64,000 nt of DNA from an uncultured Gammaproteobacteria bacterium (GTDB lineage: Bacteria; Patescibacteriota; Patescibacteriia; Magasanikbacterales; UBA922): the NCBI GenBank assembly GCA_964522405.1, contig CAZFTR010000002.1, positions 8,032 through 72,031 on the forward strand, in the 5' to 3' direction. The position numbers were made by a program, and so were the translations under genes. Positions 1 to 64,000 of the stretch are shown here, one piece after another; positions within the stretch are counted from its first letter, which is position 1, and each line of letters opens with the position of its first letter. The notes below the pieces were generated by a model. That model saw nothing but the letters and a program-made list of their open reading frames with translations. It ran no database searches and was not told the origin of the DNA.

Positions 1-444
1 TACTTTGGTGGAATTCAAAATGAAAACAAAATTGATACTGAAAAACTAAAAAAAGAATACCAATATATTATTTTCAAGGAATTAAAATCTTGGAATATTA
101 AGAGGTGGCTTCGTGCATATTTTTCATTTAGTTTGTTTAAGTTTATTACTAGTAAAAAACAAGCACTCGGAAATGATCCTGGAAATAGATTTTTTTATAT
201 TGCTTCAAATGGAATTGTTTTTCCATCAGTAGTTGATAATTTTCCAATGGGTAATATTGAAGATTTTAATTCTTGGGATGAGTTGTGGAGTGGTGGAGCT
301 GCAGAAAAAGCTAGAAAAGATGTAGAAGAAAGAGGTCAGCCAGCTTGGATGATTTGTACAGCGAGAACTGCTATGAAAAAATATCCTCTTAAGGTTGGAT
401 TTTGGATTTTGAAAAATAAGTTTAGAAAGTCAATTAATTTATGA
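1..444 (+). CDS. hypothetical protein, 5' partial
   Basis: Frame 1 is open from position 1 with no stop before 444, so the gene continues upstream of the window. The ORF-track start at 133 is a TTG. The stop overlaps the next start as ATGA. No family recognised. Confidence 0.5.
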   Translation, partial: YFGGIQNENKIDTEKLKKEYQYIIFKELKSWNIKRWLRAYFSFSLFKFITSKKQALGNDPGNRFFYIASNGIVFPSVVDNFPMGNIEDFNSWDELWSGGAAEKARKDVEERGQPAWMICTARTAMKKYPLKVGFWILKNKFRKSINL

Positions 445-1640
445 AGATTTTATTGGTAAATAAATTTTGGTACTTGCATGGCGGATCTGAGCGAGTTGTT
501 TTTGATACAAAAGAAATATTAGAAAAAGCCGGACATGAGGTAGAAGTTTTTGGTATGCAGCATCCTAAAAATATTTTTGAAAATAAATTTTTTACTGACC
601 AAGTTGATTATCACAATATAAAAAGTTATAAAGAAAAAATTAAAGCCGGATTTAAAATTATTTACAACAAACAAGCCAAAGAAAATTTTGAAAAACTAGT
701 TGATGAGTTTAAACCGGATATAATTCATTTTCATAATATTTATCATCAGCTTTCTTTTTCCATTTTTGAAGTTGTAAAAAAGAAAGGTATTCCAAGTGTG
801 ATGACCCTTCATGATTATAAAATGATCAGTCCAAATTACAATTTATTTCATGATGGAAAAATCTGTGAAAAAAGCTTAGGTGGAAGTTTCTATAAAACTA
901 TTTTGCATAATTGTACTGGAGTTTTATTTCAATCAATAGTTCTTGCAGTTGAAGCTAGTTTTAGAAGATTTAAAAATTATCAATCTATTATAAAAAAATA
1001 TGTTTCCCCGTCTAAATTTCTTGAACAAAAACATATTCAAGCTGGGTATGAGGAAAATGAAATTGAAGTAATAAAAAATCCAATTAGTTTTTCTGAAAAA
1101 CTAAAGATCAAAGATGGTAAAAGAGGAGTGGTTTTTGTTGGTAGAATTTCAAAAGAAAAGGGCATTGAAGTTCTAATAGATGCTGCTCAAAACTTAAAAG
1201 AAATTAGTTTTAAAATTATTGGAGATGGATCGCAGAAAAAATTTCTTGAAGAAAAATGCCAAAAAGAAAAAGTTGAAAATGTTAAATTTACTGGTGCTTT
1301 GTACGGAGAAGAATTAAAAAAAGAAATTAGTTCTGCAAGATTGATGGTTGTGCCCTCAATTTGGTATGAAAATGCACCATTAGTAATTGCAGAAGCAATT
1401 CAGGGTGGGACTTTGGCAATAGCTAGTGATATTGGAGGAATTTCTGAGCTCTTGTCTGGCAATCTTCTATTCAAAGCGGGGGATAGTGCTCAACTTGAAA
1501 AAAAGATATCTGAGTGGTATGGTAAGTCTTCTGCAGAGTATATAGCTTTGGTTGAAAAGCTCTTTGTTGAACTTAAAAAAGAGCATAGTCCAGATACTTA
1601 TCTTCAGAATTTAGAAAAAATATATTCAGAGCTGATTTAA
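441..1640 (+). CDS. glycosyltransferase family 4 (GT4, group 1)
   Basis: 399 aa. N-terminus MKILLVNKFWYLHGGSERVV is typical of GT4 and the C-terminus has the E-x7-E region (ENAPLVIAEAIQGG). ATGA translational coupling with the upstream gene. Confidence 0.85.
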   Translation: MKILLVNKFWYLHGGSERVVFDTKEILEKAGHEVEVFGMQHPKNIFENKFFTDQVDYHNIKSYKEKIKAGFKIIYNKQAKENFEKLVDEFKPDIIHFHNIYHQLSFSIFEVVKKKGIPSVMTLHDYKMISPNYNLFHDGKICEKSLGGSFYKTILHNCTGVLFQSIVLAVEASFRRFKNYQSIIKKYVSPSKFLEQKHIQAGYEENEIEVIKNPISFSEKLKIKDGKRGVVFVGRISKEKGIEVLIDAAQNLKEISFKIIGDGSQKKFLEEKCQKEKVENVKFTGALYGEELKKEISSARLMVVPSIWYENAPLVIAEAIQGGTLAIASDIGGISELLSGNLLFKAGDSAQLEKKISEWYGKSSAEYIALVEKLFVELKKEHSPDTYLQNLEKIYSELI

Positions 1641-1641
1641 T

Positions 1642-3642
1642 ATGTTCAAGCATTCTAAAAAGTTTTTCTTAACAAGCTTATTAATTTTGCTTTCTTTTGT
1701 TTTTTTAGCAAAAGATGTTAATACTAGTCATAGCAATTATCCCATGAAAGCAAATTATTACCTTGCCCAATTGAAAGACTCCCCAAGTTTTATTGAGGAA
1801 ATTTCAAAATATGACCTGCTTATTTTGACACCCAGTCAAATATACACTCACCCAATAGTGATAAGTAAAATTAAAAAAGCAAATCCAGATATAATCATCT
1901 TGGCTTATGTTCCGAGTCAAAGTTACAATACCAGATATTGGTATTCAAGTCCGGTTTACAGACATTTAAAACCAAAGAAAACCTGGTGGCTGCGTGATTC
2001 TTCAGGTAATCCTATTTCTTCTTGGAAAAATATCAGAAATACTAATATGAGCGAGGAGTGGTCTGATGATTTTCTGGCATTTGTGAACAAGCAAATCGCG
2101 TCTATAAAATATGTTGATGGGATATTTTTTGATATGGTTTCTCATAATATTTCTTGGATAAATCATGGTGATATTGATATAAATCAAGATGGTAAAAAAG
2201 ACACCCCAGAGTTAGTTGATGCAATTTGGAAAAAGAGAACAGAGTATTTTTTTAAAAAAGCAAAGCAGGATTTGAAAACAGACTTAATTGTTATAAATGG
2301 AACTTCAGAGAGTTTTCTTCAAGAGTTTGTAAATGGAAGAATGTTTGAAAATTTTCCAACTCCTTGGGAAGGTGATGGAACCTGGTCAACTATTATGAAT
2401 CGATTGGTTAAAAACATAGAACTAAATCAAACTCCAAAGACCATGATCATAAATAGTAATACTGCAAATACCGGTAAACAAGACGATTATCAAACCATGC
2501 GTTTTGGTCTAACCAGTGCGCTTTTAGAAGATGCCTATTTTTCATTTGATTTTGGTGATGAGAATCATGGACAGCTTTGGTATTATGATGAATATGATGT
2601 TGACTTAGGAGATCCCCAATCTGAATCTTTTTCTGAAAAACAATTATCAAAATATGTCCCGGATATTTGGCGACGTGATTTTGAAAATGGAATTTCTGTA
2701 ATAAACAGTACTTATCAAAAAAGATTGGTTGATCTTGGTGGTGAATATGAAAAAATCTATGGTACTCAAGATAGGCAGGTAAATGATGGCTCAATTGTTT
2801 CAGAAGTTGAACTTGATTCAAACGATGGGATTATTTTATTAAAAACTTTTTCAAATTTTAAAAACTTACTTTTTAAAAATGGATCTTTTGCTAGATTTTT
2901 TGATGATACCGGAAGAAGATTGAGAAATGGTTTCTTTGTTTTTGAAAAAAAATATCCTGGCGGGCAGTATATTGCTCATCTTGATATGAATGGTGATCAG
3001 AAAGAAGACCTGGTTTTGCTCAGAGGTAATAAATTAGTTGTTTTGCGTCATGATGGTATGAGACTGATGAGTAAGTATCCATATGGCGCCAGCTACAAAG
3101 GTCAGATAAAATTATCTATTGGTGACATTGATAAAAATGGAAAAATGGAAATTGTTGTTGCACCAGGTAAGGGAAGTTCAGCTCCAATAAAAATATACTC
3201 AACTTATGGAACAGTTAAAAAGGATCATTGGTATCCGTTCGGAGAAGGTTACAGAGGTGGGTATAGTATTTCCATCAGTGATTTTGGAGAAGAAAATTCA
3301 GAAATTTCAATTGGTACGGGAGTTGGTTTAGAGCCTCGAGTTTATTCTTATGATGGTGATTATAATTTAAAAAGGCATCTCTTAGTTTTCGAAAGAGATT
3401 TTCGTGGTGGAATAAATTTAGCTTCAGGAGACTTAAATGGTGATGGTATAGATGAGTTAGTTGTTGGTGCTGGTGTTGGTAAAAAACCAATTATAAAAAT
3501 ATTTGATAAATTTGGAACTCAGATTTCTTCGTTTGAGGCATACCAGACTAATTCAAAATCAGGAATAGATGTGGGGGTGATGGATATTAATTTTGATGGC
3601 ATTGAAGATATTGTTTCTTTTTCTTCCGGGCTTGATAGATAG
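1642..3642 (+). CDS. secreted protein: GH114-like TIM-barrel glycoside-hydrolase-like N-domain plus C-terminal FG-GAP/VCBS repeats
   Basis: N-terminal signal/TM. N-domain has LAYVPSQSY...WWLRDSSGNPISSW...VDGIFFDMV spacing resembling endo-alpha-1,4-polygalactosaminidase-like (GH114/TM1410) proteins. C-terminus has four FG-GAP-like motifs (DMNGDQKEDLVLL, DIDKNGKMEIVVAPG, DLNGDGIDELVVGAG, DINFDGIEDIV). Confidence 0.6.
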   Translation: MFKHSKKFFLTSLLILLSFVFLAKDVNTSHSNYPMKANYYLAQLKDSPSFIEEISKYDLLILTPSQIYTHPIVISKIKKANPDIIILAYVPSQSYNTRYWYSSPVYRHLKPKKTWWLRDSSGNPISSWKNIRNTNMSEEWSDDFLAFVNKQIASIKYVDGIFFDMVSHNISWINHGDIDINQDGKKDTPELVDAIWKKRTEYFFKKAKQDLKTDLIVINGTSESFLQEFVNGRMFENFPTPWEGDGTWSTIMNRLVKNIELNQTPKTMIINSNTANTGKQDDYQTMRFGLTSALLEDAYFSFDFGDENHGQLWYYDEYDVDLGDPQSESFSEKQLSKYVPDIWRRDFENGISVINSTYQKRLVDLGGEYEKIYGTQDRQVNDGSIVSEVELDSNDGIILLKTFSNFKNLLFKNGSFARFFDDTGRRLRNGFFVFEKKYPGGQYIAHLDMNGDQKEDLVLLRGNKLVVLRHDGMRLMSKYPYGASYKGQIKLSIGDIDKNGKMEIVVAPGKGSSAPIKIYSTYGTVKKDHWYPFGEGYRGGYSISISDFGEENSEISIGTGVGLEPRVYSYDGDYNLKRHLLVFERDFRGGINLASGDLNGDGIDELVVGAGVGKKPIIKIFDKFGTQISSFEAYQTNSKSGIDVGVMDINFDGIEDIVSFSSGLDR

Positions 3643-3763
3643 TTTCTAAAATTAGAGTTAATATTTATTTAATGTTTTTGATTGACAGGTTTTATCTTTT
3701 TGATACAATGTAATTAAAGGGAACTGCTGATAGTTAAACTATTGGTTATCTATTCTTACTACT

Positions 3764-3791
3764 AAAAAACTGTCCATTTGGGCAGTTTTTT
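3764..3791. terminator. bidirectional rho-independent terminator
   Basis: An A-run, then a hairpin of stem CTGTCC/GGGCAG (one G.T pair) with loop ATTT, then a T-run. Lies between convergent genes. Confidence 0.6.
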
Positions 3792-3833
3792 AGTTTAAGG
3801 ATTATTTAATCGTGTTTTTTGTACAATGATATT

Positions 3834-3978
3834 GGTGGATTTTGGGTCAGTAGTTTAATTGGTAAAATAGTTCCTTTGGTAAGAAAAGATCGGAGTTTCC
3901 CGACTCGATGTCGGGATCCCGATGACCATTCGCTTTTAAAAAACAAGTATCGGGACAATTCTCCGCTGATCCACCATC
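3834..3978 (+). ncRNA. tRNA-like structured RNA candidate (non-canonical; possibly pseudo-tRNA, intron-containing tRNA or tmRNA-like fragment)
   Basis: GGGTCAG (3844-3850) pairs with CTGATCC (3966-3972) as a 7-bp acceptor-like stem with one G.T pair, followed by discriminator A and an encoded CCA (3973-3976). A D-arm-like TA GTTT AATTGGTA AAAT with GG in the loop sits at 3851-3868. CGGAG (3891-3895) pairs with CTCCG (3961-3965). Extra helices include TCCCGAT (3918-3924) with ATCGGGA (3949-3955) and an outer GGTGGAT (3834-3840) with ATCCACC (3969-3975). The anticodon arm cannot be folded canonically and the total length is about 133-145 nt. The element is flanked by two terminators and is more G+C-rich than its surroundings. 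Confidence 0.35.
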
Positions 3979-4007
3979 AAAAAACACCTATTTGCTAGGT
4001 GTTTTTT
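3978..4007. terminator. bidirectional rho-independent terminator
   Basis: A7, then stem CACCTA with loop TTTGC and stem TAGGTG (6 perfect bp), then T6. Sits downstream of both the tRNA-like element (+) and the GT4 gene (-). Confidence 0.7.
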
Positions 4008-4027
4008 AATATTTTTGATTATTCATT

Positions 4028-5206
4028 TTAAATATCTTGATGTCTGGTTTTCAAAGATTTCAATTTAACCGGTTTGATATTTTGGTATAGTTTGATAATT
4101 TTTGGAATTGTACTATCCCAACTGTACTCAACTTGAATTGTTTTTCGATTTTGTTCAATTATAGTTTCCTTTTCTTCTTTTGATATTTGCATGAATTCGT
4201 AAATCGCTCTCACAATATCATTAACATTATTTTCTGTAAATATCATTCTGCTATCTTTGATAAGCTCAAGATGTTCTGCAATATTTGAAACCAGGGCAGG
4301 GGTTCCATAGTTCATAGCATCAAGCACTGTAATAGGTAGTCCTTCATTCATGGATGGGTGAACGAGCGCCATTGCATTTGAATACAATTCTTTCAGTATT
4401 TCTCCGGATTGAAAATCAGTAAAAATTATATCGTTACAAATACCTGCTTGTTTTTGAAGTGATGAAACATATTCATCTGTGTAAACAGATCCGCCAACAA
4501 TTGCAAGTTTAAGATTTTTGATTTCCAAGTCATCTTTGTATTCTCTTTTTAAATTACAAAATGCTTCCACAAGCAAGTGCGCGCCTTTGTGAGGAATTAA
4601 GCGCGATATCATGGTAATGTATTTACCTTTTTTTAATCCAAATTCTTTTATTAGTGTTGACCCGGAATCCAGTTTGCTTGGTTTTACAGCATTTGGTATA
4701 CAGTGGGTTTGTTTATCAAATTCTTTTAAACAATATCTTTCCAGGCTTCTTGATATGGTAATTGTTTCATGAGCAAAAGTACAAGCTGACCATTCACCAA
4801 TATGCAAGACAATTCTAGCAAATAAACCCCATTTTTTGTGGTATCTGTCGATTGAGTGAAAGGTTGTAACTACTTTTGTCTTGGGTGCAAAGATTCTAGG
4901 TATCCAAGAGAGAAGAGATGGTCCAACGCCGTGGTAGTGAATTACATCATATTTTTGGAAAACTGCATGGAGAGAAGAAGCAAGAACATGAGTTATGGTA
5001 TCAAAATGTTTAGTGTGAATACTTGGAATGTTGATTGTTTCTACTCCATCAATATTTCCTTCTCTATTTTTGGTATACCAGCCACGATTATAAACAGCAA
5101 CTTGATGTCCAGCTTTAACAAGGTGCTTTGAAAGCCCTTGTACATGTTGCTCAACACCGCCGAAGCTGGCTGGCATTCCTTTTTGTCCGATCATTGCAAT
5201 CTTCAT
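4028..5206 (-). CDS. glycosyltransferase family 4 (GT4)
   Basis: MKIAMIGQKGMPASFGGVEQHV and GT4 C-terminal motifs. The ORF-track start at 5266 is a 20-aa extension. The internal ATG at 5206 lies just downstream of a near-consensus promoter (TTGACA 5245-5240, 17-nt spacer, TAGAGT 5222-5217 on the minus strand), so 5206 is taken as the start. Confidence 0.85.
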   Translation of the reverse strand: MKIAMIGQKGMPASFGGVEQHVQGLSKHLVKAGHQVAVYNRGWYTKNREGNIDGVETINIPSIHTKHFDTITHVLASSLHAVFQKYDVIHYHGVGPSLLSWIPRIFAPKTKVVTTFHSIDRYHKKWGLFARIVLHIGEWSACTFAHETITISRSLERYCLKEFDKQTHCIPNAVKPSKLDSGSTLIKEFGLKKGKYITMISRLIPHKGAHLLVEAFCNLKREYKDDLEIKNLKLAIVGGSVYTDEYVSSLQKQAGICNDIIFTDFQSGEILKELYSNAMALVHPSMNEGLPITVLDAMNYGTPALVSNIAEHLELIKDSRMIFTENNVNDIVRAIYEFMQISKEEKETIIEQNRKTIQVEYSWDSTIPKIIKLYQNIKPVKLKSLKTRHQDI

Positions 5207-5216
5207 AGGATAGATT

Positions 5217-5245
5217 ACTCTAGCATGAATTATTCTATTTGTCAA
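5217..5245 (-). promoter_or_regulatory. sigma70-like promoter for the GT4 gene (TTGACA-17-TAGAGT)
   Basis: Read directly on the minus strand. The -10 element ends about 10 nt before the ATG at 5206, giving a very short leader. Confidence 0.5.
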
Positions 5246-5332
5246 TGGTTTAAATATAGTTTTCAAATCTGATTCCTTTGCTCAGATTTTCTCCTCTTTT
5301 CACCAATAGTTTTGATGAAAATAGGGGATTGG

Positions 5333-5372
5333 GCCGAGGTTCGCGGTGGATTTGACAGGTGCGAACCTCGGC
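5333..5372 (-). terminator. GC-rich hairpin downstream of the GC-island gene
   Basis: Perfect 12-bp inverted repeat GCCGAGGTTCGC/GCGAACCTCGGC with a 16-nt loop, located 37 nt after the stop at 5409 and followed on the minus strand by a T-rich tract. Confidence 0.55.
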
Positions 5373-5408
5373 ATTCGATCATGGTGGGTGTGACGAAAAG
5401 TGTGACGA

Positions 5409-8400
5409 TTACTGGTGCGTGACCCAGCCGGAGCACTGCGGGGGCGCAGTGCCGCCCGACCAGCACTGGAACTTCAGCGCCGGCTTGGAGTCGTCGCAGT
5501 CGCCGAGCTGCTTGGTCGCTCCGTCGTAGTCGGCGTCCTTGGACGAACCGGTGCACTCGGCGTTCGAGGCTTGCGTGTCGTAGAGGCACGCGAACTCCGG
5601 CGAGAGCGACGGGTCTGCTCCGACCTCGGAGGGGATCACGCAGGGCATGGCGCAGCCGTGCGTGTTGGTGTATCCCTCCGGGGTGCCGGTCGTGAGACCG
5701 ACGAGGAAGCAGTCCTTGAAGCTATCGCAGGCGTTGCCCAGGCCGTCGTTGTCGAGGTCGGTCTGGTCCGGGTTGGCCGTGAGCGGGCAGTTGTCGGAGT
5801 TGTCCAGGACGTTGTCGTTGTCGTCGTCCTGGTCCAGCTCGTCGCACTGCCCGTCCGCGTCTGCGTCCGGTTTGTCTGCGTGCTTGCAGCCCGAGTCCGG
5901 GTCGCAGGAGTCGTCCGTGCAGGGGTTCTCGTCGTCGCAGGAGACCGAAGTCCCAGCGCACGAGCTGTCCTCGCAGAAGTCCTCCGCGGTGCACTCGTTG
6001 CCGTCGTCACACGGCTCGGAGTTGCTCTCGAACACGCAGCCCGAGTCCGGGTCGCAGGAGTCGTCCGTGCAGGGGTTCTCGTCGTCGCAGGAGACCGAAG
6101 TCCCAGCGCACGAGCTGTCCTCGCAGAAGTCCTCCGCGGTGCACTCGTTGCCGTCGTCACACGGCTTGCCAGTCTCCGGGAACTCGGCGCACCAGCCATG
6201 GTCGCCGCCGTTCGGCACGCAGGTCGTGACCACGCAGGGGTTCTCGCTCACCTGGCAGTCGGCGAGCTCGAGGCAGCAGTTGTTGATCTGCTCGGAGGAG
6301 CAGATCCCGCTCTCCATGTCACAGGAGTCCTCGGTGCACGCGTCCCCATCGTCGCAGTCCAGGTCTGCTTCACAGCAGTCCGAAACTTCCTGACCCTTGC
6401 ACTCGCCGCCTGAGCACTTGTCGTTCTCGGTGCACATCACTCCGTCGTCGCAGGTCACGCTGTTCGGCGTGTTCTGGCACTTGCCCGACGAGGTGTTGCA
6501 GAAGTCGTCCGTGCAGGGGTTGGAGTCGTCGCAGGAGACCGAAGCCCCCTTGCACTCGCCACCCTGGCAGAAGTCCTCCGCGGTGCAGGAGTTGCCGTCG
6601 TCACACGGCAGCACATTTGGAACTGACAAGCAGCCCGAGTCCGAGTCGCAGAAGTCGTCCGTGCAGGGGTTGGAGTCGTCGCAGGAGACCGAAGCCCCCT
6701 TGCACTCGCCACCCTGGCAGAAGTCCTCCGCGGTGCACTCGTTGCCGTCGTCACACGGCTCGGAGTTGGGCGTGGACACGCAGCCCGAGTCCTGCTCGCA
6801 GTCGTAGTCGTAGCAGGGCTCACCATCGTCGCAGGTGAGCGGGATGCCGGACTGGCATCCGTCCTCAGCGTGACAGGTCTCAAGACCATTGCACGCATCG
6901 GCGTCATCGCACTCGACCTGGGCCCCGAGCACGCATGAGCCGCTTTGGACGTCGCAGGTCTCCACGCCGTTGCACATGTTCGAGTCGTCGCAGTCTGCGT
7001 TTTCCTCGCAGCAGTTTGGGAGTGGAACTCCCGACTGGCAACCCAGAACCGGGTTGCACTGCTCGACCCCGGTGCACTCGTTGCCGTCGTCGCAGACGAG
7101 CGGGATGCCGGGGAGGCACTTGCCGTTCTCGACGTCACAGCTCTCCGCGCCGTTGCACATGTCCGAGTCGTCGCAGTCCGCGTCCACGTCACAGCACTCG
7201 TCCACCTCGGTGAACTGGCACTGATTGTTGACGCAGCTGTCCTCGCTGCACATGTCCGAGTCGTCGCAGTCCGCGTCCACGTCGCAGCAGTTGGGGCCGG
7301 AGGCGATGAAGGTGCAGGCCATCTCGATGGTGTCACAGACATCGAGCGTGCAGGCCGAACCGTCGTCGCAGTCCGCGTGCTTGACACAGCAGTTCTCGAC
7401 CGGGATGGCGAGGCACTCGCCGCTTTCCGAGTCGCAGGAGTCAGTGGTGCACGGGTCTGCGTCGTCGCAGACGATGTCCATGCCTTCCTGGCAGCCTTTG
7501 GTGCTGTCACAGGTCTCGACTCCGTTGCAGGCGTCTCCGTCGTTGCACTTGAGCAGGATGCCGGTCTGGCACTCGCCCTCGTGGCAGGAGTCGTCCTCGG
7601 TGCACGCGTCCCCGTCGTCGCAGGAGGCCCCATTGACTGGGGTGAATTCCTCCTGGTTGACTTTCGGCTTGCAGGCCAGACAGGGGTTGCCGGGGTGGAT
7701 TTTATCGCCCTCCCAGCAGTTGGCCCCGATCAAGCACCACCCAGGCGTCGACGTGAACTCGCACTCACCGGAGCCTTCGTTGTCGCAGCTCTCGGTGGTG
7801 CAGCCCGAGCCGTCATCGCACCACTCCCGGTACTTGTTCTCGGCCGTGCCGTGGTGGATGCACTCGCCGGTTCCCATGCAGTTGTCAAGCGTGCAGGGGA
7901 TGCCGTCATCGCAGAGCGCCACCGAGTAGTCAAAGTTGTTCGTGCAGCCCGCGTCCGGGTCGCACAGCTCCACCTTGCATCCGGATGAACCGGGGCAGGT
8001 GACTGTGGAACCCAGGCATTTGCCGGCCTGGCAGGCGTCGTTTTCGGTGCAGGCGTTGCCGTCGTTGCACGGCGCCGTGTTCACCTCGTAGCTGCACCCG
8101 ACGTCCGGGTCGCACGAGTCGCTGGTGCACTGGTCACCGTCGTCGCAGTCCACGTCCTCGCCGATGCAGATCCCGTCCTCGCACATGTCGTTGACAGTGC
8201 AGGGATCGTCGTCGTTGCAGGACTTGGAATTGGGCTGGTGCTGGCACTGGCCCTCGACGCACTTGTCATCCGTGCACTCGTTGTCGTCGTTGCAGTCGTT
8301 GTCGCAGTTCGGCATGCCGGTCTCGCCCTGGGCGTCCTTGCTGTCGAACGGCTTGACCGCCACGTGCGGGGAGCACAGGTTGACGCCGGCGACGTCGCCC

Positions 8401-8507
8401 GACACCGCGTCCGCAGGGACACAGTCCTCACTGCCGACTTCACAGCCGATAAAAGTGATGGCGATGGCGATGGCGATGGCGACGATGCTCTTGTTCTCGG
8501 TCTTCAT
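5409..8507 (-). CDS. giant cysteine- and aspartate-rich repeat lipoprotein (Dictyostelium-type CTDC-like 4-Cys repeats plus C-terminal thrombospondin type-3 Ca-binding repeats), encoded by a high-GC island
   Basis: 1032 aa with an ATG start. N-terminus MKTENKSIVAIAIAIAITFIGCEV has a signal peptide and a lipobox-like IGC. About 35 tandem units fit C-x-D-x-N-x-C-T-x-D-x-C-x4-G-C-x3-P (for example SCDDSNPCTDDFCDSDSGCLSVPNV). C-terminal DADADGQCDELDQDDDNDNVLDNSDNCPLTANPDQTDLDNDGLGNACD is a classic TSP3 pattern. G+C is about two-thirds against about one-third in the flanks. Antisense ORFs here are artefacts of the GC richness. Confidence 0.8.
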   Translation of the reverse strand: MKTENKSIVAIAIAIAITFIGCEVGSEDCVPADAVSGDVAGVNLCSPHVAVKPFDSKDAQGETGMPNCDNDCNDDNECTDDKCVEGQCQHQPNSKSCNDDDPCTVNDMCEDGICIGEDVDCDDGDQCTSDSCDPDVGCSYEVNTAPCNDGNACTENDACQAGKCLGSTVTCPGSSGCKVELCDPDAGCTNNFDYSVALCDDGIPCTLDNCMGTGECIHHGTAENKYREWCDDGSGCTTESCDNEGSGECEFTSTPGWCLIGANCWEGDKIHPGNPCLACKPKVNQEEFTPVNGASCDDGDACTEDDSCHEGECQTGILLKCNDGDACNGVETCDSTKGCQEGMDIVCDDADPCTTDSCDSESGECLAIPVENCCVKHADCDDGSACTLDVCDTIEMACTFIASGPNCCDVDADCDDSDMCSEDSCVNNQCQFTEVDECCDVDADCDDSDMCNGAESCDVENGKCLPGIPLVCDDGNECTGVEQCNPVLGCQSGVPLPNCCEENADCDDSNMCNGVETCDVQSGSCVLGAQVECDDADACNGLETCHAEDGCQSGIPLTCDDGEPCYDYDCEQDSGCVSTPNSEPCDDGNECTAEDFCQGGECKGASVSCDDSNPCTDDFCDSDSGCLSVPNVLPCDDGNSCTAEDFCQGGECKGASVSCDDSNPCTDDFCNTSSGKCQNTPNSVTCDDGVMCTENDKCSGGECKGQEVSDCCEADLDCDDGDACTEDSCDMESGICSSEQINNCCLELADCQVSENPCVVTTCVPNGGDHGWCAEFPETGKPCDDGNECTAEDFCEDSSCAGTSVSCDDENPCTDDSCDPDSGCVFESNSEPCDDGNECTAEDFCEDSSCAGTSVSCDDENPCTDDSCDPDSGCKHADKPDADADGQCDELDQDDDNDNVLDNSDNCPLTANPDQTDLDNDGLGNACDSFKDCFLVGLTTGTPEGYTNTHGCAMPCVIPSEVGADPSLSPEFACLYDTQASNAECTGSSKDADYDGATKQLGDCDDSKPALKFQCWSGGTAPPQCSGWVTHQ
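5886..6166. repeat. perfect tandem duplication (131 identical bp, period 150 bp) inside the Cys-rich gene
   Basis: 5886-6016 is identical to 6036-6166 when read directly. This duplicates a 50-aa double CTDC unit (SEPCDDGNECTAEDFCEDSSCAGTSVSCDDENPCTDDSCDPDSGC). Confidence 0.85.
6498..6738. repeat. second perfect tandem duplication (~91 bp identical, period 150 bp) inside the Cys-rich gene
   Basis: About 6498-6588 is identical to 6648-6738. The protein repeats CDDGNSCTAEDFCQGGECKGASVSCDDSNPCTDDFC twice. Confidence 0.8.
8457..8480. repeat. (GATGGC)4 hexanucleotide microsatellite in the signal-peptide coding region
   Basis: gatggcgatggcgatggcgatggc encodes the AIAIAIAI stretch of the signal peptide. 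The in-frame 6-bp unit could vary in copy number. Confidence 0.7.
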
Positions 8508-8848
8508 TTGGTCTTAGTCCTCGGAAATAGGGTAGTCGGCCAGGCCGCGTTTTTGGTAGCGACCAGATTCTTGGAATCAGAAATCGAAATCGGAAACTTG
8601 GTCTTGGGATTTTCGTCAATTAGTTTCAGGCAAATGAATATCTGCCCTCCGTATTAGAGAAACAAGAAATTGCAGATCTAATACGAAGAACAGAAAATTA
8701 CCTAAAATCCACCATGATATTGTAAAGAACTAAGAACTTACCCATAATTATTATGAGTAAATTCTATTAGAACTATACCTCAAAACTTGAGATTTAGAAC
8801 AGGCAAGTATAGCATGTTTTAGTGCTTTTGTCAAGCTAAATATGCAAA

Positions 8849-8878
8849 AAATTCGCTAAAATAAGCGAATTTTTGTCT
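8849..8878. terminator. bidirectional rho-independent terminator
   Basis: A6, then stem ATTCGC with loop TAAAATAA and stem GCGAAT, then T5. Lies downstream of the minus-strand gene 8955-10778. Confidence 0.6.
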
Positions 8879-8954
8879 TTGCTCAGCTAAGCAAAAACTA
8901 CTAGGCTGTCCCTAAAATTTTGCTAAATTAAGCCAATTTTTGGTCTGTGGATAT

Positions 8955-10778
8955 CTACTCTGTAGTTGTACCTTTTTCTTGGGCTTTTTGGTCTGTTTTT
9001 AAGCTGGAATCTACATTTTCAACTGAATCAACCAATAAATATCCAGTAAAGCCGTCCATAGCACTTATAGTCACATTTTCCAGTAAGTCTACAATACTGC
9101 CTTTTTGGTCAATTGTTGGAGTAAATCCAAGTTCCATATATAAGCCAATATTTTGTTCAGGAGTAATTGATTTTATGTTCCATCTGATTTGATTATTTAC
9201 TTGGTCATATATTAGATTGTCTCCATGACTAACACTGGTTTTTCCTGAAAATTGAATGTATTCTGGTAAGTCTGCTTTGAAATTTAAGCTGTTAAGATGA
9301 TTAGTAGTGTTTTTTATATCTATCATCAGCCAATATTTTGTTTGTTTTCCGGTTTGGGGCGGTAATGGGCCTCTGCCTAATTGATCACCTTCGTTGGTGT
9401 AGTATCTAGCTTCAGCTAATATTTGAAGATTTGAAGATATTTTAATTTGATCTGTGGTGGATTTGATTTCTAAAATTTGATCATCAAGAGATTCAAGTTT
9501 GGATGAAATGATTGGATTCAGTACTAATTTGGGATTTACTATGTTTGATATTTTTTCTCTTATTGGAATTATGATGTTTATGGTTTTTGATTCTCCAGGT
9601 TTTAACTGTTGTAATTTGGCATTTTCAGTATTGGTTAATTTTATATTCTGAGTTGAATTGATTATCTCTCGGTTCTCTGCACTCAAGGGAATGTTAATAT
9701 TAAGATTTTCAAATGGTATATTTCCTTGATTTTTTAGAGTAATTTCAAGATTTGCAAATTTACCAGGGTTAGCAACCTGATTTTTCCAGGTAGAAATTAT
9801 CTGAAGTTGAGGGTCTAATACCTCTAAGTTTTTTTGATTTTTTGTCTGCGAAAATCGATGATTGTTTATTGATATGATTGGTATAAATTCTAGTGATATT
9901 GAGTTTTCTGTGTCTTGAAGGTCTGCTGAAAGTTGAGTATTTAAATAAGCTGAATTGCCCGGCTTTAATTCATCTAAAAACCAAGAGTTGTTCAATATAT
10001 ATCCTTGGTTTGGTTTAAGATTAGTGATTTCTATTCCTTTTTGCTGCTTTAGTGGAATTTCTATGTTTTTGAGGATGTGTTTATTGTTATTTTTTATTAC
10101 CAGGTCTAATTTTGTCAGACCACCATTTACTATTTTTTGATTTATATCAATATGTGTTTCCAGTACTGAGTTTCTGGGAATGGTTATCAAGCTGGTGGTT
10201 TTAATCCCACTTGTTTGATTTTGGTTATAGGTGTAGGTTAGTTTTGCTGATGTCTTGTAATGTTTATTTGGTTCTCCATAAAATATTCCAGAGACACTTA
10301 AATCTGCTTTTTCTCCCGGCTTGATAGTGTTGAGATTAAAACTGTTTTTTGTCTGGTCATAACTCTCTTTCGGTATGGCCGAATCAAAAACAAATCCATC
10401 TGGAAATTGTAGAATTAAGTGAGCATTTTCAAGTTCAAAGTTCTCATTGTTAATGTAGCTTATTTGGTATTCTATTTCTTCACCACTTAGAATTTTTGAT
10501 TTGGGCTGGATCTCACTTGAAAATTGAGAGATGTTTAGATCTACTAGGTAGTTGCCTCTTGGTTTGTAGCTGTGCCAATAAATGGTTGAAACAAATAAAA
10601 GAATGGTTAAAAGAAGAAGAAAAATGTCAAAAACAAATAGTTTCTTTGCATGAGCATATTTGAGATCATATTTTTTTTGGTAGTATCTATGGGCAAATTT
10701 TATTGGATCTGATAAAAGCTTAAAAAACCACTTTGGTGGCGCAGTTAAAATTTTATTCTTTTCTTTACAATCTTTCAT
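8955..10778 (-). CDS. membrane-anchored extracellular repeat protein (Ig-like/CARDB-DUF11-like beta-sandwich repeats), hypothetical
   Basis: 607 aa. One N-terminal TM (LFVFDIFLLLLTILLFVSTIYW) followed by a long beta-rich domain with recurring N/T/I-rich ~100-aa segments. No catalytic motif recognised. Confidence 0.55.
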   Translation of the reverse strand: MKDCKEKNKILTAPPKWFFKLLSDPIKFAHRYYQKKYDLKYAHAKKLFVFDIFLLLLTILLFVSTIYWHSYKPRGNYLVDLNISQFSSEIQPKSKILSGEEIEYQISYINNENFELENAHLILQFPDGFVFDSAIPKESYDQTKNSFNLNTIKPGEKADLSVSGIFYGEPNKHYKTSAKLTYTYNQNQTSGIKTTSLITIPRNSVLETHIDINQKIVNGGLTKLDLVIKNNNKHILKNIEIPLKQQKGIEITNLKPNQGYILNNSWFLDELKPGNSAYLNTQLSADLQDTENSISLEFIPIISINNHRFSQTKNQKNLEVLDPQLQIISTWKNQVANPGKFANLEITLKNQGNIPFENLNINIPLSAENREIINSTQNIKLTNTENAKLQQLKPGESKTINIIIPIREKISNIVNPKLVLNPIISSKLESLDDQILEIKSTTDQIKISSNLQILAEARYYTNEGDQLGRGPLPPQTGKQTKYWLMIDIKNTTNHLNSLNFKADLPEYIQFSGKTSVSHGDNLIYDQVNNQIRWNIKSITPEQNIGLYMELGFTPTIDQKGSIVDLLENVTISAMDGFTGYLLVDSVENVDSSLKTDQKAQEKGTTTE

Positions 10779-10818
10779 GTTTTAATTATATTCTTTTTTA
10801 GTTTTTCGAGCAATAAAA

Positions 10819-10838
10819 CTGCCAGCTCTCGCTGGCAG
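10819..10838 (-). terminator. rho-independent terminator of the HTH gene
   Basis: Perfect 8-bp stem CTGCCAGC/GCTGGCAG with loop TCTC, followed on the minus strand by TTTTATT. Confidence 0.65.
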
Positions 10839-10842
10839 TGGT

Positions 10843-11175
10843 CTAGTCAGTATCAGACTCTGATTTTCTTTTTACTCTTTTTGCGCTTGGTGAGTAAAGA
10901 GTATTATTTATTTTCCACCTACCCACAAACTGTCCAATTCCTTTTTCATTACTTTTGTTCTTGACTGTGGTCTTGGATTGTGACCATTTAACTAGGCTTT
11001 CAAAATCTATTTTGTATCTTCCAGCCACTACTACATAATTTATTTCTTGTGCCTTTATGGCTCTTCTAATGGTCTGTGGATTAACTCCAAAAAGCCTTGC
11101 TGCTTCTGAAATTGAAACTCTGACTACCTCCTTTTGCTGTTTTAGAGGATTTTCATCCATATTTCTAGGTATCAA
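10843..11175 (-). CDS. HTH_17 (excisionase/MerR-like) DNA-binding protein
   Basis: 110 aa. SISEAARLFGVNPQTIRRAIK...RYKIDFESLVKW is the excisionase-family helix-turn-helix. Confidence 0.7.
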   Translation of the reverse strand: MIPRNMDENPLKQQKEVVRVSISEAARLFGVNPQTIRRAIKAQEINYVVVAGRYKIDFESLVKWSQSKTTVKNKSNEKGIGQFVGRWKINNTLYSPSAKRVKRKSESDTD

Positions 11176-11525
11176 AGAGATGGTTTAAAATTTTTGTGTA
11201 GAGTAATATTAACAAAATTTAGGTTTTATGTCAAGTTAGCTACTTTCTTTCACTTGTTGGAGTCAGATTGAGACTTCTGATATTTACTATTATAAATTGT
11301 ATAGATTATTATATACAAATAGAATAATTATTTAGACTTATCTATACAAAAAAAGTATAGAGTGGTTTATACAAATACAAAAAATCAAAAAGAGGTTGTT
11401 GGCTGGTTATATGTTGTGTAGAGGGGATGTTTTGCTGAATTTTATTTAAAATCAGACTATTTATGGTATAATTACTTAAATTTAAAAGTTCCCCAGAGAG
11501 ATTTTTAATTTAACCTGGTATAGTT

Positions 11526-13040
11526 ATGAAATTTTTTGCATATAAAAAGCTTGTAAGATCTAGTAATACTGACTTGCTGATTTTATTATTTCTTCTCAGT
11601 GTTTCAGGTTTTTTTCTTTTTTTGGGGTTGGGTAGGGGGGTTCTAATGGATTGGGATGAAGGTCTCTATGCAAATATTGTTGGTGAGATTGTTAGGGGTG
11701 GGGATTGGCTTTCTTTGAAATTACAATCTGTTCCTTGGTTTGATAAAGAACCTCTAGGATTTTGGTTAATGGCTCTATCTGTGAAATTGTTTGGCTTTTC
11801 AGTTTTTGCTTTGAGACTTCCATCAGTACTGATTTCTATATTTTTAGCTCCACTATTCTATATTTTTTTGAGAAAAAGGTATTCTCAGTTGGTTTCTGGA
11901 TTTGTTTCTGTCATTTTATTCTTTTCGCCTTTTCTGTGGTTGCCACACATGTTTAGAACAGGAGATTTAGATGCTCTTGCTGTAGTTCTTTTTTTGGTAA
12001 GTTTTGTTTTTTATATTTATAAGAGGGATTCGAAATATTGGTGGTTGTCTGCTGTTTTTATAGCTCTTTCTGTGCTGGCGAGGGGTGCCTGGGGTTTTTT
12101 ACATTTATTTGTGCTTTTGATTGCTGAAGTTTCCAGACCAGGTTTTGGTTTAGATCGATGGTCTTTTAAAAAATTATTTTTATTTGTTTTTATTTCTATT
12201 TTCCCTTGGTTTTTTTGGCATGTTTTACGCTATTTTGAAGATCCAGGGGCTTATGTTGATATTTATTGGAAAACCCAGTTTTTTAACAGGATTGGCGGGG
12301 CGGTTGATGGTCATTCTGAGCCATTTACTTATTATTTCAAGTATATAAAAGATTTGGTTGGTCTCGGTTGGATTGTGACTGTTTTATTTTCGGTTATTTT
12401 TGCATTGATTAGAATGATAAAGAAGCGAGATTGGTATCTTTTTTTGGTGCTTATTTGGTTGTTAGTAGTTTTAGGAGTGCCGCATATTATGGAAACCAAA
12501 CTTTATTGGTATTTATTTCCAGCTTTACTTCCTATTTATATTATTTTTGCTGAGTTATTTAAGGGTTTAAATGAAAAAATCAATGGTAGGGTTGGTAAAA
12601 TAACTGTGGTTCTTGTTTGCTTGCTTTATTCTCTTTTTCTAGTTAAGCCAGTGGCTGCGCAAATTTTCCAGAATAGAAATGCTCAACCAACAAATATGGA
12701 ACAGTTTGTTGAAAATGCTGCTAGTTTTGTGCCCAGAGGGTCTGAAATTGTGGTTTATGATCTACATGTTTGGAATTTTGGTCGTATTTTGCCGGGATTT
12801 GCCTGGTATCTACATTTTGAAAATGACTGGAAAACTATTCATATTGATCAATTTGTTGCTCCAAATTACATAGAAAAATATCAAGAGTTGCCTTGGTGGA
12901 TGGTAAGTAGAGATAAACTAGAAGAGGTTAAATTGCTCAAGACTGATCTTGATTTTGAAGTTTTATATCAAAGAGGGGATTATATTTTGCTAAAAATAGC
13001 TAAATGTGGAGGTGAAACTGAAAATTGTCAAAAATTGTAG
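11526..13040 (+). CDS. GT-C glycosyltransferase, ArnT/PMT-like (GT83/GT39 family) polytopic membrane protein
   Basis: 504 aa with about 11 TM segments. The first extracytoplasmic loop has MDWDEGLYANIVGEI, a DE motif typical of ArnT/PMT undecaprenyl-/dolichyl-phosphate-sugar transferases. Confidence 0.8.
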   Translation: MKFFAYKKLVRSSNTDLLILLFLLSVSGFFLFLGLGRGVLMDWDEGLYANIVGEIVRGGDWLSLKLQSVPWFDKEPLGFWLMALSVKLFGFSVFALRLPSVLISIFLAPLFYIFLRKRYSQLVSGFVSVILFFSPFLWLPHMFRTGDLDALAVVLFLVSFVFYIYKRDSKYWWLSAVFIALSVLARGAWGFLHLFVLLIAEVSRPGFGLDRWSFKKLFLFVFISIFPWFFWHVLRYFEDPGAYVDIYWKTQFFNRIGGAVDGHSEPFTYYFKYIKDLVGLGWIVTVLFSVIFALIRMIKKRDWYLFLVLIWLLVVLGVPHIMETKLYWYLFPALLPIYIIFAELFKGLNEKINGRVGKITVVLVCLLYSLFLVKPVAAQIFQNRNAQPTNMEQFVENAASFVPRGSEIVVYDLHVWNFGRILPGFAWYLHFENDWKTIHIDQFVAPNYIEKYQELPWWMVSRDKLEEVKLLKTDLDFEVLYQRGDYILLKIAKCGGETENCQKL

Positions 13041-13166
13041 ATTTGAGTTAAAGATATAAATTTATTGTATTTTTGCCTTAATTTAGCAAAAAACCGCCTT
13101 AGCTAGATTTCTTGCATTTTTTGGTAGTTTATGCTATTATATTGGCATTATTTTCAATTATAAATA

Positions 13167-13757
13167 GTGTCCTGTAACACTTTTTTAGTTTCTGCGTCTT
13201 CATATATGAGAGGCAATAAAATTTCTGAAAAATTACTACTGCATAGAATTCGCACCAAGCGCGATCCTCAAGCCTTCGGAGAGTTGTATGATCTTTACAT
13301 CGATAAAATATATAGATTTATCTTCTTTAAGGTTTCCAGTAAGGAAATTGCTGAGGATATTACCAGTGATGTTTTTCTAAAAACCTGGAATTATCTTACT
13401 GATGGTAAAAAAAGAGAAATTAAAAGTTTTAGTGGACTGCTCTATAGAGTGGCTAGAACTAGTCTGGTTGATTTTTACAGAAAACAAGGAAGAGAAATTA
13501 GTAGATCAGAGGATCTATTGCAGAATATTATTATAGATGATGATCAGTATAAATTGATTCATAATAGATATGAGGTTGAACAAGTGCTCAAAGTAGTAAG
13601 TACTATGAAGAGAGATTATCAGGAGATACTAACACTTAGATATATAGATGAGCTATCTGTTTCAGAGATTGCAGATATATTAGAGAAAAAATCTACAAAT
13701 GTGAGAGTGACTATTCATAGAGCTCTGAAAGTTTTGAAAAAATTGATAGATTCATAA
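13167..13757 (+). CDS. ECF-type RNA polymerase sigma-70 factor
   Basis: Region 2 (DKIYRFIFFKVSSKEIAEDITSDVFLKTWNYL) and region 4 HTH (ELSVSEIADILEKKSTNVRVTIHRALKVLKKL). The true start may be the internal M at MRGNK. Confidence 0.85.
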   Translation: MSCNTFLVSASSYMRGNKISEKLLLHRIRTKRDPQAFGELYDLYIDKIYRFIFFKVSSKEIAEDITSDVFLKTWNYLTDGKKREIKSFSGLLYRVARTSLVDFYRKQGREISRSEDLLQNIIIDDDQYKLIHNRYEVEQVLKVVSTMKRDYQEILTLRYIDELSVSEIADILEKKSTNVRVTIHRALKVLKKLIDS

Positions 13758-13777
13758 AATTATTATTCATGTAACAA

Positions 13778-15247
13778 TTGACAATTTTGGAAGAGATTAT
13801 GTCAAAACATGATAAACAAAAAAATACATTAAAAGAAATTGGACATCTGGTTAAGCCAGATTCTTCTTGGGTTTTGGAAAATCGAAGAAATCTTTTGAAT
13901 AAAATTTCCAATACAAAACAAGAATCAAAAAATCATTTTAGTTTTGGAAACGCCAATGCTTTTTTGCAGGTGTTTATTCCTAAACCTATTTTACAAGCAG
14001 CAAGGCCAGTTTTTACAGCCTTGCTTATTTTAATTGTGGCGGTTGCTGGGTCAGCAGCAAGCGTGAGTGCTACCTTTAATTGCCTACCTGGAGATATTTG
14101 TTGGAATGTGAAAGTTCCTCTGGAAAAAGCACATATAGTAATTTCAACAGTTGGCGCTCCAAAGGAAGTAAAAAAAGAAATTCAAATTAAAAAGAAATTA
14201 GAATTTGCAGAGAGAAGAAAAGAAGAAATGCAAAGAGTTTTACAAGAGAGACCAACAGATGATTCAGATAAGAAAGCAAGAAGAGTTAGTGCTGCAAGAG
14301 AAGAATTGGAAGAGTCTATTAAATCTGCTGTGGAAATTGCCCAGGAAGATGTAAAAGAAAAAGTAAAAGATCATCCGGAAAAGGCAATTGAAATTTTAAA
14401 AGAGGTTCAGGTTGAGACTACAGAAATTTCAAATGATCTTAAGAAAATCAGTGCTGAGTTGGCAGAATCAGAAGAGGTAGAAGAATCAGAAGAAGCAAAA
14501 GAAGTTCAAGAGGCGGCTATTGATACTGGAAAAAGTGGCTTGGCTACACTCGAGGCAATTGTAGAGGCTGTTGAAGAAATAGATGCAAATGCAGAAGAGA
14601 CTGAGAATCAAGAAGAAGAGTCAGGTCAGACTGAGAATCAAGAAGAAGCTGATCCGACACAGGTTCAAGAAGTGGAAAAAGAAGATCAAACCAAGCAAGA
14701 GATAATTGAGTTGATTAGTAATGAATTGCAAGATGTCTTAGACGATACTGAAAAAGTTAAAACAGATGTTGAGTTGGTGGAGTCAGAAGAAGCTCAATCA
14801 GAAAACCCTGAGCAGGAAGATTTAACTGTGGAATCCTCTGAAAATCTTAGTACGGATCAAATGCAGACAGAGGAATTATCAGCCTCGTCCACTGAATCGT
14901 TTGTTGAAGTGACAGAGGCTAGTCCTGAGACAATCGAAGACATCAAAGAAAAAACAAAAGAAGTTGAAGATTCTGCAGAGGGTGTTCGTGATTTGTTAGA
15001 AGAAGGAAATTTTAGAGATGCACTGGACAAAGTAAAAGACATGAACAATATAACGGGGAGTGCTGAGCAAATACTTGCTGAAATAAAAGTTCCTGTTGAA
15101 AATCTGGAAGAATTAGAAGGTGGTGACAATTCTGAAGATCAGAATGTGGATCAATCCAGGACAGATATTGAAGAGGTGGGGCTTGAAGATCAAAAAACAT
15201 TAATCAATCCTGAGGTTCAGGATAATTTAGAAGAAGAATTAATTTAA
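13778..15247 (+). CDS. putative membrane-anchored anti-sigma factor with long acidic (E-rich) extracytoplasmic coiled-coil domain
   Basis: Lies immediately downstream of the ECF sigma gene. About 75 aa cytoplasmic N-terminus, one TM (PVFTALLILIVAVAGSAASVSA), then about 390 aa of highly acidic low-complexity sequence. Assignment is by position and topology only. Confidence 0.5.
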   Translation: MTILEEIMSKHDKQKNTLKEIGHLVKPDSSWVLENRRNLLNKISNTKQESKNHFSFGNANAFLQVFIPKPILQAARPVFTALLILIVAVAGSAASVSATFNCLPGDICWNVKVPLEKAHIVISTVGAPKEVKKEIQIKKKLEFAERRKEEMQRVLQERPTDDSDKKARRVSAAREELEESIKSAVEIAQEDVKEKVKDHPEKAIEILKEVQVETTEISNDLKKISAELAESEEVEESEEAKEVQEAAIDTGKSGLATLEAIVEAVEEIDANAEETENQEEESGQTENQEEADPTQVQEVEKEDQTKQEIIELISNELQDVLDDTEKVKTDVELVESEEAQSENPEQEDLTVESSENLSTDQMQTEELSASSTESFVEVTEASPETIEDIKEKTKEVEDSAEGVRDLLEEGNFRDALDKVKDMNNITGSAEQILAEIKVPVENLEELEGGDNSEDQNVDQSRTDIEEVGLEDQKTLINPEVQDNLEEELI

Positions 15248-15321
15248 TAATAAGTCGTTACTGTGCGGCGCAGAGTTTTTGTCCTGTTTACAAAAATTCT
15301 ACGCCATACAGTATAGCGGCT

Positions 15322-15477
15322 CCTGTGCAGGGCACAGGAATAGTTTCTCAGATCATTCTCTGAGAAACATCTTGTACGACCAAAAGGTCGAGTCGGCATG
15401 CCGACGTTGTACAATTCTTTAATAAATACTTGTTTTGATGACTCGGATATATATTGAAGGGCGCTTCAAAACAAGTA
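15322..15477 (+). promoter_or_regulatory. highly structured 5' leader of the surface-protein gene (multiple stable hairpins; regulatory or mRNA-stabilising element, class unassigned)
   Basis: H1 is CCTGTGC-AGG-GCACAGG (15322-15338). H2 is TTTCTCAGA-TCATTC-TCTGAGAAA (15344-15367). There is a multibranch helix TTGTAC...GTACAA (15371-15414) enclosing GACC/GGTC and the palindrome GTCGGCATGCCGAC. H4 is the 12-bp stem TACTTGTTTTGA (15427-15438) paired with TCAAAACAAGTA (15466-15477). AAGGA SD sits at 15479-15483, 7 nt before the ATG. Confidence 0.5.
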
Positions 15478-15490
15478 CAAGGATTAATTT

Positions 15491-18400
15491 ATGAACGATA
15501 TGAAAAAGTTTGGAAAGAAACTTTTTACAGGTGTTGTAACAGGTTTGACTGCTTTTAGCATGTCTTTTGGTGCATTTTTGCCAGCAGTAGTTCATGCTGC
15601 TGAGGAATGTCCTAGCGTGCAAGCAGGCGACTTGATCAAAACAACAGAGAAATCTGATGTTTATTACATCGACGCCAACATGAAAAGAATGCCTTTCCTA
15701 AACTCAGAAGTTTTCCTTTCTCATTATGAGGATTGGACTGGTGTGATGGCAATTCCACCTAGTTGTATTTCTAGTTTCTTGCCATCAACCGGAGTTGTAT
15801 ACAGACCTGGATCTCGTCTTTTTAAGACTGAAGTAGATGCAGCTGTATACGCAGTTCTACCTGGAAACAAAGCTTATCATTTAGCTGATCCAGATGTAGC
15901 TACTGCACTTTACGGTGCTGATTGGGAAAAATCATTACGTACTGTAAGTGACTCATTCACTTTGGCTCTAAATTTTGACGCATCTCAAAAACTTGACATG
16001 TCTGTACCTCACGCAGGTCAGTTGGTTAAGACAGAAGGTGATGATGTTTATTATGTTTCAGCTGAAGGAAAACTACAAAAAGTTGAAGGTGACCTAGCTG
16101 CTGGTTTAGCAGCTGATGTTGAGACTGTTTCACAAACTGTATTTGATGCAGCTGAAATGGATGACGCTGCGAATACTGTGACTGCAAGTTCTCTACTAGG
16201 TAACCCAGATACTGTAACAACTACATCAGGTGATACTGATGCTGGTGATACAGATGGTGATACTGATACTCCAGCAGCAGCTGGTACTCTAACAGTAACA
16301 CTTGCAGGAAACACTCCAGCTCCTGGATACGTAGCAAAGGGTGCATACAATGCAGAATTTGCTAAATTTGTATTCAAGGCAACTGGTGGTGATGTTCGTG
16401 TTGACAAGATTGTTATTAAACGTGATGGTCTTGGTGTTGACGCTGATATTGATGCTGTGCGCCTATATGACGGTGCTATGCAACTTGGTTCAGACCAAGC
16501 ACTTAACACTAACACTCATCTTGCTACTTTCAAGAACCTAAATTGGGATCTTTCAAGTGGTGATGAAAAAACTCTTACTGTAAAAGCTGATACTAACTCA
16601 AGTCCATCAGGTACAAATGATTATTTTGAAATCTCTGAACTTGAATTAGAAGGTGAGGGATCTCTTACAGCAGATCTTCCTCTAGCTGGTAATGCTTTGC
16701 AATACCACAGTGTTACAATGGGTGTACTTGACGTTAATGATCTAACTTCTCCAGGAGCAACTACTGTTATTTCTGGTGCTACTGATGTGCAAGTTCAATG
16801 TTTGAACTTTGATACAAACAGTGCAGAAGGATTTGATGTTAAATCTATTAAGTTGACAAACAATGGTACTATTGGAAACAGTCAAATTAACAAATTTGTA
16901 CTGAAACAAGGTGCTGATGTGTTGGCAACTGTAGATGGCGGATTTGAATCAGATGGTACAGTTACTTTTGACATGAATGATTCTCCTTACTATATTGCTA
17001 AGAGCAAGAGTAAAGATCTATGTGTTTATGTTGATATTGCTGAAGGAATCAGCTTAACTACCAGAACAATTATCATGAATCTTGCTGAGGCAAAAGACGT
17101 GGTAGCTGTTGGTGATAGCTCAAAAGGACAAGTAGTTATTACTATTGATGATGCAACACCTTTCACAGAGCAAACTGGTCAAACAATGACTGTTGACCAG
17201 GGTACTCTAACAGTTGCTTTCAACACTGCTACTGCTCCTGTTGCAGCCGACCTAGTTGATGGTGTGGCTGGAAACAAACTTGGAGCATTCAAATTCACTG
17301 CTGGATCTACTGAAGGTATGAAAGTTACCAGATTTAGACTTACAGCTAGTGGTACTGGTGTTGCTGCTGCTGATCTTTCTAACTTCGAATTATTTGTCTA
17401 CGACCCTGATACATCTGAAGAGACACAAGTTGGAAGTTCTCAAAGTATGAGTGGTTTGAATGTTACATTTGAAGACACAGTAGATGGTCTATTTGACGTA
17501 GCTGCTGGTAAAAATGTAATTGTTCATCTATACGGTGATGTTAACACAGCTGCTACTTGGACAGGAAGTACAACAGTTGCTGGTATGAATTTGTATGTTG
17601 GTGGTACAAATACTAATTTGATTGTAAAGGCTAAAGGTCTTAAATCAGAAAAGTTTGTAGCTGCTGGTGACATTACACTTTCAAGCGTTAACCAGAATGA
17701 TACTGGAGTAGTACAGTTTGGTAATTCAGACAATGGTGCTCTTGTTATCTCTCTAGATAACTCAGCTCCAGGTGCTACATCTATCTCAACTGGTGTTACT
17801 GACTATGATTTTGCTCACTACAGACTTTATGCTACTGGTGAGGATGTCAATGTAACTCAGCTTGTTGTTCGTGCTTATAACACTTCTGGAACAGGAAGTA
17901 CAGCTAGTACAACAGGTGATATCACAAACGTAAAACTTTATGATATTACTGATGCTGATAATCCAGTTCAAGTTGGTACTACAGTTGCTAGTCCAGCTCT
18001 TGGTGTTTCAACATTTAGCTTTACTATGACTGTTCCAAAAGACAGTTACAAAGTTCTAAAAGCTGTTGCTGATATCCCAACTGGAAGTGGATCTGACTTT
18101 ATGCACTTAGACGTTCCTGGTGCTGGAACTGTTGCTGATGATATTTCTTCTACCGGAGCTTATTCTGGTATTGACATCACAGAAACTGGTTCTGCTACTG
18201 GTCGTCTTATGACTGTTGCTACACCAACTATCACAGTAAGTTGGGCATCTGGTGCTACAAATAATGTAGTAACTAACGCCAACGGTGTTACTCTTGGTGC
18301 ACTTCAGTTGACTGCTGGTCAATATGAAAACGTTAAAGTAACAAGTATTAAGATTGAGGCTTCTAGTTCTACTGTTGCTTCTGGCAATTTTGCTGAAGGT

Positions 18401-20002
18401 GCAAGTAGTGCTGACACTGATTTGACAAGCTTTATGCTAGTTGATTCAGAAGATGGTACTCAATATGGTGTTACTAAGAACCTTACAAATGGTACAGCTG
18501 ATTACGCAACATTTAGTGGTATTGATAATCTAACTGTCCCAATGGGTGACACAAAGATTCTATACGTAAAAGCAAATGTTGACGGATCTTCTGGTACTTA
18601 TTATGTAGGTACTGCTGCTATTACAAATATTGTTGCTGCCGGTAAAGTTTCCGGTACTTCAGCAACTATTTCTGGTACAGGTAGTGGTGCTGCTAATGCT
18701 ATTCAATCTGTTGCTACATTGACTTTTGCTACTGACGCTTCTAACCCAAGTGAAAGAGTAATGGCAGTTGGTGCAAGTGGAAATAGTGATCCAGAAACAA
18801 TGCTAGTAATGTCTGTTGACGGTCTTTACGAAGATGTTGATATTACTAAGCTTGTATTCCGCATGAATGCAGCTACTGGTGACTCTGCACAGAACTTCTT
18901 TGCTGATAATGGTCTAAAACTTTATCACAAAGTTGGTACAGGTAGTGAGAAACTAATTGATAGTGCTCCTATTGTATCTTCTACTGCAGCTGTTCTTGGA
19001 GCTTACTATACAGCTACATTCAACATCACTGAGGGTGATCTAAGAGTTGGAGAATCAGATGATAATTTGTTAGTACTTAAAGCTAAATTCAAAGGTACAG
19101 CTGGAAGTGCTCTAACATCTGGTACAAGTCCAAGCTTTATCTTCGGTGACAGCACAAATGCAAATGACAGCTTATTCATTGAAGCTAAAGGTGTAAGTTC
19201 ACAAACAGCACTTGATGACGCACAATACAACACTACAAGTGGTTTGAATGTTGCTGGTAATCAAATTGTTGCTTACAAAGCTTACCCAACATTCACTTAC
19301 GTAAATCCAGGTACTACTCTAGTAAATGGTAGTGAGAACAATGTATACAGATTCAAAGTTAAAGCTAATGGTGGTAATGTTGCTCTTAAACAATTATCAT
19401 TTACTATTGACGTAGTTGATAATGTAGGAACAACAAATGCTGCTGCAACAGCAGACTTTGGTCTTCACACTTGGAAGCTATACCGAATTTCAAAAGACGG
19501 TACAGCTGAAAATACAGATCTTACAGACAATGTTGCTTTGATTACAAATGCAAATGCTAGCATCGAAGGTTCTACAAATGTGCTTGCTACATCATCTGCT
19601 AACACTATCTACTCTGTATGGACAGGTACAAATGAAGAGCAAGTTCCATCAGGAAGTGAATACACTTATGAACTTCGCGCAACTTCAGTTGGATTCTCAA
19701 CTGATGCTGACAACGATTACATTCGTGTACGTCTAGCTAACAGCGACACTACTGAGTTGACACAAAACGATTCTCCATATTATCTAACTGCTAACTCTGA
19801 TTACAGTGATATTATAGAATTGGGTGATTCTAGCCAGGCTAATACAAGTACAGCTACTTTGGTATGGTCTGATAGAAATGCCAATGGACACTCAGCAGCT
19901 ACTGGTACTTATGCCGGTGGTACAGCTACTTCAACAGGTGACTGGTTTAACGGGTACAAGATTAAAGATACTCCAACAAACTACTCACAGTTGGTACGCT
20001 AA
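15491..20002 (+). CDS. large secreted cell-surface protein (S-layer/adhesin-like, T/G/A/V-rich beta-repeat architecture)
   Basis: 1503 aa. Signal peptide MNDMKKFGKKLFTGVVTGLTAFSMSFGAFLPAVVHAAEE. Low-complexity T/S/G/A/V-rich sequence throughout with recurring ~100-aa segments. Strong terminator downstream. Sits after the sigma/anti-sigma pair. Confidence 0.7.
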   Translation: MNDMKKFGKKLFTGVVTGLTAFSMSFGAFLPAVVHAAEECPSVQAGDLIKTTEKSDVYYIDANMKRMPFLNSEVFLSHYEDWTGVMAIPPSCISSFLPSTGVVYRPGSRLFKTEVDAAVYAVLPGNKAYHLADPDVATALYGADWEKSLRTVSDSFTLALNFDASQKLDMSVPHAGQLVKTEGDDVYYVSAEGKLQKVEGDLAAGLAADVETVSQTVFDAAEMDDAANTVTASSLLGNPDTVTTTSGDTDAGDTDGDTDTPAAAGTLTVTLAGNTPAPGYVAKGAYNAEFAKFVFKATGGDVRVDKIVIKRDGLGVDADIDAVRLYDGAMQLGSDQALNTNTHLATFKNLNWDLSSGDEKTLTVKADTNSSPSGTNDYFEISELELEGEGSLTADLPLAGNALQYHSVTMGVLDVNDLTSPGATTVISGATDVQVQCLNFDTNSAEGFDVKSIKLTNNGTIGNSQINKFVLKQGADVLATVDGGFESDGTVTFDMNDSPYYIAKSKSKDLCVYVDIAEGISLTTRTIIMNLAEAKDVVAVGDSSKGQVVITIDDATPFTEQTGQTMTVDQGTLTVAFNTATAPVAADLVDGVAGNKLGAFKFTAGSTEGMKVTRFRLTASGTGVAAADLSNFELFVYDPDTSEETQVGSSQSMSGLNVTFEDTVDGLFDVAAGKNVIVHLYGDVNTAATWTGSTTVAGMNLYVGGTNTNLIVKAKGLKSEKFVAAGDITLSSVNQNDTGVVQFGNSDNGALVISLDNSAPGATSISTGVTDYDFAHYRLYATGEDVNVTQLVVRAYNTSGTGSTASTTGDITNVKLYDITDADNPVQVGTTVASPALGVSTFSFTMTVPKDSYKVLKAVADIPTGSGSDFMHLDVPGAGTVADDISSTGAYSGIDITETGSATGRLMTVATPTITVSWASGATNNVVTNANGVTLGALQLTAGQYENVKVTSIKIEASSSTVASGNFAEGASSADTDLTSFMLVDSEDGTQYGVTKNLTNGTADYATFSGIDNLTVPMGDTKILYVKANVDGSSGTYYVGTAAITNIVAAGKVSGTSATISGTGSGAANAIQSVATLTFATDASNPSERVMAVGASGNSDPETMLVMSVDGLYEDVDITKLVFRMNAATGDSAQNFFADNGLKLYHKVGTGSEKLIDSAPIVSSTAAVLGAYYTATFNITEGDLRVGESDDNLLVLKAKFKGTAGSALTSGTSPSFIFGDSTNANDSLFIEAKGVSSQTALDDAQYNTTSGLNVAGNQIVAYKAYPTFTYVNPGTTLVNGSENNVYRFKVKANGGNVALKQLSFTIDVVDNVGTTNAAATADFGLHTWKLYRISKDGTAENTDLTDNVALITNANASIEGSTNVLATSSANTIYSVWTGTNEEQVPSGSEYTYELRATSVGFSTDADNDYIRVRLANSDTTELTQNDSPYYLTANSDYSDIIELGDSSQANTSTATLVWSDRNANGHSAATGTYAGGTATSTGDWFNGYKIKDTPTNYSQLVR

Positions 20003-20060
20003 TCACTTCGGTGACAGTTCAGTTTGTAAAGAGCGAGTAATTGCTTGATACAAAACAATT

Positions 20061-20094
20061 CACCCCGACTTAGGTCGGGGTGTTTTGTTTTTTT
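20061..20094 (+). terminator. rho-independent terminator
   Basis: Perfect 9-bp stem CACCCCGAC with loop TTAG and GTCGGGGTG, followed by TTTTGTTTTTTT. Confidence 0.8.
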
Positions 20095-20209
20095 GGACTT
20101 TACTTTTTTCAAAGAAAATACTATAATACTTTGGAATAATTTGCTAGAATTAGCCTAAAAAGTCTTTTCTAGCCTTTTTGACTTTAGTTATTAATTTTTT
20201 TAGTAGATT

Positions 20210-22423
20210 ATGACCAGTGATAGATTGAGGAGAGTCGGGCAATATATTGCCTATATTAGTTTTTTGGTACCTTTGGTAATTGTACCTAATAGTTTTATTT
20301 TTCCTTTTATTGTTCCGAAGGCGTTACTATTTAGAAGTGTAGTTTTGATCCTTTTGGCTATGTCTGCTGCGATTTATTTTTCTGAGCGGAAACAAAAGCA
20401 AGTAAAAGTTGGTAGATCTTGGTTATCATGGGCAATTGCTGCCTTTTTTACCAGTATGGTTGTTTCTACTTTTGTGGGTGTAGACTGGTATAGAAGTTTT
20501 TGGGATAATCAAGAGAGGATGTTGGGTCTTTTCACTTTACTTCATTATGGAGCTTTTTTCTTGATCTGTAGCTATCTGTTTCGAACTTATGATGAGTGGA
20601 AAAAAGCTTTTTTGGTTTTTTGTGGTGTGGGAATGGTTGTAATTGGTATTGGTCTGGTTCAAAAGATTTTTCCAAATTTTCTCTATAATAGAGGAGCCGG
20701 ACGTGTCACCTCTACTTTTGGAAATACTATTTATCTGGGTGGTTATGGGCTTTTCTTATTTTTTATTGGCTGGTTTTTTGCCATCAAAGAAAAGATCAAT
20801 TGGAGTAAATGGTTTTTTGCCCTATCTTCAGTTCTAGGTTTGGTTGCTATTTTTATTTCCGGAACCAGGGGAACTTTATTGGGATTATTGGTAGCCGGTA
20901 TTGTCTGCGCTCTGATGTATGGATTTCTTTTTAAAAATCATCAGAAATTAAGAAAAAGCATTTTAATCGCACTTTCAGTTGTTTTGGTTTTGGGTGTTAT
21001 TTCTTTTGCTTTCAAAAATACCGGTTTTGTAAAAAGTATTCCGGTTGTTAACAGATTGGTTTCTATTTCTCCTTTTGAAGGATCAGCTAATACCCGTTTA
21101 ATGGCTTGGGAGATTGCAGTTGAGTCTTGGCAAGAAAAACCGATTTTTGGTTGGGGCCCGAATAATTTTTATTATGCTTTTAATAAGTATTATAATCCGG
21201 AGTTTCTCAAACATGGTTTTCAGGAAACCTGGTTTGACAATGCCCACAATGTGCTGCTCAACACCCTGAATACTCAAGGATTATTTGGTATTGTCTCTTA
21301 TTTATCTATTTTTGTAATAGCTTTTCTATTTCTGTGGAGGATGTTCAAAGAAAATCAGGATGATATTCATCTCTTTATTTTGGGTACGGGATTTTTGGTG
21401 GGTCATACTATCCATAATTTTTTTGTATTTGAAAATATCAGTTCTTATCTCTATTTATTTTTGTTTTTTGCTTTTGTGAAGGTGATGAGAAAGAGACTGA
21501 AAGAAACAGAATACCAAGAGATACAAGGAAGAGTGAATATCATATCTTTGACAGTATTTTTGTTTTTGTCAGTTTTGGGAATATTTTTGACCAATGTTAA
21601 TGTGGCTCGAGCAAATATAAATGGTTACCATGCCAGAGGATTGTTTAGAGTTGGTCAGGTTGATGAAGCATTAGTTCGATATGATAAGATCGCTACTGCA
21701 GGAAGCCCATATGAGGGAGATATTGATTGGGATTTTGCTTCTGATATTTTGAATGTCTTAGGGATTATTTATAATGATCACAGTATAAGTGGAGCAAGAG
21801 AGCTCTATGATATTGCTATCAAAGGTATAGAATCAGTCATAGAGAAACATCCTCAGGATGTGCGAGCCAGATTACTATATATGGATTACTTACGCAGTGG
21901 AGGATTGGTTTTATTTGAATTGCCGGTTGAAGAGACAATAAAAGAAAATTTAAAAATTTCTTATCAACTTTCTCCAGAAAGGCAACAGATCAAATATGCT
22001 GAAATTACTTACCTAGCCGGAATAGGGGAGATGGAAAAAGCAATACAAATGGCTGGAGATTTTTTGGCTGAGGACAATATGATTGCTGAGAGTTATTATA
22101 CTTTGGCTAGACTGTATCTTTTTGATGCTCAGTATTTAGAAATTGTTCCATTGTTGGATAAGGCAATCAGGAAAGGTGTAAGTTTTGGTGATGGGACACA
22201 TATGATATTTATGGCCGAAGCATACGAAAGAGATGGTAGGTTTCTAGATTCAATGTACTGGTTTAGGAGGGCATATTTTTCAACCGGAAATGTAGAATTA
22301 TTAAAAAAAGCTGAACAGCTTTCTCGTGAAACCAAAAAACCTGTTCCAACTGCTGTGGATGAATTCTTTAATTTTGAAGAGCCAAAAGCACTGGACACTG
22401 CCAGTACTGATAATCTAAATTAA
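20210..22423 (+). CDS. O-antigen ligase (Wzy_C/WaaL-PglL-like) domain membrane protein with C-terminal TPR repeats
   Basis: 737 aa, multi-TM. Contains the Wzy_C motif region GTRGTLLGLLVAG...RLMAWEIAVESWQEKPIFGWGPNNFYYAFNKYY. The soluble C-terminal domain has TPR-like helices. Confidence 0.8.
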   Translation: MTSDRLRRVGQYIAYISFLVPLVIVPNSFIFPFIVPKALLFRSVVLILLAMSAAIYFSERKQKQVKVGRSWLSWAIAAFFTSMVVSTFVGVDWYRSFWDNQERMLGLFTLLHYGAFFLICSYLFRTYDEWKKAFLVFCGVGMVVIGIGLVQKIFPNFLYNRGAGRVTSTFGNTIYLGGYGLFLFFIGWFFAIKEKINWSKWFFALSSVLGLVAIFISGTRGTLLGLLVAGIVCALMYGFLFKNHQKLRKSILIALSVVLVLGVISFAFKNTGFVKSIPVVNRLVSISPFEGSANTRLMAWEIAVESWQEKPIFGWGPNNFYYAFNKYYNPEFLKHGFQETWFDNAHNVLLNTLNTQGLFGIVSYLSIFVIAFLFLWRMFKENQDDIHLFILGTGFLVGHTIHNFFVFENISSYLYLFLFFAFVKVMRKRLKETEYQEIQGRVNIISLTVFLFLSVLGIFLTNVNVARANINGYHARGLFRVGQVDEALVRYDKIATAGSPYEGDIDWDFASDILNVLGIIYNDHSISGARELYDIAIKGIESVIEKHPQDVRARLLYMDYLRSGGLVLFELPVEETIKENLKISYQLSPERQQIKYAEITYLAGIGEMEKAIQMAGDFLAEDNMIAESYYTLARLYLFDAQYLEIVPLLDKAIRKGVSFGDGTHMIFMAEAYERDGRFLDSMYWFRRAYFSTGNVELLKKAEQLSRETKKPVPTAVDEFFNFEEPKALDTASTDNLN

Positions 22424-22428
22424 TATTT

Positions 22429-24465
22429 ATGAAGAATAGTACATTTGAAAAATTTGTAAAAGTCCTAATAGGTTTGAGTTTTTTTGTTCCTCTGATAGTT
22501 TTGCCAAATCAGTTTATTTTTCCTTTTATTGTTCCTAAAATCGTTTTGTTTAGAATTATTACCATGTTGATGTTGGCTGGCTATCTAGTGCTTTTACTTG
22601 GGGATTCGGAGAAATATAAATTAAAAGCAACTCCTCTGAATATAGTAATTGGTTTATTTTTCTTAAGTTTTGCTATTTCCACTTTTGTGGGTGTGGATTG
22701 GTATAGAAGTTTTTGGGATAATCATGAGAGGATGCTGGGGCTTTTTACTTTTTTTCATTATATTCTTTATTATTATATCTTGACTACGGTGATTAGAAGC
22801 AAAGAGGAATGGAAAGTTTTTTTGAGATGGTTTTTGTCAGCAGGAATGTTGGTTATGATTATTGCGCTATGGCAGAGATTTGTTGATCCTGAAGCTCTCT
22901 TGAATAGAAACGCAAATCGTGTATCAGCAACTTTAGGAAATCCTATTTATCTAAGTGGTTATGGTTTGTTCATGTTTGCTGTTGGATCGTTGCTTGCTTT
23001 TCAAGAGAAGATAAGAACAACTTGGTGGTATTTTGCTCTGATTGGGTTATTTCTAGGTTTTTTTGGAATCTTTTTGGGTGGAACCAGAGGTACTTTGATA
23101 GGTCTGCTGCTAGGAATTGGAGTTCTTTTCCTTTCTTATTTCTTTTTGGTAAAGAGTGAAAAAATTAAGAGAATTTTTGGTATTTTTATACTTCTTGCTC
23201 TGATCATTGGTGGTTCTTTGTTTGCCTTTAGGCAGACTGATTTTGTAAAAGGCATCCCTACTGTTGGTCGCTTGGTAAATATTTCTTTGACTAGTGGAAC
23301 TGCTGAAACTCGTATAATGGCTTGGGGTATTGCAGTTGAATCTTGGCAAGAAAAACCAATTTTTGGTTGGGGTCCAAATAATTATTATTATGCTTTTAAT
23401 AAGTTTTACCGCCCGGAGTTTCTGGAGCATGGATTTGGTGAAACCTGGTTTGACAATGCACATAATATTGTCATGAATACCTTATCAGTGCAGGGCAGTG
23501 TTGGTTTGCTGCTTTATTTTGGTATTTTTGCAATTGCTTTTTATGCTGTTTTAAGAGGTTATAAGGATGGGAAAATAAGCGAGCATACAACTGCCATAAG
23601 CTTTGCTTTTTTAGTTGCACATTTTATTCATAATGTTTTTGTTTTTGAAAATCCTACGTCTTATCTTTATTTTTTCTTCTTTTTAGCATTTATAAATCAT
23701 CTCTCCTTGTTTCCTGGCAAAGAAAAAGAAACAAATAAAAATGTCTCTACAATTACAAAAACAATGATATTTTTGGTATTTTTATTAGTGATATTTATAA
23801 CGAACATAAATCCAGCCAGAGCAAATATGGCCATGTTGGATACAATTTATGCTATTTATCATGGGCAAAAAGATTCTATTGAGTTATATAGTAAGGCAAC
23901 TTCTATCCCTTCTCCACATGTTGATGATATTCGAAATGATTTTGCCAGATCTGTTTTGCAAGTCATGAATCAGTATATTCAAAAAGGGCTTAATGAACAG
24001 GCTTCAAAACTCTATGATTTAGCTCAGGCTGAATTGCAAAAAAATAGAATTTTACATCCTGATGATATTAGGGCGCATATCCAACAGGCTGAGTTAGCTC
24101 TTGGTGCTGCTCAATATTTGCAAAAAATAGAATTTGTATCTTTTGCTGAAACAGCACTTGATGATGCCCTAGTAAAATCTCCAAAGCGTCAGCAGATTCA
24201 CTATATGTTGGCAGGTGTAAAAGCACAGCTTGGAAAAATAGATCAATCTGTGAAAATATTACAAACCAGTGTAGATCAAGATCCAAAAATTATAGAAGGT
24301 TGGTGGCGTTTGGCACTAATGTATTATAGTGGTGGGAAACCGGAAATTGCCAATCAGATAATTTCTAAGGCTGAAAATGAACATGGAATTGTCTGGGATG
24401 CAAGAGCTGAAGAGGCATTGCAAGTCATTAGAACAGCGGTAAATTCTACAGTAACCTCTTCTTAA
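22429..24465 (+). CDS. O-antigen ligase (Wzy_C)-TPR membrane protein, tandem paralog of the preceding gene
   Basis: 678 aa with the same architecture and near-identical motif RIMAWGIAVESWQEKPIFGWGPNNYYYAFNKFY. The N-terminal IVLPNQFIFPFIVPKIVLFR is shared with the upstream paralog. Confidence 0.8.
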   Translation: MKNSTFEKFVKVLIGLSFFVPLIVLPNQFIFPFIVPKIVLFRIITMLMLAGYLVLLLGDSEKYKLKATPLNIVIGLFFLSFAISTFVGVDWYRSFWDNHERMLGLFTFFHYILYYYILTTVIRSKEEWKVFLRWFLSAGMLVMIIALWQRFVDPEALLNRNANRVSATLGNPIYLSGYGLFMFAVGSLLAFQEKIRTTWWYFALIGLFLGFFGIFLGGTRGTLIGLLLGIGVLFLSYFFLVKSEKIKRIFGIFILLALIIGGSLFAFRQTDFVKGIPTVGRLVNISLTSGTAETRIMAWGIAVESWQEKPIFGWGPNNYYYAFNKFYRPEFLEHGFGETWFDNAHNIVMNTLSVQGSVGLLLYFGIFAIAFYAVLRGYKDGKISEHTTAISFAFLVAHFIHNVFVFENPTSYLYFFFFLAFINHLSLFPGKEKETNKNVSTITKTMIFLVFLLVIFITNINPARANMAMLDTIYAIYHGQKDSIELYSKATSIPSPHVDDIRNDFARSVLQVMNQYIQKGLNEQASKLYDLAQAELQKNRILHPDDIRAHIQQAELALGAAQYLQKIEFVSFAETALDDALVKSPKRQQIHYMLAGVKAQLGKIDQSVKILQTSVDQDPKIIEGWWRLALMYYSGGKPEIANQIISKAENEHGIVWDARAEEALQVIRTAVNSTVTSS

Positions 24466-24467
24466 TT

Positions 24468-25265
24468 TTGTTGATTATGGAAATTAAAGTTTCAGTGATA
24501 ATGTCTGCCTACAATGCTGAGCAGTTCATAGCTCAGGCAGTTGATAGTATTTTGGCTCAAAGCTTTGGAGATTTTGAATTGATTATTATTAATGACGGTT
24601 CAGCGGATCGTACTAAATCCATAATCGAACAATATGTTCAACAGGATTCCAGGATAGTACTTCTTGATCAAGAAAATACTGGCTTAACCAAAGCGCTTAA
24701 TAATGGTATAAAGATTGCTCGAGGGAATTATATTGCTAGGATGGATGCTGATGATATTGCAGAGCCTGATAGGCTTGAGAGGCAATATCAATTTATGGAA
24801 AAAAATTCAGAGTATGCTCTTTGCGGATCTAGAGCTTGGTTTATAGACGAAAATAATAAAAAATTATTTAAGAAAGAACTTCCAATTACAAATGATAGTA
24901 TAAAAAAGAAATTATTGTTTAATAATCAATTTGTTCATAGTAGCTTGTTTATAAGAAAAAGTATTTTGGATGAAATGGGATTCTATAATGAAGATTTTAA
25001 GAAAAGTCAGGATTATGAATTGGTTTTGAGATTTGCCAGTAAATATCAGATTGCAAATCTGGAAGACTGCTTGGTCTTATGGAGAGTTAATAGCAAATCC
25101 ATTTCTTGGTCAAGTAAAAATCAGGAAAAAGATGCAATTCGGGCTCGATGGTTGGCGGTGAGGAAGTATAATTATAGTTTTGTGAAGGGTGTAGCTAATA
25201 TTGTTTTGCGTCTAGCATGGATGATTGTTCCGCAGAGTATTAAAATGAAAAGACATGTTAAGTAG
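24468..25265 (+). CDS. glycosyltransferase family 2 (GT2)
   Basis: VSVIMSAYNAEQFIAQAVDSILAQSFGDFELIIINDGSADRT and a DAD motif (ARMDADD). Confidence 0.85.
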   Translation: MLIMEIKVSVIMSAYNAEQFIAQAVDSILAQSFGDFELIIINDGSADRTKSIIEQYVQQDSRIVLLDQENTGLTKALNNGIKIARGNYIARMDADDIAEPDRLERQYQFMEKNSEYALCGSRAWFIDENNKKLFKKELPITNDSIKKKLLFNNQFVHSSLFIRKSILDEMGFYNEDFKKSQDYELVLRFASKYQIANLEDCLVLWRVNSKSISWSSKNQEKDAIRARWLAVRKYNYSFVKGVANIVLRLAWMIVPQSIKMKRHVK

Positions 25266-25276
25266 TAATAAATAAA

Positions 25277-26200
25277 ATGAAAATATCTGTAATTATTCCA
25301 ACTCTAGATAGGGGAGAAGAGCTTAAAAGACTTTTTGTTTCTTTTGGTTTGCAGACAAAAAAGCCCTTTGAGATTATTGTAGTAGATCAGGGAAGAGAGA
25401 ATCTCTCTCGATTGATTGCTAAATATCAGGAGTTGAAAATAGTTCATAAAAAAGTAGATTTTCAGTCACTTACTAAGGCCAGGAATTTTGGTGTAAAAAT
25501 TGCCCAAGGAGATATAATTTCTTTTCTTGATGATGATATTATTTTGGATAAAAATTATATAAAATCGATTGAAAGTTTTTTTGAAGAGCGTCCCCAAGCT
25601 CTAGGTGTACAAGGGGTGATTACTGATTTTGAAAAAGGTCATAGAAAAAAAGTAGGTGGTGGCAAGTTGGTATATTTTTTATATAATTGGTTTGCTAAGT
25701 TTTTTTTGCTTAACAATTCCAGTAAAAAGAATAAATTGCTTTGGTCAGGTAGAAATCAATATGCTAGTCGAGTAGAAGATGTTTCGTCTTGTGAATGGTT
25801 GAGTGGTATTGGTAATTATAAAAAAGAGGTTTTTACTGAATTTAGTTTTGACGAGAAATTAAAAAAATATGCTCTTGGAGAAGATAAATTATTTTCTTAT
25901 CCAATTTTTGAAAAATATGGAAAAGTATTATTTGTTGATTCTAAAATTTTATGTGAACATAGACATGCTGAAGATGGGCGCCCAAAGGAAAAGGAGTGGG
26001 TTGAAATGAAAATAACTTATACTTATTATCTTTGGAATAAATTATTTAGAAAAAAAGGTTTTCTGGCTTTTCTGGCATTTTACTGGGCTAATTTTGGGGA
26101 TTTACTGTTGGTTTTATTTTCAGCTTTTCTGAGACAAAATAGTTTTAAATTTTGGTGGTGGCATCTCCAAAAATACTTTAGTTCTGATAAGAAAATATGA
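25277..26200 (+). CDS. glycosyltransferase family 2 (GT2)
   Basis: MKISVIIPTLDRGEELKRL...ISFLDDDIILD. Confidence 0.8.
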   Translation: MKISVIIPTLDRGEELKRLFVSFGLQTKKPFEIIVVDQGRENLSRLIAKYQELKIVHKKVDFQSLTKARNFGVKIAQGDIISFLDDDIILDKNYIKSIESFFEERPQALGVQGVITDFEKGHRKKVGGGKLVYFLYNWFAKFFLLNNSSKKNKLLWSGRNQYASRVEDVSSCEWLSGIGNYKKEVFTEFSFDEKLKKYALGEDKLFSYPIFEKYGKVLFVDSKILCEHRHAEDGRPKEKEWVEMKITYTYYLWNKLFRKKGFLAFLAFYWANFGDLLLVLFSAFLRQNSFKFWWWHLQKYFSSDKKI

Positions 26201-27342
26201 CAGAAGATAAAAAATTAAAAGACTTGCATATTGGTTTATTATTTTCCTATGGTTTGTCTCTCAAAAAGTGGAACAAGGCCGGTCTTCTGTTTCGTGATAC
26301 TCAACTTTATACTGAACTGCAAAAACAAGGTGCAAAGGTTTCTTTTATAACTTATGGAGATAAATTGGAAAAAGAATTGGCTAATAAGGTTGGAATTTCT
26401 GTTATCAGCAATACAGAGAAATTATTTCAACCTTTTTATTATATTTTTTTGAATTTATTAAAATTTAGGGAACTGAAAAAAATTGATGTGATTAAATCAC
26501 ATCAATTTATCGGAGTTTGGCCAGCAGTGTTGTTGAAAGTATTTTTTGGAAAAAAATATATAGCTCGTGGAGGCTATATTCCCAGCTTTTTTGCAAAAAA
26601 CAGTGGTAAAAAGGGAGTAAAGTCTTCTCTGAAATATATTTTGGCAGTTATTGATGAGTTTATGGTCTGCAAATTTGCTGACGCAGTGGTTGTACCTAGT
26701 CAGGAAGAAATTGATTACTTGAAAAGTAAATATAATTTGAAGGATAAAAAAGCAAAAATCAATACTAATTGGATTGATACTGATTTGTTTAAGCCAGATC
26801 AGAAGATTGAAAAAAAGTCCAGAAGCATTGTTTTTGTGGGTAGATTTGAAACTCAAAAAAATCCCTTAATGTTTTTGGAAAGTATAAAGAATATTGAAAA
26901 TTTGAAAGCAACCATGATTGGGGCGGGGAGTTTTTTAAGCGAAATGCAAAAATTTATTAAAAAAAATAATATTAATTGTCAGGTCTACACTGATAGGATT
27001 GCCAATAATGATCTTCCGGAAATACTGAATAAACATGAGATTTATGTTTTACCAACCAGGTTTGAAGGTGGTAGCCCCAAGACCATACTTGAGGCCATGT
27101 CTTGTGGATTACCGATAATTTCTACAGATACTTTTGGAACCAAAAATGCTTTTATAGACAAAAAACACGGTATTAAAGTGGAGTTGAAAGTAGAGAGTAT
27201 AGAAAAGGCTGTAAAATACCTATTGGCAAATCCGAATGAGCGAAAAAAGTTTGGTGAGCAGGCTCGTGACCACATAAAAGAAAATTTTTCTCTGGAAAAA
27301 GTTTTGAATCGAGAACTGGAAATTATAAATTTAATAATTTAG
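26197..27342 (+). CDS. glycosyltransferase family 4 (GT4)
   Basis: FEGGSPKTILEAMSCGLPIISTD is the E-x7-E motif. ATGA overlap with the upstream gene. Confidence 0.85.
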   Translation: MTEDKKLKDLHIGLLFSYGLSLKKWNKAGLLFRDTQLYTELQKQGAKVSFITYGDKLEKELANKVGISVISNTEKLFQPFYYIFLNLLKFRELKKIDVIKSHQFIGVWPAVLLKVFFGKKYIARGGYIPSFFAKNSGKKGVKSSLKYILAVIDEFMVCKFADAVVVPSQEEIDYLKSKYNLKDKKAKINTNWIDTDLFKPDQKIEKKSRSIVFVGRFETQKNPLMFLESIKNIENLKATMIGAGSFLSEMQKFIKKNNINCQVYTDRIANNDLPEILNKHEIYVLPTRFEGGSPKTILEAMSCGLPIISTDTFGTKNAFIDKKHGIKVELKVESIEKAVKYLLANPNERKKFGEQARDHIKENFSLEKVLNRELEIINLII

Positions 27343-27345
27343 TTT

Positions 27346-27972
27346 ATGAATAAGTTTTGGCTTAAAATTTTTGTGGCTTTGCATAATGTCAGTTATAAAA
27401 TTATCAGTAAATTGGCAATAAGACTTAATGGTGGAGTTCATCCCAAGCATAAAATCTTAAATTACCATCAATTTTTTGTGGATAATATTAGAGAAACTGA
27501 AAATATTATTGATATTGGCTGTGGAAAGGGAGAAAATGCTTTTGATATCGCCGGCAAAGCCAAGACTGTCTTGGGTGTGGATCTAAAATCAAGCAATATT
27601 GAATATGCTCAAAAACATCATTCAAAATCAAATTTGGAGTATAAAGTAATGGATGTGGTCAAAGAGCCACTTGAGCAAAAATTTGATAAAATTGTGCTTT
27701 CCAATGTGCTTGAGCACATAGAGCAAAGAGTGGAATTTCTGATTAAATTAAGTGAGATTTCAGATTGTATTTTACTTCGTGTGCCTATGATTTCAAGAGA
27801 TTGGCTAAGTGTTTATAAAAAAAACATGGGATTGGAGTACAGACTTGATCCAACACATTTCATTGAATACACTCGGAGTATTCTCGAAGATGAATTGAAA
27901 AGTTCAGGTTGGGAGATTGAAAATTATACTATTGAATTTGGAGAATTTTTAGTGGTTATAAAACGCAAATAA
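27346..27972 (+). CDS. class I SAM-dependent methyltransferase
   Basis: IIDIGCGKGENAFDIAGKAKTVLGVDL is a glycine-rich SAM motif I. Confidence 0.75.
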   Translation: MNKFWLKIFVALHNVSYKIISKLAIRLNGGVHPKHKILNYHQFFVDNIRETENIIDIGCGKGENAFDIAGKAKTVLGVDLKSSNIEYAQKHHSKSNLEYKVMDVVKEPLEQKFDKIVLSNVLEHIEQRVEFLIKLSEISDCILLRVPMISRDWLSVYKKNMGLEYRLDPTHFIEYTRSILEDELKSSGWEIENYTIEFGEFLVVIKRK

Positions 27973-27977
27973 TATTT

Positions 27978-28682
27978 ATGGAACCTTGGAATACCCAGCA
28001 AGCTTCAGAATTTTGGAACAAGGAACTTGATCAATATGGAAGAAGTCCCTATGTGGAGGCTGTGCTTGATATTATTTTAAAAGAAAATCCGGATACGGTT
28101 TTTGAGCTTGCAATTAGCAATGGGCGTTCTTTTGTGGGAGCTTTGCTCACAAATGATGTGGAAGTACATGGCTGTGATATTTCCAAATTCTTAATAGAAG
28201 AATTACAAAAGAATTATCCTGCGGTTGTGGCTTATCAAGCCGGTTATGGTGATTTTCTTGAAAAAGAAAAAAAGGATTTTTATGATTTGGTTTATTGTTT
28301 GCGCTCTTCATGGTATTTTTCAGACATACTTTTGGCTTTGCAAAATATGCTTGAGATTACTAAGCCCGGTGGCAAAGTAATAATAGATGTGATGAATAAA
28401 GATTCAGAAGCTGTTAAATCATCTCTCCTGGCTTGTCGAAAAAAAAGAAGAAAACAAAAGTTTAAAAATGTTATCAAATATATTTTTAATAAATTTTTTG
28501 GGAAAAAATATAAAATAGAAGTTGTTTTTGATCTTGATAAGCCCGAAAGTCCGGCAAAAATAGAAAAATTTTTGGAAAATAAAAATCTTTCTTTTGAAAA
28601 ATTTTCATATGAGCAGATCATTGGCAAGAGTAAAATCACTACAAATGATTCTATGAGATATCTTTATATTATCAGTAAATAG
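27978..28682 (+). CDS. methyltransferase-like protein (degenerate class I fold), hypothetical
   Basis: VFELAISNGRSFVGALLTNDVEVHGCDIS resembles SAM motif I/II with substitutions. Lysine-rich C-terminus. Confidence 0.45.
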   Translation: MEPWNTQQASEFWNKELDQYGRSPYVEAVLDIILKENPDTVFELAISNGRSFVGALLTNDVEVHGCDISKFLIEELQKNYPAVVAYQAGYGDFLEKEKKDFYDLVYCLRSSWYFSDILLALQNMLEITKPGGKVIIDVMNKDSEAVKSSLLACRKKRRKQKFKNVIKYIFNKFFGKKYKIEVVFDLDKPESPAKIEKFLENKNLSFEKFSYEQIIGKSKITTNDSMRYLYIISK

Positions 28683-28865
28683 TATCTTTGGTAATTTAAG
28701 ATAATTGATTTAAGGGATTATTTAATTGTGGATAAATAATCGCTACTCGTTTTTGGTTCTCCCTAGTATAATATTCTTATTGGGTGTATAATTCAAATAT
28801 ACAGATATAGTGATTGTTTGTATATTTACTAATATTTAAAATATTTATGTAGCTGAATTTTTTAT

Positions 28866-31655
28866 ATGAAAAAAACAAAATTTAGTTCTTTGCTAAGAAG
28901 AGTAAGAATGATTGGTTTGTTTGTGATTTTGCTGGCAGCCGGTCTTTTTTTTCAAACAGGCACGGTTAAGGCTGAAGTATGTACTTGGAGTACCTCTACT
29001 CCTGGTGCCAATATCAGTGATGCCAGCAGTTGGGCGGATTGTACTTTGAGTTCAGATGATACTTTGCTGTTTGGTGCCACAACAACAGCCGCAACTTGGG
29101 ATAGCGGTCTAATCCAAATTGCAGGTGTTTCGACTACACCGGAATATACAGGTACTATCACTTTGGGTACCAATGTTTCCAGTACAGGGGATGTGTTCAT
29201 TGGATCAGCTACCACTTTTGATCTTGGTGCTTACAGTCTTGATGTGGCCGGTGATTTTTTGAATTATGGGAATGTTAGTCAATCCGCAGGCTACACCGGG
29301 ATGAGCGGAAATTCCAATTTGGGTGGCTCGGGCAGGACCCAACTTTTCGCTTTTTTAGTTAATAATTCCAATACTGTTACTTTTTCCGGAGATGTTGTTG
29401 CTTCTTCAACCATAACAATCGGTAGTGGATCGACATTGATTTTGGGAGCCAATGGATTGCAATTTGGAGGTGCTCTCTCAAACTCCGGATCGATTACCCA
29501 AACTGCCAGTTCCACTTTCATGACCGGAGACGCTAACATTGGCGGCTCAGGAAGAACCCAACTTTTTGCTTTTACCGTAAGTCATTCAGATGGAGTAGAT
29601 GCTACTTTGGTGGGTGATTTGGTTGTTTCCTCCACCTTAACTATTGGTAGTGATGTTAATTTGGCTCTGGGAGCCAATGGATTGCAATTTGGAGGTGCTC
29701 TTGCCAACTCCGGATCGATTACCCAAACTGCCAGCTCCACTCTTATGACCGGAGACGCCAACATTGGTGGTTCAGGAAGAACCCAACTTTTTGCTTTTAC
29801 TATAAGCGCTTCCAACGGAGTAGACGCCACTTTGGTGGGTGATTTGATTGTTTCTTCAACATTGACTATTGGCAGTGATGTTAATTTGGCAATGGAAGCC
29901 TATGGACTTGAAGCAGGTGGTGCTATTACCAATTCCGGAGCCATAACTCAAACTGCCAGTTCAACAATCATGACCGGCAGTGCCAATTTGGGTGGTTCGG
30001 GAAGAACTCAATTTTTTGCCTTTACAGCTGACAATTCCAATACTGTTACTTTTGCCGGGGATGTTGTGGCTTCCTCAACTATCACAATCGGTAGCGGATC
30101 GGCATTGACTATGGGAGCCTATGGATTGCAATTTGGCGGTGCTCTCTCAAACTCCGGAACAATTACCCAAACTGCCAGTTCAACAATCATGACCGGCAGT
30201 GCCAATTTGGGTGGTTCGGGATCAAGCAGTTTCTTTAATTTAACCCTTAATGAGACCGTGACTTTGACCGGAAGTGTGACTTCCACCAATGCCTTTACTA
30301 ACAGTGGTGCTCTTACTATCTCTGACAGTGTAAATTTAGTTGCTTCAGGAACTTTTAATAACGATGGAACAATTACAGAAACAGGTGCTATTATACATGC
30401 TCTAACTTCTTCTAAGTTTACAGACACTTCCGGGACAGAAGTAACATCTTATAATACAGGTTCTGATACTTTATTTATTACGGTTGAAGATCATGACGGT
30501 AATCTCGATGCAACTGCGCTTGATACCATAACCGGATCAGTATATACAGCCAATGATGGTGTGGTAGATCAAGAAAGTATGACATTAACCGAAACAGGTG
30601 TTGATACAGGTGTTTTCCGTAGTTCAATCGGTTTTACGCCTTCTGCTCAGAAAACCCAGAACAATGGTAAAATTGAAGTTAATGGAGCCGGAAGTTTAGC
30701 TCTAACCTTTACTGATTCAAAGGACAGTACTGATACCGGAACTGATACGGCAAATTATACCGGTAGTTCGGTTGGTTCAGGTGGTAGTCCGGTTAGCAAT
30801 CCTGTCACGGAATCGACCACTGATGACACTGCCACTGAAACAAATACAACAGATACTACTACTGATGACAGTACTGCAGACACAACCACTGATGACACTG
30901 CTACTGATGAGGAGATAGTTGATGATGTTATCACTGATGATGCCACAGAAGAAGTTGTTGATCCTGAAGAAAAAGAAGCCGAGTCTGATCAAGAAGAATC
31001 AGCTCCGGAAGCAATTTCAGAAACATCATCATGCCCTCTTTTGACCGGACAGCCTTATAAAACACTTGATTCAAATACTGTTTATTATATAACTGAAAAT
31101 TGTACAAAATCAGTATTTAGAAGCGCAGAGAAATTTTTCTCTTATTTTACCTCCTGGGATGTGGTTAAAAATGCTTCACATAAAAATCTAAGAGAGATTT
31201 CGACTGATCAGCTTGGTTTTATGCCTTGGGGTCCTTTGTATGATCCTCAATTCGGAGCTTTGGTAAAGATTGCAAAAGATCCAAAAGTGTACTTGCTTTT
31301 AGGTAATGAAAAGTATTGGATTACATCAGAAGAGGTTTTTAATGCTTTGTATGATGGGCGATGGAATTGGATTGAAACAATTGATAAAAGTCTCTTAGAT
31401 AAATACGCAACCGGTTCTGAAATTAATTATCAGGATCATCATCCAAATTATTCTCTTATAAAATATCAAAATTCAAATAAAATATATCGCTTGGAGCCCG
31501 ATCCAAATGATAGTACAAAACAAGTAAAGCGACACATAATTGATGAAAAGACTTTTGTATCTCTTGGATTTAGATGGGATAGAATTGTGGATATTGCTGA
31601 CAGTGAAATATATGCTGATGGAAAAACTATTACTTTGGATGCGGGGGCTGAGTAA
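28866..31655 (+). CDS. secreted surface protein with ~73-aa tandem repeats, T/D-rich linker and C-terminal globular domain
   Basis: 929 aa with a signal peptide. Five copies of ...GANGLQFGGALSNSGSITQTASSTxMTGDANIGGSGRTQLFAFT..., then a Thr/Asp-rich acidic linker (TTDDTATETNTTDTTTDD...), then a ~230-aa C-terminal domain. Confidence 0.65.
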   Translation: MKKTKFSSLLRRVRMIGLFVILLAAGLFFQTGTVKAEVCTWSTSTPGANISDASSWADCTLSSDDTLLFGATTTAATWDSGLIQIAGVSTTPEYTGTITLGTNVSSTGDVFIGSATTFDLGAYSLDVAGDFLNYGNVSQSAGYTGMSGNSNLGGSGRTQLFAFLVNNSNTVTFSGDVVASSTITIGSGSTLILGANGLQFGGALSNSGSITQTASSTFMTGDANIGGSGRTQLFAFTVSHSDGVDATLVGDLVVSSTLTIGSDVNLALGANGLQFGGALANSGSITQTASSTLMTGDANIGGSGRTQLFAFTISASNGVDATLVGDLIVSSTLTIGSDVNLAMEAYGLEAGGAITNSGAITQTASSTIMTGSANLGGSGRTQFFAFTADNSNTVTFAGDVVASSTITIGSGSALTMGAYGLQFGGALSNSGTITQTASSTIMTGSANLGGSGSSSFFNLTLNETVTLTGSVTSTNAFTNSGALTISDSVNLVASGTFNNDGTITETGAIIHALTSSKFTDTSGTEVTSYNTGSDTLFITVEDHDGNLDATALDTITGSVYTANDGVVDQESMTLTETGVDTGVFRSSIGFTPSAQKTQNNGKIEVNGAGSLALTFTDSKDSTDTGTDTANYTGSSVGSGGSPVSNPVTESTTDDTATETNTTDTTTDDSTADTTTDDTATDEEIVDDVITDDATEEVVDPEEKEAESDQEESAPEAISETSSCPLLTGQPYKTLDSNTVYYITENCTKSVFRSAEKFFSYFTSWDVVKNASHKNLREISTDQLGFMPWGPLYDPQFGALVKIAKDPKVYLLLGNEKYWITSEEVFNALYDGRWNWIETIDKSLLDKYATGSEINYQDHHPNYSLIKYQNSNKIYRLEPDPNDSTKQVKRHIIDEKTFVSLGFRWDRIVDIADSEIYADGKTITLDAGAE
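29442..30200. repeat. coding tandem repeats (~219-225 bp period, 4-5 copies, imperfect)
   Basis: gggagccaatggattgcaatttggaggtgctct recurs at about 29442, 29661 and 30113, with a divergent copy near 29890. Not CRISPR: it is in-frame coding sequence with no spacer/repeat architecture. Confidence 0.7.
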
Positions 31656-31727
31656 AAAACCAGAATTGCCTGTATTAATTCGAATCCAAAAGTATTAGTA
31701 GTTTGTAGTTTTGAGACCTTGATTTTA

Positions 31728-31759
31728 ACCGTCCATTGAGAGAAATGGGCGGTTTTTTT
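31728..31759 (+). terminator. rho-independent terminator
   Basis: ACCGTCCAT and ATGGGCGGT form a 9-bp stem with one mismatch, loop TGAGAGAA, followed by T6. Confidence 0.7.
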
Positions 31760-31804
31760 GTCTTATTTTAGCCAAGTAAAAGGACAATTTACCTAAAAAT
31801 CTGC

Positions 31805-31833
31805 TTGACCTTGTCTGATATATTGAGTATACT
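31805..31833 (+). promoter_or_regulatory. sigma70-like promoter (TTGACC-17-TATACT) for gmd operon
   Basis: TTGACC at 31805-31810, a 17-nt spacer, TATACT at 31828-31833, about 48 nt upstream of the gmd ATG. Confidence 0.5.
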
Positions 31834-31881
31834 TTAGCAACACTATAGAAAACTTATCAAACTATTTGTAGTTAGAATACT

Positions 31882-32913
31882 ATGAAAAAAGCACTTATAA
31901 CCGGGATTACCGGACAAGATGGATCATATTTGGCTGAATTTTTACTAGACAAAGGATATGAAGTTCATGGAATTATCAGGAGATCCAGCAGTTTTAATAC
32001 AGAGAGATTAGATCATATTTATCAAGATCCTCATGAAAAGGGCAGACGATTGTTTCTTCATTATGGAGATCTTTCAGATTCCAGTAATATAAGTAGATTT
32101 ATTTCCAAACATCAACCAGATGAGATCTATAATCTCGGAGCTCAGAGTCATGTTCGAGTTAGTTTTGATATGCCTGAATACACCGGAGACGTTGTTGGTT
32201 TGGGAACTTTGAGACTTCTTGACGCTATTCGTGATTCAGGAATTAAAACCAAGTTTTACCAAGCATCTAGTTCTGAGATGTATGGAAAAGTTAAAGAAAC
32301 TCCTCAGAGTGAAACAACTCCTTTTTATCCACGTTCTCCATATGGTTGCGCCAAAGTTTTTGCTTTTTGGACAACTGTAAACTATCGGGAAAGTTATGAC
32401 ATGTTTGCTTGTAATGGAATTTTGTTTAATCATGAGTCGCCAAGAAGAGGTGGAACTTTTGTAACCAAGAAAATTACCAGAGGTTTAGTAAATATCAAAA
32501 ATGGCAAGCAGGAAAAACTTTTTATGGGTAATCTTGATTCAAAAAGAGATTGGGGTTATGCCAAGGAATATGTTGAGGCTATGTGGATGATGTTGCAGCA
32601 AGATAAGCCAGATGATTTTGTGATTGCCACTGGTGAGACTCATAGTCCAAGAGAGTTTATAGAAGAAGCATGTAGATTGCTTGATATTGACTTAGAGTGG
32701 CAGGGAAGTGGTGAAGAAGAAAAAGGAATTGATAAAAATACTGGAAAAGTCATTATTGAGATTGATCCGGTTTATTTCCGTCCAGCTGAAGTTGATTTGC
32801 TGGTTGGTGACATGACCAAGGCTCAAGAAAAACTGGGCTGGGAACCAAAAGTAAAATTCAAAGATCTGGTTAAGATTATGGTGGAGGATGAATTGGAAAA
32901 TTTTAAGAAATAA
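31882..32913 (+). CDS. gmd: GDP-mannose 4,6-dehydratase
   Basis: [47 protein letters not shown] and FNHESPRRG are nearly collinear with E. coli Gmd. Confidence 0.95.
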
Positions 32914-32915
32914 AT

Positions 32916-33848
32916 ATGATGCAAAAAAATTCAAAAATATATGTAGCAGGTCATAGAGGAATGGTTGGTTCTGCTATTGTGCGAAAGCTTGAAGCTGAGG
33001 GTTATACAAATATAATCAAAAAAACCAGTGCAGAATTGGATCTTCGTGATCAAAAAGCCACAGCTGAATTTTTTTCACAAGAAAAACCAGAGTATGTTTT
33101 TCTGGGGGCTGCAAAAGTTGGTGGAATTTTGGCGAATAAAGAAAGAAAAGCTGAATTTTTCTTTGATAATATGATGATTGAGTTAAATGTAATAGATGCT
33201 GCTCAGAAAAATGGTGTAAAAAAATTATGTTTCCTTGGTAGTAGTTGTATTTATCCGAAATTTGCAGAGCAACCAATAAAAGAGGAGTATTTGATGACAG
33301 GTCATCTTGAGCCTACCAATGATGCTTACGCTGTTGCTAAAATTGCCGGTATACAAATGTGCAAGGCATACTATGAGCAGTATGGTTTTGAATCAGTGCA
33401 AATTATGCCCTGCAATCTTTTTGGTCCTGGAGATAATTTTGATCCAAAAACCTCTCATGTTTTACCAGCGCTTCTTCGAAAAGTTGTTGAAGCAAAAGAA
33501 AACGGAGACAAAGAAATTGTCATGTGGGGAACTGGAAAACCAAAACGAGAATTTCTCTTTGTTGATGATGTTGCTGATGCCTGTGTATATCTCATGAACA
33601 GTGATGTTAAAAATGATCTATTTAATGTGGGAATGGGTGAGGATATTGCTATCAAAGATTTGCTTGAATTAATTTGTGAGATTGTTGGTTATGAAGGAGA
33701 GATTAAACATGATCTTGAAAAGCCAGATGGAACTCCTAGAAAATTATTGGATATTTCAAAATTACATTCTCTAGGTTGGAAACATCAAGTTGAACTTAGA
33801 GAAGGAATAGAAAAATTATATCAATGGTATTTAGAAAATAAAAAATAA
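32916..33848 (+). CDS. fcl: GDP-L-fucose synthase (GDP-4-keto-6-deoxy-D-mannose 3,5-epimerase/4-reductase)
   Basis: [30 protein letters not shown] and [20 protein letters not shown] are collinear with E. coli Fcl/WcaG. Confidence 0.95.
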
Positions 33849-33852
33849 TCTT

Positions 33853-34833
33853 ATGGCAAAAAAAGCACTTTTAACTGGAATTTGCGGTCAAGATGCAGCC
33901 TATATGGCAGAGTTGCTTATTAAGAAAGGTTATCAGGTTTTTGGTGTGGGGCGAAGCATAAGAGAAGATAGATTGTGGAGATTGGAAGAGCTGGGAATAA
34001 AGGACAAGGTTGAGTTGATAAATGGAGATATTACTGATTCTCTTTTTGTCTTTAATATATTCAAAGAGATTCAACCTGATGAATGTTATAATTTTGCCGC
34101 TGTTTCATTTGTAGGACTTTCTTGGAAGATCACTCAGACAACAAATTCTATAAATACAAATGGGGTTGTAAATATTTTGGATGCTATTAAGCAAAATTCT
34201 CCACATACCAGACTTTATCAGGCTGGAAGTTCTGAGATGTTTGGCAGACCTGATAATGACATTCAAGACGAAAGTACCAGATTTGATCCATGTAATCCCT
34301 ATGGAGTTTCAAAACTAGCTGCTTATAATTTTACAAAAATTTATCGCGAAGCATATGGGATATATGCTTCAAATGCTTTTTGCTACAATCATGAATCAGA
34401 GCTTCGTGGTATTGAATATGTAACTCGTAAAATAACTGATGGTGTAGCTCGTATTGCACTTGGTATCAGTGATGAAATTCGTCTTGGTAATATTGAGTCA
34501 AGAAGAGATTGGGGCTATGCAAGGGATTATGTAAAAGCTATGTGGCTTATGCTTCAGCAAGATCAACCTGGTGATTATGTTTTATCAACTGGTAAAACTC
34601 ACTCAATAAAAGAATTTCTAGCAGCTGCATTTGATAGAGTAGGAGTCGAAGATTGGCAAAAATATATTGTTGAAGATGAAAGATTTTTCCGTCCTCTTGA
34701 GCCATTTTTATTGCAGGGAAATTCTGCAAAAGCAAAGGAAGTTCTGGGTTGGGAGCCAGAAGTTAGTTTTGAAGAATTAGTTTCTAGGATGGTAGATTTT
34801 GATTTGAAAAATTTAAAATCAAAAAATGTTTAA
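33853..34833 (+). CDS. Gmd-family NDP-sugar 4,6-dehydratase paralog (possibly Rmd-like reductase)
   Basis: MAKKALLTGICGQDAAYMAELLIKKGYQVFGVGRS and CYNHESELRG are Gmd-like catalytic motifs. At 326 aa it is shorter than Gmd. Confidence 0.75.
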   Translation: MAKKALLTGICGQDAAYMAELLIKKGYQVFGVGRSIREDRLWRLEELGIKDKVELINGDITDSLFVFNIFKEIQPDECYNFAAVSFVGLSWKITQTTNSINTNGVVNILDAIKQNSPHTRLYQAGSSEMFGRPDNDIQDESTRFDPCNPYGVSKLAAYNFTKIYREAYGIYASNAFCYNHESELRGIEYVTRKITDGVARIALGISDEIRLGNIESRRDWGYARDYVKAMWLMLQQDQPGDYVLSTGKTHSIKEFLAAAFDRVGVEDWQKYIVEDERFFRPLEPFLLQGNSAKAKEVLGWEPEVSFEELVSRMVDFDLKNLKSKNV

Positions 34834-35896
34834 GAACAAAGCTTTTAAAATTATTAGTATTCTTTCAAAAAATATCCTAAATTCCAATAGGATTATTTTT
34901 GTTTCAGAGCAGGTAAATTGGGTTATAAAAGATATTTGTGAAAATGTAGTTGAGACTCTTCGAAAAACCAAAAAAATTAAAATCGGAATTACTTTTAGTC
35001 AAGTTTTTCTGAAGAATAAGATTTTGCATTTTGCAACTGCCGGAATGATTTTTGATCGAAATGGCAAGATTAGAAATTTTCACCCTTCAAATAAATCAAT
35101 TTTAACTTGGTATCATTTTGAGCCAGATGATAAAAGAGCAAAGTTTATTCCAGAGATTGCCGAGAAGGTTGATATTTTTCATACAGCATCTGAAACAACC
35201 AAGAAAGAATTAATTAAATATGGAGTTACAGAAGAAAAAATCATAATTGTTCCTATTGGAATTGATTTAAAAGTATTTAAGCCGTGCAACAAAGAAGAAA
35301 AAAGTAAATTACGTGAAAATTTAGGAATTGCCAAAGATAAAATCGTTATTGGTTCTTTTCAAAAAGATGGAAGCGGTTGGGGAGAGGGGAATGAGCCAAA
35401 ATTAATCAAGGGCCCGGATATTTTTTGTGATACAGTAGAAGAGCTGGCAAGAGATTATGATATTCATGTTTTATTGACTGGGCCGGCCAGAGGTTACGTA
35501 AAAAAGCGCTTAGATCAAGCTGGAATTTCCTATACTCATAAGTACCTTGATAATTATTTGGATATTGTTGATTATTATCATATGCTTGACCTCTACATTA
35601 TCAGCTCAAGAGTAGAGGGTGGACCAAAAGCTTTTCTAGAATCAATGGCCTGTAAAATTCCTTTTGTCTCGACAAGTGTTGGAATGGTAACGGATATAAT
35701 TGAGAGTGGTATAAATGGCTCTGTTGTTAGTAGTTTTGATGCGCAGGAACTCTATGAAAAATCAAAAGAATTATTGGATAATAAAAATTTAAAAGACAGA
35801 CTTATTGAGCAAGGTTTTGAAGATGTTAGAAAATATGATTGGAGTGTGGTTGCAGATCTTTATCATCAAAAATTATATCTACCATTAATCAAATAG
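34826..35896 (+). CDS. glycosyltransferase family 4 (GT4)
   Basis: SSRVEGGPKAFLESMACKIPFVSTSVG is the E-x7-E motif. Confidence 0.75.
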   Translation: MFKNKAFKIISILSKNILNSNRIIFVSEQVNWVIKDICENVVETLRKTKKIKIGITFSQVFLKNKILHFATAGMIFDRNGKIRNFHPSNKSILTWYHFEPDDKRAKFIPEIAEKVDIFHTASETTKKELIKYGVTEEKIIIVPIGIDLKVFKPCNKEEKSKLRENLGIAKDKIVIGSFQKDGSGWGEGNEPKLIKGPDIFCDTVEELARDYDIHVLLTGPARGYVKKRLDQAGISYTHKYLDNYLDIVDYYHMLDLYIISSRVEGGPKAFLESMACKIPFVSTSVGMVTDIIESGINGSVVSSFDAQELYEKSKELLDNKNLKDRLIEQGFEDVRKYDWSVVADLYHQKLYLPLIK

Positions 35897-35899
35897 TTT

Positions 35900-36889
35900 A
35901 TGAAAATTCATATTTATTATCCTCTTAAAAAAGGCCCATGGGGTGGGGGAAATCAATTTTTGAGAGCACTGCAAAAAGAATTCAAAAAAAGTGGTAATTA
36001 TGCTGAGGCAATAGAAGATGCTGATGCTGTTTTGTTCAATAGTCATCATCAACTCTCAGGAGTTGTTAAGTTAAGAAGAAAGCATCCAAATACATTATTT
36101 GTTCACAGAATTGATGGTCCTTTATCAAAAATTAGAGGTACTTGGCTCAGTAAAATGACAGATAAGGTAATTTTTTATTTCTCTGATGTGCTTTCTCAGA
36201 TTACTATATTACAAAGTGGTTGGAGTAAAAAGGTGAGTGAAGAATTAGGATATAGACAAAAAGAATTTGATACGGTTATTTTCAATGCCAGTGATGAGCT
36301 AATATTTAATCGAGAGGGTAAAAAAGAATTCAAGCCACAAGAAAAAATTAAGATTATTGCTACCAGTTGGTCAGCAAATATGGGCAAGGGTTTTGATGTT
36401 TATGACTACATGGATAAGAATCTTGATTTTGATAAGTATCAATTTACTTTTATTGGAAATACACCTATTAAATTTGAGAACATCAAACATATTGAGCCTG
36501 TACCGAGCGAAGAGCTTGCTAAATATCTAAAAGATTCTGATATTTTTATTACTGCTTCTAAAAATGATCCATGCTCTAACTCTCTTATTGAGGCTCTAAG
36601 TTCTGGATTGCCAGTCATTGTTAGAAATGATGGAGGTCATCCTGAATTGATGAGAGGTGGTGGGGAGAGCTTTGATAAAATTGAAGAAGTTATTGAAAAA
36701 CTTGAAAAAGTAGCAGCAAATTATGAAAATTATCAGTCAAATATTCCGGAGTTTGATATGGAAAAAACTGCAAAATTATATTATGCTGCTATTGAAAAAG
36801 CTTTTGAGAGTTCTCTTAAGCCAAAAAAAGTAGGAACATTTAAGAGTCTGCTTATATTGCTCAGTCTGAAGATGTTGAGACTTGCCTAA
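35900..36889 (+). CDS. glycosyltransferase-like protein (GT4/GT1-related C-terminal domain)
   Basis: ASKNDPCSNSLIEALSSGLPVIVRNDGGHPEL resembles the GT-B C-terminal nucleotide-sugar-binding region. Confidence 0.55.
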   Translation: MKIHIYYPLKKGPWGGGNQFLRALQKEFKKSGNYAEAIEDADAVLFNSHHQLSGVVKLRRKHPNTLFVHRIDGPLSKIRGTWLSKMTDKVIFYFSDVLSQITILQSGWSKKVSEELGYRQKEFDTVIFNASDELIFNREGKKEFKPQEKIKIIATSWSANMGKGFDVYDYMDKNLDFDKYQFTFIGNTPIKFENIKHIEPVPSEELAKYLKDSDIFITASKNDPCSNSLIEALSSGLPVIVRNDGGHPELMRGGGESFDKIEEVIEKLEKVAANYENYQSNIPEFDMEKTAKLYYAAIEKAFESSLKPKKVGTFKSLLILLSLKMLRLA

Positions 36890-38986
36890 CTATATTCCAA
36901 ATTTATAGGGAGGTTGATATTTGAGTTCTATAAGATTTTCACCTTTTAGAAGGGGTAATGCCATGAAGCTGTGATATGCTGGTATTACCTCTTTTTTTTC
37001 TTGGTTTATGTAGGCGCTCCAGAAGGGGTGGTAATTGTTGCTGATAATTAGAATTGTCGGGTTTTCCAGGTTGGCTTTTAAGACTATTTGATCAGGGCTG
37101 TATTTAATCAATTCTGGTTTTAATTTTGTTTCTACCAGCGATTCTATGTTGAGATCTCCAAGATCTTTTTCTTCAAGATAGACCTCCTGTGACAAAGTAT
37201 CAAATGTACTGGTTGAAAGTGTATTTAATAACTCATCTTTATTCTCAAATACCCTTACTTTACCAACCAAAAAGAAACGATCAAGAACATTTTTATTTTC
37301 ATAAATTAAAAGTTTTTTACCAGTAAAATTTTCTTTTATTCTGTTTGAAATTCCCTTTGTTCTAATGTGATCGATAGTAGCGCTAGGTGATTCAATTTTT
37401 GAAAATCCTGGAGCTGAAACTTTCAAATATGAGGCAAGGTATTTTACATTGGCAAGAGACAGTAGATTTTGATTGATAAATTTAGTTGAGTCTTGCATGA
37501 ATTCTTCTTTTTCTTGTTCGCTTGCTTGCCAGAAAAAATAATAACTGTGTTTTGGTTTTTTCTTAAATTTTGCCATTTGGTTGAAATACTCTGCAAATCT
37601 TTTGGAGGTCATATTAATATCTCCATCAATGCTTTCAAATCCATTCATATTTAAGATTGATGTTCTTAGGTCTGACTCCTCATTACTAATCAGCGCGACT
37701 CTAAATGGATTTTTTTCTTCTTGGGTTTTTTGTTTTAGTGTATCGAGATCAGGGCTATAAGTATTTGCATGGTAGCTTCCGGATTTTAGCCAAATTTTTG
37801 CATGTCTTGTTTTTAGGGCTAAATTTGAAAATACTAAAAGCACGATGAAAACTGAAACAAAAATACTGTATAGAAGATATTTTTTTTGAGATTTTTCTGA
37901 TACGAGATATCCTTTTAAACTGTTTATCGCTATTGCCGCGGCTATTGATGCGAAAAAAGGAACTAATAAACTGAAACGATCAAAGCCAAAATCAGCTAGA
38001 GGGCCAAGGTAGTCTCCAAATTTGGATGATAATGGTCTGTAGTATTGCACAACAAAAATTCCCAAGAAAACCAGAATTGATGTTCTTTTGAAATAGCGAT
38101 TTTTGATATCAAAGAATTTTGATCCTAGGATTGCTAAGGCGATTATGAGGAGTGAAAGATAGTTTTGCACTAATAATTCTTTTACAGTTACTAGATAATT
38201 TATTAGATTTGCATTGTAATAGCCACCAACACGATTTGAGAGTGGGGTGTTAGTTATCATGCTCCAAACAGCTGGTAAGTGGGCAATAATAGAAGCAAAG
38301 CTAAATAGAAATAAGATCAAAAGTTTTTTTACTGAATAATCTTTTTTTACAAAAACAAACCAGAGAAAAATAGCCACAAGAGCAAATGGAAGCGTAAAAA
38401 CAACTGATGAGGCAAAACCAAATAAAATTCCAAGCAGAATGGCATACAGATATTTAATTTTCTCTTGAATATTGAAAATTTCCTGAAGATAGAATATTGA
38501 AAAAGGAACAAAGGACAGACCAATCATGAATGGTATTATGTCTATAAGAATTAAGGATTGGGCAAAGATAAAAGAGGCAAGTAGAGATGCAGCTTTTTTG
38601 AGTTCAAGTTGTTTGTGACAAATACGAAATGTAAAATATGATCCAATAAAAATACTCAAAAAAAGCACTGTCCCATAAGCAAGCCAACTCGGAACTAAAT
38701 TAAATATCATACTACTAAGATGTATATTGAGCAGATCATTGGCAATTCTATCAATTCCCCCGGCAAAAAGAGGATCCCAGTAAGTTATCCCATGTGTTGC
38801 TATGTTTGACGCCAGTGACTGAAATCTTGGTATGAATATGTCTAAATTATCTCCAACTCGCACATAAGAAAATGGTCCAAGAAAAATATATTCAAATACT
38901 GTGAATAGAGAAAATAAAAGAAAAAAAGTTTTTTCTCTTTTGGAGAAGAAGCTTTTTATTTTCCGTGCAATATCGGCTCTAGTCAT
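36890..38986 (-). CDS. polytopic membrane protein, YfhO/GT-C-like (candidate extracytoplasmic glycosyltransferase)
   Basis: 698 aa with at least 12 predicted TMs in the N-terminal two-thirds and a soluble C-terminal domain. It is the last gene of the minus-strand ddh operon, which begins with a GtrB/DPM1-like GT2. Family assignment is by architecture only. Confidence 0.5.
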   Translation of the reverse strand: MTRADIARKIKSFFSKREKTFFLLFSLFTVFEYIFLGPFSYVRVGDNLDIFIPRFQSLASNIATHGITYWDPLFAGGIDRIANDLLNIHLSSMIFNLVPSWLAYGTVLFLSIFIGSYFTFRICHKQLELKKAASLLASFIFAQSLILIDIIPFMIGLSFVPFSIFYLQEIFNIQEKIKYLYAILLGILFGFASSVVFTLPFALVAIFLWFVFVKKDYSVKKLLILFLFSFASIIAHLPAVWSMITNTPLSNRVGGYYNANLINYLVTVKELLVQNYLSLLIIALAILGSKFFDIKNRYFKRTSILVFLGIFVVQYYRPLSSKFGDYLGPLADFGFDRFSLLVPFFASIAAAIAINSLKGYLVSEKSQKKYLLYSIFVSVFIVLLVFSNLALKTRHAKIWLKSGSYHANTYSPDLDTLKQKTQEEKNPFRVALISNEESDLRTSILNMNGFESIDGDINMTSKRFAEYFNQMAKFKKKPKHSYYFFWQASEQEKEEFMQDSTKFINQNLLSLANVKYLASYLKVSAPGFSKIESPSATIDHIRTKGISNRIKENFTGKKLLIYENKNVLDRFFLVGKVRVFENKDELLNTLSTSTFDTLSQEVYLEEKDLGDLNIESLVETKLKPELIKYSPDQIVLKANLENPTILIISNNYHPFWSAYINQEKKEVIPAYHSFMALPLLKGENLIELKYQPPYKFGI

Positions 38987-40283
38987 ATTTTTTCATAAAA
39001 TTTTTCATGGTTTCAGAAATAAATTCTATCATCTGATCTGTAATTCCCGGATAGCAACCAATCCAAAAAGTGTCTAGCATAACTTTGTCAGTGTTTTTCA
39101 AATCACTTACAGATCTGTATTCAATATCTCGCTCTACAAAATATGGCTGTTTGGTTATGTTTCCGGCAAACAAGTATCTGGTGGCAATTTTATTTTCATT
39201 TAGATGCGCTACAATATCTTTTCTTTTGAAAGGCGCTGAATCTTTCACTGTTAAAAGAAAACCAAACCAACTTGGTTCTGATTCTTCGAGCCAAGTTGGA
39301 AGATGTAGATAGTTTTGATATTTTTCAAAGACTTGATATATTTTCTTAAAATTTTCTTTTCTTTTTTCTACAAATCCATCCAGTTTTTCAAATTGAGCCA
39401 GTCCCAATGCTGCTTGCATGTCAGTTATTTTAAGATTGTATCCAACTTCTGAATAGATATATTTATGATCATATCCTTCTGGCAGATTTCCAAGCTTCCA
39501 ACAAAATCTTTTATTGCAAGTATTGTCTTGTCCGGTTTTGCACCAGCAGTCACGACCCCAATCTCGAAATGATTTTACGATTTTGTATAATAATGAATTA
39601 TCAGTAAAAACAGCTCCACCTTCTCCCATGGTTATATGATGTGCTGGGTAAAAACTGCAGGTAGCAATATGACCAAATGTTCCAGTTTTTTTTCCATCAT
39701 ATTCTGAACCAAGAGCGTCACAATTATCTTCTATAAACCAAAGATCATTTTGATCACAAATTTCTCTAATTTCCTTGAGGTGATATGGATTACCCAAAGT
39801 GTGTGCCAGAAAAATTGCTTTTGTTTTTGGTGTAATTGCTTTTTTTATTTCATCTATCTTTGCATTGTAGGTTCCAAGATCAATATCAACAAATACTGGA
39901 ATCAAACCATATTGGATTATTGGATTTACAGTTGTGGGAAATCCGGCTGCCACACTTATAACCTCATCACCTGGTTTTAGCTGTTTTTCTTTTAGTTTTG
40001 TGGAGGTAAGAGCTGAAAAGGCAAGTAGATTTGCAGAAGAGCCTGAGTTTGTCAGAGCTGTATATTTTGTTCCAATCCATTTGCTTAATCGCTGCTCAAG
40101 TAGATCTGAAAATCTACCCTCAGTCCACCAACCATCAAGAACTGCCTCTACCATATTGTAGATCTCTTGTTCATCAAATATTTTCCCGGAAATTCTTATC
40201 GGTGATTCACCGGGTTTAAATTCTTGTTTTGGAAATTTTTGATCATGGATTTTTTTAAGTATATCTTTTAGTTCTTGGTTCAT
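38979..40283 (-). CDS. rfbH: CDP-6-deoxy-D-xylo-4-hexulose-3-dehydrase (E1, PMP-dependent, DegT family)
   Basis: Long collinear identity to Salmonella RfbH/DdhC: VISVAAGFPTTVNPIIQYGLIPVFVDID, SFYPAHHITMGEGGAVFT, FRDWGRDCWC...DNTCNKRF and YDHKYIYSEVGYNLKITDMQAA. Confidence 0.95.
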   Translation of the reverse strand: MNQELKDILKKIHDQKFPKQEFKPGESPIRISGKIFDEQEIYNMVEAVLDGWWTEGRFSDLLEQRLSKWIGTKYTALTNSGSSANLLAFSALTSTKLKEKQLKPGDEVISVAAGFPTTVNPIIQYGLIPVFVDIDLGTYNAKIDEIKKAITPKTKAIFLAHTLGNPYHLKEIREICDQNDLWFIEDNCDALGSEYDGKKTGTFGHIATCSFYPAHHITMGEGGAVFTDNSLLYKIVKSFRDWGRDCWCKTGQDNTCNKRFCWKLGNLPEGYDHKYIYSEVGYNLKITDMQAALGLAQFEKLDGFVEKRKENFKKIYQVFEKYQNYLHLPTWLEESEPSWFGFLLTVKDSAPFKRKDIVAHLNENKIATRYLFAGNITKQPYFVERDIEYRSVSDLKNTDKVMLDTFWIGCYPGITDQMIEFISETMKNFMKKYD

Positions 40284-40345
40284 ATTTTTTTATTTAATTA
40301 CTCGCTTATTTTAGCAAAAAAAAACAAGCTCGGCAATGCTTGTTG

Positions 40346-40380
40346 GCCGCCTGCCTGACTGGAATCGTCAGGCAGGCGGC
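40346..40380 (-). terminator. GC-rich terminator hairpin following the GC-rich NUDIX gene
   Basis: Perfect 14-bp stem GCCGCCTGCCTGAC with loop TGGAATC and GTCAGGCAGGCGGC. On the minus strand it is followed by a second small hairpin CAAGC-attgccga-GCTTG and T9. Confidence 0.7.
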
Positions 40381-40411
40381 TCATGCTGCTGCGTTACTTG
40401 CTCTCGACATC

Positions 40412-40897
40412 CTAGTCGATTTGGGCCAGTGCGATCACTTCGTGGTGATGCGAAACCGTGTCCATTGGCAGGTGGCGTGGGTCTACCCACCCTCCCGGCA
40501 TCTTGGGGTTCATGTCGAGTTCACCGAGAGTAACCTTGATGACCTGGCCGTAGAACCAGCCACGCTCCTCCTGATAGAAGAAGCCGGACTTGAGAGATCC
40601 GCGGCCATCGAGATCCAGGCCGAGCTCTGCTTGCCCGAGCCGGATCAAAGCCTTGTGGAAGTCCTCGCCAGATCGAAGAACCGTGCCCGGACAGTGCAGC
40701 TGTCCAGCGTACGAATCCCCACTTCGGCGGCGAGTCATCCAGACTTTTGGGTGATGCTGAACGGTTTTGACGACCACGACCTCAATGCACATTGTTGGTA
40801 CCAGCCGCGCAATGGCATTGAAGAGTTCAGGTCCGAGTGGATCTTTCGGATCGAGTTGCTTAAGGAACGCAGCAGCAGCTTCTCTCGTGTCGATCAT
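40412..40897 (-). CDS. GDP-mannose mannosyl hydrolase-like NUDIX hydrolase (Gmm/WcaH-like), GC-rich xenolog
   Basis: 161 aa from ATG 40897; the ORF-track start at 40954 is a TTG extension into AT-rich DNA. PGTVLRSGEDFHKALIRLGQAELGL closely resembles E. coli Gmm [25 protein letters not shown]. It is homologous to the adjacent native gene (ELFNAIARL, YAGQLHCPGT, ERGWFYGQVI). Roughly 60% G+C against about 30% for its neighbour. Confidence 0.8.
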   Translation of the reverse strand: MIDTREAAAAFLKQLDPKDPLGPELFNAIARLVPTMCIEVVVVKTVQHHPKVWMTRRRSGDSYAGQLHCPGTVLRSGEDFHKALIRLGQAELGLDLDGRGSLKSGFFYQEERGWFYGQVIKVTLGELDMNPKMPGGWVDPRHLPMDTVSHHHEVIALAQID

Positions 40898-40980
40898 TTG
40901 TTGACTCCTTGAGCTGCTGGATTTTAGACTAGCATAATTGTATAAAAAAATCAAGCCTACAGCCTGATTTTGTTTAGATT

Positions 40981-41484
40981 TTATTTGATCTTGTTTTTTA
41001 CTGCTGGCAAGATCCTATCTTTGTGATGTTTTACAAGTGGAACAGGTAATTTATTTATGGGCCACCACTGACCAGCTTTTGTTGGATCAGACTTTATTTC
41101 TATAGTATATATAATTGATTGAAACCAGCCACGTGCTTCATCATGAAAAAAATGCCCCACGTATTTGGGTTGGTTTTTGATAGTTGTACCCATTTCATTT
41201 TTTAAAACCCTTTTGATTGAATCTATTTCAAGTTCACCTTTTCTGATAATTGTTCCTGGGCAGTGCCATTCGCCGGCGTAGCAGTCTGAATTTGATCTTT
41301 TTGAAAGCCAGACATATGTTTGATCTTTTTCTTTTTTTAGAACAACTGCTTCAACTGTGGAGGTAGTGTATAATCTTGCTATCGCTTCAAACAATTCTTT
41401 TCCCAGATTTTCTTTTGGTTTGATTTGGTTGAGAATTTGAGCAGCTTGTTTTTGTAGATTTTCTGACATAAGATTTGTATTCAT
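40981..41484 (-). CDS. GDP-mannose mannosyl hydrolase-like NUDIX hydrolase (Gmm/WcaH-like), native AT-rich copy
   Basis: 167 aa from ATG 41484 (the ORF-track start is TTG). ELFEAIARLYT, YAGEWHCPGTIIRKGELEIDSIKRVLKNEMG, EARGWFQSIIYTIEI. Overlaps the rfbG stop by 1 nt. Confidence 0.75.
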   Translation of the reverse strand: MNTNLMSENLQKQAAQILNQIKPKENLGKELFEAIARLYTTSTVEAVVLKKEKDQTYVWLSKRSNSDCYAGEWHCPGTIIRKGELEIDSIKRVLKNEMGTTIKNQPKYVGHFFHDEARGWFQSIIYTIEIKSDPTKAGQWWPINKLPVPLVKHHKDRILPAVKNKIK

Positions 41485-42557
41485 CAATTATTACTATTAA
41501 AAAATAAATCAATTTGTTTCTTTGTGGTATTTTTTATATTTTCATCTTCATAAAAATCTCTATACCAGTCCATGGTTAGTCGGAGAGTTTCTTCCAAGTT
41601 CAGTTTTGGAGACCAGGCAAGTTTTTCTTTTGCCTTTCCAATATCAAGTCTTAGTATTCCTGCTTCATGTCTTTTTTTATCCGGAATAATTTTGTAAGAG
41701 CCTTTTTGAGAAGTGCTTATTGCTTTTTTTACCAGTTCTTCCACGCTACAACTTTCTTGATCTTCCGGGCCAAAATTCCAAGCTCCTACAATTTCTTTTT
41801 CCCCTTGAAAAAGCTTTTTAGCTAAAATCATGTATCCGTTTAGTGGTTCGAGAACATGTTGCCAGGGGCGAATAGCATTTGGATTTCTTATTATTATTTC
41901 TTGATCATCCTCATAAATAGCTTTGATAATATCAGGAATCAATCTATATTCTCCCCAGTCTCCGCCACCAATCACATTTCCAGATCTGGCTATGGCTATA
42001 AGTGCCTCGTGACCTGCATCAGGTTTTTCAGGGTTGAAAAATGATTGAATATAAGATTGGGTAGTTATGTCTGCCGCTGCCTTGCTGGCACTATAGGGAT
42101 CATAACCTCCAAGAGCATCTTCTTCCTTGTAAGCGATTTCTTGTTCCAGATTTGCATAAACTTTGTCTGTGGTAATGATAACAGCAGATTTTACAGTTTT
42201 TGAATTGCGCAAGGCTTCCAGTAAATTGGCTGTGCCGATTACATTGCTTGAGTAAGTTTCTAGTGGATTTTCATAGCTTGGTCTGACAAGTGCTTGAGCT
42301 GCCAGATGAAAAACTATTTCTGGTTGATGTTCTTGAATTAAGTCATTTAGTTTTTCAAAATTTCGAATATCAACAATAGAGTGTTTAATTTTCTTTTCTA
42401 AATCTAAAGCTTCGAACATGCTATGCTTGCCGGTCATTGGTAGAGAGATGCCAACTACATCTGCACCCCAATTTGTCAAAGTATAACTAAGCCAGGATCC
42501 CTGAAATCCGGTATGGCCGGTAATTAATATTTTTTTATCTTTGAAAAAATCTTTCAT
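41484..42557 (-). CDS. rfbG: CDP-glucose 4,6-dehydratase
   Basis: ILITGHTGFQGSWLS, IVFHLAAQALVRPSYENPLETYSSNV, GGYDPYSASKAAAD, SGNVIGGGDW and IIRNPNAIRPWQHVLEPLNGY are collinear with Salmonella RfbG/DdhB. Confidence 0.95.
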   Translation of the reverse strand: MKDFFKDKKILITGHTGFQGSWLSYTLTNWGADVVGISLPMTGKHSMFEALDLEKKIKHSIVDIRNFEKLNDLIQEHQPEIVFHLAAQALVRPSYENPLETYSSNVIGTANLLEALRNSKTVKSAVIITTDKVYANLEQEIAYKEEDALGGYDPYSASKAAADITTQSYIQSFFNPEKPDAGHEALIAIARSGNVIGGGDWGEYRLIPDIIKAIYEDDQEIIIRNPNAIRPWQHVLEPLNGYMILAKKLFQGEKEIVGAWNFGPEDQESCSVEELVKKAISTSQKGSYKIIPDKKRHEAGILRLDIGKAKEKLAWSPKLNLEETLRLTMDWYRDFYEDENIKNTTKKQIDLFFNSNN

Positions 42558-42560
42558 ATT

Positions 42561-43466
42561 CTATTCTAGGATTTTCTGCAATCCATCATCAAGTGATGTT
42601 TTTGCTTTCCAGTTGGTCTTTGTATTATTTTTTATATCAGCTACTGAATTCATGATTTCATTTTCTCGATAGGGGAGAGCGCCCCAGTTTAAATTTGATT
42701 TACTTTTGATTTCTCTTTTTAAAACCTCAACCACTTTTTTTATTGATTTTGAATGTCCACTTCCAATTTCAAATTGTCCAAAGTTTTCTAGACTGTCAAT
42801 ATTTTTTATGACGCTGGCAAAAGCTTGGGCAACATCATCAACATATATAAAATCTCTTTTTTGCTCACCAGGAGTTAGATCAATTGATTTGCCTGCTCTA
42901 AGTTTTTTAATTATAAATGGAATAAATTTATGATCATGATCATCTGGCCCATACATCTGGAATATGACCAGGTTTATCAGTTTAGTCTTACTGTCCTTGG
43001 TAACTTTTTTGGCATTTTCCAGAAATTCTTTTTTTGATTTTACATATGCAGATTCGTTTCCAGTAAATTTTATTTTTTCATTGAAAAAAGTATCAGCATT
43101 TATAAAGGCTTTTAAACCATTTTTAATTCCAAGTCCAAGTAAGTTTTTTGGTAGATCATAATTTACATGGTAAATGTCTTGGTCTGCTTCCTTGTTTCTG
43201 CCATAGCAAGTTGCTGTATGAATTATAAAATCAATATTTTCTTTTTGAAAAATTTCTGCCAAAGATCCATCTTCTATATCTATAAATTCCGGTTTGTTTT
43301 GCAAAACAAATTTATTTATTTTAGCAAGCTTTGAATTTTTACGCTTTAGGATAATTAATTTATATTGATCATCTTCCAAAAATAATTTTACAATCCTACT
43401 ACCTAAAAAACCAGTACCTCCGGTGATGAGTACTGTTTTTTTGCTATTTACTCCCATATTTTCCAT
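42561..43466 (-). CDS. NAD(P)-dependent SDR epimerase/reductase, CDP-abequose/paratose synthase-like
   Basis: VLITGGTGFLGSRIVKLF Rossmann motif and YVKSKKEF (YxxxK). Similar in size and position to RfbJ/RfbS in ddh clusters. Confidence 0.7.
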   Translation of the reverse strand: MENMGVNSKKTVLITGGTGFLGSRIVKLFLEDDQYKLIILKRKNSKLAKINKFVLQNKPEFIDIEDGSLAEIFQKENIDFIIHTATCYGRNKEADQDIYHVNYDLPKNLLGLGIKNGLKAFINADTFFNEKIKFTGNESAYVKSKKEFLENAKKVTKDSKTKLINLVIFQMYGPDDHDHKFIPFIIKKLRAGKSIDLTPGEQKRDFIYVDDVAQAFASVIKNIDSLENFGQFEIGSGHSKSIKKVVEVLKREIKSKSNLNWGALPYRENEIMNSVADIKNNTKTNWKAKTSLDDGLQKILE

Positions 43467-44218
43467 TTTGGATCTTCTAGCCAGAGTTTTTCAAGATGTT
43501 TTTTGTCACGAAGAGTATCCATTGCTTTCCAAAAGCCCTCATGTTTAAATGCTGACATTTCTCCATCTTTTGCTAGATTTATCAATGGTTCTTGCTCCCA
43601 CATAACATCCTCTTTTGGGATATAGTCAAAAACTTGCGGTTTAAGCACAAAAAAACCACCATTTATCCAAGTGTTCTTATTATCAATTTTTTCAGCGAAT
43701 TTTTCTACTTTTCCATCATCTTCTATGTCCAGTGTTCCAAAACGTCCGTCTGGTTGTACTGCTGTGACAGTTGCCAATTTTTCTTGTTTTTTATGAAATT
43801 CAACAAGTTCCGAAATGTTTATATTTGCTACACCATCCCCGTATGTAAGCATAAAATCTTCTCCGTCTACATATGATTGCACAAGTTCTAATCTTCTGGC
43901 TGTTGATGATTTATTTCCAGTTTCTACAAGAGTAACTTTCCAATCTTCTTGGTGATTTTTATGGACAGTTTTTTGATTTGTTTTCAAATCAATAGTTATG
44001 TCTGAGCTGTGAAGATAGTAATTGGCAAACCATTCTTTGATCATATAACCTTTGTATCCAAGACAGATGACAAAATCATTGAAACCATAGTGTGAATATA
44101 TTTTCATGATATGCCAGAGAATAGGCATTCCACCGATTTCTACCATTGGCTTTGGTTTTGTATATGTTTCTTCTGATAGGCGTGAACCAACACCACCTGC
44201 AAAAATTACAACTTTCAT
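43448..44218 (-). CDS. rfbF: glucose-1-phosphate cytidylyltransferase
   Basis: MKVVIFAGGVGSRLSEETYTKPKPMVEIGGMPILWHIMKIYSHYGFNDFVICLGYKGY...WEQEPL...AFKHEGFWKAMDTLRDK is collinear with Salmonella RfbF/DdhA. 19-nt overlap with the downstream SDR gene. Confidence 0.95.
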   Translation of the reverse strand: MKVVIFAGGVGSRLSEETYTKPKPMVEIGGMPILWHIMKIYSHYGFNDFVICLGYKGYMIKEWFANYYLHSSDITIDLKTNQKTVHKNHQEDWKVTLVETGNKSSTARRLELVQSYVDGEDFMLTYGDGVANINISELVEFHKKQEKLATVTAVQPDGRFGTLDIEDDGKVEKFAEKIDNKNTWINGGFFVLKPQVFDYIPKEDVMWEQEPLINLAKDGEMSAFKHEGFWKAMDTLRDKKHLEKLWLEDPKWKIWE

Positions 44219-44221
44219 ATT

Positions 44222-44923
44222 TTATTTTTTAGAAAATTTTGATTTTAAGAGATTTTTGAAAAATTCAATACAAACATTGAATCTGACATTTGATTTTCCA
44301 TGTTTTCTAGGATGAAAGTCAATGGGTAACTCAATGATTTGTTCAGGCTTAAGATTTTTAACAGCATGAATCATGATTTCTGCATCTATGAACCAATCAT
44401 CTGATTTTAGTGGAAGCATGGCTTTGAGTAGATCTTTTCTAAAGATTTTTGGACCGGAATTAATATCTTTTATTTTGCCGCCATGAATTAATTTAAATAA
44501 TACTTGGTAAATAGAGCTGATAAAGACTCGATATTGTCCATCGTATCGTTTTCTGCGATAAGTTTTTACAAACTTAATATTAGGATTTTCAAATTTATCC
44601 AGCATTTCTCTAACAATGTGAGCATCAAACTGGTTATCTCCCCATATAAATCCACAAATATCACTGTCTAATTGGTTAAGACATTGCTTTACACCATATC
44701 CGTATCCTTGGTTTACTTTAATTTTGATATGGCTGACACCATCATATTTTTCTTCTAGATTTTTTACCACCTCTGCCGTGTCATCTGTTGAGCCATTATC
44801 TATGATTATAATTTTTCCATCTATATTTGTTTTTTGCTTGAAAACATCTGCCAGAGCTTTTACTACTTCTGGCATGTTTTTTGATTCATTGTAAGAGAGA
44901 ACGCCTATTGAACAGCTGGTCAT
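44222..44923 (-). CDS. GT2 polyprenol-phosphate glycosyltransferase (DPM1/GtrB/ArnC-like)
   Basis: 233 aa. IGVLSYNESKNMPEVVKALADV...IIIDNGSTDDTAEVV with a small single-domain GT2 architecture. First gene of the ddh operon. Confidence 0.8.
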   Translation of the reverse strand: MTSCSIGVLSYNESKNMPEVVKALADVFKQKTNIDGKIIIIDNGSTDDTAEVVKNLEEKYDGVSHIKIKVNQGYGYGVKQCLNQLDSDICGFIWGDNQFDAHIVREMLDKFENPNIKFVKTYRRKRYDGQYRVFISSIYQVLFKLIHGGKIKDINSGPKIFRKDLLKAMLPLKSDDWFIDAEIMIHAVKNLKPEQIIELPIDFHPRKHGKSNVRFNVCIEFFKNLLKSKFSKK

Positions 44924-45015
44924 ATTTATTAAATTAAAGGATAATTGCTCTTATTTTAGCAATATATTGATATCTGGTCAATATATTTAAGAGCTAAGTA
45001 AATGCTTCAGGATTT

Positions 45016-45113
45016 ATGCCGTAAAGACAGATGAGACATTCCGCAGCCACCTTGCTGGTGCTGAAAGCAGAGCTGCAAGAGAGGCGAGGACGGCGAAGCT
45101 GTTTTTACGGCAT
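45016..45113. ncRNA. structured RNA candidate in divergent intergenic region (15-bp terminal helix enclosing ~68-nt G+C-enriched core)
   Basis: ATGCCGTAAAGACAG (45016-45030) pairs with CTGTTTTTACGGCAT (45099-45113) with one G.T pair. The interior has local helices CACC-TTGCT-GGTG, CTG-AAAG-CAG and GCAG-AG-CTGC and is more G+C-rich than surrounding DNA. Strand and class undetermined. Confidence 0.3.
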
Positions 45114-45247
45114 AAATCACTTCTATTTTTAATCAATCTCAAAATATAGGAACACTACTAGTAGTGAAGTGGATAAAAATTCTAAATCAAGACTACTTGA
45201 CACCTATTGACACCTTTTGCTATACTTAATTAACTTAAAATAAGCAT

Positions 45248-45493
45248 ATGCCAGAAATTAAACCCAATGAAGTTTATACTACAGAAGAGGTAGAAAAACT
45301 TCTAAAAATCAGCAAAAGTACAGTAAAACGCCTTCTTAAGAAAGGGCTTATTCGTGCCAATAAAGTTGGTGGACAATATCGTATTCTTGGACATGAGCTG
45401 TTGAAAATGCTTTCTCCGGATATAGACAAAAAAGCAACCAGAATTTATCAGAATATCAAGAAAAAAACCATTGAAAAAACTAAGAATTGGTAA
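45248..45493 (+). CDS. HTH_17 (excisionase/MerR-like) DNA-binding protein
   Basis: 81 aa. YTTEEVEKLLKISKSTVKRLLKKGLIRANKVGGQYRI. Confidence 0.7.
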   Translation: MPEIKPNEVYTTEEVEKLLKISKSTVKRLLKKGLIRANKVGGQYRILGHELLKMLSPDIDKKATRIYQNIKKKTIEKTKNW

Positions 45494-46452
45494 TTTTATT
45501 TTTTATGAAAATTTTAGTAACCGGAGGAAGTGGGTATGTTGGTTCAGTTCTTGTGCCAAAATTACTTGAGAATGGGTACCAAGTAAGGGTATTTGATAAT
45601 CTCTTGTTTGATCAGACCTCGATGTTGTCTCATTTTATAAATCCCAACTTTGAATTTATTAGGGGAGATGTACGTGATAAAGATGCTCTCGGATCAGCTG
45701 TAGATGATGTTGATTTGATAATCCATTTGGCTGCTATTGTTGGCGCTCCGGCTTGTAATGCTGATCCTAAATTGGCAGAAGAAGTAAATTATCAAGGGAC
45801 AGTAAATCTTGATTTGGTTCGTTCAGAAAATCAGCCAGTCTTATTTGCTTCAACAGGTAGTAATTACGGCGCAGTTGATGGTATATGTACAGAAGACAAT
45901 GAGCTTGAGCCATTATCTATTTATGGAATAACTAAAACCAAAGCAGAAGAGCATTTGAAAAATTCAGGAAATATGATTGGTTTTAGATTTGCTACGGCCT
46001 TTGGTATATCTCCGAGATTGCGTTTGGATCTTATGCCCAATGATTTTGCTTTTCAAGCGCTTAAATCCGGTAATATTATTGTTTATGAAAAAGATGTTAA
46101 AAGAACCTTTATCCATGTTGCAGATATGGCCAGGGCATTTTTGCATGCTATAGAAAATTATCAGATAATGAAAAATGAAATTTACAATGTCGGAGACGAG
46201 AGCCTTAATGCTACAAAAGAAGATATTGCAAACTTAGTAAAGAAAAAAATAGATTATTATCTGCATTTTGCAGAAATTGATTCTGATCCTGATAAACGAG
46301 ACTATGAGGTTAGTTATGAGAAAATTAGAAACACAGGATATAAAACTACCATTAGCCTAGAAGAGGGTATTGATGAAATGGTAAAAGCATTCAAGCTAGT
46401 TAATTTGAGCGATCCTTATAGAAATTTTAATTTTATTTCCGGAAACCGATAA
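45487..46452 (+). CDS. NAD-dependent epimerase/dehydratase (extended SDR; UDP-hexose 4-epimerase-like)
   Basis: MKILVTGGSGYVGSVLVPKLLENGYQVRVFDN and YGITKTKAEEHL (YxxxK). Confidence 0.8.
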   Translation: MVILFFMKILVTGGSGYVGSVLVPKLLENGYQVRVFDNLLFDQTSMLSHFINPNFEFIRGDVRDKDALGSAVDDVDLIIHLAAIVGAPACNADPKLAEEVNYQGTVNLDLVRSENQPVLFASTGSNYGAVDGICTEDNELEPLSIYGITKTKAEEHLKNSGNMIGFRFATAFGISPRLRLDLMPNDFAFQALKSGNIIVYEKDVKRTFIHVADMARAFLHAIENYQIMKNEIYNVGDESLNATKEDIANLVKKKIDYYLHFAEIDSDPDKRDYEVSYEKIRNTGYKTTISLEEGIDEMVKAFKLVNLSDPYRNFNFISGNR

Positions 46453-46456
46453 ATCT

Positions 46457-48007
46457 ATGGTTGATCATGTTAAAAAAATTGGATTTGGAACAGCTACCAG
46501 TTTTATTTCTACGGGAATAAGTATTCTAGCTTCCATAATTACAGTGCCGCTTTTTATTAAGGCGGTGGGAAGTGATCTCTATGGTTTGTTTGTGGTGGTA
46601 ACTTCTGTTGTTGGTTTTGTAGGTCTTACTGATTTTGGTCTTTCCGGCGCAATCACCAATCAGATTGCTTACTTGTTTGCTGAACAGAAAAAGAAAGAAA
46701 TTTCAGAATTATTCAGTGGGGCAATGATATTTTTTGGTTCACTATTGCTTGGTGTGTTTGTAATTATTGCCGGATTATTTTTTGCAGATATTGTTTCTGC
46801 TTCCTTTATATTTGGTGTTGAAGATGCTCTGGTTGATTTGACCGGTAGCCTTTTCTTTATACTTTTAACTTTTTATACAATTAATTTACTGTTTGGTAGT
46901 TTATTAGTGTCTTTTTTTAAAGGTTTAAATGAAATTCCCAAATACAATATTATTCAGAGTTCTTATATTATTGTCTATTCCATTTCATTTGTAGTTTTTT
47001 TGCTCAACAAGCCTTCAATAATTTCAATTGCTTTTTTTCAAGGGATCTTTTTCATTTTAAGGGTGATTTTGTTATATGTTTCGGCCAAGAAATTATTTAG
47101 CTGGTTTAGATTTTATTTTAAATTATCACTTCTAAAAAGAATTAAGCCCTTACTTAAGCATAGTTTTTATTTTTTTCTTCTCATGCTTCTAAGTTCATTG
47201 ATAACCAAGACAGACATGTTGGTTTTATCCCATGTTGTTGGTGTGGGTATGGCAGCCACCTTTGCTATAGGTGACAGAATTTTTAAATTGCCAACCAGTA
47301 TGGTCACAGTTGCTGCTTCAGCTATGCCAAGTATTGCTCATTATTTTAAATTAAATGATCTATCTGCTTTGAGTAAAATGTATTCTCAAGTATTGCGCAT
47401 GAATATAGTTTTTAAATGTGCGCCTCTACTTTTTATCTTGGTTTATTCAAAAGAAATAATAAGTTTATGGGTTGGTCCTGAATTTTTTGGAGGCTATTAT
47501 CTGGTTTCTTTATTTTTCCTAAGTTACATGATTTATGCTTGGGTTGGTCCTCATTTTGCTTTTATAAATAGCATGTTTAAGCATAGATCAGAAGTTATTC
47601 CCATGACAGTAAATGTGATCATAAATTTGGGAACTTCAATTTTCTTTGCTTATCATATTGGTATAATTGGAATTATACTTGGTACTGTTTTAGGTAACTT
47701 GCTAACAAATGCAATTTATTTGCCAATTTTCTTGTCTAGACAAATTGATATTAAGCCATTTAAGGATCTTTACCGAGTAGTTGTTTCATTTGCGATTCCG
47801 GCAATATTCCTAGTAGCAATGCATTATTTGAATTTTTATATTCTTCAGGGTATTATTCTACAACTGGCATTTGCAACGCTAGTAATGGGTATTTATGGGT
47901 TTGTCTGCTGGATGGTGGTACTTCAGAAAAATGAAAAGCAGTTTTTTATAGATAAATCTATCAACGCTCTTAGAAAATTGGGATTTTCAACTGCTCTTAA
48001 GAGTTAA
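46457..48007 (+). CDS. polysaccharide biosynthesis flippase (Wzx/MOP superfamily)
   Basis: 516 aa with about 12-14 TM helices, N-terminal AVGSDLYGLFVVV and the overall MOP/Wzx hydropathy pattern. Confidence 0.7.
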   Translation: MVDHVKKIGFGTATSFISTGISILASIITVPLFIKAVGSDLYGLFVVVTSVVGFVGLTDFGLSGAITNQIAYLFAEQKKKEISELFSGAMIFFGSLLLGVFVIIAGLFFADIVSASFIFGVEDALVDLTGSLFFILLTFYTINLLFGSLLVSFFKGLNEIPKYNIIQSSYIIVYSISFVVFLLNKPSIISIAFFQGIFFILRVILLYVSAKKLFSWFRFYFKLSLLKRIKPLLKHSFYFFLLMLLSSLITKTDMLVLSHVVGVGMAATFAIGDRIFKLPTSMVTVAASAMPSIAHYFKLNDLSALSKMYSQVLRMNIVFKCAPLLFILVYSKEIISLWVGPEFFGGYYLVSLFFLSYMIYAWVGPHFAFINSMFKHRSEVIPMTVNVIINLGTSIFFAYHIGIIGIILGTVLGNLLTNAIYLPIFLSRQIDIKPFKDLYRVVVSFAIPAIFLVAMHYLNFYILQGIILQLAFATLVMGIYGFVCWMVVLQKNEKQFFIDKSINALRKLGFSTALKS

Positions 48008-48013
48008 TATTCT

Positions 48014-49288
48014 ATGACTGAAAAACGAAAAAAAAGCCTATTGCTCATAGTTGGAATTTTGGCTGGACTTTTTTTATTTATTTCTAAATTTGGCGGATGG
48101 GATGGTTTTAAAACCAGTTTAATAAGTAAGGCTGGACAGACTGCCATATCTCTTTCATCAAATAAGGATTTTCTAAACAATGTCTTGGGTTTTGATCACA
48201 GAAAACAGTATATTTTTGTTTTGCTTGATAATCAGAAATTGACTTCATTTGGCGGTACACCAACTATGTATTCTGTAATCAATGTTGAAAATGGAATTTT
48301 TTCTGTTTCTGAATTTAATCTCATAGATGCAGAAGATGTCGAATTCATAAGTAACCAAAAAGTCGATCTTAATTTTGAAGAAGTATCAAAAAAATTTGCT
48401 GAGTTCTATGGAGATAAATCAGAAAATTCAGAGAATGCCAAAGCAGTAATTGGATTTACTTACTCTTCTCTTGAAGATATTTTGAAATTAGTTGGAGAAT
48501 TTGAATTTAAACATAAACAATTCTCACATCAAAATACAGCAGAATTGGTAGCTGAAATTGCAAATTCACAATCTGACTTTGGAATCAAACAAAACCAACA
48601 AGTTTCAGGTTTTTTGGAATTAGTGATGGGTCAGGCTAAAGAAGGTTTTTTTAAGCATAGGCGTGATTATGTTAAAACTTTAAAAAATATTTTTGTAGAA
48701 GAAAAAGCATTTATATATCATTTTGATTCAGGTATTTACAACAAACTTATCTCTGAGGGTTTGGTCAAGACTACAGAAAATTATCAAAATGACATCATTG
48801 GTTTAGTTGAAAATGAAATTAGTTCTGCAGAGGTTAACAGACTGGTAAATAGAGAATTAAATTATCAGATTTCAAAAGGATCTGATGATCTATCAAAGGG
48901 AAACTTGTCTCTGGTTTATAAATATCAAAAAGTTGAGGATATAAGTCAGTCATACATCTCCAAAATAAATTTATCAGTAAAAATTGATGGCCTGCCAATG
49001 GATAAAGATTTTGATTTGGAGTTGTTGCCCGGAGAAGAGAAAGAATTGAAAATGGAATTTGATCTTTCTAGTAGTATTGAATCAAGCTTAAAGGCAGGTA
49101 AATATCTTGTTTTGCTAAACAAGCAACTCGGAGAAGATGATTTGGATTTTTCCATTGATTTTGATCTGAAAAAAGATCTTGAGTCATGCACTCCTTTTGA
49201 AGAAGTTTATTCATCAAGCAAAACCAGATGTATTTTAAAAACTAAAATTAAATCTGATTCAGAATTTTCTTTTATTTATAACCAATAA
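48014..49288 (+). CDS. DUF4012-like membrane-anchored protein
   Basis: N-terminal TM followed by LGFDHRKQYIFVLLDNQKLTSFGGTPTMYSVINVENGIF, resembling the DUF4012 signature (LG.D.P.RYLILFQN..E.R.TGGFIGS..NG.I). Confidence 0.5.
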   Translation: MTEKRKKSLLLIVGILAGLFLFISKFGGWDGFKTSLISKAGQTAISLSSNKDFLNNVLGFDHRKQYIFVLLDNQKLTSFGGTPTMYSVINVENGIFSVSEFNLIDAEDVEFISNQKVDLNFEEVSKKFAEFYGDKSENSENAKAVIGFTYSSLEDILKLVGEFEFKHKQFSHQNTAELVAEIANSQSDFGIKQNQQVSGFLELVMGQAKEGFFKHRRDYVKTLKNIFVEEKAFIYHFDSGIYNKLISEGLVKTTENYQNDIIGLVENEISSAEVNRLVNRELNYQISKGSDDLSKGNLSLVYKYQKVEDISQSYISKINLSVKIDGLPMDKDFDLELLPGEEKELKMEFDLSSSIESSLKAGKYLVLLNKQLGEDDLDFSIDFDLKKDLESCTPFEEVYSSSKTRCILKTKIKSDSEFSFIYNQ

Positions 49289-49291
49289 AAT

Positions 49292-49900
49292 ATGTTAAAA
49301 ATAATTCACAGAATAAATACCATAAAGGAATTAAGAGAAATTCCTGAGAATTATGGAGTTGAAATTGATATTCGTGGATATGGAGATCAGCTTCTGTTGA
49401 GTCATGATCCAATTGAACAATCAAAACTGGATCAATATGATAACCTGGAAAAATATCTTGAGAATTATTCACATAGTTTGGTGGTCTTTAATCTTAAGGA
49501 GGCTGGATATGAAAGGAGAATTGCTGAGCTGGTAGAAAAACATGGAATCACTGAGTATTTTTTGTTGGATGTGGAATTTCCATACTTGTACAGTGCGACA
49601 CGTTCAGGTAAAAATCGTAAAATTGCCGCTCGCTATAGTGAAGCTGAGCCAATAGAATCTGTAGAAGCTCAGATATTAGATGATAAACCTTTGCTAGATT
49701 GGGTTTGGATTGATACCAATACTGTTTTACCGCTGGATATAGAGAGTGTGAAGAGACTTAAACCTTTTAAAACCTGCCTGGTCAGTCCTGATCGATGGGG
49801 AAGACCAGAAGATATTGAGCCATATATTGCAAAAATGAAAGACTTGTCTTTTGAGCTTGATGCTGTTATGGTGGGGAAAGAGCATGTTAATAAGTGGTAG
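49292..49900 (+). CDS. glycerophosphodiester phosphodiesterase-like (GDPD-fold) small protein
   Basis: IIHRINTIKELREIPENYGVEIDIRGYGDQLLLSHDP matches the GDPD N-terminal catalytic pattern (HR...E.D...HD). Weak. Confidence 0.4.
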   Translation: MLKIIHRINTIKELREIPENYGVEIDIRGYGDQLLLSHDPIEQSKLDQYDNLEKYLENYSHSLVVFNLKEAGYERRIAELVEKHGITEYFLLDVEFPYLYSATRSGKNRKIAARYSEAEPIESVEAQILDDKPLLDWVWIDTNTVLPLDIESVKRLKPFKTCLVSPDRWGRPEDIEPYIAKMKDLSFELDAVMVGKEHVNKW

Positions 49901-49969
49901 TTTATGATTGATATAAGACCTGCTTTTTTGTAATTTAAAAATTAATCTACTAGTTACTAAATAAATTCT

Positions 49970-50617
49970 ATGTCTCAATTTTCGAAAATAGATCTAAATG
50001 GTACAAAAGGAATTTTGCTTGATTTTGATAATGCACTTTATAAATATGATCCATGCCATCAACATGCTCTCGATTCAGTGTATTTTGAAATCAAAAAACA
50101 TCTAGATGTCGAGTCTTTTGAGCAATTTTTGGATTTTTATAAAAAAGCACAAAAAAAGGTTAAGGCAAATATACCTGACAGAGCTGCTTCACATTCAAGG
50201 TTGCTTTATTTTCAAATTTTGTTTGAAGACTATTTTGGACATGTGAAAGTTGGTTTAAACTTACAGTTTGAAAAACTTTATTGGAATTCATTTTTTGAAA
50301 AAATGGTTCTGGCAGATGATGTGTTAGATTTTCTTGAAAAGTGTAAAAAAGAGAGCATTAGAATATGTGTTGTGACTGACCTGACTGCGCAAATTCAGTT
50401 TAAGAAATTTTTACATTTGGGTCTGGAAAAGTATTTTGATTTTGTAGTTAGTTCAGAAGAAGCAGGAATGGAAAAACCTGGTGAGGGAATTTTCTTGCTT
50501 GCATTACAGAAGCTGGGAATGAGCAAAGACGATGTTTTGGTAATAGGGGACAGTAAAAAAAGGGATATAGCAGGCGCAGAAAATCTTGGCATAAGAAGCC
50601 ACTTAATAGAATTATGA
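49970..50617 (+). CDS. HAD-superfamily hydrolase/phosphatase
   Basis: Motif I ILLDFDNALY (DxD), motif II VVTDLT, motif IV GDSKKRDIAGA. Confidence 0.8.
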   Translation: MSQFSKIDLNGTKGILLDFDNALYKYDPCHQHALDSVYFEIKKHLDVESFEQFLDFYKKAQKKVKANIPDRAASHSRLLYFQILFEDYFGHVKVGLNLQFEKLYWNSFFEKMVLADDVLDFLEKCKKESIRICVVTDLTAQIQFKKFLHLGLEKYFDFVVSSEEAGMEKPGEGIFLLALQKLGMSKDDVLVIGDSKKRDIAGAENLGIRSHLIEL

Positions 50618-52761
50618 TAAAGGGTTTTTCAAAAAAATACCTGCATGACAAAACCGGAAAATTTAAACTGGACATTCTGAAATCCCGTATTTTTCTTTCA
50701 GTTCTTGGTTTGAAGATAGTATCTTCTTTTTTATTTGCTTCAAATTACTTAACAGAATTGTTTGCTCGCTTTGTAAACTACTTTGTGGTCAGTGGATTTC
50801 AAAATCCATACCAGTTTTTCTACAATCTGGATATTTTAAATGTTTTTCCATATCCACAAGTAATGCTTTGGATATTAGCCATACCTAGATTTTTATTTAG
50901 TCCATTTCTCAGTGCAAATTATCTTGATGTTAGCTTTTTGGATTTATTTGTTTATAGAATTCCAGTCTTATTAGCTGATACAGTTATTTTGGTGGTCTTG
51001 GCTCGCTGGCTCAAAAACAAGCAAGATAAATTATTAAAATATTATTGGTGTTCACCGATTTTATTTTATATAAGTTATATTCATGGGCAGCTCGACGCTC
51101 TTCCAATAATGTTATTATTTTTATCGCTCTATCTTTTATTCAAAGAGAGGTTTTATTGGTCAGTTGCTTTGCTCGGTTTGGCAATTTCTGCTAAAACAGG
51201 TTTGCTAATTGTATATCCTTTTGTGTTGGTCTATTTCTTGCTACAAAAAATAAGAATTAGAGAAATAATTGCACTAGCTTTAGTGCCAGTTTTGGTTTTT
51301 TTAATCTTTAATATTAATTATCTATTTACTCCTGCTTTTATTGAATTAGTTTTAAATACCAAAGAGCAATTTAAAATTTTTGATTTTAAATATCAAATTG
51401 GCGGAGATTTTGTGATTTATTTTGTACCACTTGCTTATTTTGTATTGTTTGTTAAAAGTTTGACTTATCGGGTATTTAACAAGGATGTTTTTTTGATGTT
51501 TTTAGGATTTAGTTTTGGTATTTTGACTTTGTTTATTCCGCCGATGCAGGGTTGGTATTTTTGGATAATTCCTTTTTTTATTTATTTTTATATAAAAGAA
51601 GAAAATGCTCCAAAGTTTACTTTTATTCTTTTGAATTTATTTTATTTCTTGTATTTTCTAGTTGTCAAAAATTCAGATTATTTGCAGGTTTTTCAGTTGA
51701 TTTTGCCAAGTCTGGCAGCCAAGCAAAATCTCTATCATTATCTAAGTGGATTAGGGATAAATGCTCAAGTTTTGGTGAATACCATTTTTACTCTATTGCA
51801 AGCAACTTTGCTTTTAAATATTCTCTGGATTTATAAAAAAGGAATTGAATCAAATACTAATTACAAAATTAAATACCAGCCATACTTGATCGGCATAGCA
51901 GGGGACTCAGGAAGTGGAAAAAGTATTTTGTCTGATTTGATGATAAATAAATTTGGCCATAAAAATACTTTACTTCTTGAGGGTGATGATATGCATAAGT
52001 GGGAGCGTGGAGATAGAAATTGGCAGGAGTTTACTCATCTTGATCCAAGAGCAAACAAATTGCATGATGATCTGCAAAGCGCTTTGAAGCTAAAAAAAGG
52101 AGATAAAATTAAGAGAAGTATTTATGATCATAGTACTGGAAAATTCAGACTTCCTAAAAAAATTGAATCTAAAAAAATAATTCTTTTCCAGGGTTTGCAT
52201 TCATTGTATTTAGAAAAAATGAGAAATCTTTATGATCTGAAAGTCTTTTTAAAACCAAGTGAAGATCTGCGATTGCATTGGAAAATAGTTAGAGATACCA
52301 AAGATAGAAATTCAGAACGTCAAAAAGTTGAACAACAGATCAAAGATAGAGAATCAGATGCCAAGAGGTATATTCAAAAGCAGCAAGAACATGCAGATAT
52401 TGTAGTTTCTTTTGAAAATAAAAAAGAAATTACTAATCTGGGAGATAAAAAGGAAGATATTAGTTTAGCTTTGAAAGTTAAATTTGAAAATGGCATTGAT
52501 ATAGATCCTTTACTTCATGAGCTCGACAAGTTGGGTTCAATAAAATACCAACATCTACATCAAACAGACAGTCAATATCTGGAATTTCACGGAAAAATTA
52601 GCAAAGAAAAAATAGATAAAATTGCTTATGGTCTGATGCCAGATCTGTGGGATATTTTAAATATTGAGCCAGATTGGAGCAGTGACCTCAATGGAATTTT
52701 GCAGTTATTCATTTCTTATTATATTTTTTATAAAATGAAAATTGATGAGTATGCAGGATGA
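50614..52761 (+). CDS. fusion protein: N-terminal polytopic membrane domain (DUF2029/GT-C-like) plus C-terminal PRK/uridine-kinase-family P-loop kinase domain
   Basis: About 430 aa with at least 10 TMs, then IGIAGDSGSGKSILSDLMINKFGH...LLLEGDDMHKW...IYDHSTGKF...IILFQGLHSLY, a phosphoribulokinase/uridine kinase family (Walker A GxxGSGKS) domain. Confidence 0.65.
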   Translation: MIKGFSKKYLHDKTGKFKLDILKSRIFLSVLGLKIVSSFLFASNYLTELFARFVNYFVVSGFQNPYQFFYNLDILNVFPYPQVMLWILAIPRFLFSPFLSANYLDVSFLDLFVYRIPVLLADTVILVVLARWLKNKQDKLLKYYWCSPILFYISYIHGQLDALPIMLLFLSLYLLFKERFYWSVALLGLAISAKTGLLIVYPFVLVYFLLQKIRIREIIALALVPVLVFLIFNINYLFTPAFIELVLNTKEQFKIFDFKYQIGGDFVIYFVPLAYFVLFVKSLTYRVFNKDVFLMFLGFSFGILTLFIPPMQGWYFWIIPFFIYFYIKEENAPKFTFILLNLFYFLYFLVVKNSDYLQVFQLILPSLAAKQNLYHYLSGLGINAQVLVNTIFTLLQATLLLNILWIYKKGIESNTNYKIKYQPYLIGIAGDSGSGKSILSDLMINKFGHKNTLLLEGDDMHKWERGDRNWQEFTHLDPRANKLHDDLQSALKLKKGDKIKRSIYDHSTGKFRLPKKIESKKIILFQGLHSLYLEKMRNLYDLKVFLKPSEDLRLHWKIVRDTKDRNSERQKVEQQIKDRESDAKRYIQKQQEHADIVVSFENKKEITNLGDKKEDISLALKVKFENGIDIDPLLHELDKLGSIKYQHLHQTDSQYLEFHGKISKEKIDKIAYGLMPDLWDILNIEPDWSSDLNGILQLFISYYIFYKMKIDEYAG

Positions 52762-53782
52762 GTTGTTAAAAGAATTAGTGGAAATTTCTCATATTATTGG
52801 TCAAAAGTCTGATTTTGTTCAAGGTGGTGGGGGAAATACTTCTGTGAAAATCGATGAAAATACCATGGCCATCAAAGCTTCTGGTTTTAATTTGTCTGAC
52901 ATTAGAGAAGATGATGGTGTTGTTTTGGTTGAACATCAGAAAATCAAAAGTTATTATCGAGAAAATTCAAACAGTCTAACTGAAGATCAGGCAATTTCTT
53001 TTAACAGATCAACTGTTTTAAAATCAGATTTATCTGAAGATTTACGACCTTCAATTGAAACAGGTTTTCACGCTTTGCTGGATAAGTTTGTTATTCATTC
53101 TCATTCAGTTTATGTAAATATAGTATCTTGCGCAGAAGGCGGAGAAGGTATTATGCATAAGATTTTCAAAGATTCAGATCTAAATATACTTTGGCTAGAT
53201 TACTTTAGCCCGGGTTTATATCTAACTCTCGGCATGAGTCAACTTTTGGGTAATTATCATAAATCAGAATTTCCAGATGCAGTATTTATGAAAAATCATG
53301 GATTAGTTGTAAATGCAAAAACTTCTCAAAAAGCAGTAGAAATTCATCAAGAGATAAATAGTACAATAAAAAAATATTTTAGCTTAGATAAAAATTATCC
53401 ACAAATTGAAATCAAACAGCTCAATGAAAACCTATATCAAAGTAATTCAGAATATCTACTGAATTTCTTAAGACAAAATCCAGATAAAATTAAAAATTTT
53501 CCAAAACAGATTTTATTTCCTGATCAGGTTGTTTTTGGTGATGATATTAGTTTTCAGGGTTTACAGGAAAATAAGATAAACTTTGACTTAGAAGAAAACC
53601 AGGTTTTTTATAAGGCTAGTAAAAAACAAGCCAAGACAATTGAAGAATTACTAATTGCTTGGATTTTCATAATTGAGAATATTGAAAATCAGGGATTGCA
53701 ATTAGAAATTTTAAATAATGAACAAGTAGAATATATTAGGCAGATGAGTAGTGAAAAATATCGCAAAAAATTAATAAAATAA
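52742..53782 (+). CDS. class II aldolase/adducin-fold protein (extended, 346 aa)
   Basis: HIIGQKSDFVQGGGGNTSVKIDENTMAIKASG resembles the GGNxS substrate-phosphate loop of class II aldolases/epimerases. The C-terminal ~130 aa is unassigned. Confidence 0.5.
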   Translation: MMSMQDELLKELVEISHIIGQKSDFVQGGGGNTSVKIDENTMAIKASGFNLSDIREDDGVVLVEHQKIKSYYRENSNSLTEDQAISFNRSTVLKSDLSEDLRPSIETGFHALLDKFVIHSHSVYVNIVSCAEGGEGIMHKIFKDSDLNILWLDYFSPGLYLTLGMSQLLGNYHKSEFPDAVFMKNHGLVVNAKTSQKAVEIHQEINSTIKKYFSLDKNYPQIEIKQLNENLYQSNSEYLLNFLRQNPDKIKNFPKQILFPDQVVFGDDISFQGLQENKINFDLEENQVFYKASKKQAKTIEELLIAWIFIIENIENQGLQLEILNNEQVEYIRQMSSEKYRKKLIK

Positions 53783-53847
53783 AAATATCTTGAGTAGAGA
53801 TATTTTTTTTAAAATTCATTTAAAATTTAGCACATAGGCAGGGGGTC

Positions 53848-53860
53848 GTGTCACTCTCCT
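53848..53860. repeat. left 13-bp inverted repeat GTGTCACTCTCCT bracketing GC-island 3
   Basis: Perfect reverse complement of 54951-54963 (AGGAGAGTGACAC). An imperfect extension to about 22 bp shares CCCC. Confidence 0.8.
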
Positions 53861-53877
53861 CGATCCCCCTTGGTAGC

Positions 53878-53920
53878 TGCCCGCTATGCGGGCCTTCTGG
53901 TTGTGGCTGGCCGCTGCCAG
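53878..53920 (-). terminator. two GC-rich hairpins downstream of GC-island 3 gene
   Basis: GCCCGC-TAT-GCGGGC (53878-53892) and GGCTGGC-CGCT-GCCAGCC (53903-53920), immediately after the stop at 53922. Confidence 0.5.
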
Positions 53921-53921
53921 C

Positions 53922-54926
53922 CTAGTAGTCCTTGGTGAGGAGCGAGCCGGCGCCGTAGGACTGGTCGAAGGCGTTGGCTGCTCGGGTCAGCATCGTTACC
54001 ATCGAAGTCCGGCGCGCCACCACCCAGCCCTGACGGTGATGCATGTCCTTGAGCTCCGCGTTGGCGGCGTTCCCGACGAGCGGTCGGCCGTAGATGTTGC
54101 GCGGCCTGGTCATGTGGCCGCTCTGGGAGAAGGGGCCGATAGGGTCGGTGTCCCAGGTCTTCCAGTCGGGCTGGCGGTTGAAGATGGCGTTGATCCAGTC
54201 GAGCTCGGCGAAGGCCGGCAGGTCTTCCGGGTTCTCCGGCTCGAAGACGCTGCGCAGGAACTGCAGGATCTGGGTGCCGGCACCTCCCACCGGAACCTGA
54301 ATGACCTCGACGCCCTTCTGAAGCAGGAAGGCAGGGAACTCGATGTCTCCGTAGTTCTGCGGGTAGGAGCGCCGGATGCCGATCCGCGGGACAGAGGTGG
54401 TGTCGACTTCGGTCCGCTTGAGCTTGACCTCGACCCAGTTGCCCGCCTGGTCGGCTTTCCCGATCTTGCACTCGCCGCCCATGATGATGGCGGCGTACTC
54501 GCCGAGCACGTCGAAGATCAGGCCGACCCTGGACATGAAGTTTCGGGAGAGCTCCGTGCGCTCGAGCAGGCTGACCAGAGTGGTCGGGCCAATCAGCGCG
54601 TCGGTGCCCGCGGTCTTCACAGCGTCGCCGGTCCCGTCACAGGGATCGACCTGGAAGGCCTTGAGGGCGAAGGGCCGCAGCCCCGAGTCCGCTTCCTCGG
54701 AGAACGAGGCCGGATGCAGGGCCGAGAGCCCACCGAACTCGCCGTTGCCGTTGAGGATGAAGCTCGAGGCCGAGAGATCCATGTTGGTCACCACTTCGCC
54801 GAGGTCGGCGCCGTGGTCGATGACCTGGATACCCTTCTTGCCGAGAGCCGGCTTGATGGCGGCTCGTGTCGCCGTCACGACCAGGGGAAAGACCACCTGG
54901 GTCATGACATCGAAAAGATTCTTCAA
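53922..54926 (-). CDS. hypothetical enzyme of unidentified family, encoded by high-GC island (possible metal-dependent sugar-phosphate enzyme; DPxDGT-like motif)
   Basis: 334 aa. The ORF-track start is TTG at 54926, preceded by AGAGGA SD, with an alternative ATG at 54905. Roughly two-thirds G+C. Contains FQVDPCDGTGDAV and IIMGGECKIGKA, but no confident family match. The antisense 348-aa ORF (53886-54932 +) is a GC artefact. Confidence 0.6.
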   Translation of the reverse strand: MKNLFDVMTQVVFPLVVTATRAAIKPALGKKGIQVIDHGADLGEVVTNMDLSASSFILNGNGEFGGLSALHPASFSEEADSGLRPFALKAFQVDPCDGTGDAVKTAGTDALIGPTTLVSLLERTELSRNFMSRVGLIFDVLGEYAAIIMGGECKIGKADQAGNWVEVKLKRTEVDTTSVPRIGIRRSYPQNYGDIEFPAFLLQKGVEVIQVPVGGAGTQILQFLRSVFEPENPEDLPAFAELDWINAIFNRQPDWKTWDTDPIGPFSQSGHMTRPRNIYGRPLVGNAANAELKDMHHRQGWVVARRTSMVTMLTRAANAFDQSYGAGSLLTKDY

Positions 54927-54950
54927 TTCTGATCCTCTTTGAGGGGTTTT

Positions 54951-54963
54951 AGGAGAGTGACAC
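54951..54963. repeat. right 13-bp inverted repeat AGGAGAGTGACAC bracketing GC-island 3
   Basis: Reverse complement of 53848-53860. Lies about 25 nt upstream of the TTG start. Confidence 0.8.
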
Positions 54964-55091
54964 TTGAAATGTACTGGCTATATATAAGCATAAATTAGCC
55001 AAATTGTCAAATATATGAAGAGTCTAAAAACTTGCATTTTTAGTGAAAAAATGTATAATGTAGAGACTAATTTAATGGATTTTTTGGCTCT

Positions 55092-56006
55092 ATGAAGGTG
55101 ATAATTCCCATGTCAGGAGAGGGAAGTAGATTTATAAAAGTTGGCTATACTGTACCCAAGCCAATAATCAGGGTTGATGGAGTTCCAATCATTGAACATG
55201 TCATAGATCTCTTCCCTGGAGATAGTGATTTTGTCTTTGTTTGTAGAGAGGAACATCTGAAAAATACCAATGTTAAGCAAATCTTACTCAATAAATGTCC
55301 TAATGCTCAAATAGTTTCAGAAGTGGGTAGAAAACTAGGTCCAGTGGCTAGTGCTCGAAAAGCCTATGATTATATAGATGATGATGAAGAAGTGATAGTA
55401 AATTACTGTGATTTCTTCATGGCTTGGGATTATGAAGACTTTAAGAAGTTTGTCAGAGGATCAGAATGTGATGCCTGCTTACCAGCTTATACCGGTTTTC
55501 ATACTCATTTATTGCATCCTGAAAATCTCTATGCCAGTATGATAACTGGCCCGGATGGATTTATGACGGAAATCAGAGAAAAATATAGCTTTACTGAAGA
55601 TAAAGCTCTATCTCGCCACTCACCTGGAACTCATTATTTCAAAAAAGGAAAATATGTCAAGAAATATTTTGATCAGCAAGTAGAGCAAGATGTAAATCTC
55701 AATGGAGAATACTATGCCAGTATGACTTTTAATCTTTTAAAAGATGATGGATTGAAAATTTCAGTTTATGATAAAATTCCGCATTTCTGCCAGTGGGGAA
55801 CTGCTCGCGATTTAGAAGAATACGAAGCTTGGTCAAGATTATTTGCCAAAGAGTCAGGAAAAGAAAAAGGCCATACTGACATTCCAAGTTCAAGAGAAGA
55901 TAAAATTAAAATTCCATTTGAAGAAAATTCAGAGCAATATCAAAAATCATATAATTATTGGAAAAAGTTTTTTTCAGATTTTAAATATCATCCATTTAAT
56001 AAATAA
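55092..56006 (+). CDS. sugar-phosphate nucleotidyltransferase-like (NTP_transferase/LicC-like fold)
   Basis: MKVIIPMSGEGSRFIKVGYTVPKPIIRVDGVPIIEHV is the glycine-rich NTP-binding loop and activator motif of the nucleotidyltransferase family. Confidence 0.65.
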   Translation: MKVIIPMSGEGSRFIKVGYTVPKPIIRVDGVPIIEHVIDLFPGDSDFVFVCREEHLKNTNVKQILLNKCPNAQIVSEVGRKLGPVASARKAYDYIDDDEEVIVNYCDFFMAWDYEDFKKFVRGSECDACLPAYTGFHTHLLHPENLYASMITGPDGFMTEIREKYSFTEDKALSRHSPGTHYFKKGKYVKKYFDQQVEQDVNLNGEYYASMTFNLLKDDGLKISVYDKIPHFCQWGTARDLEEYEAWSRLFAKESGKEKGHTDIPSSREDKIKIPFEENSEQYQKSYNYWKKFFSDFKYHPFNK

Positions 56007-56015
56007 TACTAGAAT

Positions 56016-56843
56016 ATGGCAAATATAATGCCAATGGCAGGTGAGGGTTCAAGATTTAGTGGAGCTGGTTACAAATTACCAAAAGCTCTAATTCCGGTTT
56101 CAGGAAAACCAATGATTGTAAGAGTTATAGAATCATTACCTGAATCTGATAAAAATATTTTTATAGTTCGACAGGAGCATATTGATGATTACAAAATTGA
56201 TGAACTTATAAAAAGCGCGGTTGAAGGCGCGGTTATTGTGCCAGTTTCAGAAACTACAGAGGGACAAGCTTCAACTTGTATGCTAGCTATGCCTCATCTC
56301 GATCCTGAAGATGATATGTTTATTGCTGCCTGTGACAATAGTTTTGTTTTTGACAAGCAAAAATACCAGGATTTAATAAGTGATTCCAGTGTAGATTCAA
56401 TTATTTGGACTTTTACTCAAAATCAATTGCTAAAAGATAAGCCAGAAGCATGGGGCTGGATAAAACTAGAGGATGATGGTTTAACTATTGATGACATGTC
56501 AGTAAAAATTCCAGTGTCTGAGGATCCTTTCAATGATCATGCTGTTGTGGCCACTTTTTATTTCAAAAAAGCCAGCGAATTTGAAGAAGCTTATAATTTG
56601 ATGGTAAAAGAAGATTATCGAGTAAACGGCGAATTTTATGTTGATTCTATGCCGGTATTTTACAAAAAACTTGGCAAGAGAAGTGTGATATTTGATGTTG
56701 ATCTCTATATTGGTTGGGGTAAGCCTCAAGATCTCTATGATTATCAGGAAAAAGAATATAATTATTTGCATCACAGGGAAAAGTTTAATCAAGACAAAGA
56801 TGCAGATAAATGGTCTGGATTTTTTATTGAGTTACCTAATTAA
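56016..56843 (+). CDS. sugar-phosphate nucleotidyltransferase-like, paralog of preceding gene
   Basis: MANIMPMAGEGSRFSGAGYKLPKALIPVSGKPMIVRVI has the same signature. Confidence 0.65.
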   Translation: MANIMPMAGEGSRFSGAGYKLPKALIPVSGKPMIVRVIESLPESDKNIFIVRQEHIDDYKIDELIKSAVEGAVIVPVSETTEGQASTCMLAMPHLDPEDDMFIAACDNSFVFDKQKYQDLISDSSVDSIIWTFTQNQLLKDKPEAWGWIKLEDDGLTIDDMSVKIPVSEDPFNDHAVVATFYFKKASEFEEAYNLMVKEDYRVNGEFYVDSMPVFYKKLGKRSVIFDVDLYIGWGKPQDLYDYQEKEYNYLHHREKFNQDKDADKWSGFFIELPN

Positions 56844-56851
56844 TTGGTTTT

Positions 56852-57544
56852 ATGTTAAAAATTGCTAAGAAAAGCCATTTCCTTCAAGAATTAGTAGTGA
56901 AAATCATAGCTTCTATTCATCCGTCAATTGAGCATAATATTGATAAGGTTAAAATGCTTAAAAAAGCTTTTTTTCATTGTGAATTGGAAGAAATTGAAGG
57001 AGCTTATTTTGAATTTGGTACTTATGAAGGAACTTCTCTATATGCAGCAGTGCAAAATCATCGAAAAATAAAATCAAAAATTCCTAGAAAATTTTATGGT
57101 TATGATTCATTTGATGATGGATTTAAATATTTCAATGAAAAAGATCAGCATCCTTTTTTCAAAGAAGGAGATTTTGTAAGTTCATATGAGAAAGCAAAAA
57201 AACGTTTTAAAAAATTTAAAAATGTAGAGTTGATAAAAGGATATTTTGAAGAAACAGTTGGCGGAAAAGATATTAGCCAAATGTATCCGGGTGAAAAATG
57301 CGCCATTATTTTTATAGATTGTGATCTCATGGGTCCTGCACTGGTTTCTCTTGAATTTATTAAGCCTATTTTGCAAAGAGGTTCAGTAATTGTATTAGAT
57401 GATTTTTGGGCATATAGGGGAGATAACAAAAGGGGTACTCGTGGCGCATTGGGAACATTTCTCAAAGATAATCCAAATATCAAGCTGAGAGAATATTATA
57501 ATTATGGACATGGTGGAAAATCATTTATTGTTTCCGAGATTTAG
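56852..57544 (+). CDS. TylF/MycF-family (macrocin O-methyltransferase-like) SAM-dependent methyltransferase
   Basis: FEFGTYEGTSL...IIFIDCDLMGPALVSLEFIKPILQRGSVIVLDDF is the typical Methyltransf_24/TylF pattern. Confidence 0.7.
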   Translation: MLKIAKKSHFLQELVVKIIASIHPSIEHNIDKVKMLKKAFFHCELEEIEGAYFEFGTYEGTSLYAAVQNHRKIKSKIPRKFYGYDSFDDGFKYFNEKDQHPFFKEGDFVSSYEKAKKRFKKFKNVELIKGYFEETVGGKDISQMYPGEKCAIIFIDCDLMGPALVSLEFIKPILQRGSVIVLDDFWAYRGDNKRGTRGALGTFLKDNPNIKLREYYNYGHGGKSFIVSEI

Positions 57545-57550
57545 AGATCT

Positions 57551-59203
57551 ATGATAGCCGGTCTAAAAAAACTAGTTTCAAAATTTAGCAAAAAGCAGTT
57601 TTTGCTAGTTTTTTTATTTTTACTTAGTTTTACATTTTTATTTGGCTTGAGAGTTAATTATAATTCTTATCATTATTCAAATTATGATGCTGATCAATAC
57701 CACACCGTTCATCAAGGTTTGAATTTGCTAGTCAACGGAGAAGTAGAGAATTTTCGGGTTCAGGAAGGTGCTCGTTGGATAGCAAGATTGTCTTATCCAT
57801 ATGCATTGATCAAGATGAATACTGTGATGGGTGGTAATGTTTTTCTTGATGATTGGGATTATCCCGGACATCAGTATGTGGTAAAAAATTACGTCAGTAA
57901 CTATGAGAATTTTAACCACAATTTGATTGATATAAATTTGCGAGATCTTTTCCAAAATATGAAATTGATTTATGTTCTTCTAGTATTTTTGAGTTTTTTG
58001 CCTTTGCTCTATTTGTTTTTTAAGAAAGGGTACTATTTTTTTGTTTTTGGATTAGTTGTTTTACTAGGTATAAATACTCAGTTACTATATGAACAGAGTA
58101 TTTTCTATGTTGAGCCAGCTCTACTTGCCTGTATAAATCTTTTGATTTTTACTTTTTTCTATTATCTGGACAAGCAGAAAATGACCTGGAAAAGCCTGGT
58201 TTTTTGTAGTTTTTTATTGGCTTTTTCTATTTCAGTGAAATTCACAGCATTGCCTCTTATAGCTTTATCGGCAATCAACATTTTTTATTTGGATGAAGAG
58301 AGTAAGAAGAGGTTTTTGAAATTTATCTACCTGCTTTTGGGCTTAGTTGGTTTTTATCTATTGATTAATTTCCCGGCTTTTTCAAGTTTGTCAAAATTTA
58401 ATTTGTTTATTCATGATTTTACTTCAAATTTTTGGCAATATGCAGCTGGCAGTAATTATGAGTATACAGTTGCTCCGGGATTGAATTACCTTAGTTTGAT
58501 GATAAGACAATTAGAGGGTTTGCTGGGGTATGCGCTTTATCTTTTGCCCGTAGTATGGTTTTTTGGTTTGTACTATGCCAATAAAAAAGAAAGGATTTTG
58601 TTACTGAGTTTTTCAGCGGTATTATTGTTTGTGATTTTTGCCCTGACTGGCCAAAGAATTTATATGGTTAGAAATTTAATTCCTTTTTATCCACTATTTC
58701 TTTTAGTTTTCCTGATTAGTTTGGATATTATTTATAGGGGTATTTCATACCCAAAGGGTATTCTCTTTCAGAAGAAAAAGAAAATCATGGTGTTTTCCCT
58801 AGTCATAGCGATTTTTTGGTTGTTTGGAATTGTAAATCATGGACAAGGTCTGCAAGCCTACAAAGAGGCTCTGATTCCGTGTTCGAAAATAGGATTTTTA
58901 GAAGAAATAGATCAAATCACCAAAACCCAAAAATATGATAAAATATACTCTGTTGGGTTTGATCTTGATTTCTTTGAAAATACTGATTTTGTAGATGGTA
59001 TTATCCGGGTAAATAATGCACCACAAAATCTCAACAATGTCAATTATGAGGAGTATCAGTCATTGTTTGCTGAATTGTCTGATAATTCTGTTTTAATGGT
59101 CAATCGAATAGGAAATAACAGCCAGCTAACCAATTATATATTGCCAAAGTATTTTAATCATAACCTGCAATATGGCAATTATTATTTATTTTTTAATAAT
59201 TAG
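57551..59203 (+). CDS. polytopic membrane protein, GT-C-like (hypothetical)
   Basis: 550 aa with at least 10 TMs. Sits upstream of a DPM1-like GT2, consistent with the lipid-linked sugar transferase pairs seen elsewhere in the window. Confidence 0.45.
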   Translation: MIAGLKKLVSKFSKKQFLLVFLFLLSFTFLFGLRVNYNSYHYSNYDADQYHTVHQGLNLLVNGEVENFRVQEGARWIARLSYPYALIKMNTVMGGNVFLDDWDYPGHQYVVKNYVSNYENFNHNLIDINLRDLFQNMKLIYVLLVFLSFLPLLYLFFKKGYYFFVFGLVVLLGINTQLLYEQSIFYVEPALLACINLLIFTFFYYLDKQKMTWKSLVFCSFLLAFSISVKFTALPLIALSAINIFYLDEESKKRFLKFIYLLLGLVGFYLLINFPAFSSLSKFNLFIHDFTSNFWQYAAGSNYEYTVAPGLNYLSLMIRQLEGLLGYALYLLPVVWFFGLYYANKKERILLLSFSAVLLFVIFALTGQRIYMVRNLIPFYPLFLLVFLISLDIIYRGISYPKGILFQKKKKIMVFSLVIAIFWLFGIVNHGQGLQAYKEALIPCSKIGFLEEIDQITKTQKYDKIYSVGFDLDFFENTDFVDGIIRVNNAPQNLNNVNYEEYQSLFAELSDNSVLMVNRIGNNSQLTNYILPKYFNHNLQYGNYYLFFNN

Positions 59204-59206
59204 CAT

Positions 59207-59908
59207 ATGAAATTATCTATTATAGTTCCTTGTTACAATGAGGAGCAGAATTTGGAACTTCTACTTGAGAGTATTGATAATTCCATGAAAAGAGACGATA
59301 TAGAAGTTGTGTTAGTTGATAATGGGTCAACTGATGGCAGCAAAGAAGTTTTAGAAAAAATTGCGCCTCAGTATTCTTATGTTAAGATTGAAACAGTTAA
59401 AGAAAATCAAGGATATGGTTTTGGTATTTTATCAGGATTGAGAGCAGCAACAGGGGAATACCTGGGCTGGATGCATGGAGATCTACAAACTCCTTTTGTA
59501 AATGTTATTCTTGCTCTTGAATTAATTGAAAAATTTGATAATCCTCATAATGTTTTTGTAAAAGGTTGGCGAAAAGAAAGGTCGATTTTTGATAAATTTT
59601 TTAGTTTTGGAATGGGAGTTTTTGAGACTATTTTGCTTCGAACCAAAATGCAGGAAATAAATGCCCAACCAAATATATTTCATAAAAGTTTTTTTGAAAA
59701 ATGGCAAAATCCGCCAAATGATTTTTCTTTGGATCTTTATGTTTTTTATTTGGCAAAAAAATTAAAATTAGATATTTTCAGAATTCCGGTTTTTTTCCCA
59801 GAGAGGAAATTTGGAGAATCAAAATGGAATACCAGTTTTGCCATGAAATGGAAATTTATAAAAAGAACATTGTCATATAGTATGGTTCTGCGAAAGAAGC
59901 TTAAATAA
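59207..59908 (+). CDS. GT2 polyprenol-phosphate glycosyltransferase (DPM1/GtrB-like)
   Basis: MKLSIIVPCYNEEQNLELLLESIDNSMKRDDIEVVLVDNGSTDGS. Confidence 0.8.
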   Translation: MKLSIIVPCYNEEQNLELLLESIDNSMKRDDIEVVLVDNGSTDGSKEVLEKIAPQYSYVKIETVKENQGYGFGILSGLRAATGEYLGWMHGDLQTPFVNVILALELIEKFDNPHNVFVKGWRKERSIFDKFFSFGMGVFETILLRTKMQEINAQPNIFHKSFFEKWQNPPNDFSLDLYVFYLAKKLKLDIFRIPVFFPERKFGESKWNTSFAMKWKFIKRTLSYSMVLRKKLK

Positions 59909-59922
59909 TTAAATTATAAAAT

Positions 59923-61020
59923 ATGAATGAGATATTGAAAAAAATAGACCTATCAAAAAAAGCAATTGAAACCTGGAATTCTTTTTCAGAAGAAGAAAAA
60001 GGTATTTGTTCAGAGTATTTTGAGTTGAAGAAAATTCAAAGATCAGATCTTGAAAATTTCTGGCCATTTAAACATGATTATCAGTACTTTTTGAGTGATG
60101 ACGATATTACTAGAGTAGTTTTTTGTGCTGTAGTTGAAATCTTGAGATACAATCAGTCAAATAAAATGAATAGAGCTTTTGTTGGAAATTCCGGTGGTTT
60201 GGACAGTGCCACGACCTGCGCACTTTTATCAAAAGCCATTAAATTAAGCTCTGATCTGGGAGAGGAATTTTCTGTTGTTTCCTATGGAATGCCGCTTTAC
60301 AGTAATCCAGAGCATGATCTTCGCGCAACTGAAACTGCTAATACCTTTGGAATAAGACATATAAAAGTTGATGGATTAGATCAGGTTTTAGATAGTTTCA
60401 AAAAAGCTGTATTGCCTCTAGCAGAAGACTTTGAATTCAATGAAGAAGAAAAAAGAAGAGGGATTGGAAATGTAAAGGCTAGAATCCGTATGATTATAAA
60501 TTTTTTCGGGACTACAAAGGCGGGAAGTTATGTGGTCTCTACTGATAATTTATCTGAGCTGTATATGGCTTTCTGGACTCTTATGGGTGATGTTGGTGCT
60601 TTTGGTCCGATTCAAAACATACTGAAAGGTTTGGAATTACCATCTATTGCCTATGCACTGGCAGTGCCACAGAAAACCATTGCAGCCAAACCAACAGATG
60701 GTCTTGAGGTTCATAAGTCACTGGATGAGCATGAAGGCGGAGATGCTGATGCTTTTAAGGGTGTTCAATATCCTCATCTTGACGCAGTTATTTGTTACGC
60801 TGCAAAAGCAGGTCTTGATTTAGAAAAATCTGAATTTGTTTCAGTTGATGCAGATCAAATTGCTTCAGAATTTGCATCCCAAGAAATAGTTGATGGTTTA
60901 GTCAGGCAAATGACCAGTCCGGGATCAGTATGGAAAAGAACCAGCGGATCAATTGGTATAGCCATTGCTCGAGATGAGTTGGGATTAGAACCGGTTTCAA
61001 ATATTGTAGATAAATTATAA
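59923..61020 (+). CDS. nadE: NH3-dependent NAD+ synthetase-like PP-loop ATP pyrophosphatase
   Basis: PP-loop FVGNSGGLDSATTCALLSKAI (SGGxDS), then STDNLSELYMAFWTLMGDVGAFGPIQNILKGLELPSIAYALAVP...AKPTDGLE, matching NadE motifs (TDNxSE, YGDGA, PI..L.K..V..LA..L.VP, KPPSA.L). The N-terminal ~80-aa extension is unusual. A PP-loop sugar amidotransferase is the alternative. Confidence 0.6.
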   Translation: MNEILKKIDLSKKAIETWNSFSEEEKGICSEYFELKKIQRSDLENFWPFKHDYQYFLSDDDITRVVFCAVVEILRYNQSNKMNRAFVGNSGGLDSATTCALLSKAIKLSSDLGEEFSVVSYGMPLYSNPEHDLRATETANTFGIRHIKVDGLDQVLDSFKKAVLPLAEDFEFNEEEKRRGIGNVKARIRMIINFFGTTKAGSYVVSTDNLSELYMAFWTLMGDVGAFGPIQNILKGLELPSIAYALAVPQKTIAAKPTDGLEVHKSLDEHEGGDADAFKGVQYPHLDAVICYAAKAGLDLEKSEFVSVDADQIASEFASQEIVDGLVRQMTSPGSVWKRTSGSIGIAIARDELGLEPVSNIVDKL

Positions 61021-61023
61021 TTT

Positions 61024-61881
61024 ATGAAAGTAATTTTAGTTGGAAAAATTCATCCAGAAGCTGAAAAACTATTGTCAGAGCATTTTGATTATCAGCATCT
61101 TGATAATGAGCAATTTTATCAAAGAGAAGATTTTTCAGGTATTCAAGCGATAGCACTTCGTACTTTTACAAATCTCAAAAAAGAACATCTGGATAAAATG
61201 CCAGATTTAAAATTTGTGGTAAATTGCAGTGTTGGTTTTGATAATCTCGATTTAGATGAGATAGAAGAGCGAGGAATTAAGTTGGTTTCATGTTCTGGAA
61301 CAAATTCAAATAGTGTGGCTGAACATACAATTTATCTTTTATGGTCATTGCTGCGAGAAGATCCTAGAGAATTCTTTTCTGAACTAAAAGGAAAAACAAT
61401 TGGAATTATTGGATTTGGAAATATTGGTAAATTAGTTGCCAAAAAGCTCTTGGGAAGTCAGGCCAAGGTGATTGCCTATGACGTAGTTGAGCAAGACAGG
61501 GAAGTCTTGGCAGAATTAAAAACAGAAATAGTAAGTTTGGAAAATCTTTGCAAGGACGCAGATATTATTACAGTCCATGTTCCACTTAATAAGCACACTG
61601 CCGGATTAGTTAATAGAGAATGTTTTGAGAATATGAAAGAGGATGTTTTCTTTATTAATACTTCAAGATCAGAACTTTTAGATGAAGAGGCGCTAATTGA
61701 TAAATATCAAAGACAAGGGTTTAGAGGTTTGGCTTTTGATGTTTATTCAGAAAACCTCAAGAAAAACTTGAAAGCAGGTCATGTGATTTTTACTGATCAT
61801 GTTGGGGCACGTGGAGAAGAGTCTTTTCGAAATATGTGCATTGAGCCAATGAAAAAATTTCTTTCAATTTTGGAAAAATAA
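61024..61881 (+). CDS. D-isomer-specific 2-hydroxyacid dehydrogenase family (NAD-binding)
   Basis: GKTIGIIGFGNIGKLVAKKL Rossmann motif. The catalytic H/E/R pattern is consistent with the family (e.g. HVGARGEES). Confidence 0.8.
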   Translation: MKVILVGKIHPEAEKLLSEHFDYQHLDNEQFYQREDFSGIQAIALRTFTNLKKEHLDKMPDLKFVVNCSVGFDNLDLDEIEERGIKLVSCSGTNSNSVAEHTIYLLWSLLREDPREFFSELKGKTIGIIGFGNIGKLVAKKLLGSQAKVIAYDVVEQDREVLAELKTEIVSLENLCKDADIITVHVPLNKHTAGLVNRECFENMKEDVFFINTSRSELLDEEALIDKYQRQGFRGLAFDVYSENLKKNLKAGHVIFTDHVGARGEESFRNMCIEPMKKFLSILEK

Positions 61882-61887
61882 TCAGTT

Positions 61888-63087
61888 ATGATTAATCCCA
61901 AGAATTTTTTGATAATTTATTCTAATAAAATATTGCGAAAATTAGCTCGTCTGTTGTTTAAGATTGAATTGAAATATAATTATCAGCCGATCTATGGTTT
62001 TTACCATACCGGAAACAAACATGATAAGCAAGCTTTGCTCTCATATAGAGTTTTGCAAGTTAGAGAACAGTCTCGAAAAACTTGGAGTTCAGGCGCAGAT
62101 ATACATGATATTCTTCGGGTATTGAGTGATTTGGGATATAAAACAGATATAATTCATTCAGAAGATGATAGTTTTGAGCCAAAAAAATCATATGATCTTT
62201 TGATGGCACATGGTGGCAAAAATCTTAAAAAACTTTTTCAATCAGTTCCAGAAAAAACCATTAAGATTTTTTACCCAAATAGCGCTTATTGGAAATTTCA
62301 AAACAAAGAAGAACAAAAAAGAATTGATGAATTGGAAGAAAGAAAAGGCAAGATAGTTCATCCTGAGAGATTAATAAGTGAAAGTTATGAAGATTATGCT
62401 CTAGAAAATGCTGATGGCGTCATACTTTTGAGTAATGACAGAGGTAGAAAAACTTATCCCAATCCTCAAACAATTTTAAATTTGGAAGGGGCTTCATTTT
62501 CAGAAAAAAAATACTTGGCTGATCTTGAATCAAAGGACTATCAGTCAGCAAAAAATGGTTTTTTGATTTTGAGCGGTTCTGGAAATGTTCACAAAGGTTT
62601 GGATTTACTCTTAGAAGTGTTTGCCAAAAAGCCAGAGAAAGATCTGTACATTTGCTGCAAACTGGAAGAAGATTTTAAAAAAACCTATGATCAAGAATTG
62701 TTTAAAACTGCAAATATTCACTATATTGGACATATAGCGCTCTACCAAAAACAACATTTTGATTTATTGAATAAATGTAATTACCTAATTTTCCCAAGCG
62801 CTAGCGAAGGAAGCCCCGGTTCAGTTGCTGACTCTATGATGCAGGGGTTAATTCCAATTGTTAGTAGGAATTCACATATGGATGTAGATGGGTTTGGAGA
62901 ATATCTGGATCCTTGTTCAATAGAAAATATTTCTAGAGTTGTTGATCAAATTTCAAATCACGATGTGCAATGGTATAAACAAAAAAGTTTAAAATCGCGA
63001 GAAGAAGCAATGAAAAGATTTTCACAGAAATTATTTAGAAATAGATTAAAACAACATATATCAAATATCATTGATCAGAAGAAATAA
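61888..63087 (+). CDS. glycosyltransferase, GT4-like
   Basis: FPSASEGSPGSVADSMMQGLIPIVS is an E-x7-E-like C-terminal motif. Confidence 0.6.
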   Translation: MINPKNFLIIYSNKILRKLARLLFKIELKYNYQPIYGFYHTGNKHDKQALLSYRVLQVREQSRKTWSSGADIHDILRVLSDLGYKTDIIHSEDDSFEPKKSYDLLMAHGGKNLKKLFQSVPEKTIKIFYPNSAYWKFQNKEEQKRIDELEERKGKIVHPERLISESYEDYALENADGVILLSNDRGRKTYPNPQTILNLEGASFSEKKYLADLESKDYQSAKNGFLILSGSGNVHKGLDLLLEVFAKKPEKDLYICCKLEEDFKKTYDQELFKTANIHYIGHIALYQKQHFDLLNKCNYLIFPSASEGSPGSVADSMMQGLIPIVSRNSHMDVDGFGEYLDPCSIENISRVVDQISNHDVQWYKQKSLKSREEAMKRFSQKLFRNRLKQHISNIIDQKK

Positions 63088-63784
63088 TCCTATGGAAGAA
63101 AAACAGTTAAATTCAATGGCAGAGTATTATGAAGAATGGTGGGAAAATCCTCGTGATCCAAGAGGCAGGGTTTTTGCAAAATTAAATCAGTTGGTTGGAA
63201 ATAGAATTCCCAAAACCGAAAATGGAGAGGCTCTAGATCTTGGCTCAGGCTGTGGTGCTATAATTGAAAGATTAGCTACCAAAGGCTATAATGTCACAGG
63301 TGTTGAATATGGAAAAGAGGCTGCCCAGAAGCTAAAAATGCGTTTTCCAAAAGCTGAGATAGTGCAAGCCGACCTCAACAAATGGGAAATAGACAGAAGC
63401 TATGAACTAGTAACGGCTATTGAGTTGGTGCAAAATTTCACAGAAGAGGAGCTTTTAAAATTACTTATCAAAATAAAACCAAAAACAAAAAGACTTATTA
63501 TAACTTGCCCAAATTACAATTCCTTGCAAGGAAGATGGGTCACTTGGAGAAAGTTCAAAGCTCCTTTTGTTCATCTCTATCGTCCCAGAAAATTTGAGGA
63601 AATTGTCGAAAAAGCAGGTTTTAAAATAACTTACAGAGCCGGAGTTGGGTTTCTAATGCCAATTACATTGTTGTCCGGTTTCAAAGTGCAATTGATTCCA
63701 AGTTTTATGGTCAAATATCTAAATAAGATATTGGATCCGATTTTTCCAAAATTATGCGCGCTTTATTATATTGAGGTTGAATAA
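63071..63784 (+). CDS. class I SAM-dependent methyltransferase
   Basis: ALDLGSGCGAIIERLATKGYNVTGVEY is motif I. Confidence 0.8.
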   Translation: MIRRNNPMEEKQLNSMAEYYEEWWENPRDPRGRVFAKLNQLVGNRIPKTENGEALDLGSGCGAIIERLATKGYNVTGVEYGKEAAQKLKMRFPKAEIVQADLNKWEIDRSYELVTAIELVQNFTEEELLKLLIKIKPKTKRLIITCPNYNSLQGRWVTWRKFKAPFVHLYRPRKFEEIVEKAGFKITYRAGVGFLMPITLLSGFKVQLIPSFMVKYLNKILDPIFPKLCALYYIEVE

Positions 63785-63793
63785 TTTAAAATT

Positions 63794-64000
63794 ATGTTAG
63801 AAATTTCAAATTTAATTTGTACAACTGATGAGACTATTGAAGCTGTTTTCCAAAAAATGGATGACAAAGATTCTAATATTCTTTTTGTGGTAGATCAAAA
63901 AGATCGCTTAGTTGGAAGAGTTGAAAAAAGTCTTCTAAGATCAAAAGTATTAAGTGGAATTTCTTCAGGAGATAGTATCAGCGATTTTGTGGAAAAGGAT
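63794..64000 (+). CDS. CBS-domain-like protein, 3' partial
   Basis: ATG at 63794, open to the end of the window. ILFVVDQKDRLVGRV resembles a CBS pair motif. Confidence 0.4.
   Translation, partial: MLEISNLICTTDETIEAVFQKMDDKDSNILFVVDQKDRLVGRVEKSLLRSKVLSGISSGDSISDFVEKD

Follow-up and report, generated by a model that had tools for sequence, protein, structure and literature searches.

A tRNA gene copy probably inactivated by a 58-bp selfish palindromic element in a Candidatus Magasanikbacteria genome

The window, which is the whole stretch of DNA analysed (64,000 nucleotides), comes from a genome of Candidatus Magasanikbacteria (CPR). A tRNA-like gene lies alone in it between two convergent genes, as an earlier note on this DNA had described. 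The features of the locus are listed below.

1642-3642, plus strand: GHL15 gene, an open reading frame upstream of the tRNA-like gene, convergent
3764-3791, no strand: A6-stem-T6 hairpin AAAAAACTGTCCATTTGGGCAGTTTTTT, from the inverted repeat search
3822-3827, plus strand: -10-like hexamer TACAAT, 16 nt upstream of tRNA position 1, from sequence reading
3844-3976, plus strand: tRNA-like gene with a 7-bp acceptor stem, textbook D-arm, 5-bp T-stem, A73 and encoded CCA
3844-3897, plus strand: 5' part of the tRNA, standard positions 1-55, from sequence reading, ARAGORN and the Rfam tRNA model
3898-3916, no strand: hairpin 1 of the insert, TCCCGAC-TCGAT-GTCGGGA, perfect 7-bp stem (3898-3904 / 3910-3916)
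3917-3955, no strand: hairpin 2 of the insert, TCCCGAT-25 nt-ATCGGGA, perfect 7-bp stem (3917-3923 / 3949-3955)
3956-3976, plus strand: 3' part of the tRNA, positions 56-76, from sequence reading and ARAGORN after excision
3979-4007, no strand: bidirectional intrinsic terminator (hairpin and T-run), from the terminator scan
4028-5266, minus strand: glycosyltransferase gene, an open reading frame downstream, convergent

The G+C content of positions 3801-4000 was 0.38, against 0.27 and 0.25 in the flanking stretches, in line with the enrichment noted earlier. Two terminators had also been proposed around the gene, and both hairpins are present; the terminator scan called 3979-4007 and omitted 3764-3791, because the A and T runs of the latter pair together. 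The GHL15 gene ends at 3642, and the hairpin at 3764-3791 appears to serve it as a bidirectional terminator; the terminator at 3979-4007 is common to the tRNA-like gene and the convergent glycosyltransferase gene. The hexamer TACAAT had no convincing -35 and was not reported by the promoter scan, and it points weakly to a promoter of the tRNA-like gene itself. The apparent antisense pairing of 3717-3760 with the tRNA 5' half was equalled by shuffled sequence (p about 0.3). The neighbouring genes are envelope glycosyltransferases, and the best homologue of the flanking protein was 54% identical. At the GHL15 homologues of syntenic Magasanikbacteria loci the gene order was kept, with a spacer of 170-220 nt and one terminator, and the tRNA-like element was absent from these spacers. 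Since the syntenic spacers are short and lack it, the tRNA-like element is an insertion relative to the relatives.

The 5' part of the tRNA holds the acceptor 5' strand, the D-arm, a degenerate anticodon arm (3871-3886), the variable region, the T-stem 5' strand and the T-loop TT, while the 3' part runs in the order T-loop CAATT, T-stem strand CTCCG, acceptor strand CTGATCC, A73 and CCA. The acceptor stem is formed by GGGTCAG (3844-3850) and CTGATCC (3966-3972), with 7 bp including one G-T pair, and is followed by A73 (3973) and CCA (3974-3976). The D-arm (3851-3868) consists of TA, GTTT, AATTGGTA and AAAT, with A14, G18, G19 and A21 in place, and the T-stem is formed by CGGAG (3891-3895) and CTCCG (3961-3965), the T-loop TT being at 3896-3897. 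All stem pairs outside the anticodon arm (16/16) are intact. The convincing 3' end and the textbook D-arm claimed for this segment were thus both found as described, as were the helices CGGAG/CTCCG and TCCCGAT/ATCGGGA; the extra core is real as well, with a size of 58 nt (3898-3955) and not about 55. The second perfect 7-bp hairpin, TCCCGAC/GTCGGGA, had not been spelled out in the earlier note.

The insert lies between T-loop positions 55 and 56, at the site GAGTT|CAATTC. Excision of exactly 3898-3955 gave a canonical T-loop, TTCAATT, on a T-stem with the G53-C61 pair, and ARAGORN at its default threshold then called a 75-nt tRNA. The sequence left after excision has the 7-bp acceptor stem, a 4-bp D-stem with a GG D-loop, a 5-bp T-stem with a T54-T55-C56-R57-A58 loop, the discriminator and the CCA that define a tRNA. 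The ARAGORN and Rfam checks suggested earlier gave no match on the intact sequence: ARAGORN returned 0 genes for the intact 64-kb window, and no Rfam family matched the intact window at gathering thresholds. The Rfam tRNA model RF00005 scored 21.4 bits, below its gathering score of 29, and aligned to the 5' part only.

The anticodon arm is defective with the insert present or removed. The statement that no anticodon arm can be folded was right about the defect and slightly too strong, as TTCCT and AGAAA form a weak arm that has an internal C.A mismatch and a loop of 6 nt; the alternative is an arm of 3 bp with a 7-nt loop. After excision, ARAGORN labelled the gene tRNA-?(Pro|Thr)(gg), with the 6-nt loop and the C.A mismatch. 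Anticodon readings with a 7-nt loop gave only 2-3 Watson-Crick pairs in comparison with the tRNA-Thr of locus L056, and a 5-bp stem with a 7-nt loop and a readable anticodon was not found. The identity is closest to Thr-GGU and can also be read as Pro-UGG. The fold had a z-score of -3.2 against shuffled sequence, and the minimum-free-energy fold was not the cloverleaf (-39.5 vs -30.8 kcal/mol). No weight was placed on this, because real tRNAs frequently do not have the cloverleaf as their minimum-free-energy fold.

Hairpins 1 and 2 together make up a 58-nt twin-hairpin palindromic element (3898-3955) with GGGATCCC at its centre. The arms TCCCGA..TCGGGA of the window copy are joined directly at this centre and match the family pattern exactly, and the seventh stem pairs are C-G in hairpin 1 and T-A in hairpin 2. 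The twin TCCCGA..TCGGGA pattern was obtained in 0 of 100 shuffles. A genome scan with the pattern that defines the family, TCCCGA-N3-30-TCGGGATCCCGA-N10-40-TCGGGA, showed TCCCGA..TCGGGA-TCCCGA..TCGGGA at 120 or more other genome loci, compared with roughly 2-10 expected by chance (arithmetic estimate). The family was gathered by one exact pattern, and proportions come from the biased sample of matches listed. The hosts among the matches listed were mostly Patescibacteria (CPR), Omnitrophota and Margulisiibacteriota/Saganbacteria, with a few other phyla, and the genomes were mostly those of AT-rich CPR or Omnitrophota. The seventh stem pair was Watson-Crick in 82% of the hairpins and the eighth in 8% (among the matches listed), and the stems of the window element likewise end at a complementary seventh pair. 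Both the twin-hairpin and the single-long-hairpin registers were partly conserved, so that the palindromy is nested. The layout of a short hairpin followed by a long AT-rich hairpin was seen in the window copy and in L057, L069 and L054, its closest relatives among the matches listed. No Rfam family was found for the element, and a full-text search found no literature description of it or of GIY-YIG genes that directly adjoin CPR tRNA genes; the palindrome looks like an undescribed mobile-element family.

Of the copies, 20/124 had a tRNA no more than 60 nt away, where 3.3 were expected (among the matches listed). The D-arm step TAG|CTCAG was the insertion site in at least 12 loci, and the T-loop step TT|CAA was shared by the window copy with L030, L085 and L125 among the matches listed. 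For at least 20 copies, an uninterrupted copy of the joined flanks was found 20-300 nt away. The tRNA-embedded copies among the matches listed were mostly in partial or decayed tRNAs beside an intact tRNA; the tRNA copy of L090 has lost its 5' acceptor strand, and that of L040 carries three elements and a degenerate anticodon loop. Copies in real protein genes among the matches listed were all divisible by 3 in length and free of stops (11/11), and their hosts were L18, RpoA, MurB, SMC, a P-type ATPase, PIF1, and M1 and M17 peptidases. The copies were oriented at random with respect to their host gene (15 vs 10 in tRNA contexts and 7 vs 4 in coding contexts, among the matches listed). A possible TA duplication was seen only in some 74-76-nt Omnitrophota-type copies among the matches listed.

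The flanks of the elements were also searched for GIY-YIG genes. Among the matches listed, a small GIY-YIG nuclease gene often lay between the element-bearing tRNA copy and the intact tRNA. The tRNA-linked proteins have 80-95 aa and contain the catalytic domain only, they are chromosomal in CPR and Omnitrophota, and their reading frames overlap the tRNA, with the stop codon formed by tRNA nt 8-10 or the ATG overlapping CCA. We know of no activity for such tRNA-abutting proteins. An adjoining intact tRNA, GIY-YIG gene or both was frequent and not universal in the family (matches listed), and the window copy has neither: no GIY-YIG remnant was found in 3300-4400, and no GIY-YIG open reading frame, GIY-YIG remnant or called tRNA in the 64-kb window. 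Other copies or half-copies of the 58-nt element were absent from the window as well. A hairpin at 20063-20080 was considered as a second copy and rejected as an ordinary terminator.

Searches for relatives of the tRNA itself were negative. The exon pattern (D-loop, T-stem and T-loop halves with a 45-75-nt gap) gave 14 matches in the metagenome scan, all unrelated chance matches, and 1 match in viral contigs, where the uninterrupted T-arm and acceptor pattern gave none. The element pattern had 2 matches in viral contigs, both unrelated, and neither the element nor the window tRNA was convincingly found there. A BLAST phage match was limited to a 27-nt stretch in Lak megaphages, is not a tRNA, and was set aside.

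The locus is probably a tRNA gene copy inactivated by a 58-bp selfish palindromic element that sits between T-loop positions 55 and 56. In the proposed mechanism, the family would act as selfish elements at the DNA level, of the Rickettsia-palindromic-element or MITE type, with a landing preference for ..T(T/A)G|C(A/T)A.. steps. Such steps would be supplied by the tRNA D-arm (TAG|CTCAG) and T-loop (GTT|CAA), and here the element would have entered a tRNA gene copy exactly at T-loop 55|56. Copies would persist only where tolerated, that is in in-frame protein loops, in intergenic DNA and in tRNA copies that are redundant or partial. The in-frame, stop-free copies, the random orientation and the recurrent tRNA sites taken together argue for selfish DNA that is retained in the transcript and against a spliced intron, and the element would accordingly be kept in the RNA made from the window locus. 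As two hairpins at the tRNA elbow are combined with a degenerate anticodon arm, that RNA is presumably useless for decoding, a pseudo-tRNA and probably a relic, and we infer that an intact isoacceptor gene lies elsewhere in the source genome. Two observations count the other way. The 16/16 non-anticodon pairs, the CCA, the -10-like hexamer and the terminator would fit a selected gene or a very recent insertion, and neither an intact partner tRNA nor a GIY-YIG gene was found in the 64-kb window, so that the redundancy of the copy is a presumption.

The closest parallel is with the Rickettsia palindromic elements (RPEs) reportedly described by Ogata et al. in 2000. Like RPEs, the element is short palindromic selfish DNA with many copies and no transposase inside, and it is inserted in frame and translated in conserved protein genes (11/11 copies here, among the matches listed) as well as in RNA genes. 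It differs in its twin hairpin with fixed TCCCGA/TCGGGA arms and GGGATCCC centre, with no apparent sequence likeness, in its hosts (CPR, Omnitrophota and Margulisiibacteriota vs Rickettsia), and in its strong bias to the tRNA D-arm and T-loop and its link to small GIY-YIG genes. The comparison shows that the element behaves like an RPE; the likeness is one of behaviour, and membership is not claimed. With the REP/BIME/REPIN elements (RAYT, Y1 HUH) and MITEs it shares hairpin units of 20-40 nt, inverted pairs, nested palindromy and a non-autonomous nature. REPs are extragenic, however, whereas the element lies inside protein and tRNA genes, and it departs from both REPs and MITEs in that no consistent target-site duplication was found among the matches listed. 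Phage T4 SegB (mentioned in PMC13096335) offers a precedent for the tRNA/GIY-YIG units beside the elements. The gene of this free-standing GIY-YIG homing endonuclease sits in the tRNA gene cluster, on whose genes the enzyme acts. The proteins found here differ from SegB in being chromosomal catalytic domains of 80-95 aa whose frames overlap the tRNA, with none in the window. The correlation suggests that the duplicated tRNA targets arise through the GIY-YIG nucleases, or that these nucleases mobilise the element. That the element and the tRNA-abutting GIY-YIG genes form an undescribed class of tRNA-targeting mobile element in CPR, Omnitrophota and Margulisiibacteriota is a tentative proposal, which we regard as possible rather than probable; it was ranked as likelier, and is less radical, than splicing of the element at the RNA level.

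The earlier note had offered a tRNA with an insertion or intron among its candidates, and the insertion half of that proposal is borne out by the restored T-loop and the ARAGORN call. The other half would make the 58 nt an intron in the tRNA precursor, excised by a protein endonuclease, and the window gene a working tRNA, which we consider very unlikely. The more specific version, in which the hairpins stack on the T-stem as a symmetric three-way junction, are cut at both hairpin bases and leave exons to be ligated, is hardly more credible. Removal of exactly 58 nt does give a perfect T-loop, the element has quasi-two-fold symmetry and carries conserved arms at each junction, every non-anticodon stem is intact, and a tRNA-linked GIY-YIG/Slx1-like endonuclease would be a candidate enzyme, as GIY-YIG genes abut tRNA genes beside the elements. 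A prokaryotic Slx1-like GIY-YIG domain fused to a TrmH tRNA methylase is also on record, and a role in RNA metabolism was suggested by its authors (PMC1564403). However, all 11 protein-gene copies among the matches listed are in frame and stop-free, which a spliced element would not need to be, the element occurs in either orientation, and the tRNA-embedded copies listed are mostly fragments or decayed genes beside an intact one. The window anticodon arm is defective even without the insert, and the 64-kb window holds no GIY-YIG gene. On the indirect grounds of in-frame retention in proteins and random orientation, removal of the element from RNA in vivo appears disfavoured. Bacterial tRNAs can carry group I introns, likewise intervening sequences inside the gene, but these exceed 200 nt, have a catalytic core and lie in the anticodon loop, whereas the element has 58 nt, lies in the T-loop and matches no Rfam intron; no group I intron or self-cleaving ribozyme model matched 3700-4100 at E <= 10. 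The non-canonical tRNA introns of Archaea and the red alga Cyanidioschyzon, at D-arm and T-arm positions (PMC3241643, PMC9602550), are closer in that the D-arm or T-loop is interrupted, several may occur per tRNA (as in L040 here) and exact removal gives a canonical tRNA. Those introns are cut by EndA/TSEN at a bulge-helix-bulge motif that the element lacks: by inspection, no such motif (3-nt bulge, 4-bp helix, 3-nt bulge) occurs at the window junctions, which are TT / CAATT with the T-stem on one side and the 7-bp hairpins on the other. The element is moreover bacterial, in frame in proteins and mostly in dead tRNA copies.

Insertion into a tRNA gene copy was also weighed against a functional RNA that keeps its insert without decoding, as a decoy, an aminoacyl donor for envelope synthesis or a regulator, with the acceptor end in use and the T-loop insert and odd anticodon arm excluding it from the ribosome. 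The mismatches are confined to the anticodon stem (16/16 other pairs, A73 and CCA intact), the unit is free-standing and bracketed by terminators, the neighbours are envelope glycosyltransferases, and the fold is stabler than shuffles (z = -3.2). Two mismatches in one stem are, however, expected by chance in about 5% of cases (5/21 x 4/20), the gene is absent from syntenic relatives, the metagenome and viral scans yielded no homologue sharing its exons, and the insert is a generic mobile repeat and not a structure specific to the locus, so that this reading is unlikely. The related proposal of a novel small RNA misses the main point, as the core is a DNA element repeated at no fewer than 120 other loci, and a tmRNA-like fragment is excluded, with no match to tmRNA, YrlA or other tRNA-like RNAs in Rfam or the ARAGORN tmRNA search. 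It is more doubtful still that the sequence is an attB site or an attL/attR remnant of the high-G+C island at 5409-8507, as the integration-site idea would have it. Integration into tRNA genes is common, and the island, at a distance of 1.4 kb, is missing from the syntenic locus L005, but no second tRNA 3' or 5' segment was found in the window with up to 3 mismatches allowed, no integrase adjoins, and the glycosyltransferase gene that separates the two is syntenic in relatives. Fortuitous pairing in an AT-rich spacer is practically negligible. A lack of both covariance-model matches and conserved helices had been expected to point to it, and both were indeed observed: nothing reached the Rfam gathering score, ARAGORN was blank on the intact sequence, and the helices are absent in syntenic relatives. 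The pairing is nonetheless no accident, because what is conserved is the inserted element rather than the locus. Chance pairing is refuted by the 0/100 shuffles, the ARAGORN call after excision and the 120 or more family loci, and the nucleotides of the canonical tertiary interactions are all present.

The finding explains the odd tRNA-like RNA in the window as a tRNA gene copy that a mobile palindrome has broken, and it gives a warning that tRNA finders miss or miscall element-split genes in CPR genomes. The broader result outweighs the locus. A palindrome with invariant arms is common to several deeply separated phyla of ultra-small bacteria, it lies in frame within essential genes (ribosomal protein L18, RNA polymerase alpha, MurB and SMC), and in tRNA genes it is found again and again at the most conserved DNA words. 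Should the intron reading prove true, Bacteria would possess a tRNA intron system that depends on protein. If the mobile palindrome is confirmed, streamlined free-living or episymbiotic bacteria would have their own equivalent of the Rickettsia palindromic elements. The palindrome would then also be a marker of horizontal exchange among these lineages, and it might help to reveal the role of the abundant catalytic-domain-only GIY-YIG proteins.

The gene at 3844-3976 of the window is a tRNA gene whose T-loop carries an insertion. The parts of this gene, identified by sequence inspection, and its surroundings are as follows.

1642-3642 (+): GHL15/FG-GAP gene, upstream, convergent
3764-3791 and 3979-4007: bracketing hairpins
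3844-3976 (+): tRNA-like gene with insert; acceptor stem GGGTCAG/CTGATCC (7 bp, one G-T pair); D-arm after U8-A9, with D-stem GTTT/AAAT and D-loop AATTGGTA; T-stem CGGAG/CTCCG; 3' end A73 and an encoded CCA
3898-3916: hairpin 1, TCCCGAC-TCGAT-GTCGGGA, perfect 7 bp
3917-3955: hairpin 2, TCCCGAT-25 nt-ATCGGGA, perfect 7 bp
4028-5266 (-): GT4 glycosyltransferase gene, downstream, convergent

The D-arm retained A14, G18, G19 and A21, both hairpins were located between the two T-stem strands, and the + strand fold of the gene was more stable than shuffles (z = -3.2). The acceptor stem, D-arm, CGGAG/CTCCG and TCCCGAT/ATCGGGA helices, A73 and CCA described in the earlier note were all present, as were the convergent genes, the two flanking hairpins and the G+C enrichment (0.38 at the gene vs ~0.26 on both sides). 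ARAGORN and Rfam, two of the checks proposed there, gave no call on the intact sequence: ARAGORN showed zero tRNA or tmRNA in the whole window, Rfam no family at gathering score in the window, and at relaxed thresholds the general tRNA model alone aligned, to the 5' part and below threshold (21.4 bits). Each 54-63 nt interval around the core was then deleted and ARAGORN re-run. Deletion of 3898-3955 left CGGAG-TTCAATT-CTCCG, a canonical T-arm (T54, T55, C56, A57 and A58), and gave a 75-nt tRNA at the ARAGORN default threshold; the roughly 55 extra nucleotides noticed earlier are real, with an exact size of 58 nt by excision. The sole defective part was the anticodon arm. It had been considered unfoldable, but ARAGORN still read a weak arm, tRNA-?(Pro|Thr)(gg), with a 6-nt loop and a C.A mismatch; readings with a 7-nt anticodon loop, UGG or GGU, leave 2-3 Watson-Crick pairs. 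The closest of the 82 tRNAs in the fetched loci was a Jorgensenbacteria tRNA-Thr(GGU), whose anticodon loop and 3' stem (TTGGTAAGAAAG) were near-identical to those of the window.

The 666-aa flanking protein has homologues in Candidatus Magasanikbacteria and other Patescibacteria (best non-self match 54% identical). In two sets of relatives that kept the gene order radical-SAM, GT4, GHL15, convergent GT4, the 170-220-nt spacer had one terminator and lacked any tRNA-like element. At this position the whole gene is thus specific to the lineage, which ruled out a covariation analysis of the locus. Past the GHL15 stop codon and ahead of the 3764-3791 terminator hairpin is a near-consensus sigma-70-like site (3682-3709, +; TTGACA-16-TACAAT with an upstream TG); a transcript from it would end after ~80 nt unless the hairpin is leaky. 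The count of such sites in the region was not above shuffles.

The 58 nt are a member of a large repeat family. One exact pattern, TCCCGA-N3-30-TCGGGATCCCGA-N10-40-TCGGGA, was scanned against a genome collection and matched at least 120 genome loci (L numbers denote fetched loci). By our own arithmetic (596 Gb, 868 gap combinations, 24 fixed bases), chance alone would give ~2 matches at 50% G+C, and AT-rich genomes would have fewer. The matches listed were mostly in Patescibacteria, Omnitrophota, Margulisiibacteriota/Saganbacteria/WOR-1 and Planctomycetota-labelled bins, with a few, probably chance, in high-G+C genomes. They fell into size classes of 42-65 nt (TCCCGACG..GTCGGGATCCCGAC..CGTCGGGA, mostly CPR genomes, that is, Patescibacteria) and 74-76 nt (TCCCGAATG..CTTCGGGATCCCGAAG..CATTCGGGA, mostly Omnitrophota). 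Also among the matches listed, stem pair 7 was Watson-Crick in 82% of hairpins and pair 8 complementary in 8%, well below chance, while in the long-range register, which pairs the 5' arm of hairpin 1 with the 3' arm of hairpin 2, position 8 was complementary in 69%. The pair-7 and long-range complementarity make the element a nested palindrome, and the position-8 pattern points to a constraint on a cruciform/long-hairpin switch or on a protein-binding mismatch. The layout of the window copy, with the short hairpin first and a long AT-rich one after it, is common in the family; its closest relatives among the matches listed were L057 (Saccharibacteria), L069 (Margulisiibacteriota) and L054, and the 64-kb window held no second copy. 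Tandem arrays of element-like hairpin units were seen at L075 560-727, L143 1464-1623, L092 261-402, L076, L034 and L070, all from MAG DRR093004_bin.13; the ~48-nt unit (TCCCGAAATCCTTCGGGA + TCCCGAGTTGTTTCATATTAAGTCTCGGGA) runs head to tail, and these are not single insertions.

Among the matches listed, 20 of 124 copies lay at most 60 nt from an ARAGORN tRNA, vs 3.3 expected under random placement in the same loci. To map insertion sites, the flanks were joined and aligned to the tRNA next to them. One recurrent site was in the D-arm, after tRNA nt 10-12 or 15-16 (TAG|CTCAG, AGCT|CAG, CTCAG|TTGG), and another in the T-loop, GGTT|CAAGTCC in L030, L085 and L125, with variants GGTTC|GAATCC or |AACTCC in L101 and L100; the window step GAGTT|CAATTC is the same as that of the former three. 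The flank logo among the matches listed was ..T(T/A)G | element | C(A/T)A... What the element interrupts in these matches is usually only part of a tRNA, either the 5' end (nt 1 to ~21) ahead of an intact tRNA or the 3' end (nt ~45-76) behind one; for at least 20 copies, the joined flanks recur without interruption 20-300 nt away, in the same orientation. Besides the window, just two of the matches listed yielded an ARAGORN tRNA on exact excision, L090 (a copy without the 5' acceptor strand) and L088. At L040 421-660 (Saccharibacteria), a tRNA-Thr-like copy with a degenerate 8-nt anticodon loop was broken by three elements (D-arm region, variable region and T-stem/T-loop 53|54). The sequence adjoining the L128 element (rc 1316-1382) is presumably the reverse complement of the 23S rRNA 5' end (GGCATCCACCATACGCCCTT), so the family may also insert in or beside rRNA genes.

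In genuine protein genes, all 11 copies among the matches listed had a length divisible by 3 and were stop-free in the host frame, vs 46 of the remaining 114 with a length divisible by 3. Eight hosts were identified by Pfam (ribosomal protein L18, RpoA, MurB, SMC, P-type ATPase, PIF1 helicase, and M1 and M17 peptidases). L103 and L104, from AT-rich CPR genomes, were rejected as out-of-frame coding copies, their host ORFs being antisense junk.

The earlier note had offered a tRNA with an insertion or intron; the insertion stands, since the 58-nt excision restores the tRNA, while a spliced intron is disfavoured because in-frame, stop-free retention would be needless if the element were excised. 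In essential proteins, this behaviour is the hallmark of selfish palindromic DNA kept in the transcript, as in Rickettsia palindromic elements, which likewise remain in frame in the transcript. Random orientation relative to the host gene (15 vs 10 in tRNA contexts and 7 vs 4 in coding contexts, among the matches listed), the absence of a bulge-helix-bulge motif at element junctions and the absence of a ribozyme or intron match in Rfam at relaxed thresholds also argue for retained selfish DNA. An integration site (attB) for the high-G+C island, another earlier candidate, was rejected, as neither tRNA end is repeated in the window and a syntenic gene intervenes. The island ORF itself (5409-8507, -; 1032 aa, ~65% G+C in a ~32% G+C genome) contains many Cys/Asp repeats (Pfam Dicty_CTDC, E = 2.5e-35), and it looks like a foreign insertion because the GT4 and DUF11 genes on either side of it stand next to each other in the syntenic Magasanikbacteria locus L005. 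The suggested tmRNA-like fragment fell, together with YrlA and other known RNAs, for want of an ARAGORN or Rfam match. A phage origin found no convincing match in viral contigs and phages, and antisense pairing of the upstream spacer with the gene was at chance level.

The tRNA bias of the retained palindrome seems to reflect both a preference for conserved D-arm and T-loop words as targets and survivorship, copies persisting in fragments and redundant genes because insertion in single-copy tRNA genes would be lethal. On this view, the most likely history of the window gene is that of a redundant or displaced tRNA copy whose T-loop was hit. With two hairpins between U55 and C56, the elbow pairs G18-U55 and G19-C56 would be disrupted; RNase P and the ribosome are among the factors that use the tRNA elbow. 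A lost decoding function is consistent with the degenerate anticodon arm. The intact other stems, CCA and perfect hairpins suggest a recent insertion and give a non-decoding function some chance; most likely, the RNA itself is a by-product.

All six-frame ORFs of the fetched loci were searched with a profile (PF01541), which picked out proteins of 80-95 aa made up of the GIY-YIG catalytic domain alone. The gene lay between an element-bearing tRNA fragment and an intact tRNA in L040, L045, L053, L065, L086, L090, L102, L127 and L136; those beside a tRNA include the following.

L053 6755-7033; L086 5572-5748; L127 714-968: GIY-YIG-only genes whose stop codon is tRNA U8-A9-G10 (nt 8-10, TAG)
L045 6192-6479; L090 660-968: GIY-YIG-only genes with the TAG directly in front of the element
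L040 167-421: GIY-YIG-only gene whose ATG overlaps the CCA of tRNA-Thr

The three-element copy of L040 follows an intact tRNA-Thr(GGU) and this gene, the first 25 nt of which are repeated downstream of the copy. At L069 100-1328 (Margulisiibacteriota), three tandem GIY-YIG ORFs were observed with an element (804-864) inside the array. The window contained no GIY-YIG ORF or remnant.

No Rfam 15 family covers the element, and the literature, of which coverage was incomplete, held no description of it or of tRNA-abutting GIY-YIG genes in CPR or Omnitrophota; the element is provisionally undescribed. Its kind, selfish palindromic insertion elements, is already known, and it is distinguished by its twin-hairpin architecture, cross-phylum spread, tRNA-site bias and GIY-YIG linkage. 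Judged by its gene arrangement, the tRNA-abutting GIY-YIG unit resembles a free-standing homing-endonuclease cassette entering tRNA genes at TAG|CTCAG; such a cassette would carry the missing tRNA piece along, with the palindrome at the one junction left unregenerated. The nuclease may mobilise the palindrome, simply make the spare tRNA fragments in which the palindrome lands, or act on RNA.

Follow-up and report, generated by a model that had tools for sequence, protein, structure and literature searches.

Within the window, the 64,000-nucleotide stretch of DNA that was analysed, we found a GC-rich gene in AT-rich surroundings, and with modest confidence we read its locus as a genuine one-gene accessory cassette of Candidatus Magasanikbacteria (CPR) that was acquired horizontally and encodes a surface rod. 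The GC profile (500-nt windows) showed values of 0.60-0.67 at about 5250-8500 and of about 0.30-0.35 on either side. The island and its gene are located as follows.

5324 to 8550, no strand assigned: high-GC island, from the composition profile and likelihood change points (5324 and 8550)
5409 to 8507, minus strand: coding sequence of the CTDC/TSP3 cysteine-rich lipoprotein, ATG start, 1032 aa

The island (about 3.2 kb) has a GC content of 0.65 and a GC3 of 0.89, against a background of about 0.33 GC, and the CTDC gene is the only intact gene inside it. The GC content of this gene is 0.648, with GC1, GC2 and GC3 of 0.56, 0.49 and 0.894. GC3 varies little over the length of the gene (0.78-0.95) and is as high in the signal-peptide and tail regions as in the repeat array. 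Neighbouring genes showed a GC3 of 0.20-0.27, and the approximately 47 other (host) genes of the window one of 0.18-0.31. Since the same protein with host codon usage would have a computed GC content of only 0.43, the anomaly is one of codon usage and not of amino-acid content. RSCU of the CTDC gene correlated negatively with that of the host genes (r = -0.70) and positively with that of high-GC CTDC contigs (r = 0.71-0.82) and of high-GC loci of the same type (r = 0.79-0.89), the dominant codons being the G-ending ones typical of high-GC genomes (GAG, CCG, GCG, TCG, ACG). The GC-rich DNA extends beyond the coding sequence into the non-coding trailer and about 45 nt of the leader. These data confirmed what a preliminary description of this DNA had claimed, namely a high-GC island in an AT-rich genome, third codon positions that are almost all G or C, and a composition foreign to the host.

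The gene was originally placed between two glycosyltransferase genes. This held for the downstream flank, a glycosyltransferase GT4 gene (4028-5206/5266, with M21 at 5206 as the likely true start); the other flank, 8955-10778, encodes a DUF11/CARDB surface protein. A backbone of HTH17-DUF11-[slot]-GT4-GHL15/FG-GAP is common to related Candidatus Magasanikbacteria; in it, the slot, from the DUF11 surface-protein gene to the GT4 gene, would be a variable position in a conserved cell-surface locus. It is empty in most of these genomes, the distance between DUF11 and GT4 being 67-264 bp in many relatives, including the closest (L003 and L004). We found it filled in the window and in L008, L018, L023 and L030, and in L013 and L033 a CTDC gene comes next after DUF11. 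These genomes occupy at least three places on the backbone tree, and at least six other genomes carry a GC3-rich CTDC lipoprotein gene in, or just after, the slot. A CTDC homologue on a 687-kb contig of Candidatus Magasanikbacteria has exactly the gene order of the window around it, this order was found in L001 with flanking orthologues that are 38-77% identical, and Azambacteria have several CTDC homologues. The homologues in this slot and in Azambacteria contradict the earlier statement that the protein has no obvious counterpart in CPR-like genomes. The architecture of lipobox, CTDC and TSP3 was present in five of the seven slot genes. GC3 of the CTDC-type genes in slot loci was 0.33 (L078), 0.64-0.70 or up to 0.82-0.98, independently of host GC, a spread that fits acquisitions of different ages; because the L078 gene has a GC3 of 0.33, high GC is not required for a CTDC-type lipoprotein. 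GC3 outliers made up 29 of 865 ORFs and occurred in 21 of 78 loci, and about 17 of the 29 are Cys-rich.

The functional unit probably spans about 5246-8846 and consists of a host-type promoter, the leader, a Shine-Dalgarno site, the GC-rich coding sequence and a GC-rich 3' hairpin. Its elements and limits are given below.

8847 to 8874, no strand assigned: AT-rich hairpin with T/A runs 3' of the DUF11 gene, upstream limit of the inserted unit
8806 to 8834, minus strand: sigma-70-type promoter-like site in AT-rich DNA, matching at 11/12 positions (TTGACA-17-TATACT with TG)
8508 to 8805, minus strand: AT-rich 5' leader of about 300 nt with hairpin 1, conserved string and hairpin 2
8518 to 8522, minus strand: Shine-Dalgarno-like GAGGA, 10 nt 5' of the ATG, read from the sequence
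5333 to 5372, minus strand: GC-rich 12-bp perfect hairpin, arms 5333-5344/5361-5372, z -4.4
5217 to 5245, minus strand: promoter-like site ahead of the GT4 gene, where the inserted unit has its downstream limit

The hairpin at 8847-8874 is probably the terminator of the DUF11 gene. The promoter consensus TTGACAAA...TGCTATAAT was also found 5' of GT4 and CTDC genes in related genomes. In the leader, the conserved string TCTTTACAATATCATGGTGG lies at 8709-8728; the window contains this motif once, against an expectation of 0.00. Hairpin 2, the long one, lies at 8641-8694 and has 18 bp, three of them G.U pairs on the sense strand. This layout was found 5' of all slot CTDC genes, and promoter, leader motif, long hairpin and Shine-Dalgarno site are conserved ahead of all slot genes, with z-scores of the leader hairpin between -5.3 and -8.1 (eight leaders). 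The similarity of the 5'-UTRs among slot genes continues past this hairpin toward the Shine-Dalgarno site. The leaders are nevertheless so diverged, with only about 20 nt conserved and completely different hairpin sequences, that the promoter-leader-gene unit looks old, which sits uneasily with the unameliorated coding sequence. No Rfam family matches the leader, and a leader model had no match in non-CPR contigs; in L049 and in Azambacteria L002 the leader stands ahead of GC-rich cargo other than CTDC. Because similar GC-rich genes recur at the slot behind this conserved RNA leader, the cassette is a recurring accessory one, neither an assembly error nor a one-off. In the 3' trailer (5322-5408, GC 0.56), the hairpin that had been described as the gene's own terminator is present and perfect over its 12 bp, but a terminator scan did not call it, and with a loop of 16 nt and no U tract directly following it was rejected as a canonical intrinsic terminator.

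The target island is not alone. We detected two more one-gene GC islands in the window, at about 40.3-40.9 kb and about 53.8-55.0 kb.

40412 to 40954, minus strand: NUDIX gene of a sister GC island, GC3 0.61-0.64
53922 to 54926, minus strand: 334-aa gene of a sister GC island, very small family, GC3 0.887

RSCU of the 334-aa gene correlated with that of the CTDC gene (r = 0.91), and the segment 53483-55712 was reproduced at 100% identity, both junctions included, in two independent Logan assemblies (SRR8146440 and SRR8146441). The NUDIX gene is 38.6% identical to the adjoining AT-rich NUDIX gene at 40981-41487. All islands come with a GC-rich trailer that includes a donor-type hairpin. Neither mobility genes nor att sites were found to flank the three islands, which also lack target duplications and a common terminal motif.

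The CTDC protein contains 143 Cys (13.9%) and 15.5% Asp, and is composed of the following regions.

8442 to 8507, minus strand: signal peptide and lipobox (MKTENKSIVAIAIAIAITFIG/C22), by inspection
5865 to 8306, minus strand: array of about 28 four-Cys CTDC units, aa 68-881, from Pfam PF00526 and a unit HMM
5886 to 6166, minus strand: tandem duplication of a two-unit module, 150-nt period, from self-BLASTN
5712 to 5885, minus strand: thrombospondin type-3 Ca-binding repeats, aa 875-932, from phmmer against PDB and Pfam TSP_3
5412 to 5711, minus strand: orphan C-terminal tail, aa 933-1032, 8 Cys, no Pfam match

The match to Pfam Dicty_CTDC (PF00526; E 2.5e-35, 120 bits) upheld the proposed family assignment, and the NCBIfam scan of the protein, which included the suggested TIGR02232, gave no match. 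The putative signal peptide fits the classical lipoprotein pattern (K within residues 1-7, uncharged h-region, [AGS]-C, Cys 22); almost every related CTDC protein of the CPR likewise starts with a signal peptide ending in Cys, as does the best match, P0001, in agreement with the lipoprotein-type signal recognized before. An HMM made from the units detected 26 clear and 2-3 degenerate or weak four-Cys units, and the count of about 35 was not borne out. Inside the array lies a non-CTDC Cys module (aa ~257-295) with a CxxC (C276 and C279) that is invariant in 53 homologues. In the AF2 model the canonical units form beta-hairpins (pLDDT >90). The 131-nt stretches 6036-6166 and 5886-6016 are 100% identical, which points to a recent in-situ duplication, whose short-read copy number could be mis-assembled. 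TSP3 was absent from the Pfam scan of the full-length protein; residues ~868-941 scanned alone reached 27.8 bits (gathering cut-off 25, E 2.1e-6), phmmer aligned the segment to COMP (3fby, E 4.9e-15), TSP-2 and TSP-1, and all four database matches of a C-terminal query carry PF02412, so that the TSP3 repeats reported at the C-terminus were recovered. The orphan tail had a single weak partial homologue and an AF2 pLDDT <50.

PF00526-type bacterial relatives numbered 4767 at E<=1e-5. Among the 120 listed, the best homologues were 31-40% identical, the similarity being driven by repeats, and none of the 120 had PF02412 among its precomputed Pfam domains. The best full-length matches sit in contigs of uniformly 0.57-0.68 GC, and the named ones belong to 'Deltaproteobacteria', Myxococcales or Binatia MAGs. 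A home of the family in high-GC bacteria is supported, as had been suggested for Myxococcota. The bacterial 'cysteine-rich repeat' proteins abundant in such MAGs belong to the same repeat family as the window protein and are like it in size, in their high-GC codons, in the alternating A/B units (CDDGNPCTxDxCDPxxGC / CDDGNxCTxxDxCxxGxC) and in the invariant CxxC module; many of them, for example P0001, also have a lipobox at the N-terminus. The window copy differs in its AT-rich CPR host and in the promoter and leader of CPR type ahead of it. The Dictyostelium CTDC proteins, the founders of PF00526, are extracellular, disulfide-rich and structural, as the window protein is predicted to be. They have the same 24-residue four-Cys repeat, well above the Pfam threshold; in contrast to the GC-rich, lipoprotein-anchored window protein they come from another kingdom with AT-rich coding, and non-repeat domains are not shared. 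The type-3 repeats of animal thrombospondin and COMP wrap Ca2+ ions. These proteins (PF02412; PDB 3fby, 1yo8, 2rhp, 1ux6) gave significant sequence matches and share the motif DxDxDGxxDxxDNCPxxxNPDQxDxDxDGxGxxCD, but have 7-13 repeats where the bacterial window protein has about two and is missing the C-terminal lectin-like domain of thrombospondin. Among solved structures, only the Entamoeba histolytica Gal/GalNAc lectin heavy chain (E 1.3e-6, prob 0.96; PDB 9gjc and related entries) matched the fold of the AF2 model significantly; it is a surface adhesin that likewise has a cysteine-rich elongated region. With TM-scores of about 0.05 and 18-20% identity to the model, the two are analogous in their repetitive disulfide-rich modules, which does not amount to demonstrated homology.

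The extreme compositional step, the exact internal repeats, which could mislead assemblers, and our failure to find an exact record of the CTDC protein elsewhere would fit an artefact, that is an assembly chimera, a contaminating high-GC fragment or an engineered insertion. We regard this as hardly credible. The insert comprises exactly one gene, intact and complete with leader and trailer, syntenic host neighbours resume on both sides, and a host-type promoter and lineage-specific leader lie directly 5' of the gene; moreover, independent MAGs of other studies show the same arrangement, and two separate run assemblies recovered the junctions of a sister island whose codon signature is the same. 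As judged from synteny, MAGs and these assemblies, the chimera and the engineering once offered as options are effectively excluded. It is also quite improbable that the gene is a long-term resident whose GC-rich codons are actively maintained, by GC-biased gene conversion in the array or by selection for rare codons or mRNA structure that slow translation of a 143-Cys exported protein. Slot, leader and architecture are alike across deeply diverged genomes (flank proteins 30-60% identical), GC3 is high at any host GC, the pair L033/L115 (GC3 0.64 in both) indicates stable inheritance, and the exact duplications indicate ongoing intragenic recombination. However, the unrelated, non-repetitive 334-aa gene has the same codon signature, non-coding flanks are GC-rich as well, the regions outside the array equal it in GC3, translational selection in an AT-rich genome would not favour the dominant G-ending codons, most relatives have an empty slot, and the GC3 of the L078 gene is host-like.

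It is unlikely too, although less so, that the gene was captured directly onto a resident host promoter-leader from a high-GC bacterium outside the CPR (Myxococcota, 'Deltaproteobacteria' or Binatia-like). Foreign GC-rich coding DNA would have integrated just 3' of the leader, independently in several lineages. The best homologues over the full length come from high-GC MAGs outside the CPR, in which this composition is native, the island GC3 of 0.89 (up to 0.98 in L004) exceeds every CPR background sampled, the leader model is without match in non-CPR contigs, the leader can precede other GC-rich cargo, and trailers with donor-type hairpins accompany the islands. Such capture nevertheless requires repeated precise integration behind the same leader, with no recombinase or att site visible, while the 5'-UTR similarity runs past the leader hairpin and the lipobox-CTDC-TSP3 architecture is common to slot genes. 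Horizontal transfer into Patescibacteria, whose streamlined genomes have received single genes as well as islands, is documented and, in the passages of PMC12455944 that describe it, is mostly intra-phylum; an extreme composition contrast as in the window (GC3 0.89 vs 0.25), a recurring cargo class at one slot and a conserved structured leader do not appear in those passages.

We therefore favour a horizontally acquired cassette, since high-GC codon usage that is barely ameliorated argues for horizontal entry of the coding DNA into the AT-rich lineage. The transfer would have come long after this lineage split from the sampled relatives. Because leader and architecture recur in other CPR genomes, the most likely immediate source is an exchange inside the CPR in which promoter, leader and gene moved as one unit; the immediate donor would be a CPR member, e.g. 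a high-GC relative, and the family would ultimately come from high-GC bacteria. That CTDC GC3 (up to 0.98) is above that of sampled high-GC CPR backgrounds (<=0.79) argues for non-CPR donors of at least some cassettes. Of the very recent transfer from a high-GC bacterium proposed at the outset, the foreign composition stands, but the search for a donor lineage, while it returned high-GC family relatives, yielded no single identifiable donor at such low identities, and a promoter and structured leader common to other CPR slot genes speak against a single very recent event. The product is predicted to be exported, lipid-anchored at Cys22 and folded into an elongated disulfide-stapled rod of about 28 CTDC beta-hairpin modules, with the Ca-binding TSP3 repeats and the orphan domain at its distal end. 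It would likely serve as a surface stalk or adhesin of the episymbiont.

The G+C content, calculated in 500-nt windows, rose from approximately 0.30-0.35 to 0.60-0.67 across positions ~5250 to ~8500 and then fell back, and likelihood change points placed the borders of this island at 5324 and 8550. The island contained a single intact ORF, located at 5409-8507 on the minus strand and encoding a cysteine-rich protein of 1032 aa (CTDC protein), so that the one-gene GC island reported in the preliminary description was indeed present. The values of GC1/2/3 for the CTDC gene were 0.56/0.49/0.894, as compared with a GC3 of 0.20-0.27 for its neighbours and 0.18-0.31 for all of the ~47 other genes in the 64-kb window. 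GC3 was even along the gene (0.78-0.95), the signal peptide and tail included, and the GC-rich DNA extended into the non-coding flanks (a 3′ trailer of ~85 nt and ~45 nt of the 5′ leader). When the protein was recoded with host codon usage the G+C content was 0.43, versus 0.648 observed; the anomaly is therefore one of codon usage and not of the Cys/Asp/Gly-rich composition. The relative synonymous codon usage (RSCU) of the CTDC gene correlated negatively with that of host genes (r = -0.70), confirming that it is foreign to the host as had been claimed. The correlation was 0.91 with an unrelated 334-aa gene in a second GC island of the window. Among high-GC sequences, genes of CTDC-bearing contigs gave 0.71-0.82 and loci of the same Magasanikbacteria type 0.79-0.89, a comparison without power to tell CPR from non-CPR high-GC donors. 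The prevailing codons (GAG, CCG, GCG, TCG, ACG and GGC) are those of a high-GC mutational background; translational selection in an AT-rich genome would not favour them. Smaller rises in G+C (0.39-0.41) were seen at 15491-20002 and 28866-31655, where large genes encode proteins of 1503 and 929 aa with N-terminal hydrophobic segments. With a host-like GC3 (0.20 and 0.29), neither gene is foreign, and the rise results from amino-acid composition.

The neighbours of the CTDC gene encode a GHL15/FG-GAP protein, a GT4 glycosyltransferase, a DUF11/CARDB surface protein and an HTH_17 regulator. Glycosyltransferase genes had been assigned to both flanks of the island, which was correct for the GT4 side only, the other flank being occupied by the DUF11/CARDB gene. 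A homology search with the CTDC protein returned 4767 matches, the best of them 31-40% identical; among the matches listed, most came from high-GC 'Deltaproteobacteria', Myxococcales and Binatia MAGs and two were annotated as CPR. A homologue from Candidatus Magasanikbacteria was located on a 687-kb contig in the order HTH17-DUF11-CTDC-GT4-GHL15, exactly as in the window, with flanking orthologues 38-77% identical to those of the window and a CTDC gene of GC3 0.84 against a background of 0.32-0.49. The supposed lack of a counterpart in CPR-like genomes must accordingly be abandoned. Exact-protein look-ups for the CTDC, DUF11, GHL15 and GT4 (with M21 start) proteins found nothing on record. An assembly chimera or an engineered insertion, both raised as options in the preliminary description, or contamination would account for an abrupt change in composition; all are very unlikely, because the insert consists of a single gene, host synteny resumes on both sides, the same arrangement occurs in independent MAGs, and a sister island of the window was verified in independent assemblies.

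The sister island concerned (53801-55000; G+C 0.65) carries the 334-aa gene at 53922-54926 on the minus strand, with a GC3 of 0.887. The region 53483-55712, which includes both junctions of this island, was 100% identical in the independent per-run Logan assemblies SRR8146440 and SRR8146441. The family of the 334-aa protein comprised 10 homologues among 5.8 billion proteins, with a Pfam IMPase domain in one of them. The gene lies antisense between Aldolase_II and NTP-transferase genes, and a 40%-identical homologue was found on an AT-rich contig (L085), co-oriented with neighbours of the same two kinds; the 334-aa gene thus looks like an in-situ replacement by a xenologue. The other sister island (40301-40954; G+C 0.54-0.57) contains a NUDIX gene at 40412-40897/40954 on the minus strand with a GC3 of 0.61-0.64, whose product was 38.6% identical to that of the AT-rich NUDIX gene immediately upstream (40981-41487). 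This island has a separate 14-bp GC hairpin (40346-40380), after which come a host-like hairpin and a T run. A GC-rich trailer of its own was present in every one of the three islands, and their GC hairpins are mutually unrelated. At the target the hairpin (5333-5372) has a 12-bp GC-rich stem and a 16-nt loop, and the nearest U-rich run begins ~13 nt downstream. For a Rho-independent terminator a GC-rich stem was expected, with a loop of 3-8 nt and a U tract directly 3′ of it, and the terminator scan did not call this hairpin. The hairpin itself is real, as had been noted, but it is not a canonical intrinsic terminator.

The CTDC protein adds a member to a repeat family that is already known and very large. 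Pfam Dicty_CTDC (PF00526) matched it with 120.3 bits (gathering cut-off 27, E = 2.5e-35, 10 stretches reported), and an HMM of the four-Cys unit (~24-26 residues) found 26 clear and 2-3 degenerate units within residues 72-881; the tandem units recognized earlier are thus confirmed, and their number, given as about 35, is lower. Residues 68-875 contain 129 Cys. In an alignment of the protein with 52 homologues the Cys columns were invariant and the units alternated in a two-unit super-repeat (CDDGNPCTxDxCDPxxGC... / CDDGNxCTxxDxCxxGxC...). The array is interrupted at residues 257-295 (nt ~7623-7739) by a non-CTDC module with an NPCxxC motif, the Cys residues of which (C276/C279) were invariant in 53/53 aligned homologues; the module occurs three times in the protein of the related locus L001. 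An NCBIfam scan, in which TIGR02232 (the Myxococcus cysteine-rich repeat suggested previously) was included, gave no family at E<=1. Within the gene, the 131-nt stretches 5886-6016 and 6036-6166 were 100% identical with a 150-nt period. This exact tandem duplication would indicate a recent event and hence an array still changing in length, in a segment (5886-6166) whose repeat number could be mis-estimated by short-read assembly.

The presence of C-terminal thrombospondin type-3 repeats was borne out. TSP_3 (PF02412) was not reported when the full-length protein was scanned against Pfam; with residues ~868-941 alone it scored 27.8 bits (cut-off 25, E = 2.1e-6, 2 stretches). Residues 875-932, including the motif DNCPxxxNPDQxDxDxDGxGxxCD, matched the solved TSP3 repeats of COMP (3fby, E = 4.9e-15), thrombospondin-1 and thrombospondin-2, and the C-terminal 157 residues used as query gave 4 database matches, 4/4 with PF02412. 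Judged by their conserved Asp ligands, these repeats may bind Ca2+. The last ~100 residues of the protein are an orphan sequence. Bacterial lipoprotein signals have K/R in the n-region, an uncharged h-region and a lipobox [LVI..][ASTVI..][GAS]-C with the Cys at 15-35. On inspection the N-terminus, MKTENKSIVAIAIAIAITFIG-C22, agreed with this classical PROSITE-type pattern, in line with the lipoprotein signal proposed earlier, and most CTDC proteins of the related loci, as well as the best database match (P0001), start with a hydrophobic segment ending in ...G/A/S-C. In the AlphaFold2 model (53-sequence alignment) the canonical units had pLDDT >90 and each formed a beta-hairpin, while the model gave no information on the N-terminal linker or on the last 150 residues. 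The pTM was 0.31, a value that an extended rod would give. The sole significant solved structural analogue of the model was the Cys-rich heavy chain of the Entamoeba Gal/GalNAc adhesin, a likeness that represents analogy and not homology.

The distribution of the gene was followed in 80 loci anchored on GT4, essentially all from Magasanikbacteria and with the window's own genome absent; the top GT4 identity to the window was 62%. Conservation of the backbone was wide. Many genomes, L003 and L004 (the two nearest to the window by GT4 identity) among them, had an empty slot between the DUF11 and GT4 genes, with a gap of 67-264 bp. The slot was filled by a Cys-rich CTDC gene in four loci, L008 (from the genome of L001), L018, L023 and L030, and a CTDC gene followed the DUF11 gene in L013 and L033. 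Filled slots occurred in at least three places on the backbone NJ tree, which is star-like and without bootstrap support. Irrespective of host G+C, the GC3 of CTDC-type genes was 0.33 in L078, 0.64-0.70 in L033, L013, L018 and L015, 0.78 in L070 and 0.82-0.98 in the others, a spread that looks like acquisitions of different ages. The gene of L078 (3544-6087; 847 aa, 9.3% Cys) encodes a CTDC-like Cys-rich lipoprotein and is the sole ameliorated or native-looking copy among the loci compared; its host-like GC3 means that high G+C is not required for the CTDC family. Altogether 29/865 ORFs in 78 loci were GC3 outliers, and ~17 of these 29 encode Cys-rich secreted proteins or lipoproteins. In the close pair L033/L115 the CTDC gene was inherited with its flanks and diverged at the rate of the DUF11 gene (nucleotide identity 86%, versus 94.8% further downstream). 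Three loci with a Magasanikbacteria-type backbone (L073, L077 and L082; G+C 0.62-0.67) are titled 'uncultured Gammaproteobacteria' or 'Acutalibacteraceae'. Either their labels or binning are wrong or this lineage has high-GC members, and this bears on the question of the donor.

The CTDC genes filling the slot were found to have the upstream region in common, in AT-rich DNA and with the elements in the same order. In the window (leader at 8508-8805, minus strand) these are:

8834-8806, minus strand: promoter-like site of the lineage-typical form TTGACAAA-N-TGCTATAAT, 11/12 matches
downstream of the promoter: leader hairpin 1, short, with a stem sequence that varies among genomes
8728-8709, minus strand: leader motif GCTCTTTACAAnTGAGGTGGA
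downstream of the motif: leader hairpin 2, long (18-30 bp across the genomes), its sequence changing entirely from one genome to the next (eight leaders with z -5.3 to -8.1)
after hairpin 2: spacer and AAGGAG-type SD; the SD-like site of the window is GAGGA at 8522-8518, minus strand

Copies of the leader in related loci
L008: ~5950-6209
L030: ~6935-7152
L033: ~1535-1776
L013: ~2590-2725
L023: ~6855-7127
L018: ~7560-7732
L011: ~20881-21060, minus strand
L002: ~8299-8528

Hairpin 1 covaries among genomes, and hairpin 2 has three G.U pairs on the sense strand in the window. The window contained a single copy of the strict leader motif (0.00 expected). When a sequence model of the leader core was run against 1.37 Mb of related loci, it gave the leaders of slot genes only, plus two weak matches: one upstream of a further GC-rich CTDC gene (L011), the other in L049, where the GC-rich segment downstream of it is no CTDC gene. 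The model did not match the CTDC-like gene of L078 or the non-CPR high-GC contigs. A leader-like element also precedes a GC-rich non-CTDC gene in an Azambacteria locus (L002). The leader was observed only upstream of GC-rich genes, mostly those of CTDC lipoproteins, in Magasanikbacteria and once in Azambacteria. A metagenome scan with a two-part leader pattern gave 28 stretches, two of them true leaders (L100, from the same genome as L030, and L115, the close relative of L033) and the rest chance matches. Rfam gave no match at gathering score across the window and only chance-level matches in the leader; a long hairpin in L002 gave a miRNA-precursor match far below threshold.

Two side observations concern these loci. 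In L049 (~5000-5456, minus strand) the GC-rich DNA behind the leader-like motif GTTCTTTACAATTGG... extends for ~400 nt and does not encode a CTDC protein; it may be a remnant or different cargo. L002 contains a separate element of ~120 nt (GAATTACGAAA..GCGTTGA...GAGGGGACT..CGGAGCGCGACGGCGCGAGTATTGAGCAAAAATTCAACAGAATTTTTGCGTGCCCCGAA) in three copies, two of them nearly identical (~4600-4730, ~9670-9800 and, on the minus strand, ~15990-16120), each ~200-330 nt upstream of one of three GC-rich genes, two of which are CTDC genes; it had no match to an Rfam family.

Both the composition of the CTDC gene and its patchy distribution, with empty sites in many relatives and filled slots scattered on the backbone tree, argue for acquisition. 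A high-identity donor was not found among the database matches, and the C-terminal tail is an orphan. No mobility genes, att sites or direct repeats were seen at the borders of the three islands, nor did ARAGORN detect a tRNA able to serve as an integration site. We also considered an integron cassette or a shared att site, for which attC with conserved core sites, an array beside an integrase and promoterless cassettes are expected. This was rejected, the islands being dispersed, their hairpins perfect and unrelated, the target equipped with its own promoter and no integrase located nearby. Similar promoter strings bracket the target island (2 matches, 0.09 expected). Their origin by target-site or promoter duplication was likewise rejected, since TTGACAAA...TGCTATAAT also precedes GT4 in relatives with an empty slot; the strings are simply the consensus of the lineage.

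The flanking proteins differ by 40-70% between the compared genomes, which implies that synonymous sites are saturated and that a passively inherited CTDC gene should sit at a GC3 of ~0.25, and it does not. If the high GC3 were actively maintained, the gene could be an old resident. This is less likely because the unrelated 334-aa gene has the same codon signature, the flanks of the CTDC gene are themselves GC-rich, relatives have empty slots, and the copy in L078 has a host-like GC3. We favour acquisition, in which a promoter-leader-gene unit would circulate within CPR and the immediate donor of the window's copy would possibly be a high-GC relative; loci of Magasanikbacteria type with G+C 0.58-0.67 exist. 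Such circulation agrees with PMC12455944, in which transfers into Patescibacteria are reported to be mostly intra-phylum. A serious rival is capture straight from high-GC bacteria outside CPR, downstream of a leader already resident in the host, because the GC3 of the CTDC gene exceeds even the backgrounds of the high-GC Magasanikbacteria-type loci. The preliminary observation of a foreign one-gene island thus stands with the corrections described, and its interpretation in part only.

Horizontal transfer into CPR genomes is already known. What is less expected is the extreme, unameliorated composition within a genome of 33% G+C, the recurrence of the same class of cargo at one slot in several deeply diverged genomes, and the link of an apparently undescribed structured leader to GC-rich cargo. 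We regard it as a speculative and rather improbable reading that the leader (promoter, short hairpin, GCTCTTTACAAnTGAGGTGGA and long variable hairpin) represents a CPR cis-element not described before, which marks a dedicated platform for the expression or exchange of foreign GC-rich surface-protein cassettes. If it were true, swappable host-attachment adhesin genes would be moving among CPR lineages (Magasanikbacteria and Azambacteria) or be captured from high-GC neighbours. Literature searches yielded nothing relevant on CTDC proteins in CPR, HGT or G+C in Magasanikbacteria, or cysteine-rich surface proteins of Patescibacteria.

From the N-terminus the CTDC protein consists of the lipobox, a low-complexity linker of ~45 residues, ~28 CTDC modules, the TSP3 repeats and the orphan tail. 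It would be exported by Sec, lipidated at Cys22 and kept on the outer face of the membrane, where the CTDC modules, probably with two disulfides stapling each of them, would form a stiff extended stalk. At a distance from the cell this stalk would present the tail and the TSP3 repeats, which are predicted to bind Ca. Our best guess is a role in adhesion or surface architecture, based on the location among genes for surface proteins and glycan assembly, the fast evolution and the pattern of gain and loss; such a role would suit a putative episymbiont. A life attached to other cells is assumed for CPR bacteria, and to our knowledge their attachment molecules are largely unknown. A predicted lipid-anchored rod of ~1000 residues, built on disulfides and calcium and gained, lost and swapped at one fixed slot within the cell-surface locus, offers a concrete candidate for the hardware of contact with a host or matrix. 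Genes of this kind, though genuine, would be thrown out as contamination by composition-based cleaning of bins. Regulation could be tested by way of the conserved leader, which can also be used to search for further cassettes. That a shared leader has diverged deeply while the coding DNA behind it is unameliorated creates a tension, and this tension is relevant to the way in which streamlined episymbionts obtain genes and to the donors from which they do so.

Follow-up and report, generated by a model that had tools for sequence, protein, structure and literature searches.

The window, i.e., the whole stretch of 64,000 nucleotides that was analysed, has a background of around 33% G+C and covers a cell-envelope and surface-glycan gene region, with glycosyltransferases, Wzy, DegT, epimerases, nucleotidyltransferases, and a flippase distributed along it. 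Its host is a low-GC, ultra-small bacterium of the Patescibacteria (CPR). The flanking genes are orthologous to and collinear with those of a Ca. Magasanikbacteria MAG (identity of 59% for GT4, 38% for DUF11, and 43% for GHL15).

A likelihood fit with two change points delimits three blocks of 57.3 to 65.7% GC in this background, with flanks of 29-34% GC in the composition profile. Each block contains one credible gene, in all cases on the minus strand, and the remaining ORFs of the blocks are of the overlapping kind, in alternative frames or antisense, that is usual for GC-rich DNA. Both the number of blocks and their single minus-strand genes had been reported in a preliminary description, with which the fitted coordinates agree, and the comparison of GC3 and codon usage bears out the compositional break: the island genes lie 12-20 SD away from the 46 native genes (GC3 0.246 +/- 0.032, range 0.17-0.31), further GC3 outliers are absent among the genes of the window, and the RSCU correlation between island and native genes ranges from -0.30 to -0.68. 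Islands 1 and 3 are alike in codon usage (RSCU r=0.77, both with a GC3 of 0.89), whereas island 2 differs (GC3 0.64), such that at least two compositions are represented, in line with the earlier caution that the donors need not share one. Since the sharp change points also enclose GC-rich untranslated tails, this is not a codon-level effect. Two other stretches of the window, at 14-20 kb and 29-31 kb, are mildly GC-richer, yet native in GC3. The islands and their surroundings are organized as follows:

4028-5206, minus strand: native GT4 glycosyltransferase gene, downstream flank of the island 1 slot, own promoter at 5217-5245, 59% identity to the L020 orthologue
5324-8549, minus strand: high-GC island 1 (3,226 nt, 64.5% GC; change-point fit and composition profile), with a short 5' leader, one gene, and an 85-nt GC-rich 3' tail
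5333-5372, minus strand: GC-rich 12-bp hairpin 3' of the island 1 stop codon
5409-8507, minus strand: island 1 gene, 1032-aa lipoprotein-like precursor (MKTENKSIVAIAIAIAITFIGC...), GC3 0.894
5886-6166, minus strand: in-frame tandem repeat of 150 bp within the coding sequence of island 1, present in two copies of 100% identity
6498-6835, minus strand: second repeat array of the island 1 gene, copies 85-91% identical
8806-8834, minus strand: native-type promoter of island 1, TTGACA-N14-TGCTATACT, around 300 nt upstream
8855-8866: native hairpin motif GCTAAAATAAGC in AAAAATTCGC-TAAAATAA-GCGAATTTTT, further copies at 8922-8933 and 40304-40315
8955-10778, minus strand: native gene of a DUF11/CARDB-type envelope protein, upstream flank of the slot, 38% identity to the Magasanikbacteria orthologue

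40328-40920, minus strand: high-GC island 2 (593 nt, 57.3% GC), including a Shine-Dalgarno sequence (AAGGAG) and an 84-nt 3' tail
40346-40380, minus strand: hairpin 3' of island 2, perfect 14-bp GC stem
40412-40897, minus strand: island 2 gene, 161-aa NUDIX-family protein with degenerate Nudix box, GC3 0.642
40926-40954, minus strand: AT-rich promoter-like element of island 2, TTGATT-N14-TGC-TAGTCT, native geometry
40981-41484, minus strand: native low-GC NUDIX paralogue (167 aa, GC3 0.27), directly upstream of island 2

49970-59908, plus strand: conserved operon, HAD - PRK-like kinase - class II aldolase - [IMPase-like slot] - two nucleotidyltransferases - methyltransferase - membrane protein - GT2
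53837-54963, minus strand: high-GC island 3, i.e., the change-point block 53837-54903 (65.7% GC) plus a stretch of mixed composition (first 7 codons, RBS, and 5' leader up to the inverted-repeat arm)
53839-53921, minus strand: three short GC-rich hairpins 3' of the island 3 stop codon
53848-53868 and 54943-54963: inverted repeat arms of island 3, 21 nt, 18/21 complementary, 13 perfect, the right arm situated in the 5' leader
53922-54926, minus strand: island 3 gene, 334-aa IMPase/FBPase-superfamily phosphatase, TTG start, AGAGGA RBS, GC3 0.887
54982-55010, minus strand: native-type promoter of island 3, TTGACA-N14-TGCTTATAT

The GC hairpins noted earlier 3' of every island are corroborated by their folding energies of -39.2, -52.2, and -41.9 kcal/mol for islands 1, 2, and 3 (z-scores -6.3, -7.0, and -2.9). 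The GC-rich block of island 1 stops 9 nt past its hairpin at a T-rich stretch, and the GC hairpin of island 2 is followed by an AT-type hairpin with a T9 run (40323-40344). Upstream of islands 1 and 3, the native promoter geometry TTGACA-N14-TGnTAnnnT is found; the promoter of island 1 resembles the one driving GT4 at the empty sites of related loci, and that of island 3 points away from the promoter of the next operon gene downstream, TTGCAT-17-TATAAT. Concerning the native-like AT-rich upstream signals that had been described for islands 2 and 3, the one at island 3 is clear, whereas island 2 exhibits a weaker version, which falls below the threshold of the consensus scan and was read by eye. 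A recurrent motif beside two islands, GCTWAAWTWAGC, does occur near 8855 and 40304 (and at 8922; 4 strand-matches vs 0.17 expected). However, the TTTTGCTAAAWTAAGC motif is a native hairpin (A-run, stem, 8-nt loop, stem, T-run) that is present at the empty sites of relatives too, and it is therefore no feature of the islands.

The island genes and their native counterparts

The island 1 protein (14% Cys, 16% Asp) is composed of Dicty_CTDC cysteine-rich repeats (PF00526, 120 bits, 7 stretches), thrombospondin-type-3-like Asp repeats, and a distinct C-terminal domain of around 130 aa. It contains repeated C-x-D-x-N/D-x-C-T-x-D-x-C modules as well as an N-terminal signal with the lipobox TFIG|C, read by eye from the sequence. 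The protein is a predicted Cys/Asp-rich surface lipoprotein, probably an adhesin or matrix protein. Its 4921 homologues are abundant in GC-rich MAGs of Deltaproteobacteria, Myxococcales, and Binatia, the best matches reaching a low identity of 34-40%.

The island 2 protein scores 24.3 bits with PF00293 (cutoff 21.1). Compared to the canonical Nudix box, GX5EX7REUXEEXGU, its box as read from the sequence (RLGQAE) is displaced, with two of the glutamates missing, such that its activity may be atypical; the box of the native NUDIX neighbour is likewise degenerate (RVLKNE). It is this neighbour that constitutes, among 1.84 billion representatives, the closest known relative of island 2 (39% identity, again a low value; E 1e-37), which would fit a donor from a related lineage and would fit an in-situ duplication too. 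Island 2 would be a xenologue, or a very divergent copy, of the adjoining NUDIX gene within a nucleotide-sugar cluster.

The island 3 protein carries the motifs SFSEE-DS, DPCDGTGD, and WDTDP, and the metal-binding motifs EE...D, DPxDGT, and WD are invariant in the family alignment. It remains below detection with PF00459, which only five of the ten family members reach. Its AlphaFold model (pLDDT 85.4) is assigned by Foldseek with a probability of 1.0 to IMPase, SuhB, and FBPase folds, and motifs and predicted structure, with the alpha-beta-alpha-beta-alpha fold, place it in the inositol monophosphatase/FBPase (FIG) superfamily. The surrounding operon is collinear in four related loci (L005, L011, L012, L018), where an IMPase-like homologue is co-oriented with it, and L005, L011, and L018 share the gene order aldolase - X - NTP3 - NTP with the window. 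Island 3 is situated at the position of this orthologue, but inverted. While L005, a low-GC locus, is the closer match for the PRK, aldolase, and NTP3 genes on the flanks (56, 35, and 58% identity, vs 47, 28, and 44% for L011 with 53% GC), the island 3 protein is nearer to L011 (48%, its best match and still a low identity) than to L005 (39%) and clusters with the higher-GC clade; island 3 is phylogenetically incongruent with its flanking genes. Its third-position GC (0.89) exceeds that of any sampled member of this clade (0.71-0.74), and the codon preferences differ too. A second homologue was not noticed among the window ORFs of at least 100 aa.

Island 3 is most likely a xenologous replacement of a native operon gene. 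A GC-rich gene for an IMPase-fold sugar-phosphate phosphatase would have taken the place of the native orthologue; island 3 is inverted and has its own promoter and terminators. Flanking homology cannot account for its integration. The inverted repeat mentioned for island 3 in the preliminary description is present (p about 0.01 vs shuffles).

High-GC islands in related loci

Across 21 loci that possess the DUF11-GT4 pair, the slot occupied by island 1 is empty in 10, contains a high-GC gene in 7, and has other content in 4. The high-GC occupants are of varied kinds and orientations; the slot may be empty or filled with a CTDC gene or with a different high-GC lipoprotein gene in opposite orientation, and the occupied loci are patchily distributed over the GT4 tree. 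What island 1 fills is a variable slot that recurs in related genomes; outside the window, the C-terminal domain of its protein is found only in the slot gene of L031. Around 20 more high-GC islands, mostly single genes and most of them encoding lipoproteins, are found in related low-GC CPR loci, and the earlier assertion that such acquisitions are unusual for a small-genome lineage is not supported. In a second shared slot, the normalised scores of the occupants (0.015-0.16) are low compared to those of the flanking genes (0.28-0.71), a sequence divergence that indicates turnover.

The same two slots hold high-GC genes in many related loci, the native proteins of which are only 35-60% identical. 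The GC3 of islands across loci is 0.8-0.96, independent of a host background of 0.34 to 0.48, and the islands of different genomes exhibit one codon signature (C3 >> G3, CTC over CTG). High-GC genes in the same slot of diverged genomes do not readily agree with a recent arrival without amelioration, unless turnover is high. These observations speak for the islands being long-term residents of the CPR lineage whose high G+C is actively maintained, either because GC-rich homologues from hosts or neighbours repeatedly overwrite the resident copy by homologous recombination, or by a local GC-biased conversion or repair that acts on whole transcription units. Further points in its favour are the private C-terminal domain, which in the window and L031 has diverged (32% identity) to a degree similar to that of the flanking DUF11 (37%), the neighbour of island 2 being its nearest relative, and the 100%-identical internal repeats of island 1, which show ongoing intragenic recombination. 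Such maintenance nevertheless appears unlikely: the occupants of one slot differ in family, length, and orientation, many sites are empty, island 3 groups with GC-richer lineages and is inverted relative to the conserved operon, and near-identical external homologues that would reveal ongoing overwriting were not found. Moreover, we know of no bacterial mechanism for such sharp, gene-sized GC shifts.

Authenticity, delivery, and origin of the islands

The extreme and abrupt jumps in composition might raise the suspicion of artefacts, i.e., of a chimeric assembly, of binning contamination from GC-rich organisms, or of an engineered construct, and the exact 281-nt repeat of island 1 would break short-read assemblies. 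However, four contigs from two independently assembled runs (L001-L004, Logan) span the four junctions that bound islands 2 and 3 and match the window there with 100% identity. For island 1, the support is comparative: its arrangement recurs in unrelated assemblies. Systematic assembly chimerism, considered in the preliminary description together with deliberate engineering, is rejected on these grounds, and engineering by the occurrence of the same pattern in many environmental metagenomes. As the islands are also situated within single contigs between collinear native genes, possess native-type promoters (islands 1 and 3), recur with the same architecture in dozens of unrelated metagenome assemblies and a 687-kb MAG contig, and carry no cloning or marker genes, an artefact of any of these kinds is extremely improbable.

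A shared delivery by cassettes had also been proposed. One dedicated system, be it integron-like cassettes, a transposon or MITE bounded by terminal inverted repeats, or a phage, that inserted all three islands would agree with their transcription-unit size, their common strand, their GC-rich 3' tails of 84-85 nt, and the inverted repeats that connect the 5' end with the 3' end in islands 2 and 3 (p about 0.01 in either case). The 3' tails of 18 other islands, however, vary from -27 to 256 nt. The inverted repeats of islands 2 and 3 are nominal and unrelated in sequence, and in 12 of 15 islands a significant terminal inverted repeat is missing. AAC...GTT cores are missing from the hairpins, which consist of perfect GC stems, attC-like R''/R' cores were not read in the tails, and the junctions lack target-site duplications. 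Integrase or transposase Pfam domains are absent from the window ORFs of at least 100 aa, as are tRNA genes and direct repeats from the window; relatives were not found on viral contigs, and the islands are dispersed instead of forming an array. A single delivery system is therefore largely refuted and very doubtful.

The three single genes are real and were most likely acquired horizontally; foreign origin is the best explanation for genes that are compositionally foreign and sharply bounded. The best reading is that a plastic envelope locus has repeatedly acquired genes horizontally or had them replaced by xenologues, and we consider it reasonably probable that GC-rich foreign single transcription units were taken up and fixed there. 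With regard to the original notion of three independent, precise, recent acquisitions, foreignness and sharp boundaries are upheld, but simple insertions are not, since island 3 constitutes a displacement, island 2 a homologue of its neighbour, and island 1 the content of a variable slot. There would have been at least two separate acquisition events, from donors of different composition. DNA may have entered via the CPR competence and type IV pilus machinery with subsequent illegitimate recombination, a deletion bias may have trimmed it to the transcription unit, and selection for surface variation or host interaction may have retained it. As to the donors, GC-richer Patescibacteria and Myxococcota-like bacteria would be equally likely candidates, judging from the codon signature and the nearest relatives.

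Comparison with known island types

In the amelioration framework of Lawrence and Ochman, acquired genomic islets are judged by their atypical composition. The islands resemble such islets in the abrupt deviation of GC and GC3 in discrete segments, in the patchy presence among relatives (scored at the island 1 slot, 21 loci), and in their location in an accessory surface-structure region. They differ in direction (GC-rich DNA in an AT-rich, reduced genome), in being single genes trimmed to the transcription unit without tRNA, integrase, or direct repeats, and in the high-GC state of the same slots in many diverged relatives, which is not predicted by recent arrival and subsequent decay. Surface polysaccharide loci of the O-antigen or capsule type are hot spots of horizontal transfer, in which, classically, conserved flanks enclose whole blocks of genes that are exchanged and have a lower G+C. 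The window likewise is a glycan and envelope biosynthesis region with content variable between relatives, whereas its foreign genes are isolated, single, of much higher G+C, and situated inside otherwise conserved operons of native composition.

Xenologous displacement in situ is known from conserved operons (mosaic operons). Island 3 corresponds to it in its position at the orthologue's site and in being closer than its flanks to a GC-richer lineage, but is inverted, has its own promoter and terminators, and splits the operon. Like integron cassettes, each island consists of one ORF that is preceded by a short leader on the 5' side and followed by around 85 nt of structured 3' sequence, whereas integrase, attI/attC cores, and an array are lacking, the islands lie scattered along 50 kb, and promoters of their own are present in two of the three.

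For groundwater Patescibacteria, horizontal transfer is described as common and mostly intra-phylum, with genomic islands (PMC12455944). The nearest relatives of islands 2 and 3 agree with this, but that study makes no mention of single-gene slots of high GC that recur in a conserved envelope locus, nor of Cys-rich lipoproteins as their cargo. Large extracellular Cys-rich proteins that are strain-variable in CPR and have been proposed to mediate attachment are reported for Ca. Peribacter riflensis, with 58.5% GC (PMC4736985). The island 1 protein is similar to these in being large, predicted to be secreted, very Cys-rich, and reminiscent of Myxococcus cysteine-rich repeats. In Peribacteria, the Cys-rich genes are not reported as compositional islands, whereas those of the loci considered here are genes of 63-70% GC in genomes of 33-48% GC.

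Composition and assembly support of the islands

The window has a mean G+C content of about 33%, and its 500-nt profile shows three peaks. Their borders, set by a two-change-point likelihood fit, essentially equal those of the preliminary description, and ORF reading and folding agree with its statement that each island holds a single minus-strand gene with GC-rich hairpins behind it.

High-GC islands of the window
Island 1: 5324-8549, 64.5% G+C; gene at 5409-8507 (-), Dicty_CTDC lipoprotein
Island 2: 40328-40920, 57.3% G+C; gene at 40412-40897 (-), NUDIX protein
Island 3: 53837-54903, 65.7% G+C; gene at 53922-54926 (-), IMPase-fold phosphatase

One credible gene is found per island, the remaining ORFs being overlapping alternative-frame or antisense ones as any GC-rich DNA gives, and the hairpins situated 3' of the genes fold with -39, -52 and -42 kcal/mol (z of -6.3, -7.0 and -2.9). 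The proposed comparison with the rest of the window yields a GC3 of 0.894, 0.642 and 0.887 for islands 1, 2 and 3, against 0.246 +/- 0.032 (maximum 0.31) in 46 native genes; a foreign origin of the three genes is upheld as the best explanation. In codon usage, islands 1 and 3 are very alike (RSCU r=0.77) and island 2 is less so (r=0.42-0.53). Translational selection on codons is rejected as the cause of the high GC3, since the untranslated tails are also GC-rich and A- or T-ending codons are almost absent. Milder G+C rises at 14-20 kb and 29-31 kb correspond to large secreted proteins rich in Thr, Ser and Gly that carry native GC3, so that there are exactly three compositional outliers. Two large secreted proteins, at 15491-20002 (1503 aa) and 28866-31655 (929 aa), possess signal peptides, are rich in Thr, Ser, Gly and Ala, and have no Pfam match; their G+C of 0.40-0.46 is ascribed to amino-acid composition, as their GC3 is native (0.20-0.29).

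Concerning the reality of the junctions, exact-protein look-ups against assembled sequencing runs located the genes of islands 2 and 3 on four contigs, which stem from two runs (SRR8146440 and SRR8146441) assembled separately. These contigs are 100% identical over their full length to window positions 32876-41473, 37725-43272, 53686-55712 and 53483-55470, and both junctions of islands 2 and 3 are spanned by them. The same look-ups gave no records for the island 1, GT4, DUF11 and GHL15 proteins. The island 1 gene contains 150-bp in-frame tandem repeats at 5886-6166 and 6498-6835, one pair of which is 100% identical; this pair implies a very recent duplication or gene conversion and is a likely cause of breaks in short-read assembly. 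The order DUF11 gene, high-GC Cys-rich gene, GT4 gene recurs in several metagenome contigs and in a Ca. Magasanikbacteria MAG, on a contig of 687 kb. Since the junctions of islands 2 and 3 are reproduced in independent contigs and the arrangement of island 1 recurs in other assemblies, chimeric assembly and deliberate engineering, both raised earlier as alternatives, are set aside.

By its Pfam content, the window belongs entirely to a cell-envelope and surface-glycan region, with genes for glycosyltransferases (GT1, GT2 and GT4), two Wzy-type ligases, a flippase, a DegT aminotransferase, several epimerases/dehydratases, nucleotidyltransferases, methyltransferases and an ECF sigma factor, and for one protein each of the GHL15/FG-GAP and DUF11 types. 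The stretch from the ECF sigma gene to DUF11 - X - GT4 - GHL15 - GT4 is collinear with the Magasanikbacteria MAG (identities of 59% for GT4, 43% for GHL15 and 38% for DUF11), and the operon around island 3 is collinear with a 'Patescibacteria group bacterium' MAG and a Parcubacteria MAG. Judging from this synteny, the organism would be a low-GC member of the Patescibacteria (CPR), which are ultra-small, mostly uncultured episymbionts; to our knowledge, their hosts and attachment factors are largely unknown.

The island genes and their positions

The product of island 1 comprises 1032 aa, with a signal peptide closing in a lipobox Cys (MKTENKSIVAIAIAIAITFIGC). It contains 14% Cys and 16% Asp and exhibits at least seven Dicty_CTDC repeats (Pfam), Asp repeats like those of thrombospondin type 3, and a distinct C-terminal domain of about 130 aa. 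The top identity among its 4921 detectable homologs is 34-40%; those with a name belong mostly to MAGs of Deltaproteobacteria, Myxococcales and Binatia, two being CPR entries, and Myxococcota-like donors are possible for this gene.

A metagenome scan seeded with GT4 yielded 63 related loci, and the 21 with DUF11 followed by GT4 were used to count what occupies the position between these genes. The slot is empty in 10 of the 21 (126-259 nt with only a terminator hairpin and the GT4 promoter), holds a high-GC gene in seven (the window, L020, L031, L034, L042, L051 and L071) and has other content in four. At four loci the high-GC occupant is a CTDC lipoprotein co-oriented with the flanks; at three it is an unrelated lipoprotein of 308 aa, also high in GC, in the opposite orientation. 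Occupancy is patchy on the poorly resolved GT4 tree. Upstream of island 1, the promoter and the start of the leader are similar to the promoter that precedes GT4 at empty sites. This similarity suggests that island 1 entered the leader of GT4, which would now be transcribed from a second promoter.

The island 2 protein (161 aa) scores just over the Pfam NUDIX threshold. It is 39% identical (E 1e-37) to the product of the native low-GC NUDIX gene directly upstream, and both exhibit, on reading the sequences, the same degenerate Nudix box. A word-indexed search matched only the protein itself. Exhaustive comparison with 1.84 billion representatives by HMMER gave 256 relatives; the top-ranking one is the native neighbour, and 122 of 145 compared family members are closer to this neighbour than to the island 2 protein. 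The relationship to the neighbour points to a donor in a related Patescibacteria lineage of higher GC, and a GC3 of 0.64 and GC1 of 0.67, over 161 codons, hint at a donor of about 57% GC or at partial amelioration from a richer one. The same relationship would be found if island 2 were an old tandem duplicate of its neighbour, which is conceivable. Ancestral A/B paralogs are rejected as an explanation of the pair, since both proteins match the same domain of two-domain homologs. Such two-domain fusions (374-413 aa) occur among the NUDIX relatives P0014, P0015, P0016, P0023 and P0049, and paired NUDIX modules may be a recurrent functional arrangement, like the tandem pair of the window. Flanked by genes for an epimerase/dehydratase and a DegT aminotransferase, the pair probably acts on a nucleotide-sugar.

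Only about ten relatives of the island 3 protein exist in a collection of 5.8 billion sequences. The motifs SFSEE-DS, DPxDGTGD and WDTDP are invariant across the family alignment, and five of ten members weakly touch Pfam Inositol_P. The AlphaFold model (pLDDT 85.4, pTM 0.89) matches structures of inositol monophosphatase, SuhB, CysQ and fructose-1,6-bisphosphatase with a Foldseek probability of 1.0, and the product is a member of the IMPase/FBPase superfamily, a predicted sugar- or polyol-phosphate phosphatase. Its operon (window 49970-59908; also in the loci L005, L011, L012, L016 and L018) runs HAD phosphatase, PRK-like kinase, class II aldolase, phosphatase, two nucleotidyltransferases, methyltransferase, membrane protein, GT2, and includes a 715-aa PRK-family kinase fusion and a TylF-like methyltransferase. 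It is kept in CPR, DPANN-labelled and other MAGs, and presumably encodes a pathway that handles an activated sugar or polyol phosphate. In these other genomes the phosphatase gene is co-oriented with its neighbours and frequently overlaps them; in the window its position is unchanged and its orientation inverted, between a native bidirectional terminator and a divergent promoter pair.

Identity of window proteins to their homologs in L005 (28% GC) and L011 (53% GC)
PRK: 56% to L005, 47% to L011
Aldolase: 35% to L005, 28% to L011
NTP3: 58% to L005, 44% to L011
Island 3 protein: 39% to L005, 48% to L011

In a distance tree the island 3 protein groups with the higher-GC clade, a similarity to GC-rich homologs that GC-driven amino-acid usage held in common could inflate. 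Judged from these comparisons, island 3 is a putative xenologous displacement in situ, with no new function inserted. Its GC3 of 0.89 exceeds that of every sampled clade member (0.71-0.74), and it favours GCC, GTC and ACC where these favour GCG, GTG and CCG; the true donor is therefore taken to be unsampled. The ribosome-binding site and first seven codons of the gene (54903-54926) are AT-rich and the remainder has 66% GC; as far as seven codons can indicate, recombination on the 5' side may have taken place within the conserved N-terminus. In L015, a Saccharibacteria MAG contig of 40% GC, an IMPase-like gene at 5968-7032 is a compositional outlier (55% GC, GC3 0.62), and separate GC-rich genes nearby in two MAGs, at L012 4028-4807 and L015 87-788, encode products with an H-x-T-V-G-R motif.

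Flanking signals and a proposed mode of insertion

An AT-rich promoter of the form TTGACA-N14-TGnTAnnnT precedes islands 1 and 3 with the same geometry as before native genes. The pattern has nine matches in the window, against 2.35 expected, and the intergenic ones lie upstream of GT4, island 1, the DUF11 operon, a GT2 gene and island 3. Upstream of island 2, reading of the sequence finds a weaker element of like geometry. The islands have in common that the GC-rich block opens no more than a few tens of bases away from the start codon and closes at a hairpin followed by a T-rich stretch; they are trimmed to one transcription unit.

The motif GCTWAAWTWAGC, at 8855, 8922 and 40304, is the loop-and-stem core of a native hairpin consisting of an A-run, a GC stem of 3-5 bp, the 8-nt loop TWAAWTAA, the second arm and a T-run (8847-8874, 8912-8945 and 40300-40320). 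The hairpin also occurs at empty DUF11-GT4 sites and in GT4 leaders of related loci (intergenic regions of L021-L048), with the loop kept and the stems varying. Its adjacency to two of the islands, pointed out earlier, is real but not island-specific, and arises because the islands sit in intergenic regions. In many related loci the hairpin is observed 3' of genes and in 5' leaders just before start codons. Its sequence and placement suggest that it serves this lineage as a bidirectional terminator or a leader element; Rfam at gathering thresholds gave no match, this hairpin included.

A shared cassette mechanism, put forward in the preliminary description with reference to inverted repeats on island 3, is not borne out, since no recombinase is found in the window, inverted repeats are not general and tail lengths vary. 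Pfam and a tRNA scan found no integrase, transposase or tRNA in the window, tRNAs thus being absent as targets, and no target duplications are seen at the island junctions. Island 3 is indeed bracketed by a 21-nt inverted repeat (18/21 complementary; 53848-53868 / 54943-54963, p ~0.01), and island 2 has one of 16 nt (15/16) from the 3' tail to the 5' coding end (40384-40399 / 40862-40877, p ~0.01). When the best end-to-end inverted repeat was scored against shuffles in 15 islands, the 12 others exhibited none comparable; the repeats of islands 2 and 3 are unrelated in sequence, and with nominal significance at these two only, terminal inverted repeats are rejected as a shared mechanism. The complementarity within islands 2 and 3 is in each case between the 3' untranslated tail and the 5' end of one and the same transcript.

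The GC-rich 3' tails measure 84-85 nt at the three window islands and -27 to 256 nt at 18 others; the equal length is regarded as coincidence rather than a fixed cassette element, the tails ending at terminator hairpin and T-run. Integron attC sites are rejected for the hairpins, as core sites and integrase are absent, and phage delivery is rejected, as islands 1 and 3 have no relatives among 2.9 million viral contigs.

A plausible course would begin with uptake of foreign DNA by a CPR cell; CPR are known to possess competence and type IV pilus systems and to be transformable. Illegitimate recombination into a locus tolerant of change would follow, then retention where the foreign gene falls behind a usable promoter, and finally paring down through the strong deletion bias of reduced genomes.

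Recurrence and origin of high-GC genes

A scan of all fetched low-GC loci for segments at least 0.15 above background found 26 further high-GC segments, about 20 with a clear gene (GC3 0.6-0.96), mostly lipoproteins with Cys/Asp-rich or TSP3-type repeats and a few enzymes. At least eight loci carry a high-GC lipoprotein gene on the minus strand in a second slot, which adjoins a gene of a family of about 500 aa situated 6-10 kb past GT4. The suggested three precise, recent insertions are revised to one slot occupant, one homolog of a neighbour and one in-situ replacement within a clade-wide pattern, and GC-rich single-gene outliers appear to reach beyond the Magasanikbacteria-like clade.

It is rather unlikely, but worth stating, that this gene class (mainly Cys/Asp-rich surface lipoproteins, also glycan-pathway enzymes) holds a GC3 of 0.8-0.95 at fixed slots in genomes of 33-48% G+C over long times, and is maintained rather than merely recent. 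A GC-rich resident copy might serve as a homologous landing pad, continually overwritten from the DNA of GC-rich hosts, or GC-biased conversion might be confined to the island transcription units. High-GC genes occupy the same slots though native proteins are only 35-60% identical, which is unexpected if the islands are simply recent; island GC3 is independent of host background, the slot genes of the window and L031 have a private C-terminal domain in common (32% identity), and the closest known relative of island 2 is its own neighbour. Against maintenance, second-slot occupants are 5-10 times less alike (normalised scores 0.015-0.16) than the flanking GHL15 and GT4 (0.28-0.71), which we read as probable turnover by replacement and not clean vertical descent. 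A co-divergence test of occupants against flanks had no power, GHL15 and GT4 distances being uncorrelated in a star-like phylogeny. If maintenance applied, landing-pad overwriting would give the cells an inherent means of host mimicry or antigenic variation. Repeated acquisition remains our preferred reading, and high turnover at hot spots can explain the recurrent high-GC slots.

Concerning the donors, the islands exhibit a common codon signature across genomes (C3 >> G3, CTC > CTG, GGC >> GGG), unlike the 72%-GC genomes of the same scan (CTG > CTC) and resembling the native usage of the 53%-GC CPR relative L046. The contig L019 of 57% GC, labelled Ca. Azambacteria (GCA_016234725.1), carries four Dicty_CTDC genes, and its G+C varies very unevenly along its length (0.35-0.70). 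It could represent a GC-rich CPR, a mosaic or a mis-binned contig, which bears on the donor question. GC-richer CPR as donors fit the published picture, in which transfers into Patescibacteria come mostly from other Patescibacteria (PMC12455944) and CPR of 58.5% G+C exist, with large strain-variable Cys-rich extracellular proteins (PMC4736985).

Single GC-rich genes for surface lipoproteins and glycan-pathway enzymes that recur across a clade in a conserved envelope locus would mark where CPR cells renew their surface. The islands may point to donors and, if donors are hosts, would give a sequence-based handle on host identity. High-GC segments in low-GC MAGs should not be stripped as contamination, and the same slots, with genes of GC3 0.6-0.96 in backgrounds of 0.2-0.5, offer a natural test of amelioration theory.

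A literature search for high-GC islands in CPR found no direct precedent. The case combines two known phenomena, horizontal acquisition and xenologous displacement, at a variable envelope locus; it is moderately surprising in its direction (from GC-rich into AT-rich), in its restriction to single genes, in its lipoprotein cargo and in recurring across a CPR clade.
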